Below, in pieces: positions 1 to 64,000 of a stretch of DNA of 64,000 nt. This DNA comes from Podarcis cretensis (lineage: Eukaryota), in NCBI GenBank assembly GCA_951804945.1, contig OX638152.1:78988001-79052000 (forward strand). The letters run 5' to 3'. The position numbers and the translations under genes are program-made. The notes beneath the pieces were generated by a model. That model ran no database searches. It worked only from the letters and a program-made list of their open reading frames with translations, and was not told the origin of the DNA. Every line of letters starts with the position of its first letter. The first letter of the stretch is position 1.

Positions 1-2444
1 GTGTTAACTTTTTTTCTTTTTTACAAACAATGTGGCACCAGGTAAAAACATTTTTATTCTCTGGGTCATAAGGATAGCTACCGGTAATCGTATTGGTACT
101 AAGTTTGGGCTTCAGTGTGCATGCTTTGTAATTGTTGTGTTGATATTGTCCATTATTTCACAGACATGTTAGGGATGGTAGGGAAATGTCACTTGATGTT
201 ATTGATGTCATGGACTCCTGACTGGATAGTAACTGGTGTCACTGATGACAAATAATCACCTTACAAACAAACAACCCAGTAGCAGTGCAGAAATTACTTC
301 CACGGACAGTCTTAACCTCTGGTGTGAACTGGATATTGCATGTAAGACCACTCTGACAAGCTACTGAAATTCCCTTCAAACCTGCTCTATATAATAAAAA
401 TGAAAGAATGTCGTCATGCAACTCCCTTGAAGGGGGGCTAATCCCTGGATTTCCATGAAGTCAGGGTGAGGCAGGGAAGCAAAAGTGAAGTCAAGTTGCA
501 CAACGGCAGTGGCCATGGCATGGGAGCAAGAAAGGAGAAACAATGAGAGGGGGGAAAGTGGTTTGATTAAAACGACAGCAGAGGTTTGAGTAGAGATGAG
601 GAGACATTGAAGTTTTGTTTTCAAAAGAGTTTTAACAAGTTTTAACTTTCTCTCCCCTGCTTTACTCAAACTTCTGCCATCATTTTAAAACGGCCACTTT
701 CCCCCTTTCTATGTTTACGTAGAGTTATTTTGATCTTTTAAAGACCTTCAGCTCACAATTAAGCTATTAGTATGCTACCATGTGCATTGTGGGATACATT
801 ACACTTAGTTGAAATCAAAGGTTAGCAGTTAGTAGCATTTAAGAAGCTTTCATTTCCGAGGTAATTTAAGTCACTTGTTGGCAAAGTGACTGTTCTTGTC
901 CTTTTCCTGTCACTTACATGTGTCCATTCATCAGCGTAACCTAAAAGATCTTTTATACCTGGCATTAAAAAGGGGGTGTGGGGGAAGGGGGGGAAACACT
1001 TATTTAAGATGGGTGAAGTTGATAGCTGGTGGGAGTTTGCTCACACATGTTTATACTTCAGTAACTTATTAATGAAATAAAACGTAAAAGCCTTACCCTC
1101 CACAGGGAAGTTTTATGGGGAAAGCATAACTTTTTAAAATTTAAAACTATAGCTTCAAATGTAATGCTTGAACTCCCAATATTTAACAAACCAGATTATA
1201 AACAATGACAGGGCTTTGTCCTCAAGCATGTTTAGAAACCCTTAAGGTCTCTAGTTTGTTGTTATCTATTCTCATATACCCAGGAGGTAGAATGAGTTCA
1301 AAGGTTTACTCCAGGATTCTAAATTGGAATAAATGGAATGTGTTGCTAATGAACTTGTGCATGGAAAAGGAGCAGAAAATGATGGGTGCTCTTTAGATAA
1401 TACGCATTTCAAAAAGGAACGTCCTACTCTTTATGTCCAGGTTTAGCCACAGCACTTAACTCTGCCATAGGTGTGTCCCTGGTTCTGATCTTTCACATTT
1501 AAATATTTTCCTAAGAACCGATTTGCAGGCCAGTGAACCAGTGGTGACAGTACAGTAGAAACTTGTTTTGCTAACGGTAGAATCGTGTCCAGCTGAGTTG
1601 TTTCAGGTGGAACTGAGGCTGCCCATGATCTTAAAACTGTGGGAACGGTGCATCCAAAATACTATTCAAAGGGTTAATGCTGTAGCCTAGAATCTTGTGA
1701 TGTCATATATATACTGGGGCAGTATATGTGTGTGTGTGTGTGTTTTAATTGTGAGAACAGGAGTGCTGCTGCCTGCCTCAGAGCCAGTCTGTAGATATCA
1801 GTCCAGTCTCAGATGCAAATTCATGGAAATATGTTTCAATAATGTAAGTGTCACCTGCCTCTCTTGTACATTCAGTCTGACAAGAGCAAGTACAGCAATG
1901 AAAAGTCATATGTCATCTTAAACTTTAAAAGCAAGCGTTGTGTGGTTTTTGTAGGAGAAAAGAGAACTATTAAAAAAGGGTCAAACGACCCAGGGCAACC
2001 TCCGGACAACTTTGTATAATTACCACGTGTGTGTGTGTGTGTTGGTTGGCTGTGATGATTTTACTTGCTAATTTGCTAATGTTGCACCACTCCCATATGG
2101 ACTCCTCACGCTGTTTAGGAAACAGCAGTGCAGTGTAGACACAGCCGTGAGCTGTCAGGGCTGGAAGTTAAACTGAAGGGGAGCAAACCGCCTTTTGCTT
2201 CCATTCAGCCTCTGATCTAAAGGCAAAAAAAGGGATTTAAATCAAAGGTCACATACTCTGTAGTGTACTCCAAGGCCGGAGGTGGTGAACCACTTTTGAC
2301 TGGAGGACCAGATCCCCACGTGGAGAGTCCTTCTGTGGCAAACTTTAATAGGTGCACGGCTATAGCGATAAAACAATACGATATACAAAGAATAGAAAGA
2401 AAAAGTGAATTATATAAAATTATAAAAGTGAATTATATAAAATA

Positions 2445-2682
2445 CAGTGGTACCTCTGGTTGTGAACAGGATCCGTTCCGGAAGCCCTTTTGCAACATGA
2501 AAAGAACGCAACCCGCATCTGCGCATGCGCGGGTTGTGATTCACCACTTCTGTGCATGCGCGTGATGTCATCATGCGTGAGTGGCGAAACCCGGAAGTAA
2601 CCCTTTCCGGTACTTCCAGGTCGCTGCAGGACGTAACCTGAAAGAACGGAACATGAAGCGGATGTAACATGAGGTATGACAG
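2445..2682. mobile_element. Non-autonomous Tc1/mariner (pogo/Tigger-like) MITE, CAGTGGTACCTC family
   Basis: TA|CAGTGGTACCTC...GAGGTATGACAG|TA, degenerate TIRs and TA TSD. Confidence 0.75.
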
Positions 2683-5310
2683 TACATTTTAGGGTTTTGA
2701 ATCAATAGTCAAATAGTGAAACTTATTCTAATTGCCCCAGCTTGCAACCTTTGCTGTCACCTGCTCATCTTGATCTGCCAAGAGAAAGGGCACTCTGGCA
2801 GTTGCTGGATGACCTGGAATGGACAATAAGAAGGGTGATGACCTTATTCCTCAAGTCCTTATAAAGAGTGCACATCATATGTCATCAGGCATTGCCCATC
2901 AAAGGAAGATTCTTGCTTTGCAATTGTTGGGTTATAACTCCTGTCTTCCATGGCCATTGCCTATGTTGGCTGGAGCCGATGGGAGCTGGACTCTTAACAA
3001 CACCCAGAGGGTTACAGTTTCTCCATCCTCACAGAGTCTGCATTTAGTTACTGCACTGAGATGGCGGTAATAATAATAATATTAATATTATTAGACTAGC
3101 CTCTCTTATAGGTGTATTGTTGCACCTGGGATTGTCCTGAGGACTGCTGGGATGTAGAAACATTTAGTGGTGGTTCTTCCATTTTTGAAAATATAAAATC
3201 CAGTTGTTATCAGGATCTGTCTCCATCACTTGGAAGTAGTCACTATTGAATCGAAGCCACATTCTTTTTTTCTCTGTAAGCACAATCCTCTAAATTTGTT
3301 GGCATACCTAGTGAAATACCTTTTCTTTTGATAAGATTTTTTTCTCCCCCCCCCCCACCTGAAGTTAACTAAGTGGACGTGTCTTGGCTGTTTACATTGG
3401 TATTTTCCCAAACATCAAAGGGGACAAATCTTATGTAGAGGTGGCAATGCCTTTGTAATTGGGGCATCATTAAATGATTTCCAGGTCAATAAACAACAGC
3501 ATTTATTGATTTGCAGACAACACCACAATTACGCACTTGTATAATCCATAGCAAACCCTGCTAGTTTCCAAATGCTTCTTGTCTGCCTGTTATAAAAAAA
3601 CTTCTCATTACATACCAGAGGACACCCCCCACTTACCCATGTTCACATCAGCTGTGTGTAAATATCAATGTTGCTGTCATAGTATATGCATTTCAGTGCA
3701 AACAAACAAACAAACTTTGTTTCAATTTAGTGGATTAAGAATTACTTCTAGTAAATTTGTAGCCTACTTTGGCCATTTGGTATGCATAGGTATTGAATGT
3801 GTGAAGTGGCTTCCAAAAAATGTGCTGGTTAGCCCTGTTCTCTAGGTGCCAACACATGCAGTTGTACTTATTCTTATGGTGGGAGCCCCATGTCCATATC
3901 TTTCAGTCTATCCCTGTGTCCAGGAAACAGGCAATGCATGAACTTGGCAGCCCACATGATAACATTTGTTGCTGGAACACACCACAAAGGGGGAACTGTT
4001 TGAATTCTCTGCCATGTAAAAATAAAAGGAGCATTCCTATACATACATGTCAAAGAAGGGGGAACAGGGCAGAACATGTTCCTTAACAGTAGTTCACAGC
4101 TTTCTTAATTCAAATATTTGATCCTTCACTGCAATCTGTAGGGGACAGCCTTGCAAATGATAGTTCACTTGGAGCTACTGTGGACACTACCCTGCAGAGC
4201 CCAGCTCTCCCTCTCTCAAACTGAAAAAGTTGCATCTGTTGCTCCTCCCAAACATCTTTTGTGCCCCATTTTGACAACTGAACAGCTTGCTGCTACCCCT
4301 TTGTTGGATCTGTCCCAGAAACCTCCCATTGCTGACCCCTGTCTTCCATTATAAGATAAAGGGGGGTTAGGCCATCTTGCCAAACACTTTCTGAGTTTAC
4401 TTGTAGACATATCTGCTCTATATGCCAAACCTCAGAAGGCTGAAGTCAGAATGTTTTTGGGCCAAGGCCTGGTTTGGATTAACCACTATGGCAGTCCCTT
4501 TTTCTTTGCAGAAACCCCATCTTACAGATATCAAATCACAGGCTTGGAGAGGAACCCAATGATGACATCTAGACAAGCCCCCCTCCTTTCATGACTCATG
4601 GAAGTGAAACCCAGTAATAAGATACAAAGATTATGTTTCAAATGCTCACACAAGACTTTTCTGCCATTAAGAAAATAGACTTCTAACCTGAAGACTATAG
4701 ACGAGAACTCAAGCTGTTCCACTCATGTCTGTAGGAGGAAACCATCTGGGTTGGGCGGATTGTATGATTACTTCCCACACTAGCACAAGCCATCCCACAG
4801 GAAAGGAAGATATAGGCATAGGAGCCACATCTTCTGTAGTCTGTATCCTCCTGTGAATATCAGTCACACTGAAATGGTTGACTCAGGGCCATGGTCATCA
4901 GAGGATAGCATAGTCATCTGCTTACTTAGGACCGCATTCTTGCTCCCAAAAGCTTCCTGGCACCACCTCATGATTGCCAGCTGCCCACTTCTGTTATTTT
5001 TCTTCCTAACCCCCAGGGGATGAGTGAGCAAATGATGCCCATGAAAAGCTGAGTGCATCTTCCATTGGTTCTTTCTCAATTGCCTGCCAGCACTCTCACC
5101 GGCAGACCAGCTGGCAGGGATATTGTCCTGTGTCCTGATGAAAACTTGGGAAATTGCTTTAAAGCAGTCATCATGACTTTACAAAAAATGTATTCAGATA
5201 CAGTTGTCTTTACCAAAGGGAATGTATTTCCATTGAGACAGAGGCAGGAGTTTTGAATATTTTATTTGAATAATTCTGAGATTGCCAAAAGCTTTAAAAG
5301 CATATCTGCA

Positions 5311-5382
5311 CTACACTACACTACACTACACTACACTACACTACACTACACTACACTACACTACACTACACTACACTACACT
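5311..5382 (+). repeat. (CTACA)14 pentanucleotide microsatellite
   Basis: Perfect tandem array read directly. Confidence 0.97.
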
Positions 5383-5761
5383 TTGGTTCCAGCATCTGTA
5401 TGTCCTTTGGTGACAAGGAAGTAACCATAAAAATCAATGGAGACCAGGGGGTCAAGTTCCCTAATCAGCTTGGGGTGAATTTTGCAAAATTATTCTCAGT
5501 GGAGGGAGACATCGCTATCATAAATGTCAAGTCTGAAGTTCAGTCATGCCTTTTTTTGTGTGTCTATAGAAGGAAAAACGGAAAATAAAATGTGTTACTT
5601 GACCTTGTCTGCCTTGCCAGCTTCTTCCTATTGACCCTGGGAGGGGGAATTATTGGTTTTGTTTTGTTTTTATTATGTATTTTTGTGTTTCTTATATTGT
5701 AATTTTATGCTATGAACCACCCTGAGATCTATGGATGATAGGCGGTATACAAATTTAACAA

Positions 5762-5785
5762 ATGATGATGATGATGATGATGATG

Positions 5786-5820
<35 letters not shown>
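5762..5820 (+). repeat. (GAT)n(AAT)n compound microsatellite, tail of an L2-like/SINE 3' end
   Basis: Read directly; preceded by a typical ...GGCGGTATACAAATTT retroposon end. Confidence 0.85.
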
Positions 5821-5947
5821 TCCCCTTGACATTCTAATCATGCAGAAAATGGTATTTCGCTTTCTGCCCTTTAAGTCTTTACGTCATATGAAATAACACA
5901 CAGTGATTCTCTTAATTATTTTTGTCCCCACTTCTTTCTCATTGCAG

Positions 5948-6267
5948 GCATTGTGTCTTTGATCTCGTTGGCCATTCTGTCTTACGAACGTTACAGCACC
6001 CTCACCAGTAAGCGTGGCTCTGACTACCAAAAGGCTCTGTTAGGAGTTGGGGGCTCCTGGCTCTATTCTCTGGTCTGGACTGTGCCCCCTCTCATTGGCT
6101 GGAGCAGCTATGGGCTCGAGCGGGCAGGCACCAGCTGTTCCGTCCGATGGACCTCTGAAACACCAGAGTCAGTGTCGTACATCATCTGCCTCTTCATATT
6201 CTGCTTAGTCATCCCCATAATAGTGATGATATACTGCTACGCCCGCCTCTTTTATGATGTCAAACAG
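5948..6267 (+). CDS. tmtops2: TMT-type non-visual opsin (OPN3/TMT family), internal coding exon 2 (TM3-TM5)
   Basis: Pyrimidine tract and AG at 5946-5947; GTAAGT donor at 6268; 320 nt, phase 1 to 0. Encodes GIVSLISLAILSYERYSTLT...WTVPPLIGWSSYGLERAGTSCSVRW...YCYARLFYDVKQ, with the ERY motif, ECL2 Glu181 and Cys187 equivalents. Assignment to the TMT2 subtype is from recall of family sequences. Confidence 0.93.
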
Positions 6268-9118
6268 GTAAGTGTGTCACAGGCGTTATATGCTATCTCT
6301 GAGGTAGGTTGCGTTTCAGATACATGCCCTCTAATATACATACATTAAAAAATGAATTGAAGGCTTTCAAAGATGATAGATTTCTCTCATTTCATATTCG
6401 AAGGCCCTAATCCTCTGCACACTTACTTGAGAGTAAGTCCCCTATACTTAGTGGCATCTCTGTTTATTACAGTTCTATCCTATTCTCCTTTGAGATAAAT
6501 CATCTCCTATCTAGGAAGCTTTCAGGACCATAGCTACTTTCCCTCAGTAGCAGAGCTGCATGTCTTCATAAACTGTTTTCTAGGAACTTAGGGCAAAAAG
6601 ATTAATGCATTGCAGGGTTTGGGCTAGATGACCCTTGTTGTCCCTTCCAACTCTACAATTCTGTGATTCGACGAAGCTGTTTTACATCAGGTGAGCCTCT
6701 TGGCCCATCCACCTCAGTACTGTCTACGTTGACTGACAGTTACTACAGTATCCAAGGTATAGACACAGAATATTCCCAGCCTTCCCTGGAGATTCCAGGA
6801 TTGCCTCCATCTGCACCCAAAGCAGATCCTTTATCTCCTGCTCCTTCAGAGTAAACATTTTGTTTGTTTCTTTAAAATATTTATATTCTGGCCTTGAAGG
6901 TAAACTCATGCAGTTTGGTTCTGAGTGCAGATGAAGAAAAGACTTGGCTCCAGGAGAACACCTAGGCTGTTCCTCTGATCAGACAGGGTAACAATAGCAT
7001 CATCTATGACAGGTAAACTCACCAAGTCCAGACCATCAAACCTTTCCATCAATGAATAGGGGTTATCTGTCTTGGACACTGATGAACTGACTGAAAATGG
7101 TTTAGATTGAATAATGAATTGAACTGGTAATTATCCATTGCTCTCCATTAATAAGATGGTTTTACCTAATTTGTAAATGGATAAACCAACTTCAGCATCA
7201 TTAAGGGTTGTCTGCAGGATTGATTAGCTTTAATGAACCAGGCGCCTTTTGATTGTCCTCATGGATCTGACGAGTTGACAGTATTTGTGATTAATTTGTT
7301 ATTTAGGATTGCACTTCTAATTACTACAGTGTCTACTGAGAAGTAAGTCCTTCAGTTCAATGGAACCAAACGGGGTTAGGATTGCAGCCTAATTTATTCT
7401 ACCTTGATTAATGAGATTTATGATGTTGTTGAACTCCAACTCCCATCAACTCCAGCCAACAAACCCAGTGGGGAGGGATGATGGATGTTGTAGTCAAGCA
7501 ATGTCTGGAGGGGCACCATGGCAGCTATTCCTGCATTTTATAATTTCTGCAAAAACATGTACAGCAGTTAAACTTTGCTTATGCTCTGCTCTTTCCCAGG
7601 CTCCACCACATGTTAGGTGTTGGCTGGATATTGTGATGTTGCTTTAGAATTAGAACTTGGAGAACTCTCATGCAAAGGACAAAATTTGGAAGGGTTATAC
7701 ATGTATTGATTGTCCGGAGAAGGCTTCAGTTTTTACTTATTCTTCAGTGTGGTAGACATCTCCTGCCTTTCAGTGATGTTTTTCTCATTTGAAGCCCCGA
7801 GAGTCCAATTTTAGTCAGGTTCTAAGTACTTGAGTAAGCAGGGTTGGCCTTTGCATGAGAATTTTGAAATTAGGGCTATGAGTAATGCTAGATGATATAT
7901 TTGATTTCAGGAGCTAACTCCTGGAGGATTCCTGTCAGAGCAAAAGCTATTACCTGAATACCTTCAAGAATTAAATATCTGCCCAGTAGGAACCTACAAT
8001 ATTCACAAAGCGCTCTAACATTTCAAAGCCAAGATTGTAGGACATTAGGATCTACTATAATCAGACTGATTTTTCCAGATTGTTTATCGCTAAGTCATAT
8101 GGTGTTTATTTCAGGGGAAATAATAAACTTCGTTAAACTGCCTTCAAAAAGGGCAAAACTAGAATTAAAACATGTGTATAACCTTCATAACGGATGCGTG
8201 TGTTTTGTACACAACTATTTGCACTATGTTCCATATGGCGATAGCCAAAAGAACAGATTTCAGTGGAGCTACTCAGTACGTCTTAATTGGAAATCACTCA
8301 CAGTATCTTGTGAGAATGTGGCACAGAATTCTTAACAACAGACTTTAATTGTTAATTAAGGCTGCACTCCCAACCTCATTTACCGGGGAGTAAGCCCCAT
8401 TGAATTCAACAGAATTAGGATTTACTTATGAGTAGGCATGGTTAGGATTGTGGCATTAGCCATTTCAAAATTCCATATTCATTCAAAAAACCACTTTTTA
8501 CTTCTGTTAGCAGTCTCTTGTGTATACTGTGCACTTAAAAAAAATATGGATGTGTACAACAACAAGAAAATTCATTTCTTATTGTATACTGTATTTGGCT
8601 GAATGCAAAGAGAGGTTGTCTTCTCTAGGGGTTGTTTGTTACTAAAGGAAAGGGGACTTTCTGTCTGGTGCCACTCTTCACAGTAGAATGCACAAATAAC
8701 ACATTAGTGTTCCATGTACAAGGAAATGACATCTCTTCTGGCTTTATACTTCTGTCTGTGTACTATATGCCATTGACCCAAGCTATAAACTCCTGGTGAT
8801 GCTTCCAGTATAATACTTCCTTGTACCTGTTAGCAAGAATTTCCTTAAAGAGCAAACCGGGCAGAACAATAATTCCACAGGAAAATTACCCACAGAATAG
8901 TAAGCAAAGAAATTTGTTTGAACTTTCTAACGTTTGAGTGGCAGCAATATTGGAACTTGCGCTTAAATGCAGATGAGGATTCCTCACCTCAAAGCCCTTG
9001 ATCCCTTAACTTCTCAATGTTTCGTATCCTCTTAGGAATCCTTACCTGTTACCACACACAAATTGCTTGTTAATATAAACACATTTCCTTTAAATGGAAA
9101 TATTCTCTTTTGGAGATA

Positions 9119-9987
9119 CAGGTGAAACTCGGAAAATTAGAATATCGTGGAAAAGTTCATTTATTTCAGTAATTCAACTTAAAAGGTGAAACTAATATAT
9201 GAGATAGACTCATGACATGCAAAGCAAGATATGTCAAGCCTTTATTTGTTATAATTGTGATGATCATGGCGTACAGCTGATGAAAACCCCAAATTAACAA
9301 TATCAGAAAATTAGAATATTAAATGAAATCAGCAAAACAAGAATTGTAAATAGACCAGTACTGGACCTCTGAGAAGTAGAAGCATGCATATGTAGTCAGT
9401 GCTTGGTTTGGCCCCCTTTTGCATCAATTACTGCCTCAATGCGGTGTGGCATGGATGCTATCAGCCTGTGGCACTGCTGAGGTGTTATGGAAGACCAGGA
9501 AGCTTCAACAGCAGCCTTCAGCTCTTCTGCATTGCTTGGTCTCATGTCTTTCATCTGTCTCTTGGCAATGCCCCATAGATTCTCTATGGGGTTCAGGTCA
9601 GGCGAGTTTGCTGGCCAATCAAGCACAGTAATCCCATGGGCATTGAACCAGGTTTTGGTACTTTTGGCAGTGTGGGCAGGTGCCAAATTCCTGCTGGAAA
9701 ATGAAGTCAGCATCCCCATAAAGCTCGTCTGCGGAAGGAAGAATGAAGTTCTCCAAAATCTCCTGGTAGACGGCCATGTTGACCCTGGACTTAATGGTGT
9801 TGGTCCACTGTTGTTGAGTCCAGGGTCAACGCAGCCGTCTACCAGGAGATTTGGGGGCACTTCATGCTTCCTTCCGCAGATGAGTTTTATGGGGGTGCTG
9901 ACTTCATTTTCCAGTTTCACCTTTTAAGTTGAATTACTGAGATAAATGAACTTTCCCATGATATTCTAATTTTCTGAGTTTCACCTG
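9119..9987 (-). mobile_element. Internally deleted Tc1-family DNA transposon with transposase C-terminal remnant
   Basis: 75-bp TIRs (9119-9193 and 9913-9987, CAGGTGAAACTC...) with TA TSD. The minus strand encodes LAPAHTAKSTKTWF...VLDWPANSPDLNPIENLW, with a frameshift near 9688. Confidence 0.92.
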
Positions 9988-11678
9988 TAGTCTAACAGCT
10001 GCTGTACGGTGAGATGGGGGGAAAGCTGGTGGTTGATGTCTCATCCTGGCTATGTTTTTACCTGGAATATTTCATCTCCGCTTTCTAAAGCTATTGTGAT
10101 AGTACCTGCCGCTGCAGGTCTCAGAGGCTATCTGAGCTGAATCCTGATGGCTTCCTTGTGTTCCTCACTTTTATCTCCCTTAGAGACCTGTTGCAGTTGT
10201 TTCACCTGTCAAAAAGAATCTAGGGATGTCTTGCTAGAGGCACATGCTTAGGCACATTAGAGAAAGCCTCTCTTTTCCTTAGAGGGAGTAGCTGAATGCA
10301 GACAGAGAAGGAAGCACCGTAGGATTGCATCTGTTTAAAGGAGCTTGTATAATCTCACTTGGCAACCAGTTGCTGCTGGGATGGGAGACCCGGAAGGAAC
10401 TTCATTGTTTCTTGAGCGTTGGTTGGATGAATGCGTTGTGACAGGATCCCCAACCCTGGGACATCCTGATAGTTTATGTCTCTCTGGGGATAAATGCATC
10501 TATTTTGGTTTGTGGGTAAATGGATTTTTTTTTTATTTTGCTTCAGGGCAAATGCAGAATTCTGGGTGGGCCCAGAGGGAATTGTGCCTCTGTAATGAAC
10601 TCTTCTTGCAAACTATATTTGTAAGGGGGCCCAGCTATGCTGCTTGTAACCTGCCCGCTTTCGCTGTGAGCACTCGAACACTGAATTCAGGCCAAGTTTG
10701 AAGACTTGCTTACTCTGTGCCTCTCACTCTATAGTGCCCTATAGTGCCTCAGACACATACAAGAACCTTACATATATAACAGACTTGGGTGCCAAGTTAG
10801 AATGGCTGTGTCGCTAAAATAAGACTGCTCAGAAACAAGAGGGAGCATACTTGCAGTAAACCCTAGGGTATACAGTGTTGTCAGAACCCTAGGGTTTACA
10901 GAAGTATTAAAATATTTGGGGGTGATTTCATGAGGAAACCCGCTCCCCAATCCAATGATGATTGGAGGTTTTTAATGTCTGTTGTTTTATTGTATTTTAA
11001 TATCTTGTTGGAAGCCGCCCAGAGTGGCTGGGGAAACCCAGCAAGATGGGTGGGGTATAAATAATAAATAATAAATAATAAATAATAGATTATTATTATT
11101 AGTAGTAGTAGTAGTACTCAGTGGCCATGGAATGCTGAGTTTCTTTGGGTGAGGAAGGCACAAATAATCAAGAGACAGAGGGAAAGTGGGACTAGAATAT
11201 CCTGAAAGGGGAAATGGCTAGATAGAACATTGAACAAGAGTACATTCTGCAACATTTTATTGCAGTCTCCACTTGTTCATGCTTTTCTTAACAAGGCTCA
11301 GGCCAATTCTGAAAGTCACACACTGACAAAAGTTCTTGTAAGTAAGCTGATTCTGTGATGTTCCAAAATGCTTTGTCTTCTGATGGATGCTGGTAAACAC
11401 GACCCCAGAAGGCCCAACATGAGGAGTGTCGGTGTGATGTGAAAGTGCTTGCCTTGCGATAATTATGAGTCAACAGTGTGAGCCCATTCAGGGTGACTGG
11501 TCTTGGCCTCTCCCCTCCCCAGTAGCTGCTTTCACCTTCTCAGAATCCACAGATGGTGGAACAGATAGACAGAAACAGTTGCTTTATACATCTCAAGTTC
11601 AATCTCCAACATCTCCCAGTAGGTCTGGGAGAGACTCCCTGTCTGATACCCTGGAGAGTTGCTGCAGTCAGTGTAGAC

Positions 11679-11814
11679 CAGGCATGTCCAAACTCGGCCC
11701 TCCAGATGTTTTGGGACTACAATTCCCATCATCCCTGACCACTCGTCCTGTTAGCTAGGGATCATGGGAGTTGTAGTCCAAAAACATCTGGAGGGCCAAG
11801 TTTGGCCATGCCTG
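11679..11814. mobile_element. hAT (Charlie/Buster-like) MITE inserted in a SINE
   Basis: Near-palindromic CAGGCATGTCCAAACT...AGTTTGGCCATGCCTG; 8-bp TSD GTGTAGAC/GTGTAGGC. Confidence 0.88.
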
Positions 11815-11978
11815 GTGTAGGCAGTACAGAAACAGATGGAACAGTGAGTCTGCCTAGGTGTTAGGCAGCTTTTTTTTGGTAAATATTAATATATGGTTTG
11901 GGGTGTGGGCATTCAGGTGGCAGTTTCCTGTTTGCAGTATGAAATGTTAACATCGATTGTACTGGGCAAATGAACATA

Positions 11979-12212
11979 CTGTATTTTTTGCTCTATAAGA
12001 CTCACTTTTTCCCTCCTAAAAAGTAAGGGGAAATGTGTGTGCATCTTATGGAGTGAATGCAGGCTGCGCAGCTATCCCAGAAGCCAGAACAGCAAGAGGG
12101 ATTGCTGCTTTCACTGCGCAGCGATCCCTCTTGCTGTTCTGGCTTCTGAGATTCAGAATATTTTTTAGGTGTGTCTTATGGTCTGGTGTGTCTTATAGAG
12201 CGAAAAATACGG
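11979..12212. mobile_element. Tc1/mariner-type MITE, CCGTATTTTT family
   Basis: TA|CTGTATTTTTTGCTCTATAAGAC...GTCTTATAGAGCGAAAAATACGG|TA; highly similar to 55141-55399 in inverted orientation. Confidence 0.88.
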
Positions 12213-13103
12213 TACTTGCTTGAGTTGGAACCAGTTTTTTTTTTTTTAAAAAAAGAAAATAGGTGCCAGTGTGCAGTGCCTCTACTTAGACATTGCATCT
12301 TATTTATTAAAGACATTCCAAAGAGTAACCTCTATGATTCAGGTCAGGGATAGTCCATTTCTGTACATCAGGATTGTTGTTCAGGCACTGATCTGTGAGC
12401 ACTGCGCACACTTGTCAGGCTCTAGAATGTTGCTACAAATTGACAATATCGACTTAGAAGTTATATAACACTAATTAGGAGCTGTATGAGGTAGTAGTAC
12501 AATATATTTACATGCGATGATTGATTGGTTCTTCAGCAGCTGTTTTCAAGGACATTTACCTACAGAACTCCAAGAGAGGGACAATATTTACAACTTTTAA
12601 AGAATATTTTATTTTCCTTTCAAATTAAACTGAGCAATTAACACACACACACACACACATAACCATTTAGTAGTGCCCTGGGGATCTATTTGGGAGCCAA
12701 TTCTGACCATCCATTGTTCACATTCTAAAGCGTTCCAAGGCGAAGAGCAGCCAATTCAAAGCAATTCCATGCCAAAGGGTGCTCCAAAACAGAAAATGAT
12801 GCTGCAGTCCTACGCACAATTGCTTAGGAGTAATCCCCATTTAATTCAATGGGATTAGCTTCTAAGCAGGCATGCTTAAGATTTGCCCTGTAAGCTTATT
12901 AATTAAAAACAATCTGGTGTATTGGGTATTTTGTGGATGCCATGCGACACCCAATTTTATTTTAACTTTGGATTTGTTTCAGGGGTGAGGCAGTGGGGGT
13001 GCTTAAAACCAGTATCTGGGAGCAGTTAACAGCCAGCCTGAGGCACCTGTCTTGTTCTGCATAATGATAAGGCTGGTCCTGCTCCAAAGAACAAGGGCCT
13101 GAC

Positions 13104-13425
13104 TGTTATGTATTCAGTGGTCTGTGTTTGCCTGAGCTTGAGTCTGGACTAAGGATTCTGAGCCCCTGTGTTCTGATTCGATACATGATATCCAATCACA
13201 GAACATTTCTGGATTTGGGCCTCTGCCATTGGCCCTTAAACTCTTGAGTCATGATTCGCAGCTTGGAAGTTTAGACAGCCAATCACGTTGGGAGTGGGAG
13301 TGGCCCAGGCCTTCAGAAATGTATATAAGCAGTTGCTTTGCCCCTGTTGTTTAGTTCTGTTTGTTCAATAAAGGTTCTTGCTGTTATCACTGTGTCTTGC
13401 CTGGTGGGAACCCACCTACACTTCA
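13104..13425 (+). mobile_element. Solo LTR (322 bp)
   Basis: TG...CA termini and a perfect 5-bp TSD CTGAC (13099-13103, 13426-13430). CCAAT at 13192 and 13279, TATATAA at 13322, AATAAA at 13367, in U3-R-U5 order. Confidence 0.85.
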
Positions 13426-13501
13426 CTGACCATTTAAATTGACTTGCTATACTTTGGATATTTTGCACTGCTTACTAATAAGACACTGTAATTTTTAACA
13501 G

Positions 13502-13735
13502 GTTGGAAAAATAAGGAAGACTTCTGCCCGTAAAAGAGAATTCCACGTCCTCTTCATGGTGATCACGACCATCATCTGTTACCTGATTTGCTGGATGCCT
13601 TATGGAGTTATAGCTCTCCTTGCGACATTCGGTAGACCAGGCTTGGTGTCCCCTGTTGCAAGCGTCATACCATCTATTCTGGCAAAGAGCAGCACCGTAT
13701 GCAATCCAATCATCTACATACTTATGAACAAACAG
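13502..13735 (+). CDS. tmtops2: TMT-type opsin coding exon 3 (TM6-TM7, retinal-binding Lys)
   Basis: AG at 13500-13501; GTGAGC donor at 13736; 234 nt, phase 0/0. Encodes VGKIRKTSARKREFHVLFMV...CWMPYG...ILAKSSTVCNPIIYILMNKQ. The K296-equivalent codon AAG is at 13685-13687 and NPxxY is present. Confidence 0.95.
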
Positions 13736-13988
13736 GTGAGCATTACAGTTAAAGCGAGCTATCTTATGTAAACGGAAAATGACTTCTGTGCTCCCAAAGT
13801 AATATTCCTTTGTTTGAGGACTACTTACATTAAGAGTTATTAGCATCTGAAACAGAAAACCCAAAATGGAGGACTTTCCCCCCAAGGCAAGGTAAATAAT
13901 TTCCACCTTTGCTGGTGCTCAACAATTTGCTGTTTTATTCTGTGGCTGCCTCGCTCTACCTAATGGGATAGACTTTTGAGTAGTTATG

Positions 13989-14396
13989 TGTGATGGGACA
14001 ATGAGCTACTTGTGCGTAAAAGGGTTAGTCCCTCGGAGTTTGCTTAACGTAGCAAAGCTCTGCCTTGAGCGGAGCCCTTGGACATGGCTCCGTCAGTCAC
14101 TGGTAGAATCCGACAGTGGGCGCTTGCGGAAACGTTTCCAGCATAAAAGCTGCTTGACGGAAACGCGTCTCCTAGATTCCCTGCGTGACAGCTTCCGGCG
14201 AGGGGTGGGGGTCGCTAAAGGGGGCCTTGATACCTCCTCACTGTTCTCACTGGAAGTGTCCCAGAGCCTCCCCTCCGACTTCCTGTCCCTGGAAGCTCCT
14301 GCTCCCCCCCTACTGGTTCCCTCTTCTGCTGCTGAATCTCTTCTATCCTCCCGGAGCCCTTCCACCACCTGTTCTTCCGATGGCAGTTCCCTGACA
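13989..14396 (-). mobile_element. Solo LTR (408 bp), TGTCAGGG-ended family, probably Gypsy-like
   Basis: TG...CCCTGACA termini and 5-bp TSD TTATG (13984-13988, 14397-14401); CpG-rich. The minus-strand start TGTCAGGGAACTG resembles the 27897 element. Confidence 0.78.
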
Positions 14397-14712
14397 TTAT
14401 GCATAGGATTGCACAGTTAATAGATTAAAACTCACAGGACAACCAAGATTACTTTAGTTGGGCGATAAGCTCAATAGTTATTTTGACTAGTAAATAATAG
14501 CAGTTTGGGAGTGGCGCTTTGGGGGGTGGAATGAGGGCGTGGGCTGGCCCCCTTGTGCTAAAATTATGGTTCTAATGGGGGGGGTTAACTTGGGTGGGTA
14601 TTGTTTTATTTTGGAGGTGATGTTCTTTGTTTTCAAATATTATATCTTAATATGCATTTTGTATTTGTGGTCTGGGATACTGTTTAGGGGCTTTTGTTGG
14701 GGAATGTATTTA

Positions 14713-14942
14713 CAGTGGAACCTTGGTTGTCGAGCGTCTCAGAAGCCGAATAAATCGGAACCCGAACACCAAAAACCCGGAAGTAATTGTTTCCATTTTC
14801 AAACATGTCTTGGAAGTCAAATGGCTCCCAAGGTGCATTTTTCATTTTTTCCCATTGACTTTGCAGCCAGCCCATTTTCAAATGTTTCAAGAGTCAAACG
14901 GTCTTCTGGAACAGATTATGTTCAAAAACCAAGGTTCCACTG
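14713..14942. mobile_element. Tc1/mariner-type MITE, CAGTGG family
   Basis: TA|CAGTGGAACCTTGGTT...AACCAAGGTTCCACTG|TA. Confidence 0.87.
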
Positions 14943-14964
14943 TATTAGTTCGTATACATTAGTA

Positions 14965-15206
14965 CAGTGGTACCACGGGTTAAGTACTTAATTCGTTCCG
15001 GAGGTTCGTACTTAACCTGAAACCGTTCTTAACCTGAAGCACCACTTTAGCTAATGGGGCCTCCCGCTGCTGCTGCGCCGCCGGAGCACGATTTCTGTTC
15101 TCATCCTGAAGCAAAGTTCTTAACCTGAAGCACTATTTCTGGGTTAGCGGAGTCTGTAACCTGAAGAGTATGTAACCTGAAGCGTATGTAACCCGAGGTA
15201 CCACTG
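14965..15206. mobile_element. Tc1/mariner-type MITE, CAGTGGTACC family
   Basis: TA|CAGTGGTACCACGGGTTA...TAACCCGAGGTACCACTG with internal TAACCTGAAG repeats; sister copies at 15417 and 32942. Confidence 0.87.
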
Positions 15207-15416
15207 TTGTTTTCATAATGTATTTTGTACTTCCAACATTGTAACTTTTATGTTGTAAACCACCCTGAGACCTAATAACGATTCATTGCCTTTAGAAGAG
15301 GCAACCTGATGAATTTCTTTAAAGGTAGATAGAGAACATTTGTTTTGTTTTGTTATTGCTTTCCTAGATTAATTTCGAACATAAAATTATGAAAACAACT
15401 AAAACAGTTAACAATA

Positions 15417-15570
15417 CAGCGGTACCTCGGGTTACATACGCTTCAGGTTACATACTGTCAGGGGCCCTGACACATACGCTTCAGGTTACAGACTCCGCTA
15501 ACCCAGAAATAGTGCTTCAGGTTAAGAACTTTGCTTCAGGATGAGAACAGAAATCGTGCTCCGGCAGCAC
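15417..15570. mobile_element. Truncated, inverted copy of the 14965 MITE carrying a 17-bp insertion
   Basis: Reverse complement of about 15075-15206, plus TGTCAGGGGCCCTGACA flanked by CATAC. Confidence 0.82.
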
Positions 15571-17507
15571 AAAAGTGTTAGGGGTGGAATCTTACGGTGG
15601 GACCGTATCTTGATAAGCATGTGTCATGGGCGAGAATGGCAATCTCAGTATCATCCTGTGTGTCTTGGCAATTCTGGGAGAAATTGTAGTAGCAACCTGC
15701 TCAAGTGCACTGTTTCCCTCAGTGAGCAAGGGACAACTTCTTGGCCCTTGAAAATGAGGGCTGTGGTGAGGTGATGTAGCTACGAGAAGCAACTCACCAG
15801 GTGTGGTGGAGGTCCTGTGTTAGCTTCCCTGCAGGTGGGGTTCTGTTCCTCACTGGTAGGGAGATGGGCGAGGCGGTGGGAGGTCTGCGCAGTGCAAACC
15901 TCCCTTTTCCTGATCCAGAGCTACTGACGGAGTTTCTAAGATAACTCCCACAGGCCAACGCTGCAGCTTCTCCCACTAATATATTAAGATATCGCAACAC
16001 TGTCAGAGTTGTCAGGCATGTAATATATGTTGTGCTCATCTCTCTGAATCACCTCTTTTCACACCACGGGGGTTTCCACAATAGGAAATTCATCTTTGTC
16101 ATCATAACTGCTTGTACTGACTTTCGGAAACTTGGAAAAATGCCTCTTCGTAGACCCATGCTTGTTGTTTTCCCTGAACATCTTGAAAGTCTCTTGTGTC
16201 ATTCTCCCTGCCCGAGAGCAAAAGCATTGAATTCACCATTTGCAGATTAGGGATACATTGTGATTTTAAATAATATACCTTCAGAAAATTAGGTACATGT
16301 CAGCATGTCACATGCTTAAACAGGCAAGATCTAATTTGCCAGTGGAAAAGTGTCATCCTTGAATGGTGCTCTCTTGTGACTCTTTGTAGAAATATTCTTG
16401 GTTCTCGTGGGAATGCCTCTTAAAAGCATTTTCATGTTTGGATCTAGGATCCTTGAGGAAACCTAGGATTCCTCCAAGTGAGTTTCTTTCTAGATCTATT
16501 TCTGTATTTGTGGTGAGACTGGGCTCACCCAGCAATGTTACAACACAACAGACCATGTCCTCAGCTCCAGCCCAATGCTGAGACCTTGAACCCACACCTG
16601 TGAACTCTTGCCTCAGTACAATGGCTCATATGAGTGCGCTGTTAGATATTTCTATCACACTGTTCCTACAGAATTCAGTTAAGTTATATTTAAATCTATA
16701 TACTGGAAAGATCTAACGAACATCATTTTGGGGGGTATTGTTTCGTTCGTTACGTTATGTATTTTTGTGTTTTTATGCTATGAATCCTGAGATGAAGGGC
16801 ATTCTACAAACTGAATAAATAATAATAATTTTAAAAATAGCTACCTCACTTCCGGTTCTAAAATGTTAGAATTTCAACACAGCATGTTAGGATTTTATAA
16901 ACGTTAGAGGAGGTTTTTACTCAAGACATCTTACCGCTAATGTAAAAAGGATAGAAAATAACAATAGAAACCTAAAGTCTTATTCAAGATGGCAGGTTGT
17001 AGAGAAATTATCCAATCATCATAATTCTTTTTAAAAATGTGAACAGTTAGCTGAAAAGATGTGGCAGTATGGTGGTAGAAACCTGCTGAAATGTACTATA
17101 TTCTCATTTCCTCTCTCCCTTTCATTTGTCTTGCAAGTATATTTTGAAAATGGGATGTAGACTTCCAAGAGCTGTTGGTAAGAATAATTCTTCTGTCAGA
17201 GTCAGATAATCAAGGAAAAGAATGCTTCACTACCTCATATATTATTTAAAGCAGTAGCCACTGTGATCTCATCTCTTTTTCATTATTATGTAATATTTAC
17301 ATATCTTTGGAGTCTGCACAATAAGTTCACACTAACGAGCCAAGACAACTTTCCACCAAGAAGAATACAATAAAAAAACTAGTAAGGGCTAGAGGGCGAA
17401 AGGAGGAGTGAGAGATACAACAAAAAAGGTTGCATAATTCATCCTTTCATAGTCATCTTCTTCACCATCATCTTCACCCATTTTAGCTGTAAGATCCCCT
17501 CCCTTTA

Positions 17508-18006
17508 CAGTGCTACCTTGGTTCTCAGACTCCTTGATACTCAAACAACTTGGAACCCAAACACTGCAAACCCGGAAGTAAGTGTTCCACTTTGCGAACT
17601 CTTTTTGGAAGCTGAACATGCTCTGTTTTGAGTGTTATGCTTCCGATTTGAGTGCCACATTTCCGATTTGAGTGTTACGCTGAGGTCTGTCTGTTTTTGC
17701 TATTTATTTTGCATTTGGGTAGCTCTTTTTTGTTTTGTTTTTGTGACTGCGTGGAACCCAGTTCAGCTACTGATTGATTGTGTGACTGCAGTACATTGTT
17801 TATTGCTTTCATTTTATGGATCAGTGGTCTTGCTAGATAGTAAAATTCATGTTAAATTGCAGTTTTAGGGGTTGTTTTTGAAAGTCTGGAACGAATTAAT
17901 CTATTTTGCATTACTTTCTATGGGAAAGTGCGCCTTGGTTTTAGAATGCTTTGGTTTTGGAACGGACTTCTGGAATGGATTAAGTTTGAGAACCAAGATA
18001 CCACTG
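17508..18006. mobile_element. Tc1/mariner (Tigger-like) non-autonomous element
   Basis: TA|CAGTGCTACCTTGGTTCTCA...TGAGAACCAAGATACCACTG|TA. Confidence 0.87.
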
Positions 18007-18099
18007 TATATATAAGGGTGCAATATGTATTTCTGTACAGCTACAGAGGAAAAGTACATTTTCTCCAGTCCATTCAGGCCACTAACTGCAAGGTGTAGG

Positions 18100-18345
18100 A
18101 CTCTCATTCTGGATTGGGATCTCTGGAAGCCATTTGGATTCATTAAGTGGTGGGAAAGACCATTTGAATTGGTTCCCACCTCCCTGTGGAGAAGAAGGGT
18201 CACAGAGAAGTCTAGTTGCATCAGGAAGTGATCTGACCATGGCACTTCTTTTGTTCTACTGGAACTTTGTCTCAGGTCACCCATGTCTGCAGAGGTAAAC
18301 ACCAAATCTAAGGCATGTCTACGACTATGATGAGTAGGGCCAGAT
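18100..18345 (-). mobile_element. LINE (L2/CR1 clade) endonuclease-domain fragment
   Basis: GPTH...HALDLVFTS...VPWSDHFL matches the APE endonuclease C-terminal LD...SDH motifs. Confidence 0.7.
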
Positions 18346-20444
18346 TTAAGAAACAATGAAAATACAATTTGAAAAACCACACGGTGCAGCACAGCACGTT
18401 ACAATTGCTACAACAGACAAAAAAGAATGATAATAATTTAAGTTGTGCGTCAAGATCCTCAGCAATTTTCAAGTGATCTATTGGAGGAAAAACATTTGGC
18501 AACCACTGGCCTGGATTGAAAGCATGATTGAGTCATAATGAGCTATAATAGAAGTTTCAATTAATCTGACCGTGACAATTTTTATAAAACTACCAAGGCT
18601 GTAAAATGTGATGGCTTTAATAGTCTGTGGAATTAATTTTTTAAAAGTTTGGCATTTCATATTTCTCAATGCTGCTATTCTCAATTGATGCCTGTCATTG
18701 TAATTTAAAATTATATTCTGTATTTTTAATGTTATTTTTCATTTTGTATATAGTGTGACAGCCTGTGGCTAAGTCACTATTTAATAACCCAATTAGCTGC
18801 TTCCCACAGCCTACAGGCTTTATGACTCTTTTCTAGCACACTTATAATTTTATTCCTTTTCCATCTCCAAGACGTGTAAAACTGATTCTGAAAGCACAGT
18901 AATTGACATTAAAACACACAGATGTGTGTAATAGTTATGCAAGAACACTCACAGGATGGCTGTACTTGTTACATCCTTCCTACACAAACTGTTCTTTCAA
19001 CATTATCATCCAAGGAGATTTACATTCTAACCGTTCAAGATGAATCTCAAGGTAATGGCAGGACTAAAAATGTGTGAAGTCTTTAAAAACTTTTAGGAGT
19101 CTTTGCCTGTTTATCTTCCAAATTTGTGCTGACATGAGAACAGACTACTTTCCCCCCATGCAAACATTACCTCTGAAGCAGCTTACTATCATTCCCAAAA
19201 CAACAATAAATAGTCCTGCATACTCCCTTCCCACCCACAACTCAGGGAAATCCATCATCAAAAGAGAGGAACAAGGAAAACATTGCTTTGTGTATACTAA
19301 CTCATATTTATAGATTCAGAATTAGAAATTACTGTTATAATTTAAATAGGAATACCACACTCTGATCATAGTGAAGAAAACTGTGGCCAGGTGATGTGTC
19401 CCTGCTCAGTGTGCGATACTGATGCTACAAATAAATATATTATAATAATAAATGTTCATGGGGAACAGTTCTCAAGGTCCCTGCCCTCCTCTATTTCTCT
19501 CCCACCCTCTCTCTTACACACGGAATCGTAGAATTAGAGTGTTGGAATGAACCTTACTTTCTCTTATAGAAACAGTATTCTAATCTTGTTTATCAAACGC
19601 TGCCATTAATAAATGCATTTCCAATTGAAGCTGGATGTTGAAATGATGACTTGAAGATTGGCCTATGGGCATATGTCATTCTGTATCCATCAATCATAAT
19701 TTGCTTGGCTAAATAATTCTGACATAGTATTGTTGGATAAGGAGCTAGGTGAAGTGCTCTCTTTCAAGCTGTATGTTAGAAGTCCTTGGGTCTGCCAACA
19801 ATTACTTAGGGACATTTTTCAAGGAAACTTTGCCTTAGTTAGGAGGACCTTCCGCCCTGGGATATGCTACTTTTCATTAGAGCACAGAAGTTAAGTTTAA
19901 AGTTAGCTTGTCACAATGTTTGATCTGATTGATCGTATTTCTATGGCACTTTTGATTCAAACGAATCTCAATGCAGCTTACAAACAATAAATAATACAAA
20001 ACGATAAAACGTAACAGAGCATCACAAATACAGCATAATGTCTGTTGCATGCGTAATGAAAACATTAGGAATCCACTTTATTATCAAATTAACTGCTGGT
20101 ATAATGGCTATAAATGTATCTGGAGGTTTGCAAGCCACCCTGAGTGTGCCTACGCATCAAAGGACAAGATATAAATTATGGAAACAAACACAATTATTTA
20201 TTCTATTGCTCACTTCTGAAGCTATCCTTAATTATATAGAAAAATGTCTAGGATGTCACTAGAGGCCCCTGGCAATCATATCTAGCCCGTCTGGGAGCAG
20301 AACCAGTTTTAACCATCAGGCAGCTGCCTAGGGTGGCAGAATTTTAGGGGCAGCAAAATTAGTAGGGGAGTAGAATTTGAAAGGCGGCAAATGATGACCG
20401 TGTTGGAAGCAAGAGCCAGCAGCTGCCATTCCCAGTAGTCTTCA

Positions 20445-20778
20445 TTGTGAGTCGAGGACCCGCCACCCGCTTTGAGATAAATAAGACACAGGGACACATG
20501 TATTTAGGTTAATGGGCTAAAGAAGACCACAACTTTATTGGTTACAGCATGTGAGTGGCATTGGCTTAGGCATTGGATCAAACAATCTATACATGACTCC
20601 ACCCCGGGCAGCGGGGAGTCATCCTAAGGTTAACAACCAGTGGGAGGAGCTTGTTGGTGCAAATACACCTGGAAGCTTCCCCTGATGTCACCGGGGGTTG
20701 TGCCATGGCCCTAGCCACCAGCAGGGCATTGTACAGGATCCACGACCGCTGGATTCCTTTAGCGGAATACCCAAACAA
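20445..20778 (-). mobile_element. Retroelement terminal-repeat fragment, homologous to about 47725-48025
   Basis: The reverse complement matches the other copy (GATCCAATGCCTAAGCCAAT...AATAAAGTTGTGG...CCCATTAACCT...GGTCCTCGA). Family unassigned (DIRS/Ngaro-like or LTR). Confidence 0.65.
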
Positions 20779-22532
20779 GGGGATTATTGGGAGTGTGGGA
20801 CCGCTGCATCCACATTATCCTTAGGGGGGGAAAAACCTCCCTAGTGAGTTTTGTTGGGGAATAGAGAGAGAGCACAGAGCTCTCCTCAGAGCTTCCCCAT
20901 CTTGGGAGGCCCTTTTGAGGTCCCAAATATCACAGAGACTGCCTCCTTCCCATCAGACTAGCTCAAGTGCTCAGATTGGGGCCCTTTGGGTAGTGTCTCT
21001 ACCCTCAGAGGCTTGGGGGAGGGGTGGCGGTCCAGGAGAGGGCATTCCATGGCAACCCCTAAGCTGTGGAACTCCATCTTCACAGAGGTGTATCTGGCTT
21101 CTGAAGGAAGGTGCTGAAGATGCACCTCTTTGGACACTTTGGGTATATACTGTTAGGACCCGCCTTATTTTTTATGGTTACAAGTTGTTCTGTTGTTGTT
21201 AACATTGTGTTTTAATGATGGGACCTTTGGGTGAAGGGCAGGCAACAAATCAATAAAGTGTTGGCTAAATTGTTGGAAGCAGAAGTGTGGAAACATTTGG
21301 CATAGATGCAGTCCAGACACACCCTTCATAGATTCTCTCTTAAAAGCAGTGAATGGAGAACTTCCAGATGTTCTTGGACTTCCAACTTCCGTTTTTGCCA
21401 GCCAGCATTAATGGTGGGTCAGGGATGGTGGGTGGGATTGTCCCAAGAGCATCTTGAGGGCTACAGGGTTCCCACCACGATCTCAAACACATGGCGTTGA
21501 CTTAAAATTGTGCATTCATGAATTACTGCTTCTGACATTCAACACAGACGGAATTATAAGTTCACAAACAGAAATGATAAATCAGGAGTTGACTAATAGC
21601 GATTTGTTGGGCATCAGATTTGTTGATGAAACCCGCATGCAAGTGTGAAGTCTGCAAAGCTGGACTATTAGGACCTTGTACAATCACAAAGTTGACTATG
21701 GATTCGACTTAGGTATTCTAATTGGGTTCAGCCTAGGTATTCTTAATGTTTGATGACAAACGAATGGATTGAAGACCTTTTGCAGAGCCATTCAGATCTC
21801 AGAAAAAGTGACTGGGGCTACAGGTTGTACGACTGGCATTTAAAAAGCTTGTGCCCCTTCAAATTAACCTTTGTACTACAGCTCCTACTGAAAAGAGTAC
21901 TGTAGAACAACCAGTCAGTTGCATGTACTCGGAAATAAAATGTAGACATTTACATTTAGCGCAACATGAAAAGTAGAAGCTATGGCCTTTATCTTTTTAA
22001 AGACCATGTAAAAATTATTGGGAGGCGGGGAATGGCTTTCCTTGTAATTTTAAGCATGTGTGTGTTATCCATTCTGAATAGCTTGGTGGCAGGATAATGT
22101 CCATGTATTATTTAAGGCCATGGAAGTAGAGATTATAAGATGTTAAGAGCTGTGAAGGCAGAGTGAGTGAGATGATGCTCATCCAATAAGCCTAGATCAT
22201 TTAGGTCTCTACTGAGGGAAATGGTGTTCCTTTACCCATTTGGACTTGACTTCTACTCCAGAAAGGTCTTTTTGAGGAGCACAAGATCTGGTACACTTTA
22301 TCCATGCCTTTTGAGCACACCAGGTAGCTGTAAAGTCTTGCGATGCCAACAGTCTTTAGGAAACCTTTAAGGCTAGCTTGTGGAAGCCTTCTTAGACACA
22401 GAGCTTCCTTTGCGAGGTCTGCGAATTAGTAGTTTTTTAAAAATTCAGTATGCCTTAGCAGTTATAGATCTTTTTGGCTCACACTTGCCTTTCCCCCCGT
22501 TCTGTAACTTGTGGCAGGAGGGAATCAAATTA

Positions 22533-22948
22533 CCGTATTTTTCGCCCTATAGGATGCACTTTTCCCCCTCCAAAAATGAAGGGGAAATGTGTGTGCGTCC
22601 TATGGGGTGAATACAGGCTTCAGGAAGCTCTGCGCAACCCTCGGGAGCCCGGCGCCAAGCCGCGCCGGGCTCCCAAAGGTTGCGCAGAGCTGCCTGCATT
22701 CCGAAGCCTCGAGCGCTCTTCAGCGCGCCCGGGCTTCGCGCACCTCTCCACAAGCCTGGGGAGACCGGCGCGGCTCCCTAGGCTTGCGGATAGCAGGCTG
22801 TTCTGGGGGCTGGGGTCGGGGGAAGCTCGGGCTTCCCCCGCGCCAGCCCCGTGCCTGGGGGAAAAATAATTCCCCCCCCTTTATTTCCATCCCCCAAAAA
22901 CTAGGTGCGTCCTATAGGGCAGTGTGTCCTATGGGGCGAAAAATACGG
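22533..22948. mobile_element. Tc1/mariner-type MITE, CCGTATTTTTCGCC family with GC-rich core
   Basis: TA|CCGTATTTTTCGCCCTATAGGA...TCCTATGGGGCGAAAAATACGG|TA; same family as 37368-37976, in inverted orientation. Confidence 0.9.
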
Positions 22949-23034
22949 TAGGTCTCAGGGCTAGGTCACTTCTCACAAGGCTATTCATCAAAAGTAGCTT
23001 GGAGACTAATACCTAGCTTATTTTCGGAATGTAT

Positions 23035-23110
23035 AAGCGAGATGAGTGCCGCAACCCCAGAGTCGGTCACGACTGGACCTAATGGTCAGGGGTCCCTTTA
23101 TCTTTACCTA
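23035..23110 (+). mobile_element. Sauria SINE 3' fragment
   Basis: AAGCGAGATGAGTGCCGCAACCCCAGAGTCGGTCACGACTGGACCTAATGGTCAGGGGTCCCTTTA..TTTACCT matches the 3' end of the full copies. Confidence 0.85.
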
Positions 23111-23222
23111 CAAGTTAGTTCCTTAATGGCAACATTTGTTTTGTAAGATACACATTTTAATCCCCTCATGTTAAATAATGAGAGACTGAGGCATCCAATC
23201 AAATAAAAACAAACAAACAAAC

Positions 23223-23228
23223 TTTATT
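23223..23228 (-). terminator. Candidate ST6GAL2 polyadenylation signal AATAAA
   Basis: The minus strand reads TGTAAATAAAGTTTGTTTGTTTGTTTTTATTTG, with several upstream TGTA motifs. Confidence 0.55.
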
Positions 23229-24499
23229 TACAAGAAAAATCTGTACACTGTGCATACATAAAAATATATAAAACCAAAATAGAAAATACAAAAGTGTTAA
23301 AATGTATACAAACACTGTTTTTAAAAATGCGACTCCTGGAAAATCTCAAGCTTTCGTTTCTTGAAGAGTGCACATTCACTTAAAAAATTATCATACAAAA
23401 TAATTCTCAAGGCTATTTAAAAAGTACACAGTCTTCTATTTGAGTAGCTCGGTGACTACAGCTTTAGAAAATGAGATGATATGTGTGAATATAAGGCATG
23501 TACACAGCTGGCCATGTAACAACAGAGGTTCAAATTATGTTGCCATGTTACAGAGTGGAAACCTGCGATATAAAAATGCATTTTATTTTTATTTACTTTA
23601 TTCAATTCATACACCACCTTTCATCACAAAGATCTCAGGGCGGTTATTTAAATAAACCTTCAACAGACATGAGGTACTTATATAAACAGTTAATCCAGAT
23701 GTTCTCTTTGCACAGAAAGCTGCAGTTTTATGGCTGCAAATGTCTCTATATGAGATTTTAAAATTCGTTGAAATGTGCCTGTAATTTCATGCCATTTTCA
23801 GTATTTTATCTTCAAATTGCAAAGTATAAGGAATGGAGGGAAAGAGGTTGGTTCCTTTTTAAAAATAAATAAATAAATACAGTCATCATCATTTATTTTT
23901 ATATCCCATCCTTCCTTCTATAGGTGCACTTGATCTTTACTCCAAATTTGCATGCCATGTAAGCAGCTGAACTTTCAAATAATTTAAGAAGAAAATGCGA
24001 AAGCCCAGTCACAACCTTGTCTGTCTTCAATTTCAGCACATGTAAAACTACCCTAGTATGGTTTGTGTGTGAGAGAGAAAGAAAGATGGGGACCTTGTTA
24101 AGAAAATTATGGATTGCAATCTGTCCAAGACAAGGCACTCTGAAATGAAGTCAGAGTTGAATTTAGGGATAGAAAAACCTCGTTGAACAAAATCAAAAGA
24201 ACAACAACTAGCTAGATTTTTTTTCAAGTACTAAGAATTATTTAGCGCAATATTTTCAAAAACCTCCATTTATATTTAATGATCCACTTTAGAAAGGGTG
24301 ATTTTTAACAAGTGTGGAGCATTTTGCAGCTTTCATTACTAACACTTCAAATATTTTTGCATGATGAGCGTAACACCCATAAATGTTTCCTCTGACTTAG
24401 GGATAAGAGCTCACACCGCCACAGGGCCTACTCAACGGCAATAGGGTGTCACAATTTAAGTATTTTGTCTAGTGTGGGGGTGGGCAGAGCTGTTGTGGC

Positions 24500-24745
24500 C
24501 ATACCCTAACCAAGCCTACTCAGAAGTAAGTCCTAGTGAATTCAATGGGGCTTACTCCAAGTTAAGTGGGGTTAGGATTGCTATTTACACAATTCAGTGG
24601 AAACTAGGCACTTCCCATCTCCCAACTAGCCGTGCGATTGCCACAAGGCTAATTGACAGAACTATCCTATATCTACTTGAAAGTAAGCCTTGCTGAGTTT
24701 AATGGGGCTTACTCCCAGGTGCCATGTGAGGGTTGCAGTCTTATA
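24500..24745. repeat. Two copies of a short palindromic squamate repeat (AGTAAGCCC...AATGGGGCTTACT...AGGATTGC); others at about 6405, 7330, 8360 and 12800
   Basis: A recurrent ~90-bp imperfect hairpin motif found at least six times in the window. Confidence 0.65.
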
Positions 24746-27700
24746 TGCACCTGTAGGGAGCAAGATCCATTTGAACACAGTGGAACTTATCTTTGAGCAA
24801 AAGAATATGTGCAGGGGGAAATTGGCCTGCAAAATAATCTGGATTCTGTGCAGAGAAAAGCTGGATACTGTGATTTGTGTGTCAGCTAATTAAACAAGGG
24901 TGCATGATTTTCTTAATTTCCATATTTTAAATCTGATTCTGCAAGGAAGAAAACTGGGTACTTGAAGCCTTGCCCTAGGCTCCTATAATATTTTTTTAAA
25001 GCACTGCCTCTTGACTTCTCTGAGTTTGGAGGAGGCAATGCTCAACACTGTTGGGATATTTTTGCCAGCCACACAGGCTACAAAGCACCTCTTTTTTAAA
25101 AAAAATAATGATAAAAGCCACTGGAAGCTGGATTTTGTGCCCAGTGCCACATTCAGTGCTTTTGAACTCAACACGAGTAACTCTGGTAGCAAGCAGAGGG
25201 AAAAAACTGAGAAGGTGAAGCAAGTACCTGGCCATGCCTCCAAGTCACACATGACCATGGAAGAAACAACAAGAGATGAACGTTTTGTTTTTGCTAGCAA
25301 AACAAAAACTGGCTCAACAGTTTATAGATCAATTTCCCTGTAACAAATATGAGAACACCTCAAAGTGACCCTCTGAAGGCGTTATGCATAAAAAATTAAG
25401 AGAGCACCACGTTAAAAAATTCACAGTGGAAAGTGTAGATCATGACAGATAATAATAACAGAAAACAAGTATGCTTTACCCCAAGGTGTTGAGTGCAACT
25501 TTTCAACTGTACAGCCATCAGTGCAGAGAAAGTGTGAAGCTTTCAACATATTTATGCCAATCAAAACTAACTTCTCCCAGCAACCCTTGCTTTTTTGTTT
25601 TTTAAACTGGTAAAAAGAAGAAGAAGCAAAGGCTTAAACAGACTTCATACTTTTTTAAAGTGAGATTTCTCACTGACTTCAAGTAGGAGTTGCAGACATT
25701 TACTGAACATTTATAATTCTGATATAGATTAAAAATGCACTGTTATATATATATCTATATATATATATAATAAGGTGGCCTAAAAACATACAAAATTCTA
25801 TTTAACATCTAATACACATTCATTTACTGTCTTAAACTGAACAGTCTGAACTTTCAATCAGCTATCACTTGCTAATGCTTTCTTTCTTTCTTTCACTTGC
25901 AACTTTTAAAAAACAAAATCGGAAGTTCGCCTCCTGTTTCTTCCTATTCCCCTCTCATCTCCCTTCAACACTGAAGTAAAATGCATTATTCTTCATCTGT
26001 GGAATTTTGCAAAGTGAACACTTATTAGAAGATGAACCAATAATAATATTTTTAAAGTTTCCAATTCGAACCCTGCTGAAGTCAGTGGAATAAACAACTA
26101 CAGTTTTGATTGTGAAGTGGTTGAGTTAGGAGAACTTAAATGGCGAGAGGGAAAACCAGACTTTGTTGGAAGGTTGACTCAGGATCTGTGGTGGCATTCC
26201 TGGGTTTGTACTAGACCTCAGTTTGGAGACAAGCAGTGCTTCTAAGTTACATTTAAGAAGATACCACATGGCCACCACTAATTTAAGGTTCTTGAAGGAA
26301 TGTCTAAGCAGTTGAATCCTTAGATAAAACTTGATTAAAATGGCACTATTCAGAAAAGTATCCAGTATTGGGGTGCCAACTTGAATAAAATACTGGGGAA
26401 CCTAGGCAAGCCCCACCCTACATAATGGATCACATGACATGGCACACACACACACACACCATATGAATGGCAATGCCCATCAACTTTGGGTGGGACCCAG
26501 CCCCCTCCGATATTTTATGGGGTGTGGTGAAGGGACCTCGGCCCCTAGGAATTGACTCCTATGATCCAGTATTTGGTGTGTGTTGCTGTGTTAGCAATAA
26601 TGAGATTAGCTCCCACCGAAACAATAGGATGTTAAGTTAAGCCATGGTTAAATTATGCTGAACCCAACACAATTATTTGTTTAAATTGAATTATGCCTCA
26701 GGCAGGTGGTTATTGTTAAGAATACAGCAGAAACATATGCATACAAGCACGGATGCAAACTCTCTCTCTCTCTCAACCCAGCTGGGTAATTTTTTTTTTA
26801 AAGAGCCTAAGCAATGAGATATGTGCACTATATTTTCCTTTACTGGGATACTTCTGATTGAGCAAACACAACAGGGATGGGGGACATGTGTATCTCTAGA
26901 CTTTGTTGGACGGTAGCTCCCATCAGCCCCATCCAACATGGCCAACAGGAAGGAAGGAAGGAAGCTGCACTCCCAACACCTGGAGGGCTATCCTTCCACG
27001 ACAACAAGGTGAAAGATTATAGAACGTCTCTGTTGGTGTTCAGCAGTCTTTTGCAAGAGAGAGTTTGCATTTGACAGGAGTCTTATGTAGGCCTGAAGGG
27101 GGAGACCTGATCTATCCTCCTTTGAATTAAATTATGGAACTCATCACTTTAAAAAAAATATCATTGGGGGAAAAATAAGATGTGGAAGATGAACACCACC
27201 TTCGGAAACAAGATTAGACAGGCAGATAAGTGACACACAGCAGGTTGACACAGCAGCCCAATGGATGCTCTGTATTTGGAGATATTGTCAATGTCAAGAG
27301 GCTGGGGACAAGTGACAGAGTAAGCCCACTGCCTTTATGCCTTTCTTGCAAACCTCCACAGAGGCATCTAATTGACCACTGCTGGAACCAGAATGCAAGA
27401 TGAGATAGGCCTTCAAGCTTGATCCAGCTAAATTGTCTTTACATTCTTAAGACCTCGAAGTAGAATTAGGATCTTGCTACCTATTGCTAGAAACTTGGGG
27501 GTGGGGGTGAAAGTGAATGTTGCAAATGCAGAAGCATTGCTTGAATATTTCTGGGCCAGAATTTTGACTCTCCGCTCTTAACAACAAGAACCTACAGGGT
27601 TTGGCATCTCACTGCATCTTTGGCTCACAAGGTAACCTGATGAATTCCCTCTTCTCTTCTTACTACTTTCTGTCAACCCCAAAGCTCCTCTCTTCTGTTC

Positions 27701-27896
27701 ACTCGCTTCCCCTTGACTTGGCTTGCCAATAAATACTGCAGTGGTAGTGAACATTCAGAAGACTACAAGCCCTGCTGCCCTCTGCCCCAACCTTTCTTCC
27801 TGACACTTACCCCTGAATAGCGCTGCAGCTGGGCTCTGGGGCAGCGAAAGAAAACTAAAATGGAAAAGGCTGCTGAAGATCTCTAGTCTAACATCC

Positions 27897-28380
27897 TGTC
27901 AGGGACTGGGCAGAGGAGGAAGAATGGTGGAGACCGCCTTCCCATCCTGAACCTTCCAGGGAGGAGGAAGATAGTATCGATTTTCAACGGGGTGTGTGTG
28001 TGGGAGGTCACAGCTCAGAGGCAGATGAGGGGAAAAGCTGAGAAATAATGGGAGAGGTGGTTGACATGTCACTAGAAAGCATTCCAGACCCACCATCTCC
28101 CAGAACCCAGCGAGCCTTAAAAGTAGGAGAGCAAAGAGCTCAAAGACAGAGGGCACTTAGTGACACCTGTAGAGAAGATGATGATGATGATGATGAATGA
28201 GGAAGTGGAAGAGATTGGGGTGTGTGAAGATTCACTTGGGACAACGCCATTATCCAAGAGGCTGGGTTCTATAGCCTCTCTCTGTAAAGTTTGGAATAAA
28301 AAAGGACTGTAAGAAACTTTTCCTTGTCTTTATACTTTCCTGGGCAACCACTGCCCGGAGCCAGTGACAGCATCCTGACA
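27897..28380 (+). mobile_element. Solo LTR (484 bp), TGTCAGG...CCTGACA family
   Basis: 7-bp terminal inverted repeats, perfect 5-bp TSD CATCC (27892-27896, 28381-28385), AATAAA at 28295. Confidence 0.85.
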
Positions 28381-29385
28381 CATCCACACAGGTGGTAGAG
28401 GAAACAAAGCATTAGAAAGCAACTGCTTTCTACAGATAAGCTGTGTTGTTTGCTTGTTGGTTGTGATTGTCACACAACAACCTACTCCCTTGATGGCTCA
28501 TCTGCAGGTAAGACTTTTCATCCTGACTACAGTAGCTGTCATGAGGGTGTTTGGAGGGAGTTGTCATGGCATGATGAATGAGAATCAGCCTGCAGGCCTG
28601 CGTACATGAATGTGTGGCAATTCAGCCCCACATAAAAGGTCAAAAAACATATTTCTCCTAATATGGACACTGGTGCCAGCACGTTGGCACGGAAACAAAT
28701 TTCAATATGCTATTTTCTGAAACAGCCAGGTGGTGGTCTTCTACTCAACCTTTCCTGTGCATGCTACCAATTTATGTATTTGACCAAATATGTCTTAACA
28801 CATGTTAAAAGAGTCCAGCACCAGTGCTTTAAGGTTAGGGTTCCAAGCTCAGCCACCAGAACAGTTTAAATAAAACAAAAACATGGCTCATTGTATTCAG
28901 TAAACATCTGGCACTTTTTATAAGAGGGAAGAGAGGAAAATCTTAAAAGATGCTGTGAAAAATATAGCTGAAGTTTGCTTTTATTTGATTGTAAGGACTG
29001 CTTCACTAGGTTAGGCTTCGTGTTTAATCTGCCTTGTCTAAAGGACTGCAATTGGGCACATGTGGTATAACTGCTTGATGATTTCTGGAATATATCCTCA
29101 CAGTATTTTGCCTTCACCATAGTTTGCATCTCTCAAAAAGCAAGCCTTTTTTTAAAAAAAACCAAAACAAACCCCAAAACCTATTTTCAAAGCAATAATA
29201 AATACTCAGGCCTCAGAAGCAAGGACTTCCCCCAAGCCTGCTACTTAATTACAGTTTATAGACTCAAGACTAGATTGGTCTAGGATCCGGTTTTTTTCAA
29301 GTATTTCTTTGTTGTTTATTAGTACGACAGCAGCACCTTATTGCACTTTGTTCTAGAAATATCCTTTCTTAGTGTTGTATGGGAA

Positions 29386-29639
29386 TCACTTCCATCCAGG
29401 GCATTTCACTGACCTGAACCCTGGCAAAATCACTTTTCCTTTCCGGTACAGATCTTCCTGGAAGCCTCTGTTCATCCTCTGCACCAGCAGTTTCTCATAA
29501 AGCAGCGGGTGGTAAGCCCCCAAGGTACAAGCCGCATCATAGTAGAGTTCATGGTAGTGGCAGAGATCGGTCTGCCGGACTGAAGGAATGTATTCGTATA
29601 CATGGACTTCGCTGCACATGGACATCATGATGAGAATCC
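29386..29639 (-). CDS. ST6GAL2: ST6GAL2 terminal coding exon (sialylmotifs S, III and VS)
   Basis: TTTTCAG acceptor; [20 protein letters not shown]...CHYHE...[10 protein letters not shown]...CPGWK then TGA. The exon lengths 946+98+102+175+254 sum to 1575 nt, an intact frame. Confidence 0.96.
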
Positions 29640-30776
29640 CTGAAAACAGAGGAAACATTTAGGGTATTTAAAAATGTCAGAATAAGTTTCCAAACTTAGG
29701 TTCCTTTTTAATTATTGCACATGCAAAAATCAAGTCCAGTTCTGTTTGCTAAATTGCTAGTCGTCTCTAGCAAGCGGTGGTGCTGAATCAATATATTTTC
29801 TTTGGACAAAGGGCTGTTGAGTGGGTTCTGCCTGCCACCTGGTGACCAAGAACAGGAAATGCACCAGTAGTATCAAGAAAACAGGAGTTGATCCATTGCC
29901 ATTGACCTCAACCAAATTCCCTTTCTCATAGCTCCTCTGTTTTTGTGAGTTTTTCTGCTGCCCCTGTGAATTAATTCCAGCCTTCATTTTTCTCTCCTCC
30001 TTCTGTTTTAAAAAAATAAATGGTGAAGGGGTAGACAGCACTGTTGTTTTCCTTTCAAGCTGCCTCTTTTCCTTGTTTTCTCCCCCCCCCCCTTTTTTTG
30101 CTACTGCTTTCCCTCCCTCCTGTTGTAGAGTTGGAAGGAGACTCGAGAGTCATCAAGCAGGAATCTCAGCTTGTGAATTAGGGAATACATTTGGGTGCTA
30201 CTGTGCCACGTGTTTTGATAGCCTTTCCTAGGGCTTCTGCCTCAATGGACAAAGATGTTCCCGGCCAGCCCTACTTACTCTTTGGTTGGGCAAGCCCTGA
30301 GCTCCCAGTCCTACCACCCACCAGTTTCTGCTAAACTTCACAAGTCCTCCAGGGAGCCAGATAAGCCCGCTCCCCTATGGCCTTTAACCCCAGTCTTCTC
30401 TTAAGACCTGCATGTGAGGTGGGCTCCAAGCTAAAGAAGCAGAAAGCAGCAGCCGTGGCATTTCCTAAGGTTCAGGAACTGCCTTTCTTGCCTGTAACAC
30501 CACCTTGCTCCTCTGGCATTGCACACTGTGAGGCACGACAACCAAGCCAGTCAGTGACTTGTATGACATCCTGTCTGCTCCAGGGCCAACTTGCCCAAGA
30601 TGAGGAGCTGCTCTCAGAGGGTGATTTGCAGGTTAGAGCCAACGTGGCAAAATGCTAACCAATGCTATCGTGTCTGGCTGTATTATGTTTAACTTGGCCT
30701 TCCTTCCTATTGAAGTCAAGGAGGCTCCATTCTGCCCAGTGGGGTCAGCATTAGGCCTGGGCAATATATCAAATTA

Positions 30777-31088
30777 CCGTATTGGCCCGAATATAAGCCG
30801 CACCTTTTCCCCAAATTCCGACCGTGAAAAGTTAAAGTGCAGCTTCTATTAATGACCTTACAAAAAGAATCCAGTATGCAGCCAGGAGTGCAGGGTAAAC
30901 AGCGCCAGGAGCGCAGCACAGCGGCGCCCGCCCCACACATACTCCCCCACCCTCTCCCCCAAGGCCAGGAAGGGAGAAAGTGAGGAAGGGAGTGGCATAT
31001 TCGGTTATTGTCTTTTTTCTCCCCCTCCCCCATGACTTTTAAATGTGTGGCTTATATTCAGGTGCGGCTTATATTCGAGCCAATAAAG
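30777..31088. mobile_element. Tc1/mariner-type MITE, CCGTATTGGCCCGAATATAAGCCGCACC family
   Basis: About 28-bp imperfect TIRs and TA TSD. Confidence 0.85.
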
Positions 31089-31350
31089 TACATCGCCCAG
31101 GGCCAATTTGAGGGCCATCGTGCTCTGGCACTCAAACTGAGGGAGGAACGAGCTGTGAGGTACCAGAGCTGATGCAGCACATTCTTCAAAGGCTCCAGAG
31201 TGAAAAGTTTGGGAAAGGTTGGATTGCAATGTAAACAGAAGAATCTGAATCTTCACTTAACTTTTTAAATGCACGAATCTTCATCCTAATTTGTAACCTG
31301 ATAATTGCAGCTTAGCAAAATGAAACTGGTTGGGTATTTTTGTTTTCCAG

Positions 31351-31590
31351 TTCTACAAATGCTTTCTGATGCTTTTCCACTGCCAACCTGCTTCAGCGGC
31401 TGACGGAGAAACCACCTGCCAGTCAAAGGTCACAGTCATCCAACTGAACCGGAAAGCAGAAGGTGGAATGACTAGGCAAGCACTTCCCCAAATGGACGAG
31501 AAAATGGACCACCTTCTGAGCCCAGAGTCAAGCCCAGAGCCTGTTTCAGACAGCCCGCCACAGATGTCCAAGGAAAATTCATTCTTGTGA
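31351..31590 (+). CDS. tmtops2: TMT-type opsin terminal coding exon 4 (helix 8 and C-tail), nested in the last ST6GAL2 intron
   Basis: Strong acceptor TTTTTGTTTTCCAG ending at 31350. The phase-0 frame continues NKQ|FYKCFLMLFHC (rhodopsin has NKQ|FRNC). 79 aa, then TGA at 31588-31590. Confidence 0.85.
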   Translation, partial: FYKCFLMLFHCQPASAADGETTCQSKVTVIQLNRKAEGGMTRQALPQMDEKMDHLLSPESSPEPVSDSPPQMSKENSFL

Positions 31591-32204
31591 ACGAGTACAA
31601 GCTGCTGCCTAATCCATCTATATCATATATGTTACAGTTTTATTGCCAGCTTGCTTTGTTTCCCCCTAAGGAATCTGCTGTGCATTAAGCAGGAACAAAA
31701 CGTGTTGCTATTAACTTTCTGACTCTGAATCAAGTAGGAATTATGTGATTATAGCACCAAAGAAAGGACTGGTGCTCTAGATATGCAAGGGAATAATGTC
31801 TTGAGGTAACTGCTTGAAGTTAATGGTAGATGCCTCAAAGCCCATTCTATTGACGTTAGCTCCTCTGCCTCAGCTTCACAAAAATCTCATTCTAGATCTT
31901 TGTAACCTGATAAGCACTGACCTCTAGAATAGTTTTCAAATGTGTACTAAGTCACAGTATTAACTGTTTTTTTAAAGAGTAGTAAGTATGCGCTAGCTCA
32001 CACATCTGCTGGTTCATATTGAGGCTGGTAATAACCTTTAAATATTCCAATTCACTTTCACAACACAAAATGTAGATCTCCCTTCTCAAGCAAGTACAGT
32101 GATTTAGTATCAGTCAGATTTGGAGGGGGCAGGGTTATAAGGAAGATCATTATTATTAAATGATGATGGGACAGCAACTTCGTTTTAGCCAATATATGTG
32201 CACC

Positions 32205-32332
32205 AAGATAGCTCAAGTCGGTTGAGCATAAGAGCATAATCACAGGGTTGTGGGTTCGAGCCCCACATTGGGCAAGAGACTCCTGCATGGGGTCAGACTA
32301 GACGACCCCCACAGTCCCTTCGAAATCTACAT
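32205..32332 (+). mobile_element. tRNA-derived SINE with CR1-like tail; related minus-strand copies at about 33465-33610 and 45155-45290
   Basis: A-box TAGCTCAAGTCGG, B-box GGTTCGAGCCC, then a CTAGACGACC...GTCCCTTC..ATCTACA CR1-type 3' end. Confidence 0.7.
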
Positions 32333-32941
32333 GTGAAGAGGCCACATGTACAAATAACCTACATATTTATGGTTTTAGCTTTTAAAAAAACATATTGGCC
32401 CCAGGTTAGAAAGCTACAGCTGTTAACAGGAAGCTTAATTTTAATTACTGTTTGAGTTATCCCTACCCAGTATGTGCTTTCTACTGCTTTTGTAAAGCAC
32501 ATTCCCATGCCTAAGAAGTCAGCATGGACAACACTATCCTCAGCCCTTGTTCACCATTAGGTACCTGATGTGAATCTGTTTCCCACTTTCTCCTGCCTAA
32601 TAGTATTTCCCTGCCCTATGTATTTCTTAAAGGTGAAATAATGAAGGCACAAATGCAGACAATTCCAACAAGAAAGAAAAGTGGGAGGTGTCTAAAGAAA
32701 CCGGTGTGGCTGCATAAGGAGCTTACAGATGAGGTGATATTGAAGGAGGAGGGCATGTATTAAGAAATGAAAGAAAGGGAAATCACGAAGGAAGAGTATA
32801 CACATGTAGCCAACAGTTGCAGGGGGAATGTCTGGGGTGGGGCAAAGCTCAGAAAGAAGCTCAGGCTTGGGGGAAAAGGTTAAAAATAATTATAAAGATT
32901 TCTTTGGCTGTGTTTGAAGCAAGAGGAGGAACATGCAAGTA

Positions 32942-33147
32942 CAGCGGTACCTCTGGTTAAGAACTTAATTTGTTCCAGAGGTCCGTTCTTAACCTGAAAC
33001 TGTTCTTAACCTGAGGTTAAGCTAATGGAGCCTCCCGCTGCCACACGATTTCTGTTCTCATCCTGAAGCAAAATTCTTAGCCCGAGGTACTACTTTCGGG
33101 TTAGCAGAGTCTGTAACCTGAAGCGTTTGCAACCCGAGGTACCACTG
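32942..33147. mobile_element. Tc1/mariner-type MITE, sister of 14965-15206
   Basis: TA|CAGCGGTACCTC...GAGGTACCACTG with a shared internal sequence. Confidence 0.82.
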
Positions 33148-33199
33148 TGGTAGGTTCTTTGCAGTGCCCAACCTGGCAATAGCAGAACTAATGATGCCA

Positions 33200-33850
33200 G
33201 AAGGAAGCTACAGCCCCAAATAGGAAAAGAGGGTGTAAGGGAACATCTAGTTACTTTAAATGAATTCAAATCTCCAGGGCCCAATGAGCTACACCCAAGG
33301 AGCTTATGAATGTAATCTCAGAGCCTTCATCTATAATCTTTGAGATTTCTTTGAGAAGAGGTGAGGTCCCTGCAGACTGGAGGCGGACAAATGTAGCCCC
33401 CATCTTCAAAAAGGGCAAAAGAAGAAGATTCAAGGAACTACTGTGGTCAGTTGGGCATGTTTTATAGAATCATAAAACTGTAGAGTTGGAAATGACCACA
33501 AAGCCAATCTAGTCCAACCCCTGCGATGCAGAAATCTTTTGCCCAATGTGGGGCTTGTACCTGTGACCCTGAGATTTAAGAGTCTCGTGCTCTACTGAAC
33601 TATCCCAGCGGTTTAGCCTGGAAAAGAGGAGACCAAGAGGAGATTATGATAACCATCTTCAAATATCTTTGGGCTGTCACATGGAAGGCAGAGCAAGCTT
33701 GTTTTCTCATGCTTGGGAAGAGAAGGATCCAAAGTTCAAGTTACAAGATAGGAGATTCTGACTCAACACTAGGAAAAACCTTCTAACAGCAAGAGCTGTT
33801 CAACAGTGGAACGGACTCCCTTGAAAGCTGGTGGACTCTCCTTCCAGTAT
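33200..33850 (+). mobile_element. Degraded CR1 LINE fragments, interrupted by a SINE
   Basis: KSPGP, DWRRTNVAPIFKKG and ...RNY motifs, followed by GTTTAGCCTGGAAAAGAGGAGAC...CAGTGGAAC CR1 3' ORF2 sequence. Confidence 0.75.
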
Positions 33851-34889
33851 AGACTCTCATACATAGCAATGACAATCCATGCACCATTACAAAGAATTAT
33901 CTTCTACATCAATGTAGGATTTGTCAGCCAAAAACAGTGCAATGTTCAGCTACCTATGTCACAAGCTCTTATCGCACAGCTATGTATTTAGGAATTTTAA
34001 ACAATGGTTTGAAATTAGCTCAATAGCAGAAGATCAAACTCTTGGGATTCTGGGGTTTGTGTTGAAGTTCTTTTATCAGAATTAAATAAATGTTTAAGTT
34101 CGTTGTATGAATAGTAAATATAAATGGATATTAAGGACTCTAAAAAAAAGGAAGAAATTTAATTTGTCCTTGGCAATTTTAATCACTCAAGAGCTTTTCA
34201 ACTTCCAGCATGTATCTTTGTGCAATGCAATTACACTATGTAATTAGCAAGATAATTAAAAAGTCATTTCCAGGAGATTGGAAGTACACAAGAATGTAAT
34301 TTCATTTACCTTATTGTACCAACTGTTTAGTATGAAAGAAATAATATATTTTGAAAACTGATTGGGATTCAGCTCAGCTTCTAGTTTAGCAAAAACTCGA
34401 TTTTGAGAACATTTTGAATGCTGCATATTCCAGAAACTAAGCACTAACAATTCCTGCAACTTTCATTCAAAACTATGGAGTAGCCATAAAACTTCAAGAT
34501 ACATATGTACAAATGATCACAGCAATATTTGCAAAACCATAAGTGTTCTGATTCCCACGTGGCAAACTGACCAGAGAAGTTCCACAACGTGGAATCCTTT
34601 CAATTTCTCTTCACTGGAGGAAAACTAATCTTTATGCACACCCATTGACATGAACCATAGCTGCTTTTTCCATTGAAATTAAAAAAAACCTGTAGACCTA
34701 CATCTGTAAACGTTGGCAATATAATCACAAAAATTACCAATCGTTTCAAAATATCTACTGGTTCCCAGTCCAAGACTGGCATGTTTTATTTATAAGTTAA
34801 AAAAAGAAGTAAAAATAAGACCACACTAATTTGCCATTTTGCAGCAAATCTTTTGTGCAAAAATGATGTTCTAAACATGCTATCACAGA

Positions 34890-35560
34890 CTTGTAGAGTT
34901 GAAATGGACCCCGAGGGTAGTCTAGTTCAGTCCAGTCCCCTGCGATGAAGGAATCCCAACTAAATCATCCATGACAGATGGCCAGCCAACCTCTGCTTTA
35001 AAACTTCCAAGGAAGAAGAGTGCACTACTTCTTGTAGTCTGTTCCACTGTTGAACAGCTCCTACTGTTGGCAAGTTCTTCCTGAGGTTTAGCTGGAATCT
35101 TGTAACTTGGATCCCATTGGTTCCAGTAGTTTACACCTGAGTTTTCTTTTTCCCCTTATTTTGAAGATGGGGACAACATTTGCCTGCCTCCAGTCTTCAG
35201 GGACCTCGCCTGTTCTCCAAGAATTCTCAGAGATTATAGAAAGAGGCTCTGAGATTACATTAGCAAGCGCCTTTAGTACTCTTGGTACTGCAGCTCATCA
35301 GGCCCTGAAGATCTGAATTCATTTAAAGTGGCTAGGTGTTCCCTTACCACCTCTTTTCCTGTGTTAGGCTGCAGCTCCCTCCTTGCATTGTTCTGTTATC
35401 ACCAGGTTGGGCACTGCTTTCCTTTCGGGTGAAGACAGTGGCAAAGTAGGTGTTGAGTAATTCTGCCTTCTCCCAGTCACCCAATAGCATTTCTCTGTCT
35501 TCTCCATACTGCCCCCTTCTCTGAGCCAGGGCTTCTTCATGCACACAGTGAAACATCCTT
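34890..35560 (-). mobile_element. Degraded CR1 LINE fragments
   Basis: EKAELLNTYFATVFT and GEVPEDWRQANVVPIFK motifs on the minus strand; CR1 3' tail near 34890-34930. Confidence 0.78.
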
Positions 35561-36764
35561 GGAGCACATTGCTCATTCCCTAATTCCCTAAAAGAGAAAG
35601 TAGTCCTGAAAGTTTTCAGATCTTGATATTTTCTAGGCTTATTTGAAGAGAGCGTTTTTGTGGGTGTGTATGTGTGCACACACACACTAATAAAAGTTTG
35701 TTAGCATCATCTGTATCTTGGTTCCCACCACTGATTCAAACACTATTCCGTCTAAGTCCATTACGTGCACAAACGTTTATATTATGCCACCTGACTACTG
35801 CTCTGTTTTAAGGATGGCTTGTGATTCTCAAGCCTACACCTGCTTCTGGTGCTTAAATCTATTTTCATATCTATGTGGGGTTTTCTCTCTGTGTGCTTGT
35901 GTGTGTACACACAGCAGTCTTACATAGCTATTTCATAATAGTATTGCTTGTTCCATCATGTCAGTTCTTGCACAAACGGGGAGCAGATTTAGTGCTACCA
36001 AGAAGCTCTGTTGTATTTTTGTTATGTCATGTTACCTCTGGAAGCCTTTAACAGGAATTCAATAAAATGTTTTGTGGTTAGTTCACACATAGTTTGCTTT
36101 CCTAAAGCCAAATTGCTTCCCAATCCTTCTTAAGTCATAACACTTCTAGCAGGTGTTGGGGCAAGCATTATGTTAATTTCTGAGCACTGAGATTGGGTCT
36201 GATAAGCTACTAGCAGGCCATAAATCAAGCAGAGATGTTAATATGTCAGGCTTGGCGGAAATGCCTGCCTGGCAGAGGTTTGTGCAGATGTGAGAAGGAT
36301 CCTGAGTGGCCTTTGGAGAAATGTCATTGCATTTTCAAACTGAGTTCATCTTTACTTTAAAATGCGTGCTGCAGTGATAACTTATGGCAAAGTTAGAAAA
36401 CTGAAAGAGTGAAAGCATTGAAACATTTGTTAGAGGCCTACCAACGGATGGATTGACTAGCACATAATCTAGTGACATGAAAGCCAGTTCACACATGTAT
36501 GTTCACCACTTATTGATCATAATATCAGGTCAATGTGAGTGTATTTGCGTGATAATGAATTGCACATATAAAGTAGCTTTCTTTACCAATTAGCCATCAC
36601 AGAGAGAACATCTCTCTCTCTCTTGTATCGGCTGCCAAAACCAGTACTTCTAAAAGTTATGAGAGATCAAAAGGTGAACATGCAAACAGAATTTAGTCCT
36701 AAATTCCAAACAGTCAGAGGAAAAAGCAGCTGCCAAAGCTTATTTTGAGTTTGCACTTCCATTA

Positions 36765-37130
36765 AAGGTAAAGGTAAAGGTACCCCTGCCCGTAGGGGCC
36801 AGTCTTGACAGACTCTGGGGTTGTGCGCCCATCTCACTTAAGAGGCCAGGGGCCAGCGCTGTCCAGAGACACTTCCGGGTCACGTGGCCAGCGTGACAAA
36901 GCTGCATCTGGCGAGCCAGAGCCGCACACGGAAACACCGTTTACCTTCCCGCCGGTAAGCGGTCCCTATTTATCTACTTGCACCCGGAGGTGCTTTCGAA
37001 CTGCTAGGTTGGCAGGCGCTGGGACCGAGCAGCGGGAGCGCACCCCGCCGCAGGGATTCGAACCGCCGACCTTTTCGATCGGCAAGTCCTAGGCGCTGAG
37101 GCTTTAACCCACAGCGCCACCTGCGTCCCC
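36765..37130 (-). mobile_element. Sauria SINE, full length, subfamily A
   Basis: GGGACGCAGGTGGCGCTGTGGGTTAAA head, GGTTCGAATCCC B-box, (ACCTTT)n tail. Confidence 0.93.
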
Positions 37131-37367
37131 ATTAGCAACTTCCATTAGCAACCATTTAACATAACCATTTAACATTAGCACTTCCATTAGCAACCATTTA
37201 ACATAAGGCTCAAACACAGATGGGATGGGAAGGATGGGAAAACATCGACCTATTTCAAACACATTTCACACACACAAAAAACCCACTTTGTTTTTGTAAA
37301 CTACCTTAAAAACTTTATGCTACAGGGTAGCATACAAATGCCAGAAATAAAAATACAAAAAGATGTA

Positions 37368-37976
37368 CTGTATTTTTTGCCCCATAGGACGCACCGCCCC
37401 ATAGGATGCACCTAGTTTTTTTCTGGGGGGAAATAAAGAAAAAAAAATTATTCCCCCCCCAGGCGCGGGGCTGGCGTGGGGGAAGCCCGAGCTTCCCCCG
37501 ACCCCAGCCCCCAGAACAGGCTGCTGCCTGCAAGCCTTGGGAGCCCAGAGGGACCTCCCACTGGGCGCCAAGGCTTGCGGACATCTTCCCAAAGCATGGG
37601 GCGTCCTCCGGAGGACACCCCGAGCTTCGGGATGCAGGCTGCCGCCCCAAGCCTCGTGCACCAGGCGGGACCTCCCACCGGGCGCGGGAGGCTTGCGGAC
37701 ACCTTCCCGAAGCACGGGGCGTCCTCCGGAGGGCACCCAGTGCTTCGGGATGCAAGCTGCCACCCCAAGCCTCGCGCGCCCAGCGGGAACTCCCCCGGGC
37801 TCGCAAGGCTTGCGGATAGCTTCCTGAAGCCTGGAGAGCGAGAGGGGTCGGTGCGCACCGATGCCTCTCGCTCTCCAGGCTTCAGCGAAAGCCTGCATTC
37901 GCCCCATAGGATGCACACACATTTCCCCTTCATTTTTGGAGGGGAAAAAGTGTGTCCTATAGGGCGAAAAATACGG
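37368..37976. mobile_element. Tc1/mariner-type MITE with an internal ~117-bp GC-rich tandem duplication
   Basis: TIRs C(T/C)GTATTTTT.GCCC..TAGGAC with TA TSD; internal units start at 37550, 37667 and 37785. Confidence 0.9.
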
Positions 37977-39803
37977 TACATTTGAGGAAATCTGGACCAA
38001 TGGCCATGGGAGTAAAATGGAGAAGGGAACAGGGTATGGACCGTGTTGCTGCAAAATGAGTCGTCCTCATAAGTGCTTTAAAAAAATTAGATGGGGAAGC
38101 ATAAGCGTTTTGGAGTGTTTCACACAGTAAGACTTTGCGAATGAGCTCCATGGCTTTATGAGAGTGTCTTTGTGTGGTATGTAATCTGGTGATACATTAG
38201 TCCTCCTCTGGCTCTACACACTTCACACACTCTGGGCGTGTGGACAAACAAGTAAAGAGTGCACAGTGGCATATCGTTCCTCATTCCTACTTGTCAGTTG
38301 AAACTGAGTTTTGCTATCTAGACCACAGATGTGAATGAGCCTGAGCTATCCAGTGAATTAGGACATGGGCTGAACTTTTATTTTTATTTCATCCACAATA
38401 AATAATGATTCCCCCCCCCCCCGCGGCCTTTTAACAAAAAGGCATTTTCAAGCTCATTTGAAAATAGGTCAGTTTTAACATCCTTCCGTATCTGTGTGTG
38501 TGTGTATTATTGAAAATAAAGGTCTGTCGCATTATGACAAGTCCTCATTTATTTCATTCACTTATGCCGAAATTTGCCACCAAGAATATTCGTTCATAAA
38601 TGTAAGGTTTTAGTATTGCAAATAACCCAGCAGGATCTTCTCTAATTTACATCCCTTGGCATTCACAACACCAGCTATTCCAGTCCGCCAGCATTAGCTT
38701 GAATCAGCAATCTTCTGTGAGATTTGGTGATGTATAGTCACACTGAAAAATTCATCCCTGAAACATTTATGCTGACTGATAGCATCAGATGCTGATGTAT
38801 GACTCTGCCCTCGACACTCATCTCTCAAATAAACAGTTATACAATTTCCACTTTCAAGCGCATTACATGGTTATCTGGTTATTGATGTGGTGTATGTTTC
38901 ATATTCAGTGGTGACACAAGCATCAAATGTTTGCTTTCAGTTTTTACCTTTATTTTTCGTTAAGTCTGATTCCTGCATCCATCTCCCTTCTATACTCAAC
39001 TCTCCATCCAGCTAGGGATCTGCATCAGGGGCAGATACAACTGTTGCATGCTTGCTTCTCCTATCCAATACGCTGCCCCAGTTAAGATATTCCCAATATT
39101 ACCACTCAACTGTTTCAGATGGGGAATTGGAACAGCTAGGCTTAGTTCCTCTGTGCTTAACAGCTTTATCTGATTGGAGCTACTTGTTCACTGCTCTACC
39201 ATGTAGAGAGTTGTTAAAAGAATCTGCAGTTCAGAGCCAAGAGCTAGGAAAAGCAAGTGTGTAAAAGCCATTATGTGTTATTATCAAAGGTTTGCTTTTT
39301 GTTCCTCTGAATATGGCTTGTATATTCAAAGTGTCCTGTTGGGCTTTCGTTGCATCTATCACTGTGGTGTCCCTGATGTCAGATGAGGTCACAAGTCACA
39401 ATTTCACCTTGCTGTGCCAACACATTCCATTCATACCCCCAATTACGCACAACTGAACCCAAGCAAGTCATAGCCATACCTGCGCGATTTAGGACAATGC
39501 ACAGTTCCCTCTGATCAGTGTTTCACATTCCGAACACACAAGACATTTTCAAGGCATCGGTGCAGTACAGGTCATAAAATAAACACTGTTTTGTAACTCC
39601 AGCTCCACAAAGAACATGCTGCTGGAATATTGGTTATAGTAGTAGACTTTGACCTGGTTAAAATGATGCCTTCTGTGTTTATTGCTTATATAAATTTTGG
39701 AGTATACTTTAGTAATAAATGGTTTTAGACAAAGCTTTGTTTCTTTCAAGTCCTGCAGATACACAATCCTGGAAAGTTCATAAGATGTGCGTTTAATAGT
39801 ATA

Positions 39804-40158
39804 AAGGTAAAGGCAAAGGTACCCCTGCCCGTACGGGCCAGTCTTGCCAGACTCTAGGGCTGTGCGCTCATCTCACTCTATAGGCCGGGAGCCAGCGCTG
39901 TCCGCAGACACTTCCGGGTCACGTGGCCAGCGTGACAAGCTGCATCTGGCGAGCCAGCGCAGCACACGGAACGCCGTTTACCTTCCCGCTGGTAAGCGGT
40001 CCCTATTTATCTACTTGCACCCGGGGGTGCTTTCGAACTGCTAGGTTGGCAGGCACCGAACGATGGGAGCGCACCCCGCTGCGGGGCTTCGAACTGCTGA
40101 CCATGCAATCGGCAAGTCCTAGGCACTGAGGTTTTACCCACAGCGCCACCCGCGTCCC
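39804..40158 (-). mobile_element. Sauria SINE, full length, subfamily A
   Basis: Same structure as 36765; 13-bp TSD GTTTAATAGTATA (39791-39803, 40162-40174). Confidence 0.94.
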
Positions 40159-40322
40159 TTTGTTTAATAGTATATATGGTACTTATTTGTTAAACAGCAT
40201 GCTTCTTCCATCCACCTCCAAATCAAATTTCATTACCACCACAGTCAAGCCGCACATGCTAAACTTCAGCATATACTCTACAGACGCAGCTAATGAAGAA
40301 ATCTACCGATAAGCACACCTAC

Positions 40323-40497
40323 CAATGAAACCTGAAGAAGGAGGGTTGGGTTGTATCTTTTCCTTGGTGTTCTCCTGAATGATATCCCAGAGCTGCCATA
40401 TAAATTTGGGGTGGAGAATGTAAAATGGCTGTTTAGGATTCCTCCTGCGATGCAGTGCATAGGGAGTAAACAAGTTGTAGTCTGGCTGCTTAAACCA
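40323..40497 (-). CDS. ST6GAL2: ST6GAL2 coding exon 4 (start of sialylmotif S)
   Basis: 175 nt; CCTACCAG acceptor and GTAGG donor; [13 protein letters not shown]...[22 protein letters not shown]. Confidence 0.96.
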
Positions 40498-41259
40498 CTG
40501 GTAGGAGAAAACAAAAAACAAACAAAAAACCAGGCATTTTCTAGGGCGTGCTAAACACATACCAGCCCGCATCTAAAGCATCACATATGTCAGCTCCCTG
40601 TGGATATAAAAACACACCTTCAAGGCATAGAAGTAAGTGGATATGGATTTCTGCAACTCTTATGAGCATGTGTTAGGGTGCCCTGATGTCGCAGACAGTT
40701 TAGATAGAGCAGCAGAACTGATACAGTTTTCAATGCCTGCTAATCAATCCCAACAAATATCTTGGCGTGCTCTACAATTAACTTTTAGATGACAAAGAAC
40801 TGGGCTTTGCCACTAACGTAGTTGCAGCCAATCTGCATTCCTCCGGATGTTGCTGAACTCCAACTCCCATCAGCCCTTGTTAGAATATCCAGGAGCTGGA
40901 GATGATGGGAGTTGCACTTCAAGAACACCCACAAGCCCCCAAGTTACCAACCTCTTCTCTGGGAAGAATTAAGAGCTCAGCTGACAAAACTCCAAATCTT
41001 ATGTGAAGCTTTCCCATGGTAAACAAGCTGGGAGAACCATCAGGCAGCTCTCGGAATGAGAACGTTCTGCTATATGGTGCAACCTAGCCAATGTGTGTCC
41101 TTGCTATGCGATGGCAGGTAAAAGGGAGTTAACTCTCTAGGGTGGGTTTACACCAGTTGTGGGCAGGACTATATCATGCTTAGTCCATGCTCTGGGTACA
41201 GGTCTTTCTGCTGGATGTCACAAGAGCTATGCTGGGCACATCAGATCGAAAACAATATA

Positions 41260-42168
41260 CGCTCTTGTGCAAATTAATTGAAACAAAGCATGCTTTCTAT
41301 CTTACTCGTAATCCTGTTCTCAAAACAAACACAAAAAGTCAGTTGATCGTTATGGTGTTCGGAAGATGCAGCCAATAGAAGGAATGATGTGCTCGCCACA
41401 ATATATTGAGGTTCTATGAAAGAGTGCTGGAAAAGAGGTATCATGACGGTACTGGGATATTACAGGAGGACCTAGCCCCCTGTCACACATTGAAAATGGT
41501 GAAAAAATTCATGCCAGAGTGACAAATATAGGTACAGTAGTGCCTCGCAAGACGAAAAGAATCCGTTCCGCGATTCTCTTTGTCTAGCGGTTTTTTCGTC
41601 TTGCAAAGCAAGCCCATTGACGGCTTAGCGGATTAGCGCTATTAGCGGCTTATTGGCTTAGCGGATAAGCAGATAAGCGGCTTAGCGACTTAGAAAAGGG
41701 GGGGGGGAGGAAAAAAAAACCCGCAGGAACTCGCAAGACATTTTCGTCTTGCGAAGCAAGCCCATAGGAAATTCGTTTTGCGAAGCGCCTCCAAAACGGA
41801 AAACCCTTTTGTCTAGCGGGTTTTCCGTCTTGCGAGGCACCACTGTACTTGATTGGCCATGGAATTCCCCGGACGTAAATCCCATTGAGAATTTGTGGGC
41901 CGTATGCAAACGTCGCCTCTGTGCTGTAGACTGTACGACTATGGAGAAGTCCATTCAGGCGCTGATTCAAGTGTGGTACAAGGATCCGAAAATCCACAGT
42001 GATTATTCAAAACTAGTAGACTCCATGCTAAACAGTGTTCAAATGCTGCTTAAAAATAACAGAGGTCATATCCGTTACTAATGTATGTATATGTGAGTTT
42101 TGTACATGTAGATGTGAGTTTTGTACAATAAACTACATTGTTTGTTTCAATTAATTTGCACAAGGGTG
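41260..42168 (+). mobile_element. Defective Tc1 (DD34E) transposon with a nested MITE
   Basis: TIRs CGCTCTTGTGCAAATTAATTGAAACAAA / TTTGTTTCAATTAATTTGCACAAGGGTG with TA TSD. Removing the MITE restores QEDLAPCHT...VLDWPWNSPDVNPIENLW, with D34E spacing and two in-frame stops. Confidence 0.9.
41535..41845. mobile_element. Tc1/mariner-type MITE nested in the Tc1 remnant
   Basis: TA|CAGTAGTGCCTCGCAAGACG...CGTCTTGCGAGGCACCACTG|TA. Confidence 0.9.
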
Positions 42169-42624
42169 TAGTAGGCTTGCAGGCAGTGGGATGATGCATA
42201 CAGGAATTGTGCTACAACATTTTACTCCCAGCTAGGACAGGACTCCCCCTTTTGCTTTCCATAATTCTATGTGCAGGCCCCACCCCCCACCCGCACAAGA
42301 AAAAAAAAAAAAAGCCCAAGTGAAACACAGTTACTCCAGATTTCTTTGCATGTTTACAACTCCCGCAAGTTGTTTGCATTATTTAAACTCCTGCAAACTT
42401 AAATTTTCATAAGGTATGCCGGTGGCAGCACTTGAGCTACAGAAATGAATTTTGGCAGAGAGAAGAGAAGGAAAATAATCACAGGTGGCCAGGCACTTAG
42501 ATCAGGATGACTGAGTTAACAAGCACCAGGTGATGTGGGGACAGGAAGGTGGGAGGACCTGAAGGTGCTACAAGGAAGGAAGGTTGTGCAAGGCCATAGT
42601 AACAGGAAAAACTTCCAGACACTG

Positions 42625-42785
42625 GTCACGTAGCTCAAGTGGTAGATCATCTGTTTTGAATGCCAAAGGCCACCAACGTCCCCAGTTAGGCCAAGGAATG
42701 TCTCCTGCCTGAAACCGGACAGATGCTACCGGTCAGTGCAGGATCTGCTGAGCTAGATAGACCAATGATCTGACTCGGTATAATA
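42625..42785 (+). mobile_element. tRNA-derived SINE of the family that hosts the hAT insertions; other copies at about 6670-6840, 11540-11870 and 62080-62570
   Basis: TAGCTCAAGTGGTAGA A-box; shared 3' part GTCAGTG.AG...CTGAGCTAGATAGACCAATGATCTGACTCGGTATA. Confidence 0.65.
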
Positions 42786-43658
42786 ATAATAATTTTATTA
42801 ATTATATCCTGCCCATCTGGCTGGGTTTCCCTAGCCACCCTGGGCAGCTCTAAGGCGGTTTCCTGTGTTCTGTGCAATAAGACAGTTCCCTCTAGTGTCA
42901 AGAGATGAAATATTCATAATAAAGCTGGCAAAAAAATTAATTCCACAATAAATTTTAAATACCCACACACACTCTCTGTGTGGGTGGGTGTGTTACTCTC
43001 TGCTCCCCTGTAAACTGCAGAAATTATAGCAATACATTCTGCTGCTCCCATTTATAATATCAACCGGCATATTATATCCAAAAAGCTGTGGAGAAGAATA
43101 AAATGGGCAGTAGGAGAGTTAGATGGAAATGGTGAGAGAGGGATTGGTAGGCAAGGAGCGTCTGTTGTGAAGAGACAGTTAAGGGAGCCGATTAAAAAGG
43201 AGCAGGAATTATCTGCTAGTCAAGATTGCAGGTGGAAAAAGAAGGCAGATAGGTTGAGTCCGTTTACTGGGTTATTTCCCATTCTTTACTGCTTGTTCCA
43301 TAGTTAAGCTCCTAAAACGACAACACAAGTTCATTCAAATACTTAATGTGCTCTGATTAGGGTGGATTTCATGATAACGTATCTCTCATCTAGACATGGA
43401 GTAGGAATTTGGTTTGTTTCAGTTCGGAAGCAAAACCATTTTTAGATTTATTATGCTGGCCCAAATCAGTGAGAGCAGCGCTAAACAGTAGCACAGCAGC
43501 CGCTCCTCTGTAGTACTTTCTAGTTTTAGGCTTCCTGCGGTGGGAAATCTGTGACCTGGGAACACTCTCACAGTTTGGAAAAGGGCATTGTTAAACCTAG
43601 TTGCTTTTAAATGAGGAGGTTGCAGCGGGTGCTGAACTCATCCTGGCTGCTGACTTAC

Positions 43659-43760
43659 CACAGTCAGATCTGCAGAATAGGGTGCAGGATCCCAAGCGAC
43701 TAGAGTAACATCTTTATATAAGGGGTTGTCAGTGAACTGGTGCTTAGGATTGGTAAGAAT
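43659..43760 (-). CDS. ST6GAL2: ST6GAL2 coding exon 3 (absent from the ORF track)
   Basis: 102 nt; TTTTGCAG acceptor and GTAAGT donor. Manual translation gives [34 protein letters not shown]. Phase 0/0 fits both neighbouring exons. Confidence 0.94.
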
Positions 43761-44416
43761 CTGCAAAATACAAAACACACACAAACACACGTATTTAAAA
43801 CATTTCCAAATGATTATGAAACATCCTCATAAGATCAAGAGATGGGATTACCTCTCAACATACTACCCCCCTTAAAAAACCCTCAGCCTTTTTTGGGGGG
43901 AGGGCATAACTTGGGGAAAGTTCTGAGGACAGGACAGAGGAGCCTAGAGGGCCACAATCAGCCCTGGGTCTAAAATTCTCCATCCCTGCAGTGTAGGGTT
44001 GCCATATTTTGAAGAGCAAAGGAAGAGGATGAAACGACGGCACTCATTTTAAATACCCCTACGATATGTAGGCTATCGAAGCTGTGATATATTGCTGAGG
44101 GGGACAGGAGAAGAGAAGAGGAAAGCAATTTCTATCCAGGTGGTTTTTGTTAAATTTGCCCAAATGTCTCTGGCTATCCTTTCGTGATGACATAGAGTGG
44201 TAGGCATGGAACATATGTTTTGCTGTGCACATCATGCACCCACCCCACGTAAAAGAATTATTGGATTGACGGACTGTGAGACACAGGTTGCCATTATCCT
44301 CAATTCAGAGATAAGGAAACGAAAAATCAAAATACTGTCCTTACAAATAAACCTTCATTTTGAAAAGTAAACATACAATGTGTCCACCACAAGAGGGCAC
44401 TGCATATCTATCCATA

Positions 44417-44419
<3 letters not shown>

Positions 44420-44461
<42 letters not shown>

Positions 44462-44706
44462 GCTACCTCAGTTTTCGAGCATCTCGGAAGCTGAACATTT
44501 CGGTTTTTGAACGCCGAAAAACCGGAAGTAATTGCCTCAAGTTGAACAGCGTCCGCTGCAGTTTTTTTTCAATTTTCTCCATTGACTTTGCAGTAAGCCC
44601 TTTGTGCCTCGGTTGTCGAAATTTTCGGAAGTCGAACGATCTTCCGGAACAGATTACGTTTGACAACTGAGGTACCACTGTATATATATGTATATAGATG
44701 GACAGG

Positions 44707-44745
<39 letters not shown>
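44420..44745. mobile_element. CAGTG.TACCTC MITE (44458-44680) flanked by (CA)n on the left and (TG)n on the right
   Basis: TIRs CAGTGCTACCTCAGTT/AACTGAGGTACCACTG; the two dinucleotide arrays are read directly. Confidence 0.85.
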
Positions 44746-44749
<4 letters not shown>

Positions 44750-45470
44750 TTTCCTTCAGTATAGTCATGCAACTTTTTCAAACACCGCATCTATATTGTT
44801 TCCACCTCCCACGCCTTGCTTATTTGTTGTTGTTGTTTTGCACTATCAACCACCTCAGTTGAACATGTTATCACCATAACTGTGCAACATTACTGCAGTT
44901 CTTTTGTAGATTGAAGACTGTTTCAGCTTATATTAATGTTGCATTTTTAGGTAGCTGCGACCTGCCCTGGGAAGGATGAGTAAGAAGCCTAATAAATATA
45001 TATATATATTGTTTCGTATAAAACTACAAAAAAAGAATTAGGAGAGGCTTAGACCAAGAGTTTGCAAACGTTTTTCTCAACAGGCCACTTGAGCAAGGGT
45101 CTTGGCGGACCACTTAATGATTTGTCTCCCTGTTGTAGCAACTGCAATAACAGGATCATAGAGTTGGATCACGAGGGTCACTGAGTCCTCCAACCCCCCT
45201 GCAAGGAAATAATCTTTTGCCCAGTGTGGGGCTCGAACCCACGACCACCCTGAGATAAAGAGTCCCATGCACTGCCAGCGGAACTAGCAAGATACTGTAT
45301 GATATCTCATTGTACTTTTATTGCTTCTTTTATTTCTTATCTAGTGTGGTTTATTGTATTGCTATTTGAACCCCATATAATTCACACTGCAACACAATAA
45401 AATGAAATATAATAAAAGAAACAATGAAAATGAAAATAAAAATCAATGTAAATATTTAATATGATGGATA

Positions 45471-45826
45471 AAGGTAAAGGTAAAGGGACCCCTGACCATT
45501 AGGTCCAGTCGTGACCGACTCTGGGGTTGTGGCGCTGATCTCGCTTTATTGGCCGAGGGAGCCGGCATACAGCTTCCGGGTCATGTGGCCAGCATGACTA
45601 AGCCATTTCTGGAGAACCAGAGCAGCGCACGGAAACGCCGTTTAGCTTCCCGTTGGAACGGTACCTATTTATCTACTGGCACTTTGACGTGCTTTCGAAC
45701 TGCTAGGTTGGCAGGAGCAGGGACTGAGCAACGGGAGCTCACCCCCTCGCAGGGATTCGAACCGTCGACTTTCTGTTCGGCAAGTCCTAGGCTCTGTGGT
45801 TTAACCCACAGCGCCACCCGCGTCCC
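45471..45826 (-). mobile_element. Sauria SINE, full length, subfamily B
   Basis: Head, B-box and (ACCTTT)n tail; 14-bp TSD TAATA(T/C)GATGGATA. Confidence 0.94.
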
Positions 45827-46180
45827 TAATACGATGGATACTCTGTCTAAAACTACAAATCCAAACACACCAGCAACCACCTGAATAAAAAGCTTGTGGG
45901 CCACTGGTCCCCATTGACCACAGTTTGGGAATCCCCTGGAGGCAGGGGAGAGGGACAAAAGACAAGGAGGTATAGCACCTTATCCATCACCTCTCTCCTC
46001 CCCTTGATATGTAATCTTTAGGAAGCACTGCTGGACACGTTAACAGTTCCCAGCAATGATGAAAGCTGGGGCCTGTTATTTAAAATCAAAGCAGAATTCC
46101 CCAGGATTTCTGGTTCAGTTCTAGGAGGAGTTGCGACATACGGAAAACAATACAAGTATGCAGATGTTCAAGTGCCTTAC

Positions 46181-46278
46181 TTGGGAATTAATGATGCGCA
46201 TGGTTGTTTTATTTCCGACATCTTTCTCATATCCATTTGTTGGAGCAGAGTTGAATCGCAAGACGGCATCGTGGGAGT
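46181..46278 (-). CDS. ST6GAL2: ST6GAL2 coding exon 2 (sialylmotif L)
   Basis: 98 nt with AG/GTAAG boundaries; [33 protein letters not shown]. Confidence 0.96.
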
Positions 46279-47251
46279 CTATAAAGTCAGAGGAAAGGAC
46301 ATTCAGGTGAGTAACTGACAAGAGTCATTGTGTAGTACAATCATCTGCATGTTTACTTGGAAGTAAGCATCGACCCCTTCCTGCTGGGCTCCAAGAACCA
46401 CTGTAGTCAGCGCACATGAAGGGAGCAAAAGTGAGGGAATAAAATGAGAAGCATCAGTGACAAGAAACACAGGCTCTTCGCAAGCAAGCTGTGAGCAACT
46501 TCTGCTGAGAACTGATTTCCTGTGTGGTATCTTGGCACTTGGACAAGGAATGAATGTGTAAAGAACACAGTAGGTGCAGGAGTCAAAATATGGTTGGTTT
46601 TTGTTTTGTTTTCTTGAGAGAGAGGTTCGCTGTTATTTACACTCGGATGAAAGCCCCTCTCCCCTAAACCACTTTCCATAAAATATTCTCATGAAAACTG
46701 AGGGGTAGGGGCAAGTTTCTGCTGCTTTTGTGGTGGTGATTTTTTAAAAGAATGGATTTGAAAATTTAAGTGCAGTGCTGGCCACATTAAGCAGGTTGGT
46801 ACAGCACAAGAAGCAAGGATTATTTTTTTTCTGGAGAATCCTGAGCCTGTACAGAAGGCAGAGGACTCAGTTCCAAACTGATGCAGAGGTCTGGTTCCCT
46901 CTCTGATAAATAAAAGGAAAAATGTTTGGCGGATGAAAAAATGAAGCTCTTTTACACCCCAATTGCTCTTATAGGGTTCATTTATGCCTGCACTAGTTGT
47001 AGGAGCAGTCCAGTTTTTACTGCGGTTCTGTTTTACCCTAGATTTGCTGTTTTCCAAATGTTCATTCCAATCTTGCTGGACTCCCGTGGGTTGTTTCATC
47101 TCCCCACATTTTTTGTGTGTTTTGCTTGACCCTGTTGGAAAGATCCTTAGACACACCACTCTGGATTGGGGGCTATGGGGAAACGCTGTGGTGTTCTGGA
47201 ATCAAATTAGATGGGAGTTAAAATAAGGAAGGGGTCTAGAAATCAGTATGT

Positions 47252-48025
47252 TTGAAAAGACTCTCCTCCCTGAAAGAGAGGGGAGTGGTTGTGGGCGGGA
47301 GCCTGAACACCGCCCCTAGCAGGGGGCGTAGCCCCCTGCCTCTAGCTCACCTGGCTGGCGCTCACGACCCCCTGGTGGCCGTCCAACCAGGTGCCGTGGG
47401 GGGGGCGTGTCTAGCAGCCTTGATGCTGCAGCGTCAGCCTCTCCCCGGCCTCATTTCTCTTCGTCGTCCTAGGCGAGTCACCCACCCTCCACTCCCATTG
47501 AGTTAGGGCTTAGGTCATTGGCCTTGCTATGGACCTTAGGTTGGTCGCCCCGGTTGCACGGGGGGCCTGGTAGGAGTTTTTCCATTTGGCATTAGGCTTT
47601 TTGGTTTTTTCGCCTACCTCGTAGCAATCGTTACAACTTTTGTGGTATTGGTGGGTAGGTTAGGCATTGGAATAATGTGCTGTGGTGTGTCGAAGTGCTA
47701 GGTGTGGCCATCGCCTATGCCTTCAATGTTTTGGGGTATTCCGTTAAAGGAATCTGGCGGTCGTGTATTCTGTCCGATGCCTGCTTGGCGTTAGGCCATG
47801 GCATGAGCCTCGGTGACAGCAGGGGTGAGCCTATAGTTGGATTAGCATCAACAGGTGATGAACCCCTGGTGAATAAACCCACTTGTTTCGCGATCCAATG
47901 CCTAAGCCAATACCTTTTCACTGCTGTAATCAATAAAGTTGTGGCCTTTTCTAGCCCATTAACCTTATATCACGTGTCCCTGTGTCTTCTTTTCACATCG
48001 CGGTGGTCGGGTCCTCGAACCACAA
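47252..48025 (+). mobile_element. GC-rich retroelement terminal region (DIRS/Ngaro-like or LTR, unassigned)
   Basis: A CpG-rich block with sharp edges, containing AATAAAGTTGTGGCC; a second partial copy is at 20445-20778. The left boundary is approximate. Confidence 0.6.
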
Positions 48026-48182
48026 TTGCTTTATTACTAATTGCTTAATTAGTACTTGCTTTGTCAATCACTCCACATTCTTTTTTCTGATTTGAATTGC
48101 CTGGTACTTTCTTCTATTTTGAATTGCTGGTGTTTTGCAAATTGCTTTGAGCACATCAATTGCTTCCCATTCATTATATATC

Positions 48183-48837
48183 AATAACGTTCAGATTTTT
48201 GGGTATTGAATTACAAGAGGATCTGTCCTGGAGTGTCAACACAAGGGGGCTTGTGAAGAAGGCGCAGCAGAGACTGTACTTTTTGAGAATCTTAAGGAAA
48301 AACCATCTTCCGCAGAAACTGCTGCTTGCCTTCTATCACTGTGCCATTGAGAGCGTGCTCACTTATGTCTTATGTGTGTGGTACGGAAGCTGTACTACCC
48401 AGGACAGGATGGGGTTGTGCAGAGTTGTGAAGGCAGCAGAGAGCATTGTTGGCTGCCCACTCTCCACCTTAGAGCAGATTTATGCCACAAGGTGCCATAG
48501 GAAGGCACTGGACATAGTAAAAGATCCATCGCATCCTGGTCACTGTCTCTTCGAGCTCCTGCCGTCGGGACGGAGATAGAGGACGATGAAGACAAGAACG
48601 AGCCGTCTCAAGAACAGCTTCTTCTCCAGAGCGATCTCGGCCCTGAATGGGAAACCTGGACTTTGAAAGTCATCTAATCTTCCTTGCTGTATTATACTGT
48701 ATTGTTTTAATTAGTGTTTTTATAGTTGTTCTGATTTTGTGTGGAGTGCCCTACCTGGGTGGATGGAGCAGCCAAGTAATTTTTGTTGTCCCCGAGAGGG
48801 GGCAATGACAATAAAGATATTATTATTATTATTATTA
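48183..48837 (+). mobile_element. 5'-truncated Rex1/Babar-like non-LTR retrotransposon (RT C-terminus and 3'UTR)
   Basis: FRFLG...LSWSVNT...VKKAQQRLYFLR...FYHCAIESVLTY...VWYG...DPSHPGHCLFELLPSGRR*RTMKTRTSRLKNSFF; ends with AATAAA and (ATT)n. Confidence 0.85.
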
Positions 48838-50806
48838 AAGTGTTTAATTTCTTTCATTCACAGTCTGAGTCTGTGGTCCTTCTCACTGACTATGCTTCTC
48901 CCTTGCCCACCTACTGAGTTGCAGAAGTGCAAGCTGGAACCCTAGATGAAGAGCAGCTTCTTGCTGCATTCATTGGTACCGATTTCTTAAAAGATTATTA
49001 TTATTATTTACAAGTGCAATCTCTGGGTGGAATTCTATGTAAGTCCCACTGAAACAAAATGGACATGCAAAGTCTTGCATTCTAAATAATAGTATCTGAA
49101 GATCAGCGGTGAATGCAAACATAACATTGCTCTGCTACAACAATGGGGAAAAAACTCTTGACTGCAGGCCATTGTAGACAAGCTCACCTGCCCTACACCT
49201 GATGTCAGGTGTGGGCCAGGTAAAAGAGGTTTGGCCAGACACCGACCATCAGTTTATGGCTGGGTCTTCAAAAGCCCTGTGCATAGTGATTCACAAGACC
49301 CAACCATCAGCTGATTGCTGTCATTTTGCAGGCTGTGACTTTGTCTGCTGTTTGATTTCAAACCTCGTGGGCAAAAACATGTCACCTAATGTTACTGTAA
49401 CATCATGTGATTGGTAGGTGCTGCAGTCCCACTCAACTGTCAAACTTGGTTCTAGAATGGGGGGAATAACATTGTATTCTGTTGGTCAGGTCCAGTTCCT
49501 TGCCCCTCCTCTACTGTGACACATAACAGTGCCATGCTTGCAAGGACAATAAATGGTAATATCTACTTGCAAATTGGTTTCCAGCAGCGTTCGATATTCG
49601 CCAGGCGCTGGCTATCGGCCACTTGCAACCAAGTGATGATTCCTAGGTGCCACGATGGGCACTTGATGTCTCCACCATCTGGAAGGGCATGCTTGGGGAT
49701 CCTTGGATCATGCCTGTTTTCACACACTAGCAACACATCCTGTAGAATTCTATCCAATCAGAATGAATTTCAGGAACCAAAAAGTTATATTGAAAAATAT
49801 GACTTTTCAGCCGTCTGGTCCTAAAATGGCAACTAGGCATTCTGTTTAGGCAACTGTAACCCTGGTTTAAGGAGCCATTTGGAACATAGCTTATATATCT
49901 GAATTTCTAATGCTGGTCACCAGTCTACCTTTCTTCCTTTAGCACATTTGCAATTTGATAACTTCTACTTTAGACGCAATGTTGTTAGAAAATTCTAAAC
50001 TGTGAATAACCACAACAAATCCAAAGTTTCCTGCAGACCAAGTGCTAGCAGATGTTACATCTACAGTTAAAAAAACCCGTATAAAATGGCATTACTCTTA
50101 ACTTCAGTATTACATTCCGTTTCAGATTTATGATACGGACGTTTGAGAAACGATCCTGGAAAACCACCTCAGGTTACAAGAACACCATGTCCTCGAATTG
50201 TATCGTAAAAAAACAACAATGCTATTCGGCTTAAAACAGCTCACTATAAAAGCATCTGGACTCTCAGAAAAAGTATTCAAGCCTGCTGCATATATCCCTT
50301 TTTGTAAAAACCACACTTTCAACGCTCAGAAGTAAAACCTAAATATCGCATTTCTAACACAAAAACAGAAGGGGGCGCCAAAAGTCTACTGGTACATCTG
50401 GAGATCCAAGACTTGTCATGTCTTGGTTTGCTCTGCCCTGCTAGTTAACCAGGCTGTGTTCATTTGAAGATCTCAAGGACCCATCATCAGTTGACCCCTG
50501 CCCACTTTCAGCCCATATTTTTTTTTAAAAAAATACTGCTTCATGTTACAATCCTTGGATCCCGGACCTATGATCACGCTTCCTGAGAGTGTCGCACTGC
50601 AGAACAGTCACTATCAACCAGTGAAGCAAGTATTAAAGCAGGACTTATTCTTACCAAATGGCATTGTTTGATAACCCCAGACTTTTATCTTCTTTCCACT
50701 GATAAGAGTCTGGCCACTACTACAGGCATAGTTTACATTCTGTTTTTCGACCTCCAAGTGCAGAGTGGGGGAATCCATTTTCAGGTTTCTAGGTAGTGTG
50801 AAAATA

Positions 50807-51008
50807 CAGTGGTACCTCTGGTTGCGGATGGGAGCTACGGTTGGATCCTGAGGTTTTCGCAATCAGAGGTGCCTGTTCTGTGCATGTGCACAGCACAGTA
50901 GAGCACTTCTGCGCATGCGGCGAAACCCGGACAAATACTTCCGGGTTTACCACATGCGTATCCCGAAGGATACATAACCAGAGGTGCTCGTAAGTAGAGG
51001 TACCACTG
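50807..51008. mobile_element. Tc1/mariner-type MITE, CAGTGGTACCTC family
   Basis: TA|CAGTGGTACCTCT...AGAGGTACCACTG|TA. Confidence 0.87.
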
Positions 51009-51280
51009 TATCCCCAATAATTCCAGATCATCCTGGTGTTTCCCACTGCCAGCAATCTAGATGCCCTAGATACTCTGGGGGTTTACACCTACGACCCTTC
51101 CTGCACAATGCACAACAACTTCATAGTTAACTGACAGGCTTCAGTCAAGGGTGAGACACTTTTGCACCCTGAGGGCCCCATTTCCTTCTGGAAAATCTTC
51201 CAAGAGCCAGATAATGGGTGGGTGGAGCCAAAGGTGAAAGTGGGTGGCGCAACAAATGCAAATGCTAACTTTGTACTGTA

Positions 51281-51619
51281 AGGTAAAGGTAAAGGGACCC
51301 CTGACCATTAGGTCCAGTCGTGACCGACTCTGGGGTTGCGGCGCTGATCTCGCTTTATTGGCCAAGGGAGCCAGCGTACAGCTTATGGGTCATGTGGCCT
51401 GCATGACTAAGCCGCTTCTGGCGCACCAGAGCAGCGCACAGAAACGCCGTTTACCTTTCCGCCGGAGTGGTACCTATTTATCTACTTGCACTTTGACGTG
51501 CTTTCGAACTGCTAGGTTGGCAGGAGCAGGGACCGAGCAATGGGCGCTCACCCCGTCACGGGGATTCGAACCGCCGACCTTCTGATCGGCAAGTCCCAGG
51601 CTCTGTGGTTTCACCCACA
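51281..51619 (-). mobile_element. Sauria SINE, subfamily B, slightly 5'-truncated
   Basis: Highly similar to 45471-45826; TSD ACTTTGTAC(T/A)GTA. Confidence 0.92.
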
Positions 51620-53023
51620 CCTACTTTGTACAGTAGGCTAGCTCAAATCCCCCTCTGTGTTCTCCATTTAGACCAGCAGGAGGCTTTATCAGAGTTCAAT
51701 GCCAGGGAAAGAACACCCTCAGGTGTGAAGCAGGGTGCCTTATTTCAGACTGAGTGAAACAGATGATTCAATGAATAAGAACATAAGAAGAATTAAAGGA
51801 AGCTTGTGTGCAGGTGGGACGAGAAGAGCTGGTCTCCCCCCCACCCCACCCCTTTCTGATGCTCTCTATCCCCAATGGCTAGGGTGGCAGTGACAACAGC
51901 TCACTCCCCAAAGCAGGAAGTCCTCAGGGGTCATCACCAGGGTCAGCAAAGGAAGGGAAAGAGTGGCAAGTCTATGAAAGAAACAGAAGAGTGGCAAGAG
52001 GGAGCTGGGGTGGAAGAAACAGGTGCTGTGTGCCTTGTGATTCCCTCAGAGGAGTTACAGCCAAACACTATAACCCGAGACTGCTGAGGTGAATGTGCAA
52101 GAAAAATGTGCTTTGAGCTATTGAAATATACCACATAAATACTACATCATATTATTATTATTATTATTACTACTACTACTGCGATCATCAACAACAAGCT
52201 GGAGGCACATAAACGAAGCATTAAGAGAGGGTACTGAGTGACACATGAAGTCTCTGGAATTTTTAAAACGCATCTTGATGTGGGAGGGGGGTGAGGTTGA
52301 CAATAACCACGAATATTTCTTTTGTCAAACGAACGAAAGCCGAGGCTTTCCTAGAACAGAACAAGAAAGCAGAACAAAAGTCAGGCTGCCATGAGGTGAA
52401 CATGACAGCACGCATTCTCATAATGCCTTATAAATTGTTGGCAGAGTCATGACGGCTTCACATTTACACCCGTTTAGCTTATGGCAAATGCGGCAGGGCA
52501 GTCGTTGTGGAGCATCTCACTGCAATAGGCTCTCCCTCCCTCCAGAATCCCCCTAGCAACAGATCCAGGCTCCTACATGAAGAGAAGGGAAGTCCATTGT
52601 TAATATATGCATCTGTGTTAAGCGAACGGGGCTGGGGCAGAATGTCGCTGATCCGTAGGATTTAGTGAAATAGGAGCAGTTGGACACAAAAACGAGCCCA
52701 GGATAAACACTTTGTTCTTTTATTCTGGGTTAAATCAATCAATCAAGACTAGGCATCACCCTGAGACGCCAGACCTCTCAATCATTAGCATGGCTACGTA
52801 TGACTCACTGTTCCACATGCAAGGTTGCAGTGAGAAGGTGGGAAGGGGGAATCTGCCATTTACTCTGGTTGTGCATGCAAATAAGCGTTTAAAATGTAAC
52901 AAGGTTGCCTCCAGATTGTCAATATTTTGCAGGAGGGATTCAGCTGGAAAATAAAATTTGTGCAATTAAAGTGCTCCGCCACTCCAAAAAAACAACACTT
53001 TTTTTAAAACAAACAAACAAAGA

Positions 53024-53031
53024 GTAGTAGT

Positions 53032-53069
<38 letters not shown>

Positions 53070-53075
53070 CAACAG
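53024..53075 (+). repeat. Compound trinucleotide microsatellite (TAG)n(CAG)n(CAA)n
   Basis: Read directly; intronic. Confidence 0.9.
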
Positions 53076-54140
53076 TAAACTGGCTTTTTGCTGTTGGGAA
53101 CACGGCGGGGAGAATTATAAAAAAGAGTGGAATAAATGACCAATTGATGGGAATACTTATAACCTCTTTGCATGCAAATCAGAATAAATTATCAAGAAAG
53201 AGCAGGCATTGCTTAACCTTTGAAAAAGCTTTGTGCAAGCAAATGATGAATACTCGACAAGAAGGGCGCCTAGAGGAACATTATTTTCTTAGTAAGCAAA
53301 ACTAGGTCAACTAGGGAGAGGGAGAGGTGACCTTGAAGTACTGTGGGTGGGCAACTGGAGAGTTCCATAACTACAATGTATGGCACACTGAGTGACCCCT
53401 AAAACTGGGTATATGGGAGACAAAAATGTTACTTCTTATGGCATCAAAAGGTCACTGATTCGGAGGTATCTCGGCCTTTTCGCAAGGTAAAGGTCAACAT
53501 GCCTTCTAAAAACCCTTAAAACAAACAAACAAAGCAGCTTCTTCGATACTGTACTCGTAGTTTGGTAGAAAGCGGAAGACGGACAACGGCACTTTAAAAC
53601 ACAAACTAGAAAAAGGAAATATTTTGCTTCATTATCTGTGAGGAAAAGGCAGGGGAGAGAACCTGTGGAGTTCTCACACCTAAGAGGTTTTCAAACTAGT
53701 GGGATTATTATCCTTCAAAACTGGAAGCTACCCTGACTGGAAGCTACCAGGACAGCTTTGGCAAATGTTCTGAGCAGGAAGCCTATTAAAGTAGTTGGAT
53801 AATGAAAATAGTTCTACTTCATCATAAGAGATTTAAAGGGAAACCTATCTGGATATGAAAATATGAATGGCTCTAGAGGATTAACCCAGAGTTCATTTTA
53901 AAGAATCTGTGGGAAGAACATTGTTTTGTTATTCAGGAACTGAAGTGACAAAACATTTCTTCCCTTTTCCTCCTTAGCCACAGTCTACATCTAACAGATC
54001 ACACTCAGGATGGAACACAGGCGTGTTGATTAGGGGTGCATTCAGATATAGCGTTTATTACGTGAGTTTTCCTGACTATAACGCTAGCTCTCCTGTCCCA
54101 TTTTCTAACCTTCATTTCACACAGCAGTGTCTGTTGCATA

Positions 54141-54312
54141 GGGACATGAATGGCACAGTGGTCTAAACCACTGAGCCTCTTAAGCTTGCCGATCGCAAGG
54201 TTGGCAGTTCGAATCTGTGCAACAGGGTAAGCTCCCGTTGCTTTGTCCCTGCCAACCTAGCAGTTCAAGAGAATTCAACTGGACTTAACCATCCAGGGGT
54301 CCTTTACCTTCT
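54141..54312 (+). mobile_element. Internally deleted Sauria SINE
   Basis: GGGACATGAATGGCACAGTGG head and GTTCGAATC B-box joined to a GGGGTCCTTTACCTT tail. Confidence 0.78.
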
Positions 54313-54839
54313 TTATGGAACTGCGGCTTTTTGACCAATATACTGCAGTGTCACACTCAATTTAAATCACACCAATGAGCTTGGCTTCACCTTTATTTGA
54401 TGACCCCTGGGATTTAGTATGATGGGTGTGTGAGAGAAAAAACTTATCTCTATCCACACTCTCAGCACAACCTTTTATAGCTCTATCAGTCCACCCATAC
54501 TTACCACTTCTAAACTAAAAAGTTTCAAATATTGTAAAGGTTTCACATGGGGAAAGGTTCTACCAATAAGATGGAAAGGGACATTTTCTAGATAAAAAAA
54601 TAAACTAAAAATCTGTGGAAATTTTTCCATTTCTTAAAGTAACGATGAATAGATGCTAACTGTAAATAAATCATTAGGCAAGTTCGGCAGTTTTGATTTT
54701 GTCTATTGAATACAAGTAAAATAAAAGAGCTAAATTAGATTATTCTGTAGGGCATCAGAACATTTCCTTATGCAAATTACTCTAGTTTACATATGCAAAA
54801 TTTCTAAAAACCAACATCACTAGTTGCTCAAACCCTTGA

Positions 54840-55810
54840 TCAAATTGGGTTGCCCTTCTCTGTACTTTTCCCAGCTCTACAATATGCTTTTGAGGTGTGG
54901 CAACCAGAACTGTATGAAGCATTCCACGTGCGGCCATGCCACAGATTTATCTAACAGCATTATGATGGGGCAGATTAATTTTTAATGCCTTTCCCAATCT
55001 CTAACATGAAAACTTACTCTTTCCACAGATGCCACACACATCAACACAGACATTTTCAGTGAGTTATCCATTGCAACCCAAAAGTCTCGTTCCTGGACAG
55101 TCAACCAGTTCAGATCCCACTTGCATAAATGTAAAAAATACCGTATTTTTTGCTCTATAAGACGCACCAGACCACAAGATGCACCTAGTTTTTGGAGGAG
55201 GAAAAAATGAAAAAAAAAAATCTGAATCTCAGAAGCCAGAACAGCAAGAGGGATCGTTGCGCAGTGAAAGCAGCAATCCCTCTTGCTGTTCTGGCTTCTG
55301 GGATAGCTGCGCAGCCTGCATTCGCTCCATAAGACGCACACACATTTCCCCTTACTTCTTAGGAGGGAAAAAGTGAGTCTTATAGAGCAAAAAATACAGT
55401 ACCACCGGCTAAAAGCAACTGAAGTTCCTGCCTTCAAGCACTAGGTGGCCCTAATCCTATCTAGGTATAGTGCAGATTTAGAATTTCTTGCATTATTTTA
55501 CACTTGCTCACAATTAACCCTGTTTGTCGTTTTTTTTTAATGCCTGCTCCCTCCTAATACTCTGCAAACTTGGCCACCTCACTGCTCAACCCTAACTCCA
55601 TGTCATTTAGGAACAAGTTAAAGAGCACATCCTTGGGAAAATCCCATTTCTTATACCCCTCCAGTACGAGAACTGCCCATTTATTCCTACTCTCTGCTTC
55701 CTCTTCCAGTTACTGATCCATAAGAGAACCTGTCTTCTTATCCCACGACTGCTAAGCTCACTCAGGAGCCTTGGGTGAAGGATTTTACTAACATCTTCTT
55801 GAAACGCCAA
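54840..55810 (-). mobile_element. Degraded CR1 LINE fragments, interrupted by a MITE
   Basis: H-x-RLL-x-x-L, GI-x-x-x-VLLWI-x-NW and KQRVGINGQFS-x-W RT-region motifs on the minus strand. Confidence 0.7.
55141..55399. mobile_element. Tc1/mariner-type MITE, CCGTATTTTT family
   Basis: TIRs with TA TSD; near-identical inverted partner at 11979-12212. Confidence 0.9.
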
Positions 55811-56183
55811 GCACACAATCTAGTTAATTTATAGAATACACTGCCATAAGAGACACTGATGGTCACTAGCTCAGGTGACTTGAAAAGGTCGGTGGTCAAA
55901 TTAATGGGGGATTAAGTCCATCATTGGCTACAAATCATGCTGGCTATATGTGGCTCCCAGCTTCAAAGGAAGTATGCCTCTGCATACCATTTTCTGGAGA
56001 ATGAGTGAGGAGGGCTATTGGGCTCCTGGCCTGCTTGTGAGCTTCCTAAGAGACATCTATTGGCCAACAAGGGGAACAAGCTGATAGGCCTTGATCTCAC
56101 CTATCAGGGCTCTATGTTATTATGGACAGTCCTGGTCCACATGTGCATGGTTTTGCACATTTTGTCGAGATCCTTCCACTCAC

Positions 56184-57129
56184 CTATTTCATCCCCGAGA
56201 GAAGAGTTCAGGATGGAACCAGCGGACATGACGACAGCACAGCTACCAAACCCACGTGGGTACAGCTTGCTCAGAGAAACTTTGGGGACCCTCCTTTCCC
56301 ATCCGAGGATAGAAAAGGGAGCTTCTTTGCCATCGATGGTCCTGACGTCCACACGTGCCTTGAGCTCACAGAGGAGTTGCTCTGAAGTCAACTTGAGGTT
56401 TCGCTTCCCTTTGAAGTGCACCCTATGCTTATTAGTATCCAGGTAACCTTTCCTTGCTTTCTGTAGGCGAGGGAGGAGCATCTTAGAGGAGACGTTCCCT
56501 TTCCAAAGCCTGTAGAGGAAAGATTTCGACATTGTGGAATATACTCCATCCCATTCATTGGACTCTTCAAACATCTGGCCTCTCCTGTGTCTTGCATGTC
56601 TTTTCTTTTTCTTCCTTTGAGGGAGCCAATTATCCTGCAAGGCATTGCTCTTCTGATCCGCCCCCTCTGCTGAGACTAATCTCCCTATTCTCTGAATACT
56701 GCTCTGTGACCGACGCTGACCAGCAGCAAATAAATAATCACCAGACCTTTGATAGAAAGCACTTTTTGATTTTCTTCCTAATTGGGGAGGGAAAAATTCC
56801 TCTTCACTTTCAAAGCCATCGTCTAGGTCAGCCCATTTTTTAACGCTCCCAGTCCCCAATTTGAGTGAACCCGAGACATCTTTGCTGAGAAGCAGATCAT
56901 TCTCATCAGCTGTATCAGAGAAGGACGGGTCGTGCATGGCCCCCATGATAGCTCTCTGCTTGCCTTGAATGGGCAAAAGCCTTTTAGTCTCAGTGTAGGA
57001 GAAGGAGCTTGGAACTGCTTCAGCCGTGTTGCTATCTGTGAAATAGATGAAGATAACCAGGAACAGGAGACCCCACGCGAATATTCCAAACAGCATGAGT
57101 TGTTTCCATTGCTTCAAGTTAGGTTTCAT
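56184..57129 (-). CDS. ST6GAL2: Beta-galactoside alpha-2,6-sialyltransferase 2, first coding exon (cytoplasmic tail, TM anchor, stem, start of sialylmotif L)
   Basis: GCCATGA start. MKPNLKQWKQLMLFGIFAWGLLFLVIFIYFTD is a type II anchor. Ends CAVVMSAGSILNSSLGDEI, then G|GTGAG donor; 946 nt. The likely exon acceptor is TTATTCCAG with AG at 57187-57186. Confidence 0.96.
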
Positions 57130-60100
57130 GGCAACTCTGTGCCTATTCTGCCGTATGCTAAAGGCCCAGTGAAGGAGCATCAAACCTGGAATAAGAAGAT
57201 TCAGTATTAGCAAAGAACGTCTCTCAAGGTAGGACAGAAACAAACAACTCTAAGGTCAATGATAATGTGTCGAAAACTATGCAACGTAGGAACACTTATC
57301 AGTAGGTAAATTGTTTTCCTCAACAACAGATATCACACCTAGGATATTTATGGCATAATGTCAATTTTTCAGGGCAACACAGCATAATGTCCCTCTTTAA
57401 GCACATTTTGCATGCTGCTCTGCAAACCACAGCCAAATCAACTAATGCTGAACTAAAATTTATATTGACAAGTGACAATCAGCTTCAAACTTTCAAACAA
57501 GGGTATACACACACACACTTATGCATACATTTATGGAACTGAAGGGCCCATGCAAATCTTTACTATTCCACATGAGACATGTGTCCACAGTGCTCTGCAG
57601 GTTTAAGACATTTTATCACAGTGGGGTTTTGACTCATTTGTAGAAGTTATACAAATGGCAGAATTCAAGGGCTAAAACAGGTCTGAAGAAAATCTATTTT
57701 AGTCTCATCAAGACGGAATACTGTATATCTCAGAACAGTTAACATATCTAGCACAGTCCCCATGCAGGTTCTTTTCTGAATTTCAGATTGAAGGCAAGAG
57801 CACGTTAATAGGCACAGCTATGAATAAAAAAAATTCCCTGGTTCAAATTTTAGTCCAGAATTTCAGTCACCAAGGTAGCTTTATGCAAGCCATTGTCTCA
57901 ATTTGCAATTTAGGGATTAAACCATCCTGCGTCTCAGGGATGTTGAAAGTGTTATGCCAAAGAAGCACATAAAGAAAGGAATATAAATGTTAACTATTAT
58001 TAGGAGTTGGGTTTTTTATGACAATTCTGGTATCCTAAATAAGTGGCAGTGTGGCAGTCATGCTTCCTTAAGACTCCCAAGAATCGACCGCATGATTCTT
58101 AGCTTGCATTAAAACAAAGGATATTCTCTAGTGAAAATACTGTGCTGCTGAAGGAGCTTTCATCCTCCTTTGATCCTATTCAAGTGGCTGACTGCAGCCC
58201 CTGTGTCACAACTCCCATTGTTTTGCAACAGAAGGCACTTTTAATGTCTCTAAACTAGGCCTCCTATTTATTACAAGAGGGGAGCTGAGTGGAAGAAGAG
58301 TCTTTATCCTTTTCAAACTTTCCTCTCTTTCAGGACTTTGTATTGTCAAGGTTCTCCATTGCTAAGAAAAAGCATATAAAGAGACACAGCTATGAGGTCA
58401 GGACGGTTCAAGTTGATGTTCTACGTTAGGCACTGTTATGTTAAATAGGCCCTTTTCTTCCCTCAAGAGAAAGGGAGGGAGGATATTGCAGCTTTTCAAT
58501 TGGAAGTTCGTCTCAGGGTTAGCAGGGGTTGTGAATTCTGTGGCCAGACATTCCCATGGTGTTGGGAATTCAAACTTGATGGGAAAACTCTGCAACCTAG
58601 GTGGAAAAAGTTCTGGTGGTATGAGGAATTAAAGAACCTTTCCAGCATAAAGCAAAGGAAGTTTCTCTTCAAAGCACAGACACACTGCATTGCAGCTGTT
58701 ATGTGGCTTTTAATACTTCCCCATCATATAATTAGAACCCTTTCTTTGAACTAGAGACTGCCAGGAGTTACTCTCTGCCACTGCTTTTTGAGAACGCAAC
58801 TGATCTTAGAAGAAAAATAAAATTTACATGATACAGTTACACCTGGACATCCCTGCACAAGTTAAGAGAGGAAGAGGTGTATTTCATCAGTGAGTTCAGG
58901 CAGAGATGAGAGATTGTTAAAAAGGCGTTATTCTGTGACATTGAGGCACATGCCTGGGCACACATTTTGGAGCTGTACCATGCAGAAGGCAATTGCCTCC
59001 AGTGCAAAACAGAGCATTTAAGTAAATTTTCTGCCTTCCTTTTAATCGCATATCCATGCAACAGCTGATCTGTGTTTGCCCATCTCATGTAGGTGTGCAG
59101 ATCATCTAAAAGCAACTGATTTGAGAAAGCTGATAAAAAATAGAAAACTGAAAGAACAGAAGGGAAAGCAGACAGAAATTATGAAACAAGCTAGAAATCA
59201 ACACGATATACGCTTCAGGTTTGCACAGACTGAGTGTTACAAAAGGTCAACTCTCCGTTTCGGTGCCATATAAAGGAACAATTCGCAGCCAACATTCATG
59301 CACAAGCAGCATAATTCACTCTGAGTTCTCTAATACATTGCTAGCACTATGCAGTTCGATACTGCCATTTGTATTGAACCTTCGCCCCATGGTACTGCTT
59401 TGTTTTGTTTTTGTTATTATTCGACACAGCATTAATTTTTCTTTTGAAATAACTTTTAGCAAACGGTTATAAAAGAGCATCCAGTTACAAACCGGGATCT
59501 GATTTATAAAAGCACAATCCAAAAAGTACCAGTCGTTTTTCCTCAAACCTAACATAGCAGAAACCTCAAGGCAAACCCAAAACAAATCCCTCAAGCCAGT
59601 GGAGGGTGGTCCATTGGGGTGAATGGGGTGCTGCCCCAATAATCTTAGCCAGCCCACACCTGGCTGCTTTTGTGCTTAAAAACTAGCCCATGGGGTGATT
59701 CTGCCCATCAGCTTCCTCCAGTCTCAGGGGGAATGGGTACAAAACTATTTCATTTCTAAAATCCCTGTTCACATGTAAGTATTCATCACTTGCAGACCGC
59801 ATCATCCGGTAATGATCTACATGTATCAAAAACCACAGAGAGGTTTCATATCATCGCAAACTCCCCCCCCCAAAAAAGTGGGGCCAGTTCACAGCCTGTG
59901 AGTCAGTGTGAGTAATTGGAGGATCAGAGAGGAACACAGCAATTCTAACCCGTCTGGGAGCAGAGTGGTGAGTCCACTGTAGCATCTGAAGCCCTGCCAG
60001 TTCTAAAAGCCAGCACAGAAGGTGGGCTTTATTTTATCAGGCCCTTTGGGACATCCCTGGGGCTATGGATCCAGCAGATCGAAAGCCAGCAGAAACCCAC

Positions 60101-62134
60101 CACACCCCACTTCACAGATTTCCACAGGTGGGATCTCCCCACATGGCTTGGCAAAGCCTCAACAGTGGAGGAGGAGCTTTCTCACCAGGTTGACGGTGAC
60201 TCTGTCAATTACTAATCCCCTCCAGCACTCAGATCAGGAGGTTAGGACTGCAAGTGCTCAACATGCATCTGTGATTCAGCCCTTCTTCAGGAAGCAGGCC
60301 AGCAGGCAACACCATGTGAGCATGAGAGTTCTGCTAGCCAAGGAGATGAGCTAAATTTTCAAATAAAAAACTATGAGACCAATCCACCAGAAAGTTATGC
60401 TGCAACGAATAGGAGTGATGCAAATGTATCATTGTGGTACAAGAGGTTCAAGGGAATTCCTTTCCAAGTAAACCTTTTCCAACAAGGGAATCACCTCTGT
60501 GGTATTTGAGTATATATATATATACAAAACTACTTTTGTGTTCTCTGGCAAGTACTGTTCCATCAACATGAAATCTTGAAATTGCACGAGTTATTATTAC
60601 CGACATGGAATCCTGGCTCCTGAAATCCAAATGCTGAATTTTGCAACCAACAATCATCCCTAGGATTCCACTGCAAGTTGCACTGATCAAATGTCTCTGG
60701 ATATTTGCCAAATTTTGGAGTCCGAAGCAGACCGCCAACCCACCACAAAACAAATAATCTCCTGTTTTAAAAACCGAAAGACACAATCATATCAGGATCC
60801 AATAGCTATAAGAATCAGGCATGCATGTAAATTATGGTATATATACGCCATTGAGGCTTCTTCCTCCTCATACTGGCATTAAAGCCATCTGTGTACCTTT
60901 AAGACACTGTGTCATCTGCCCTAAAGCTGCCACAGGTAAATATGTCTGCAGGAGAGGAACTATTGTCTAACCCTTTACCCCAACTTCTGTACCCCAACTT
61001 CTCAATAGAAAAGAAAATCCTCTATCACACAACCCATCAGGTATTTGTCCACATGTATTTGAAATGTTAACAGTAGTGTTATTAAGCACTCCGTTGTTGA
61101 AAGGCAACACAAGTGAATTGGCACAGCGAGACTATTAATTTGGGAGTACAAGCAAGAAACTGTTAAGCCATTTTCTGATCTCCTATGGAACTGATTTCTC
61201 TCAGCCTACTTCATTCAATTTAGAGGAGCAGATGAATTGAAAAACTGCCGCTCAAAGCAGCACGTTCCTCTGCTCTGACATCATGTGTAACTGTGCATGA
61301 CTGCAGGAGTATTCTATGGTATATTACAACCAGAAATGGCTGCTGGGAGAAGGAGTTATTGGTAATGAATGAACCATTCAACGTCAGAAACGGCCTATAG
61401 CAGCGTTTTTACGAACTGCATTAATCACACCTGCACAAATGAGTGTGCATAGCTTGGGATGGATTTTGTGTTTGACTCCAGACACCGTATTTAAAGAAAC
61501 ATAATAAACAGCAAAAATGAGGAGTTTTAAAACATTTTGACAGGATAAATAAATCTGTGGTCTCAGAAAGTTATGTGTACCTCTGTGACTGGGTGCAAGA
61601 CGTGGCCATTAGAAATAAGATATTATAGCCCCTTACAAAGTTTCACACTCCATATGCAATAACTCATTTTATATCTGCTCTCAGCATGATTAGAATAAAG
61701 GTTTCTTTTCTTTGCTATACAAATATTTGCTCTTGCTACATTACTCTGCATCAACAGAGGTAACCGCAGCTGAGAGCAACAAACGAAATTGCTTTCCAAG
61801 ACAAAATTTCTAAGGTTTCCAGCCACGAGAGCACTGGAAATCATCATTCCAAAAGTTACATACCAGCAGTTACAAAGTTTTAGTCATTAATTCAAACAAA
61901 TTCTGCTAAGTCTTCTAAATGGAAGATAAATTTTTTTGCTTACAGAATACAACTGTGGTGCAGTGATGGAGAGTTGGGTTAAGATATGGAACACACATCT
62001 GCCATATATACAGCACTCACTGGGCAAGTCATTGTCAACCTCTACTTCCCATCTGTAAAATGGGAATCGGAAGATAAGAAGCTGCAGTATAGCAAGTCAG
62101 GCCATTGCTCTCTCCAGCTTGCTACTGTCTACAC

Positions 62135-62484
62135 CAGAGCTTTCCAAACTGTGGGTCGCGACACATTAGTGTGTTGGCTTCAGTGTGTAGTTGTGTCACG
62201 CAAACACTCCCCGCGCTCCTCCCGGGGCTGGAAAGAAGGGGTTAGTTCAGGCACAGGCAAACTCCAGCCCTCCAGATGTTTGGGACTACAACTCCCATCA
62301 TCCCTAGCTAATAGGACCAGTGGTCATGGATGATGGGAATTGTAGTCCCAAACATCTGGAGGGCCAGAGTTTGCCTATGTCTGGGTTAGTATGTCTGGTT
62401 TGCTAGTAAAACTGAATTACTGTGTCACTAAATGATGCATGTCTAAAATGTGTGTCACCAGCATAAAAAGTTTGGAAAGCTGTG
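62135..62484. mobile_element. hAT-type non-autonomous element inside a SINE, itself carrying a nested hAT MITE
   Basis: TIRs CAGAGCTTTCCAAACT/AGTTTGGAAAGCTGTG; perfect 8-bp TSD GTCTACAC (62127-62134, 62485-62492). Confidence 0.88.
62248..62383. mobile_element. hAT MITE of the same family as 11679-11814
   Basis: Near-palindromic; 8-bp TSD GGTTAGTT/GGTTAGTA. Confidence 0.88.
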
Positions 62485-62935
62485 GTCTACACTGACTGCT
62501 GGCAACAGCTTTCCAGGGTTCATTAACAGCCTGATCTGAAGATGGCAGGGATTGAGCTTGCATATATTCCAGGGGCTCCTTTTTTAAGTGGGACATTCTG
62601 GATTGACAGAAGGCTCCCCAGCTTCTGATCCCCATCTCAGATGTCCCATATTGGATCCCATGCTCTGGCTGTGCCAAACCGCCAGACCGAAAGACGTGTG
62701 TTTTTGGGTTCCATGCTGTGGCGCAAGTTTGTTTGCTCACAACAGAGCGTGGGTTGAAAAAAACGGAAGTGAAACTTACCTTGACCTGTGCATCACCACT
62801 CTTCTTCCTCCTTAACCTATTAATCTTAACCTGTTAATGCTGATTCAACTTTGTATGCCCTGAATTCACAGTATTTTAAACAGTCAAGTACTGCTGTTTC
62901 TTAAGTCTGCACTTTCAAAGGTTGGTTGAAAACTT

Positions 62936-63290
62936 AATAATAATAATAATAAATTATTTATATCCCGCCCTTCCGCAGCCAAAGCCAGGCTCAGAGCGGC
63001 TAACAACAGTAAAATAATACAACATTCTAAAATCATTTCATTATAAAATTAATTCAAATCAAGCCACTGGCAACCATTGGGCCAGAGCTCCATGAAGATT
63101 GCCGAGGGAGGGAGTCAGGCTGTGCCCTGGCCAAAGGCCTGGTGGAACAGCTCTGTCTTGCAGGCCCTGCAGAAAGATGTCAAGTCCCGCAGGGCCCTAG
63201 TCTCTTGTGACAGAGCGTTCCAACAGATCAGAGCCACAGCCGAAAAAGCCCTGGCTCCTAACCTCTCTGTGGCCCGACACCTCCAAGATG
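62936..63290 (-). mobile_element. L2-like LINE 3' end
   Basis: GARAFSAVAL.CWNAL...SFCRACKTELF.QAF is a typical ORF2 C-terminus, followed by ...GGGCGGGATATAAATAA and a (TTA)n tail. Confidence 0.75.
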
Positions 63291-64000
63291 TTTTTGTTTG
63301 AAGACCATAAGTTCCTCTGTGGAACTTAATTTTGAACATGGTGCAACCCTGGGATTTCTCCCCCTCTGCCCTCCCAGGGAACTGCTCATACCCACTGTGC
63401 TTGAACAGAGTGTCCTTACTTCACCACTAAGGCTCAAGGAACAAAGATTCAGGGTCATGTGGCCAAAGACACCTCATTCCCCCCCCCCCCTTATAGAAAT
63501 CTAAGCATCATTGCTAGCACACATACTAGATAGTTAGCTCCGCTGAACACAGGGGGACTTGCATCCAAAGAAACATACAGAGGACTGCACTGCTAGCGCT
63601 GGTATTCTCTAGAATAAAACTGCTAAGTACACATAAATTGTACCAAATATTTTAAATATCAGCTCAGTTCCTTTTCTCTTTGTACCTTTTAGTCCTTCTG
63701 CTGTTCAACAGGTTCCTGGTGGCTCATAAAGCAATATAAGATTAATCAGATACTTGCTTTGGAGTTAATTCTGGAAAATATTATTTCAAAGTTTAATATT
63801 CTCTTCTAATCCTCTTTGCCTTACTCGCATTAGTGTGCCTTCAGACAAATATTATAATAAAAGCTTTAGTATCTCAATTGCAATAATACAGGATTTAGAA
63901 TTGTCGCTAATATCTAATAGTGATGCTTATGTCACACAGTCTGTTGTGTTAATGTTTCAGACCTTGCACTCTAGTGAACTTTCAGATGACTAAGTAAATA

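Follow-up and report, generated by a model that had tools for sequence, protein, structure and literature searches.

The closest described counterpart of the locus analysed here is the chicken TMT2 opsin gene, the fourth exon of which lies inside an intron of its convergent neighbour st6gal2 (Kato et al. 2016, PLoS One 11:e0163925, PMC5115664). Chicken cTMT is supported by cDNA and 3'RACE and occurs as a long and a short isoform. The short form, cTMT-S, has three exons without exon 4 and measures 992 bp, the exon 3/4 junction being at nt 895; the long form, cTMT-L, responds to light, while cTMT-S gives no response (PMC5115664). In the same paper TMT is reported to be expressed in neural tissue, TMT2 lies between uxs1 and st6gal2 in chicken, zebrafish (TMT2B) and Xenopus, and TMT1 adjoins st6gal1. 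The layout is given there only in a figure legend; the text is silent on a st6gal2 last exon within the opsin last intron and does not discuss antisense overlap (PMC5115664).

Another member of the opsin-3/TMT group is entangled with an unrelated gene at the mammalian OPN3 locus, where CHML sits inside an OPN3 intron. There, however, one intron encloses an entire gene, whereas TMT2 and ST6GAL2 are two multi-exon genes that exchange the positions of their terminal exons. In convergent overlapping or nested pairs, opposite-strand units likewise share DNA without sharing exons, and polymerase collision, intron retention and cryptic polyadenylation may result (PMC3192792, PMC8467205). Most described convergent pairs are simple 3'UTR overlaps or full nestings; pairs whose terminal coding exons are interleaved reciprocally are less common.

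We analysed a window of 64,000 nt (the whole stretch of DNA under study) from Podarcis cretensis and confirmed that the interlocked layout of TMT2 opsin, a non-visual light sensor, and ST6GAL2 is real. The two genes are orthologous to those of chicken, with an opsin of four coding exons and opsin exon 4 placed within an st6gal2 intron in both species. The chicken layout is backed by cDNA and 3'RACE, whereas the lizard layout is known here from genomic sequence, and the intron sizes of 17.6 and 10.7 kb are specific to the lizard genome. The layout is not unreported, given the 2016 chicken paper; the TMT-ST6GAL2 linkage that the first-pass annotation named for non-placental vertebrates was right, as chicken, zebrafish TMT2B and Xenopus all have it (PMC5115664). 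The layout is already known, and the lizard adds one more species to a conserved locus.

The opsin and sialyltransferase exons

Homology searches were run exon by exon, the exons being kept separate rather than joined into a spliced model. In tblastn searches of the window, gar and herring TMT2 matched exactly three exons and Elgaria ST6GAL2 exactly five, in interlocked order. The following features belong to the opsin:

5948..6267, + strand: TMT2 opsin coding exon 2, 320 nt; end of TM3 to TM5/ICL3, with the E181-equivalent inside
13502..13735, + strand: TMT2 opsin coding exon 3, 234 nt; TM6-TM7 with the retinal lysine, NKQ at the end
13736..13771, + strand: read-through of the exon-3 donor; 11 extra codons, then TAA (translation)
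13736..31350, + strand: opsin last intron, 17,615 nt, from exon-3 donor to exon-4 acceptor; contains the ST6GAL2 last exon and any 3'UTR belonging to it
31351..31590, + strand: TMT2 opsin terminal coding exon 4, 79 codons plus TGA; helix 8 and C-terminal tail

Exon 1 lies upstream of the window, in which gar TMT2 residues 1-123 had no tblastn match; a Tyr at position 113 in TM3 is a feature of the TMT group (Kato et al. 2016, PMC5115664). Exons 2 (acceptor cattgcag/GC, donor AAACAG/gtaagt) and 3 (acceptor ttaacag/GTT, donor AAACAG/gtgagc) both match Pfam 7tm_1, with E values of 1.5e-17 and 6.7e-10, and are 97% and 99% identical to residues 114-219 and 220-297 of Lacerta agilis P0269, respectively. 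The counterion glutamate at position 181 is present in exon 2, where GLERAGTS stands opposite GLEGAGTS of other TMT2 proteins. Among the TMT2 proteins aligned, the Gly beside this Glu is replaced by Arg in the window opsin and Lacerta only. The retinal-binding lysine of TM7 is found in LAKSS, opposite FAKTS (K296) of rhodopsin. Exon 3 aligns with residues 242-312 of bovine rhodopsin and its last residue falls opposite Q312, the position of rhodopsin intron 4. The junction NKQ/F is at the last-intron position of ciliary opsins, as had been proposed, and the opsin junctions are of phase 0.

The acceptor of exon 4 reads ttttgttttccag followed by TTC, with a strong polypyrimidine tract; the exon begins with TTCTAC and its TGA ends at 31590. 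A phmmer search with the exon-4 peptide retrieved 21 proteins, including the NCBI entry 'teleost multiple tissue opsin 2b', in which the match comes directly after NKQ. In 17 annotated TMT2 proteins, of species ranging from teleosts to marsupials, exons 2, 3 and 4 correspond to contiguous residues. Identity of exon 4 is 90% with residues 298-375 of Lacerta agilis P0269 and 36-39% with Hyla, gar and herring, and the end of the tail (SKENS..) and the stop position are kept in squamates and turtles. In phmmer, profile searches and alignments, the signature FY(K/R)CF..LFHC ... TVIQLN links the window opsin to proteins named TMT opsin 2a/2b. Judged by this homology, exon 4 encodes the genuine C-terminus of TMT2, which is conserved across bony vertebrates; the expected likeness of the peptide at 31351 to TMT C-termini is borne out by its place after NKQ in the 17 annotated proteins. 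The assignment to TMT2 derives from the named matches and from the ST6GAL2 neighbour, both genes being found within the window by tblastn, and the matches listed comprise no TMT1, TMT3 or OPN3 sequences. Database names of TMT2 opsin entries vary, several being 'opsin-3-like', 'parapinopsin-like' or 'VA opsin-like'.

These data bear on the view that the exon at 31351 is either vestigial or a product of faulty annotation or assembly, the opsin ending in or near exon 3 with no transcriptional overlap. The short three-exon isoform of chicken (PMC5115664) and the stop met 11 codons past the exon-3 donor would suit such an ending. However, exon 4 is an intact 79-codon frame behind a strong polypyrimidine acceptor, it shows 90% identity with the C-terminus of a Lacerta agilis protein annotated by NCBI, squamates and turtles keep its stop position, and it encodes the helix 8 and tail that are missing from the unresponsive chicken short form (PMC5115664). 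The window is also gap-free. We consider this view extremely improbable. The exon-3 read-through, which the lizard may use, is a possible counterpart of cTMT-S, and tblastn found no second opsin C-terminal exon in the window.

On the - strand, ST6GAL2 (beta-galactoside alpha-2,6-sialyltransferase 2) runs from 57129 to 29386 in five coding exons:

56184..57129, - strand: ST6GAL2 first coding exon, 946 nt; ATG at 57129, donor ATAG/gtgagt
46181..46278, - strand: ST6GAL2 coding exon 2, 98 nt; second half of sialylmotif L; ctttatag/AC to CAA/gtaagg (tblastn)
43659..43760, - strand: ST6GAL2 coding exon 3, 102 nt; ttttgcag/ATT to GTG/gtaagt (tblastn)
40323..40497, - strand: ST6GAL2 coding exon 4, 175 nt; ctaccag/TGG to ATTG/gtaggt (tblastn to Elgaria P0149 residues 383-441)
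29640..40322, - strand: ST6GAL2 last intron, 10,683 nt, from exon-4 donor to last-exon acceptor; contains the opsin terminal exon
29386..29639, - strand: ST6GAL2 last coding exon, 254 nt, phase 1; stop TGA at 29386-29388

The exon lengths (946+98+102+175+254) add up to 1575 nt, which gives 524 codons plus stop, and the phases fit. The first exon encodes 315 aa with a long N-terminal stem and is 83% identical to Elgaria ST6GAL2. Its best 120 matches listed are overwhelmingly ST6GAL2/SIAT2, the remainder being unnamed, hypothetical or mislabelled, and contain no rival family. The GT29 sialylmotif L is split between exons 1 and 2. The acceptor of the last exon, at 29639, reads ctctgttttcag followed by GG. 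This exon is 93% identical to Elgaria ST6GAL2 (E 6e-51) and aligns with the last 81 residues of solved ST6GAL1, right to the end (E 3e-31); on its own it scores 17 bits with Pfam PF00777, below the cutoff of 23 bits, as expected for a fragment. A second ST6GAL2 terminal exon was not found in the window by tblastn. Turtle isoform tails, compared with the last intron, revealed no alternative ST6GAL2 terminal exon overlapping the opsin exon and matched exon 4 alone.

Geometry of the interlock

Along the window the order is opsin exon 3 (+, 13502-13735), ST6GAL2 last exon (-, 29386-29639), opsin exon 4 (+, 31351-31590) and ST6GAL2 exon 4 (-, 40323-40497). The boundaries that the first-pass annotation had given for these exons, including the exon-3 end at 13735, are all exact by splice sites or stop codons, and canonical splice sites and phases were upheld for all exons of both genes in the window. 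The reciprocal placement it described also stands: the opsin last intron holds the ST6GAL2 last exon, and the ST6GAL2 last intron holds the opsin last exon. The two genes are an interleaved convergent pair, on opposite strands, each with an exon in an intron of the other and the exons non-overlapping. Misassembly was considered and rejected, the 64,000 nt containing no N runs and the exon order being that published for chicken. Between the last exons lies one further feature:

29640..31350, no strand: spacer between the back-to-back 3' splice sites, 1,711 nt; 3' end of both last introns, GC 47%

An Rfam search of the whole window gave no family above threshold, in this spacer or elsewhere. The two acceptors are 1,711 nt apart and point outwards, so that by exon coordinates the transcription units share at least 2,205 nt, in agreement with the earlier figure of at least 2.2 kb. 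A larger figure of 8.4 kb is overstated, since it depends on a putative long ST6GAL2 3'UTR. The terminal exons point apart and therefore do not overlap each other, whatever the UTR lengths, which supports the claim that the two genes share no exon sequence; for either gene, a 3'UTR of about 9-16 kb would be needed to reach another exon of its partner.

Origin and persistence of the pair

We regard the locus as very probably a conserved interlocked convergent pair, presumably an old structural accident held by a synteny lock and without a dedicated regulatory role. The opsin (+) and ST6GAL2 (-) would be transcribed towards each other, their terminal exons having apparently swapped places, and each gene would be transcribed through the last exon or last intron of its partner and spliced across it. 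Because the terminal exons are unable to overlap, any interaction would be confined to the pre-mRNAs and the two polymerases, within the 2.2 kb or more that both units share. The arrangement may have originated, for example, when the junction region was duplicated in tandem and the copies then underwent reciprocal loss; a search of the window for leftover copies of the terminal exons found none. Once formed, it would act as a synteny lock: any single break separating the two genes would cut one of them, which is probably why the arrangement persists, and the same property would explain the TMT2-ST6GAL2 linkage from teleosts to birds. Any transcriptional interference would be a tolerated side effect. 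The absence of a regulatory role is our default rather than a result.

ST6GAL2 is reportedly expressed in neural tissue, as Takashima in 2002 and Krzewinski-Recchi in 2003 are said to have found. Both genes being reported as neural, their co-transcription in one cell is possible. It has been weighed whether the pair is kept by shared 3' regulatory DNA or a chromatin domain for joint neural expression, and not by a synteny lock or interference. Linkage in both paralogous pairs, TMT1-ST6GAL1 and TMT2-ST6GAL2 (PMC5115664), would agree with this, as would the reported neural expression of both genes. However, the interlock alone accounts for the linkage of the TMT2 pair. A shared neural enhancer sits badly with the broad expression of ST6GAL1, and we hold this explanation to be highly improbable.

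The interlock could instead be a regulatory device. Convergent ST6GAL2 transcription in the 17.6-kb last intron of the opsin would hinder Pol II or splicing, and the opsin would give up its functional four-exon form for the short one made by exon-3 read-through, or be silenced; conversely, opsin transcription might disturb splicing of the ST6GAL2 last intron or 3' end formation. With this geometry transcription must be head-on for 2.2 kb or more, reading on past the exon-3 donor adds an 11-codon tail before a stop, and chicken has three-exon and four-exon forms with a light response in the latter alone (PMC5115664). Intron retention and cryptic polyadenylation have also been attributed to nested or antisense units within introns (PMC3192792). 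In contrast, a mammalian survey describes nested coding genes without expression divergence despite interference (PMC8467205), and the literature searched yielded no paper joining TMT2 opsin and ST6GAL2 functionally. That light sensing and sialylation are coupled through Pol II or the pre-mRNAs is purely conjectural. Placental mammals, which are represented among the ST6GAL2 first-exon matches, retain this gene although they are generally regarded as having lost TMT opsins; ST6GAL2 is therefore not dependent on the opsin. A regulatory device is, on balance, unlikely.

We also find it distinctly improbable that the interlock both predates the two vertebrate genome duplications, being present also at TMT1-ST6GAL1, and acts as an opsin isoform switch. 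If this were true, ST6GAL2 transcription across the last intron of the opsin would tip the balance from the functional four-exon form to the one made by exon-3 read-through, which is light-insensitive in chicken, and neuronal sialyltransferase activity would gate deep-brain photosensitivity.

For annotation, the point is that the last exon of this opsin lies 17.6 kb off, beyond the 3' end of another gene. Since only the isoform with the distant exon is light-responsive in chicken, the structural pair described here offers a clean system for the question of convergent transcription, and a natural test case of whether it affects splicing across a long intron.

A metagenome profile scan with exon-4 peptides returned one contig (L001), bird-like and non-human, which carries a CR1 reverse-transcriptase ORF. 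Its opsin exon 4 shows 54% identity, and no ST6GAL2 exon occurs in the 2.8 kb upstream or 10 kb downstream, an extent too short to bear on the interlock.

Two genes on opposite strands

Six-frame scanning together with Pfam and tblastn searches revealed two opposite-strand genes in the window, an opsin and the convergent sialyltransferase gene ST6GAL2.

Exons of the opsin and of ST6GAL2 (window coordinates; slashes mark splice boundaries)
5948-6267, + strand, opsin exon 2 (acceptor cattgcag/GC, donor AAACAG/gtaagt)
13502-13735, + strand, opsin exon 3 (acceptor ttaacag/GTT, donor AAACAG/gtgagc)
31351-31590, + strand, opsin terminal exon, exon 4 (acceptor ttttgttttccag/TTC, stop TGA)
57129-56184, - strand, ST6GAL2 coding exon 1
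46278-46181, - strand, ST6GAL2 coding exon 2
43760-43659, - strand, ST6GAL2 coding exon 3
40497-40323, - strand, ST6GAL2 coding exon 4
29639-29386, - strand, ST6GAL2 coding exon 5 (last)

Residues 1-123 of gar TMT2 had no tblastn match in the window, which places opsin exon 1 upstream of position 1. Exons 2-4 tile contiguous residues in all annotated TMT2-type proteins compared (17 species, teleosts to marsupials). In the Lacerta agilis 'opsin-3-like' protein (P0269) they correspond to residues 114-219, 220-297 and 298-375, with identities of 97%, 99% and 90%, respectively, and fish relatives are named 'teleost multiple tissue opsin 2a/2b'. The Lacerta agilis values mark the window as DNA of a lacertid-type lizard near to that species but distinct from it. 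The gene is probably a TMT2 opsin, judging from its best hits, the signature of the C-terminal exon and synteny.

The E181-equivalent counterion is followed by Arg (6118-6123, motif GLERAGTS) in the window, as it is in Lacerta agilis, whereas all 15 other aligned TMT2 proteins have Gly (GxEGAGTS); within this alignment, Arg at that position is a lacertid-specific change. A two-residue deletion at about 6006/6007 in exon 2, where the second cytoplasmic loop region starts (TLT--SKRG vs TLTLxNKRG), is likewise common to only these two sequences among the aligned TMT2 proteins.

The five coding exons of ST6GAL2 have AG/GT boundaries throughout and add up to 1575 nt, and their phases, checked arithmetically, agree; every search was made exon by exon. 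The 315-aa first exon shares 83% identity with Elgaria ST6GAL2; of its best 120 matches listed, the overwhelming majority bear the name ST6GAL2 or SIAT2, and the others are unnamed, hypothetical or mislabelled. The last exon shows 93% identity to Elgaria (E 6e-51) and matches solved ST6GAL1 structures through their final residue (E 3e-31). At its 3' end (29371-29388, -) a TGA follows ..CPGWK; other sauropsid ST6GAL2 proteins are about five residues longer (..CPGQHRFPYT). Since the frame past the TGA still reads FPYN, what was a sense codon (Arg in Elgaria) has apparently turned into a stop, trimming the ST6GAL2 tail.

The terminal exon of the opsin

The 79-residue peptide of exon 4 was searched with phmmer against 1.84 billion representatives and gave 21 matches at E up to 1e-3. 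Most of these are isolated ORF calls from genomic contigs. Their similarity begins precisely with the F of FYKCF; in front of it come a Q, read from the 'cag' of the acceptor, and unrelated residues that derive from the intron. One match is a pipefish protein, named 'teleost multiple tissue opsin 2b' at NCBI, where the exon-4 similarity comes directly after ...ILMNKQ. The same continuity from NKQ into exon 4 is found in squamates, turtles, birds, marsupials, frogs, a newt, gar and teleosts. The phmmer matches and the direct continuation of NKQ in annotated TMT2 proteins bear out the homology of the peptide starting at 31351 to TMT C-termini, on which the first-pass annotation depended. Exon 4 codes for helix 8 and the cytoplasmic tail, whose end (..SKENS..) is kept in squamates and turtles. 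The last residue of exon 3 aligns with bovine rhodopsin Q312, the textbook position of rhodopsin intron 4; the proposal that NKQ/F marks the conserved last intron of ciliary opsins therefore holds.

A bird-like TMT2 exon 4 (2834-3067, +) also lies on a bird-like 26-kb JGI metagenome contig (Ga0065711_1005103) that is vertebrate host DNA. This contig carries a CR1-type reverse-transcriptase ORF (95-697, -) and no ST6GAL2 exon within 10 kb downstream of the opsin exon, and it ends 2.8 kb upstream of it, which makes it neutral as to the layout.

Reciprocal geometry and the chicken locus

Along the + strand, opsin exon 3 is followed by the last exon of ST6GAL2 (-), opsin exon 4 and ST6GAL2 coding exon 4 (-). 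Each last exon lies inside the last intron of the partner, that of the opsin spanning 13736-31350 (17,615 nt) and that of ST6GAL2 29640-40322 (10,683 nt), and the coordinates first proposed for this interlock are exact to the base. The 3' splice sites of both introns are arranged back to back, with 1,711 nt between them. Because the terminal exons point away from each other, they cannot overlap whatever the UTR lengths, which agrees with the earlier claim that the mature mRNAs share no sequence; reaching another partner exon would need a 3'UTR of about 9-16 kb. The transcription units overlap by a minimum of 2,205 nt (29386-31590), matching the antisense overlap of at least 2.2 kb put forward before. 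The larger figure, 8.4 kb, presupposes that the ST6GAL2 3'UTR is long and finishes close to AATAAA signals at about 23.2-23.6 kb. Downstream of ST6GAL2 (23000-29385, -), poly(A) signals occur at 29320, 29028 and 28985 and as a cluster at 23228-23602, and none of the window's repeated elements is present at 23.0-29.4 kb, which weakly favours the long form; taken together, these features fit a short 3'UTR as well as a long one of about 6 kb. There are no N runs anywhere in the window. Any single chromosomal break separating the two genes detaches a terminal exon, so they are, as claimed, inseparable without breaking one.

A full-text literature search turned up a single paper that mentions TMT opsin together with ST6GAL2 (Kato et al. 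2016, PMC5115664). In chicken retina, 3'RACE yielded a long, four-exon form (cTMT-L) and a short, three-exon form (cTMT-S), and a blue-light Ca2+ response and Go activation were obtained with cTMT-L only, none with cTMT-S (PMC5115664). TMT2 is flanked by uxs1 and st6gal2 in chicken, zebrafish (TMT2B) and Xenopus, and TMT1 has st6gal1 on one side and gpr35 on the other in flycatcher and lizard (PMC5115664). The interlocked layout is already published for the orthologous chicken locus, with cDNA support. The first-pass interpretation thus stands for the geometry, the absence of exon overlap and the antiquity of TMT-ST6GAL2 linkage, and fails on novelty; beyond Kato et al., it makes the reciprocity explicit and adds the antisense argument.

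If the exon-3 donor in the window is read through, 11 more codons and then TAA follow, so a lizard short form like cTMT-S is possible. An Athene cunicularia protein (P0279, 'opsin-3-like isoform X2', 323 aa) joins exon 2 straight to exon 4 (..LLYAV/KQFYKCF..) and is without TM6-TM7 and the retinal lysine; unlike the chicken read-through form, it is an annotated form that skips exon 3.

Origin of the interlock and possible coupling

The opsin terminal exon is homologous to the exon-5 region of rhodopsin, and the last exon of ST6GAL2 to the C-terminus of ST6GAL1. Both are probably ancestral, in which case the interlock would have arisen via rearrangement instead of the gain of an exon. A simple way there would be for the junction to be duplicated in tandem and the copies then lost reciprocally; tblastn and repeat comparison found no relic copies of the terminal exons in the window. 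Once formed, the interlock would lock TMT2 opsin and ST6GAL2 together. The occurrence of TMT-ST6GAL linkage in both paralogous pairs suggests that this neighbourhood, as distinct from the interlock itself, is older than the vertebrate genome duplications.

Regulatory coupling, by polymerase collision or a long-to-short isoform shift, is mechanistically possible and at this stage speculation. Nested units are reported to cause intron retention and cryptic polyadenylation (PMC3192792). The literature searched held no data supporting coupling of TMT opsin and ST6GAL2. In a mammalian survey, nested coding genes showed no expression divergence despite interference (PMC8467205). A passive, ancient structural interlock is the best-supported reading.

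Tc1/mariner-type transposase remnants (..LDWPxNSPDxNPIENLW..) occur in opsin intron 2 (9399-9923, -) and in the intron that separates ST6GAL2 coding exons 3 and 4 (41686-42078, +), and a SINE-like unit is repeated at about 36.8, 39.9, 45.5 and 51.3 kb. Both terminal exons are flanked by two inverted copies of an interspersed repeat (22531-22871 and 37446-37978, 85-93% complementary). These copies resemble ordinary transposon insertions, and an inversion of the intervening segment would disrupt both genes.
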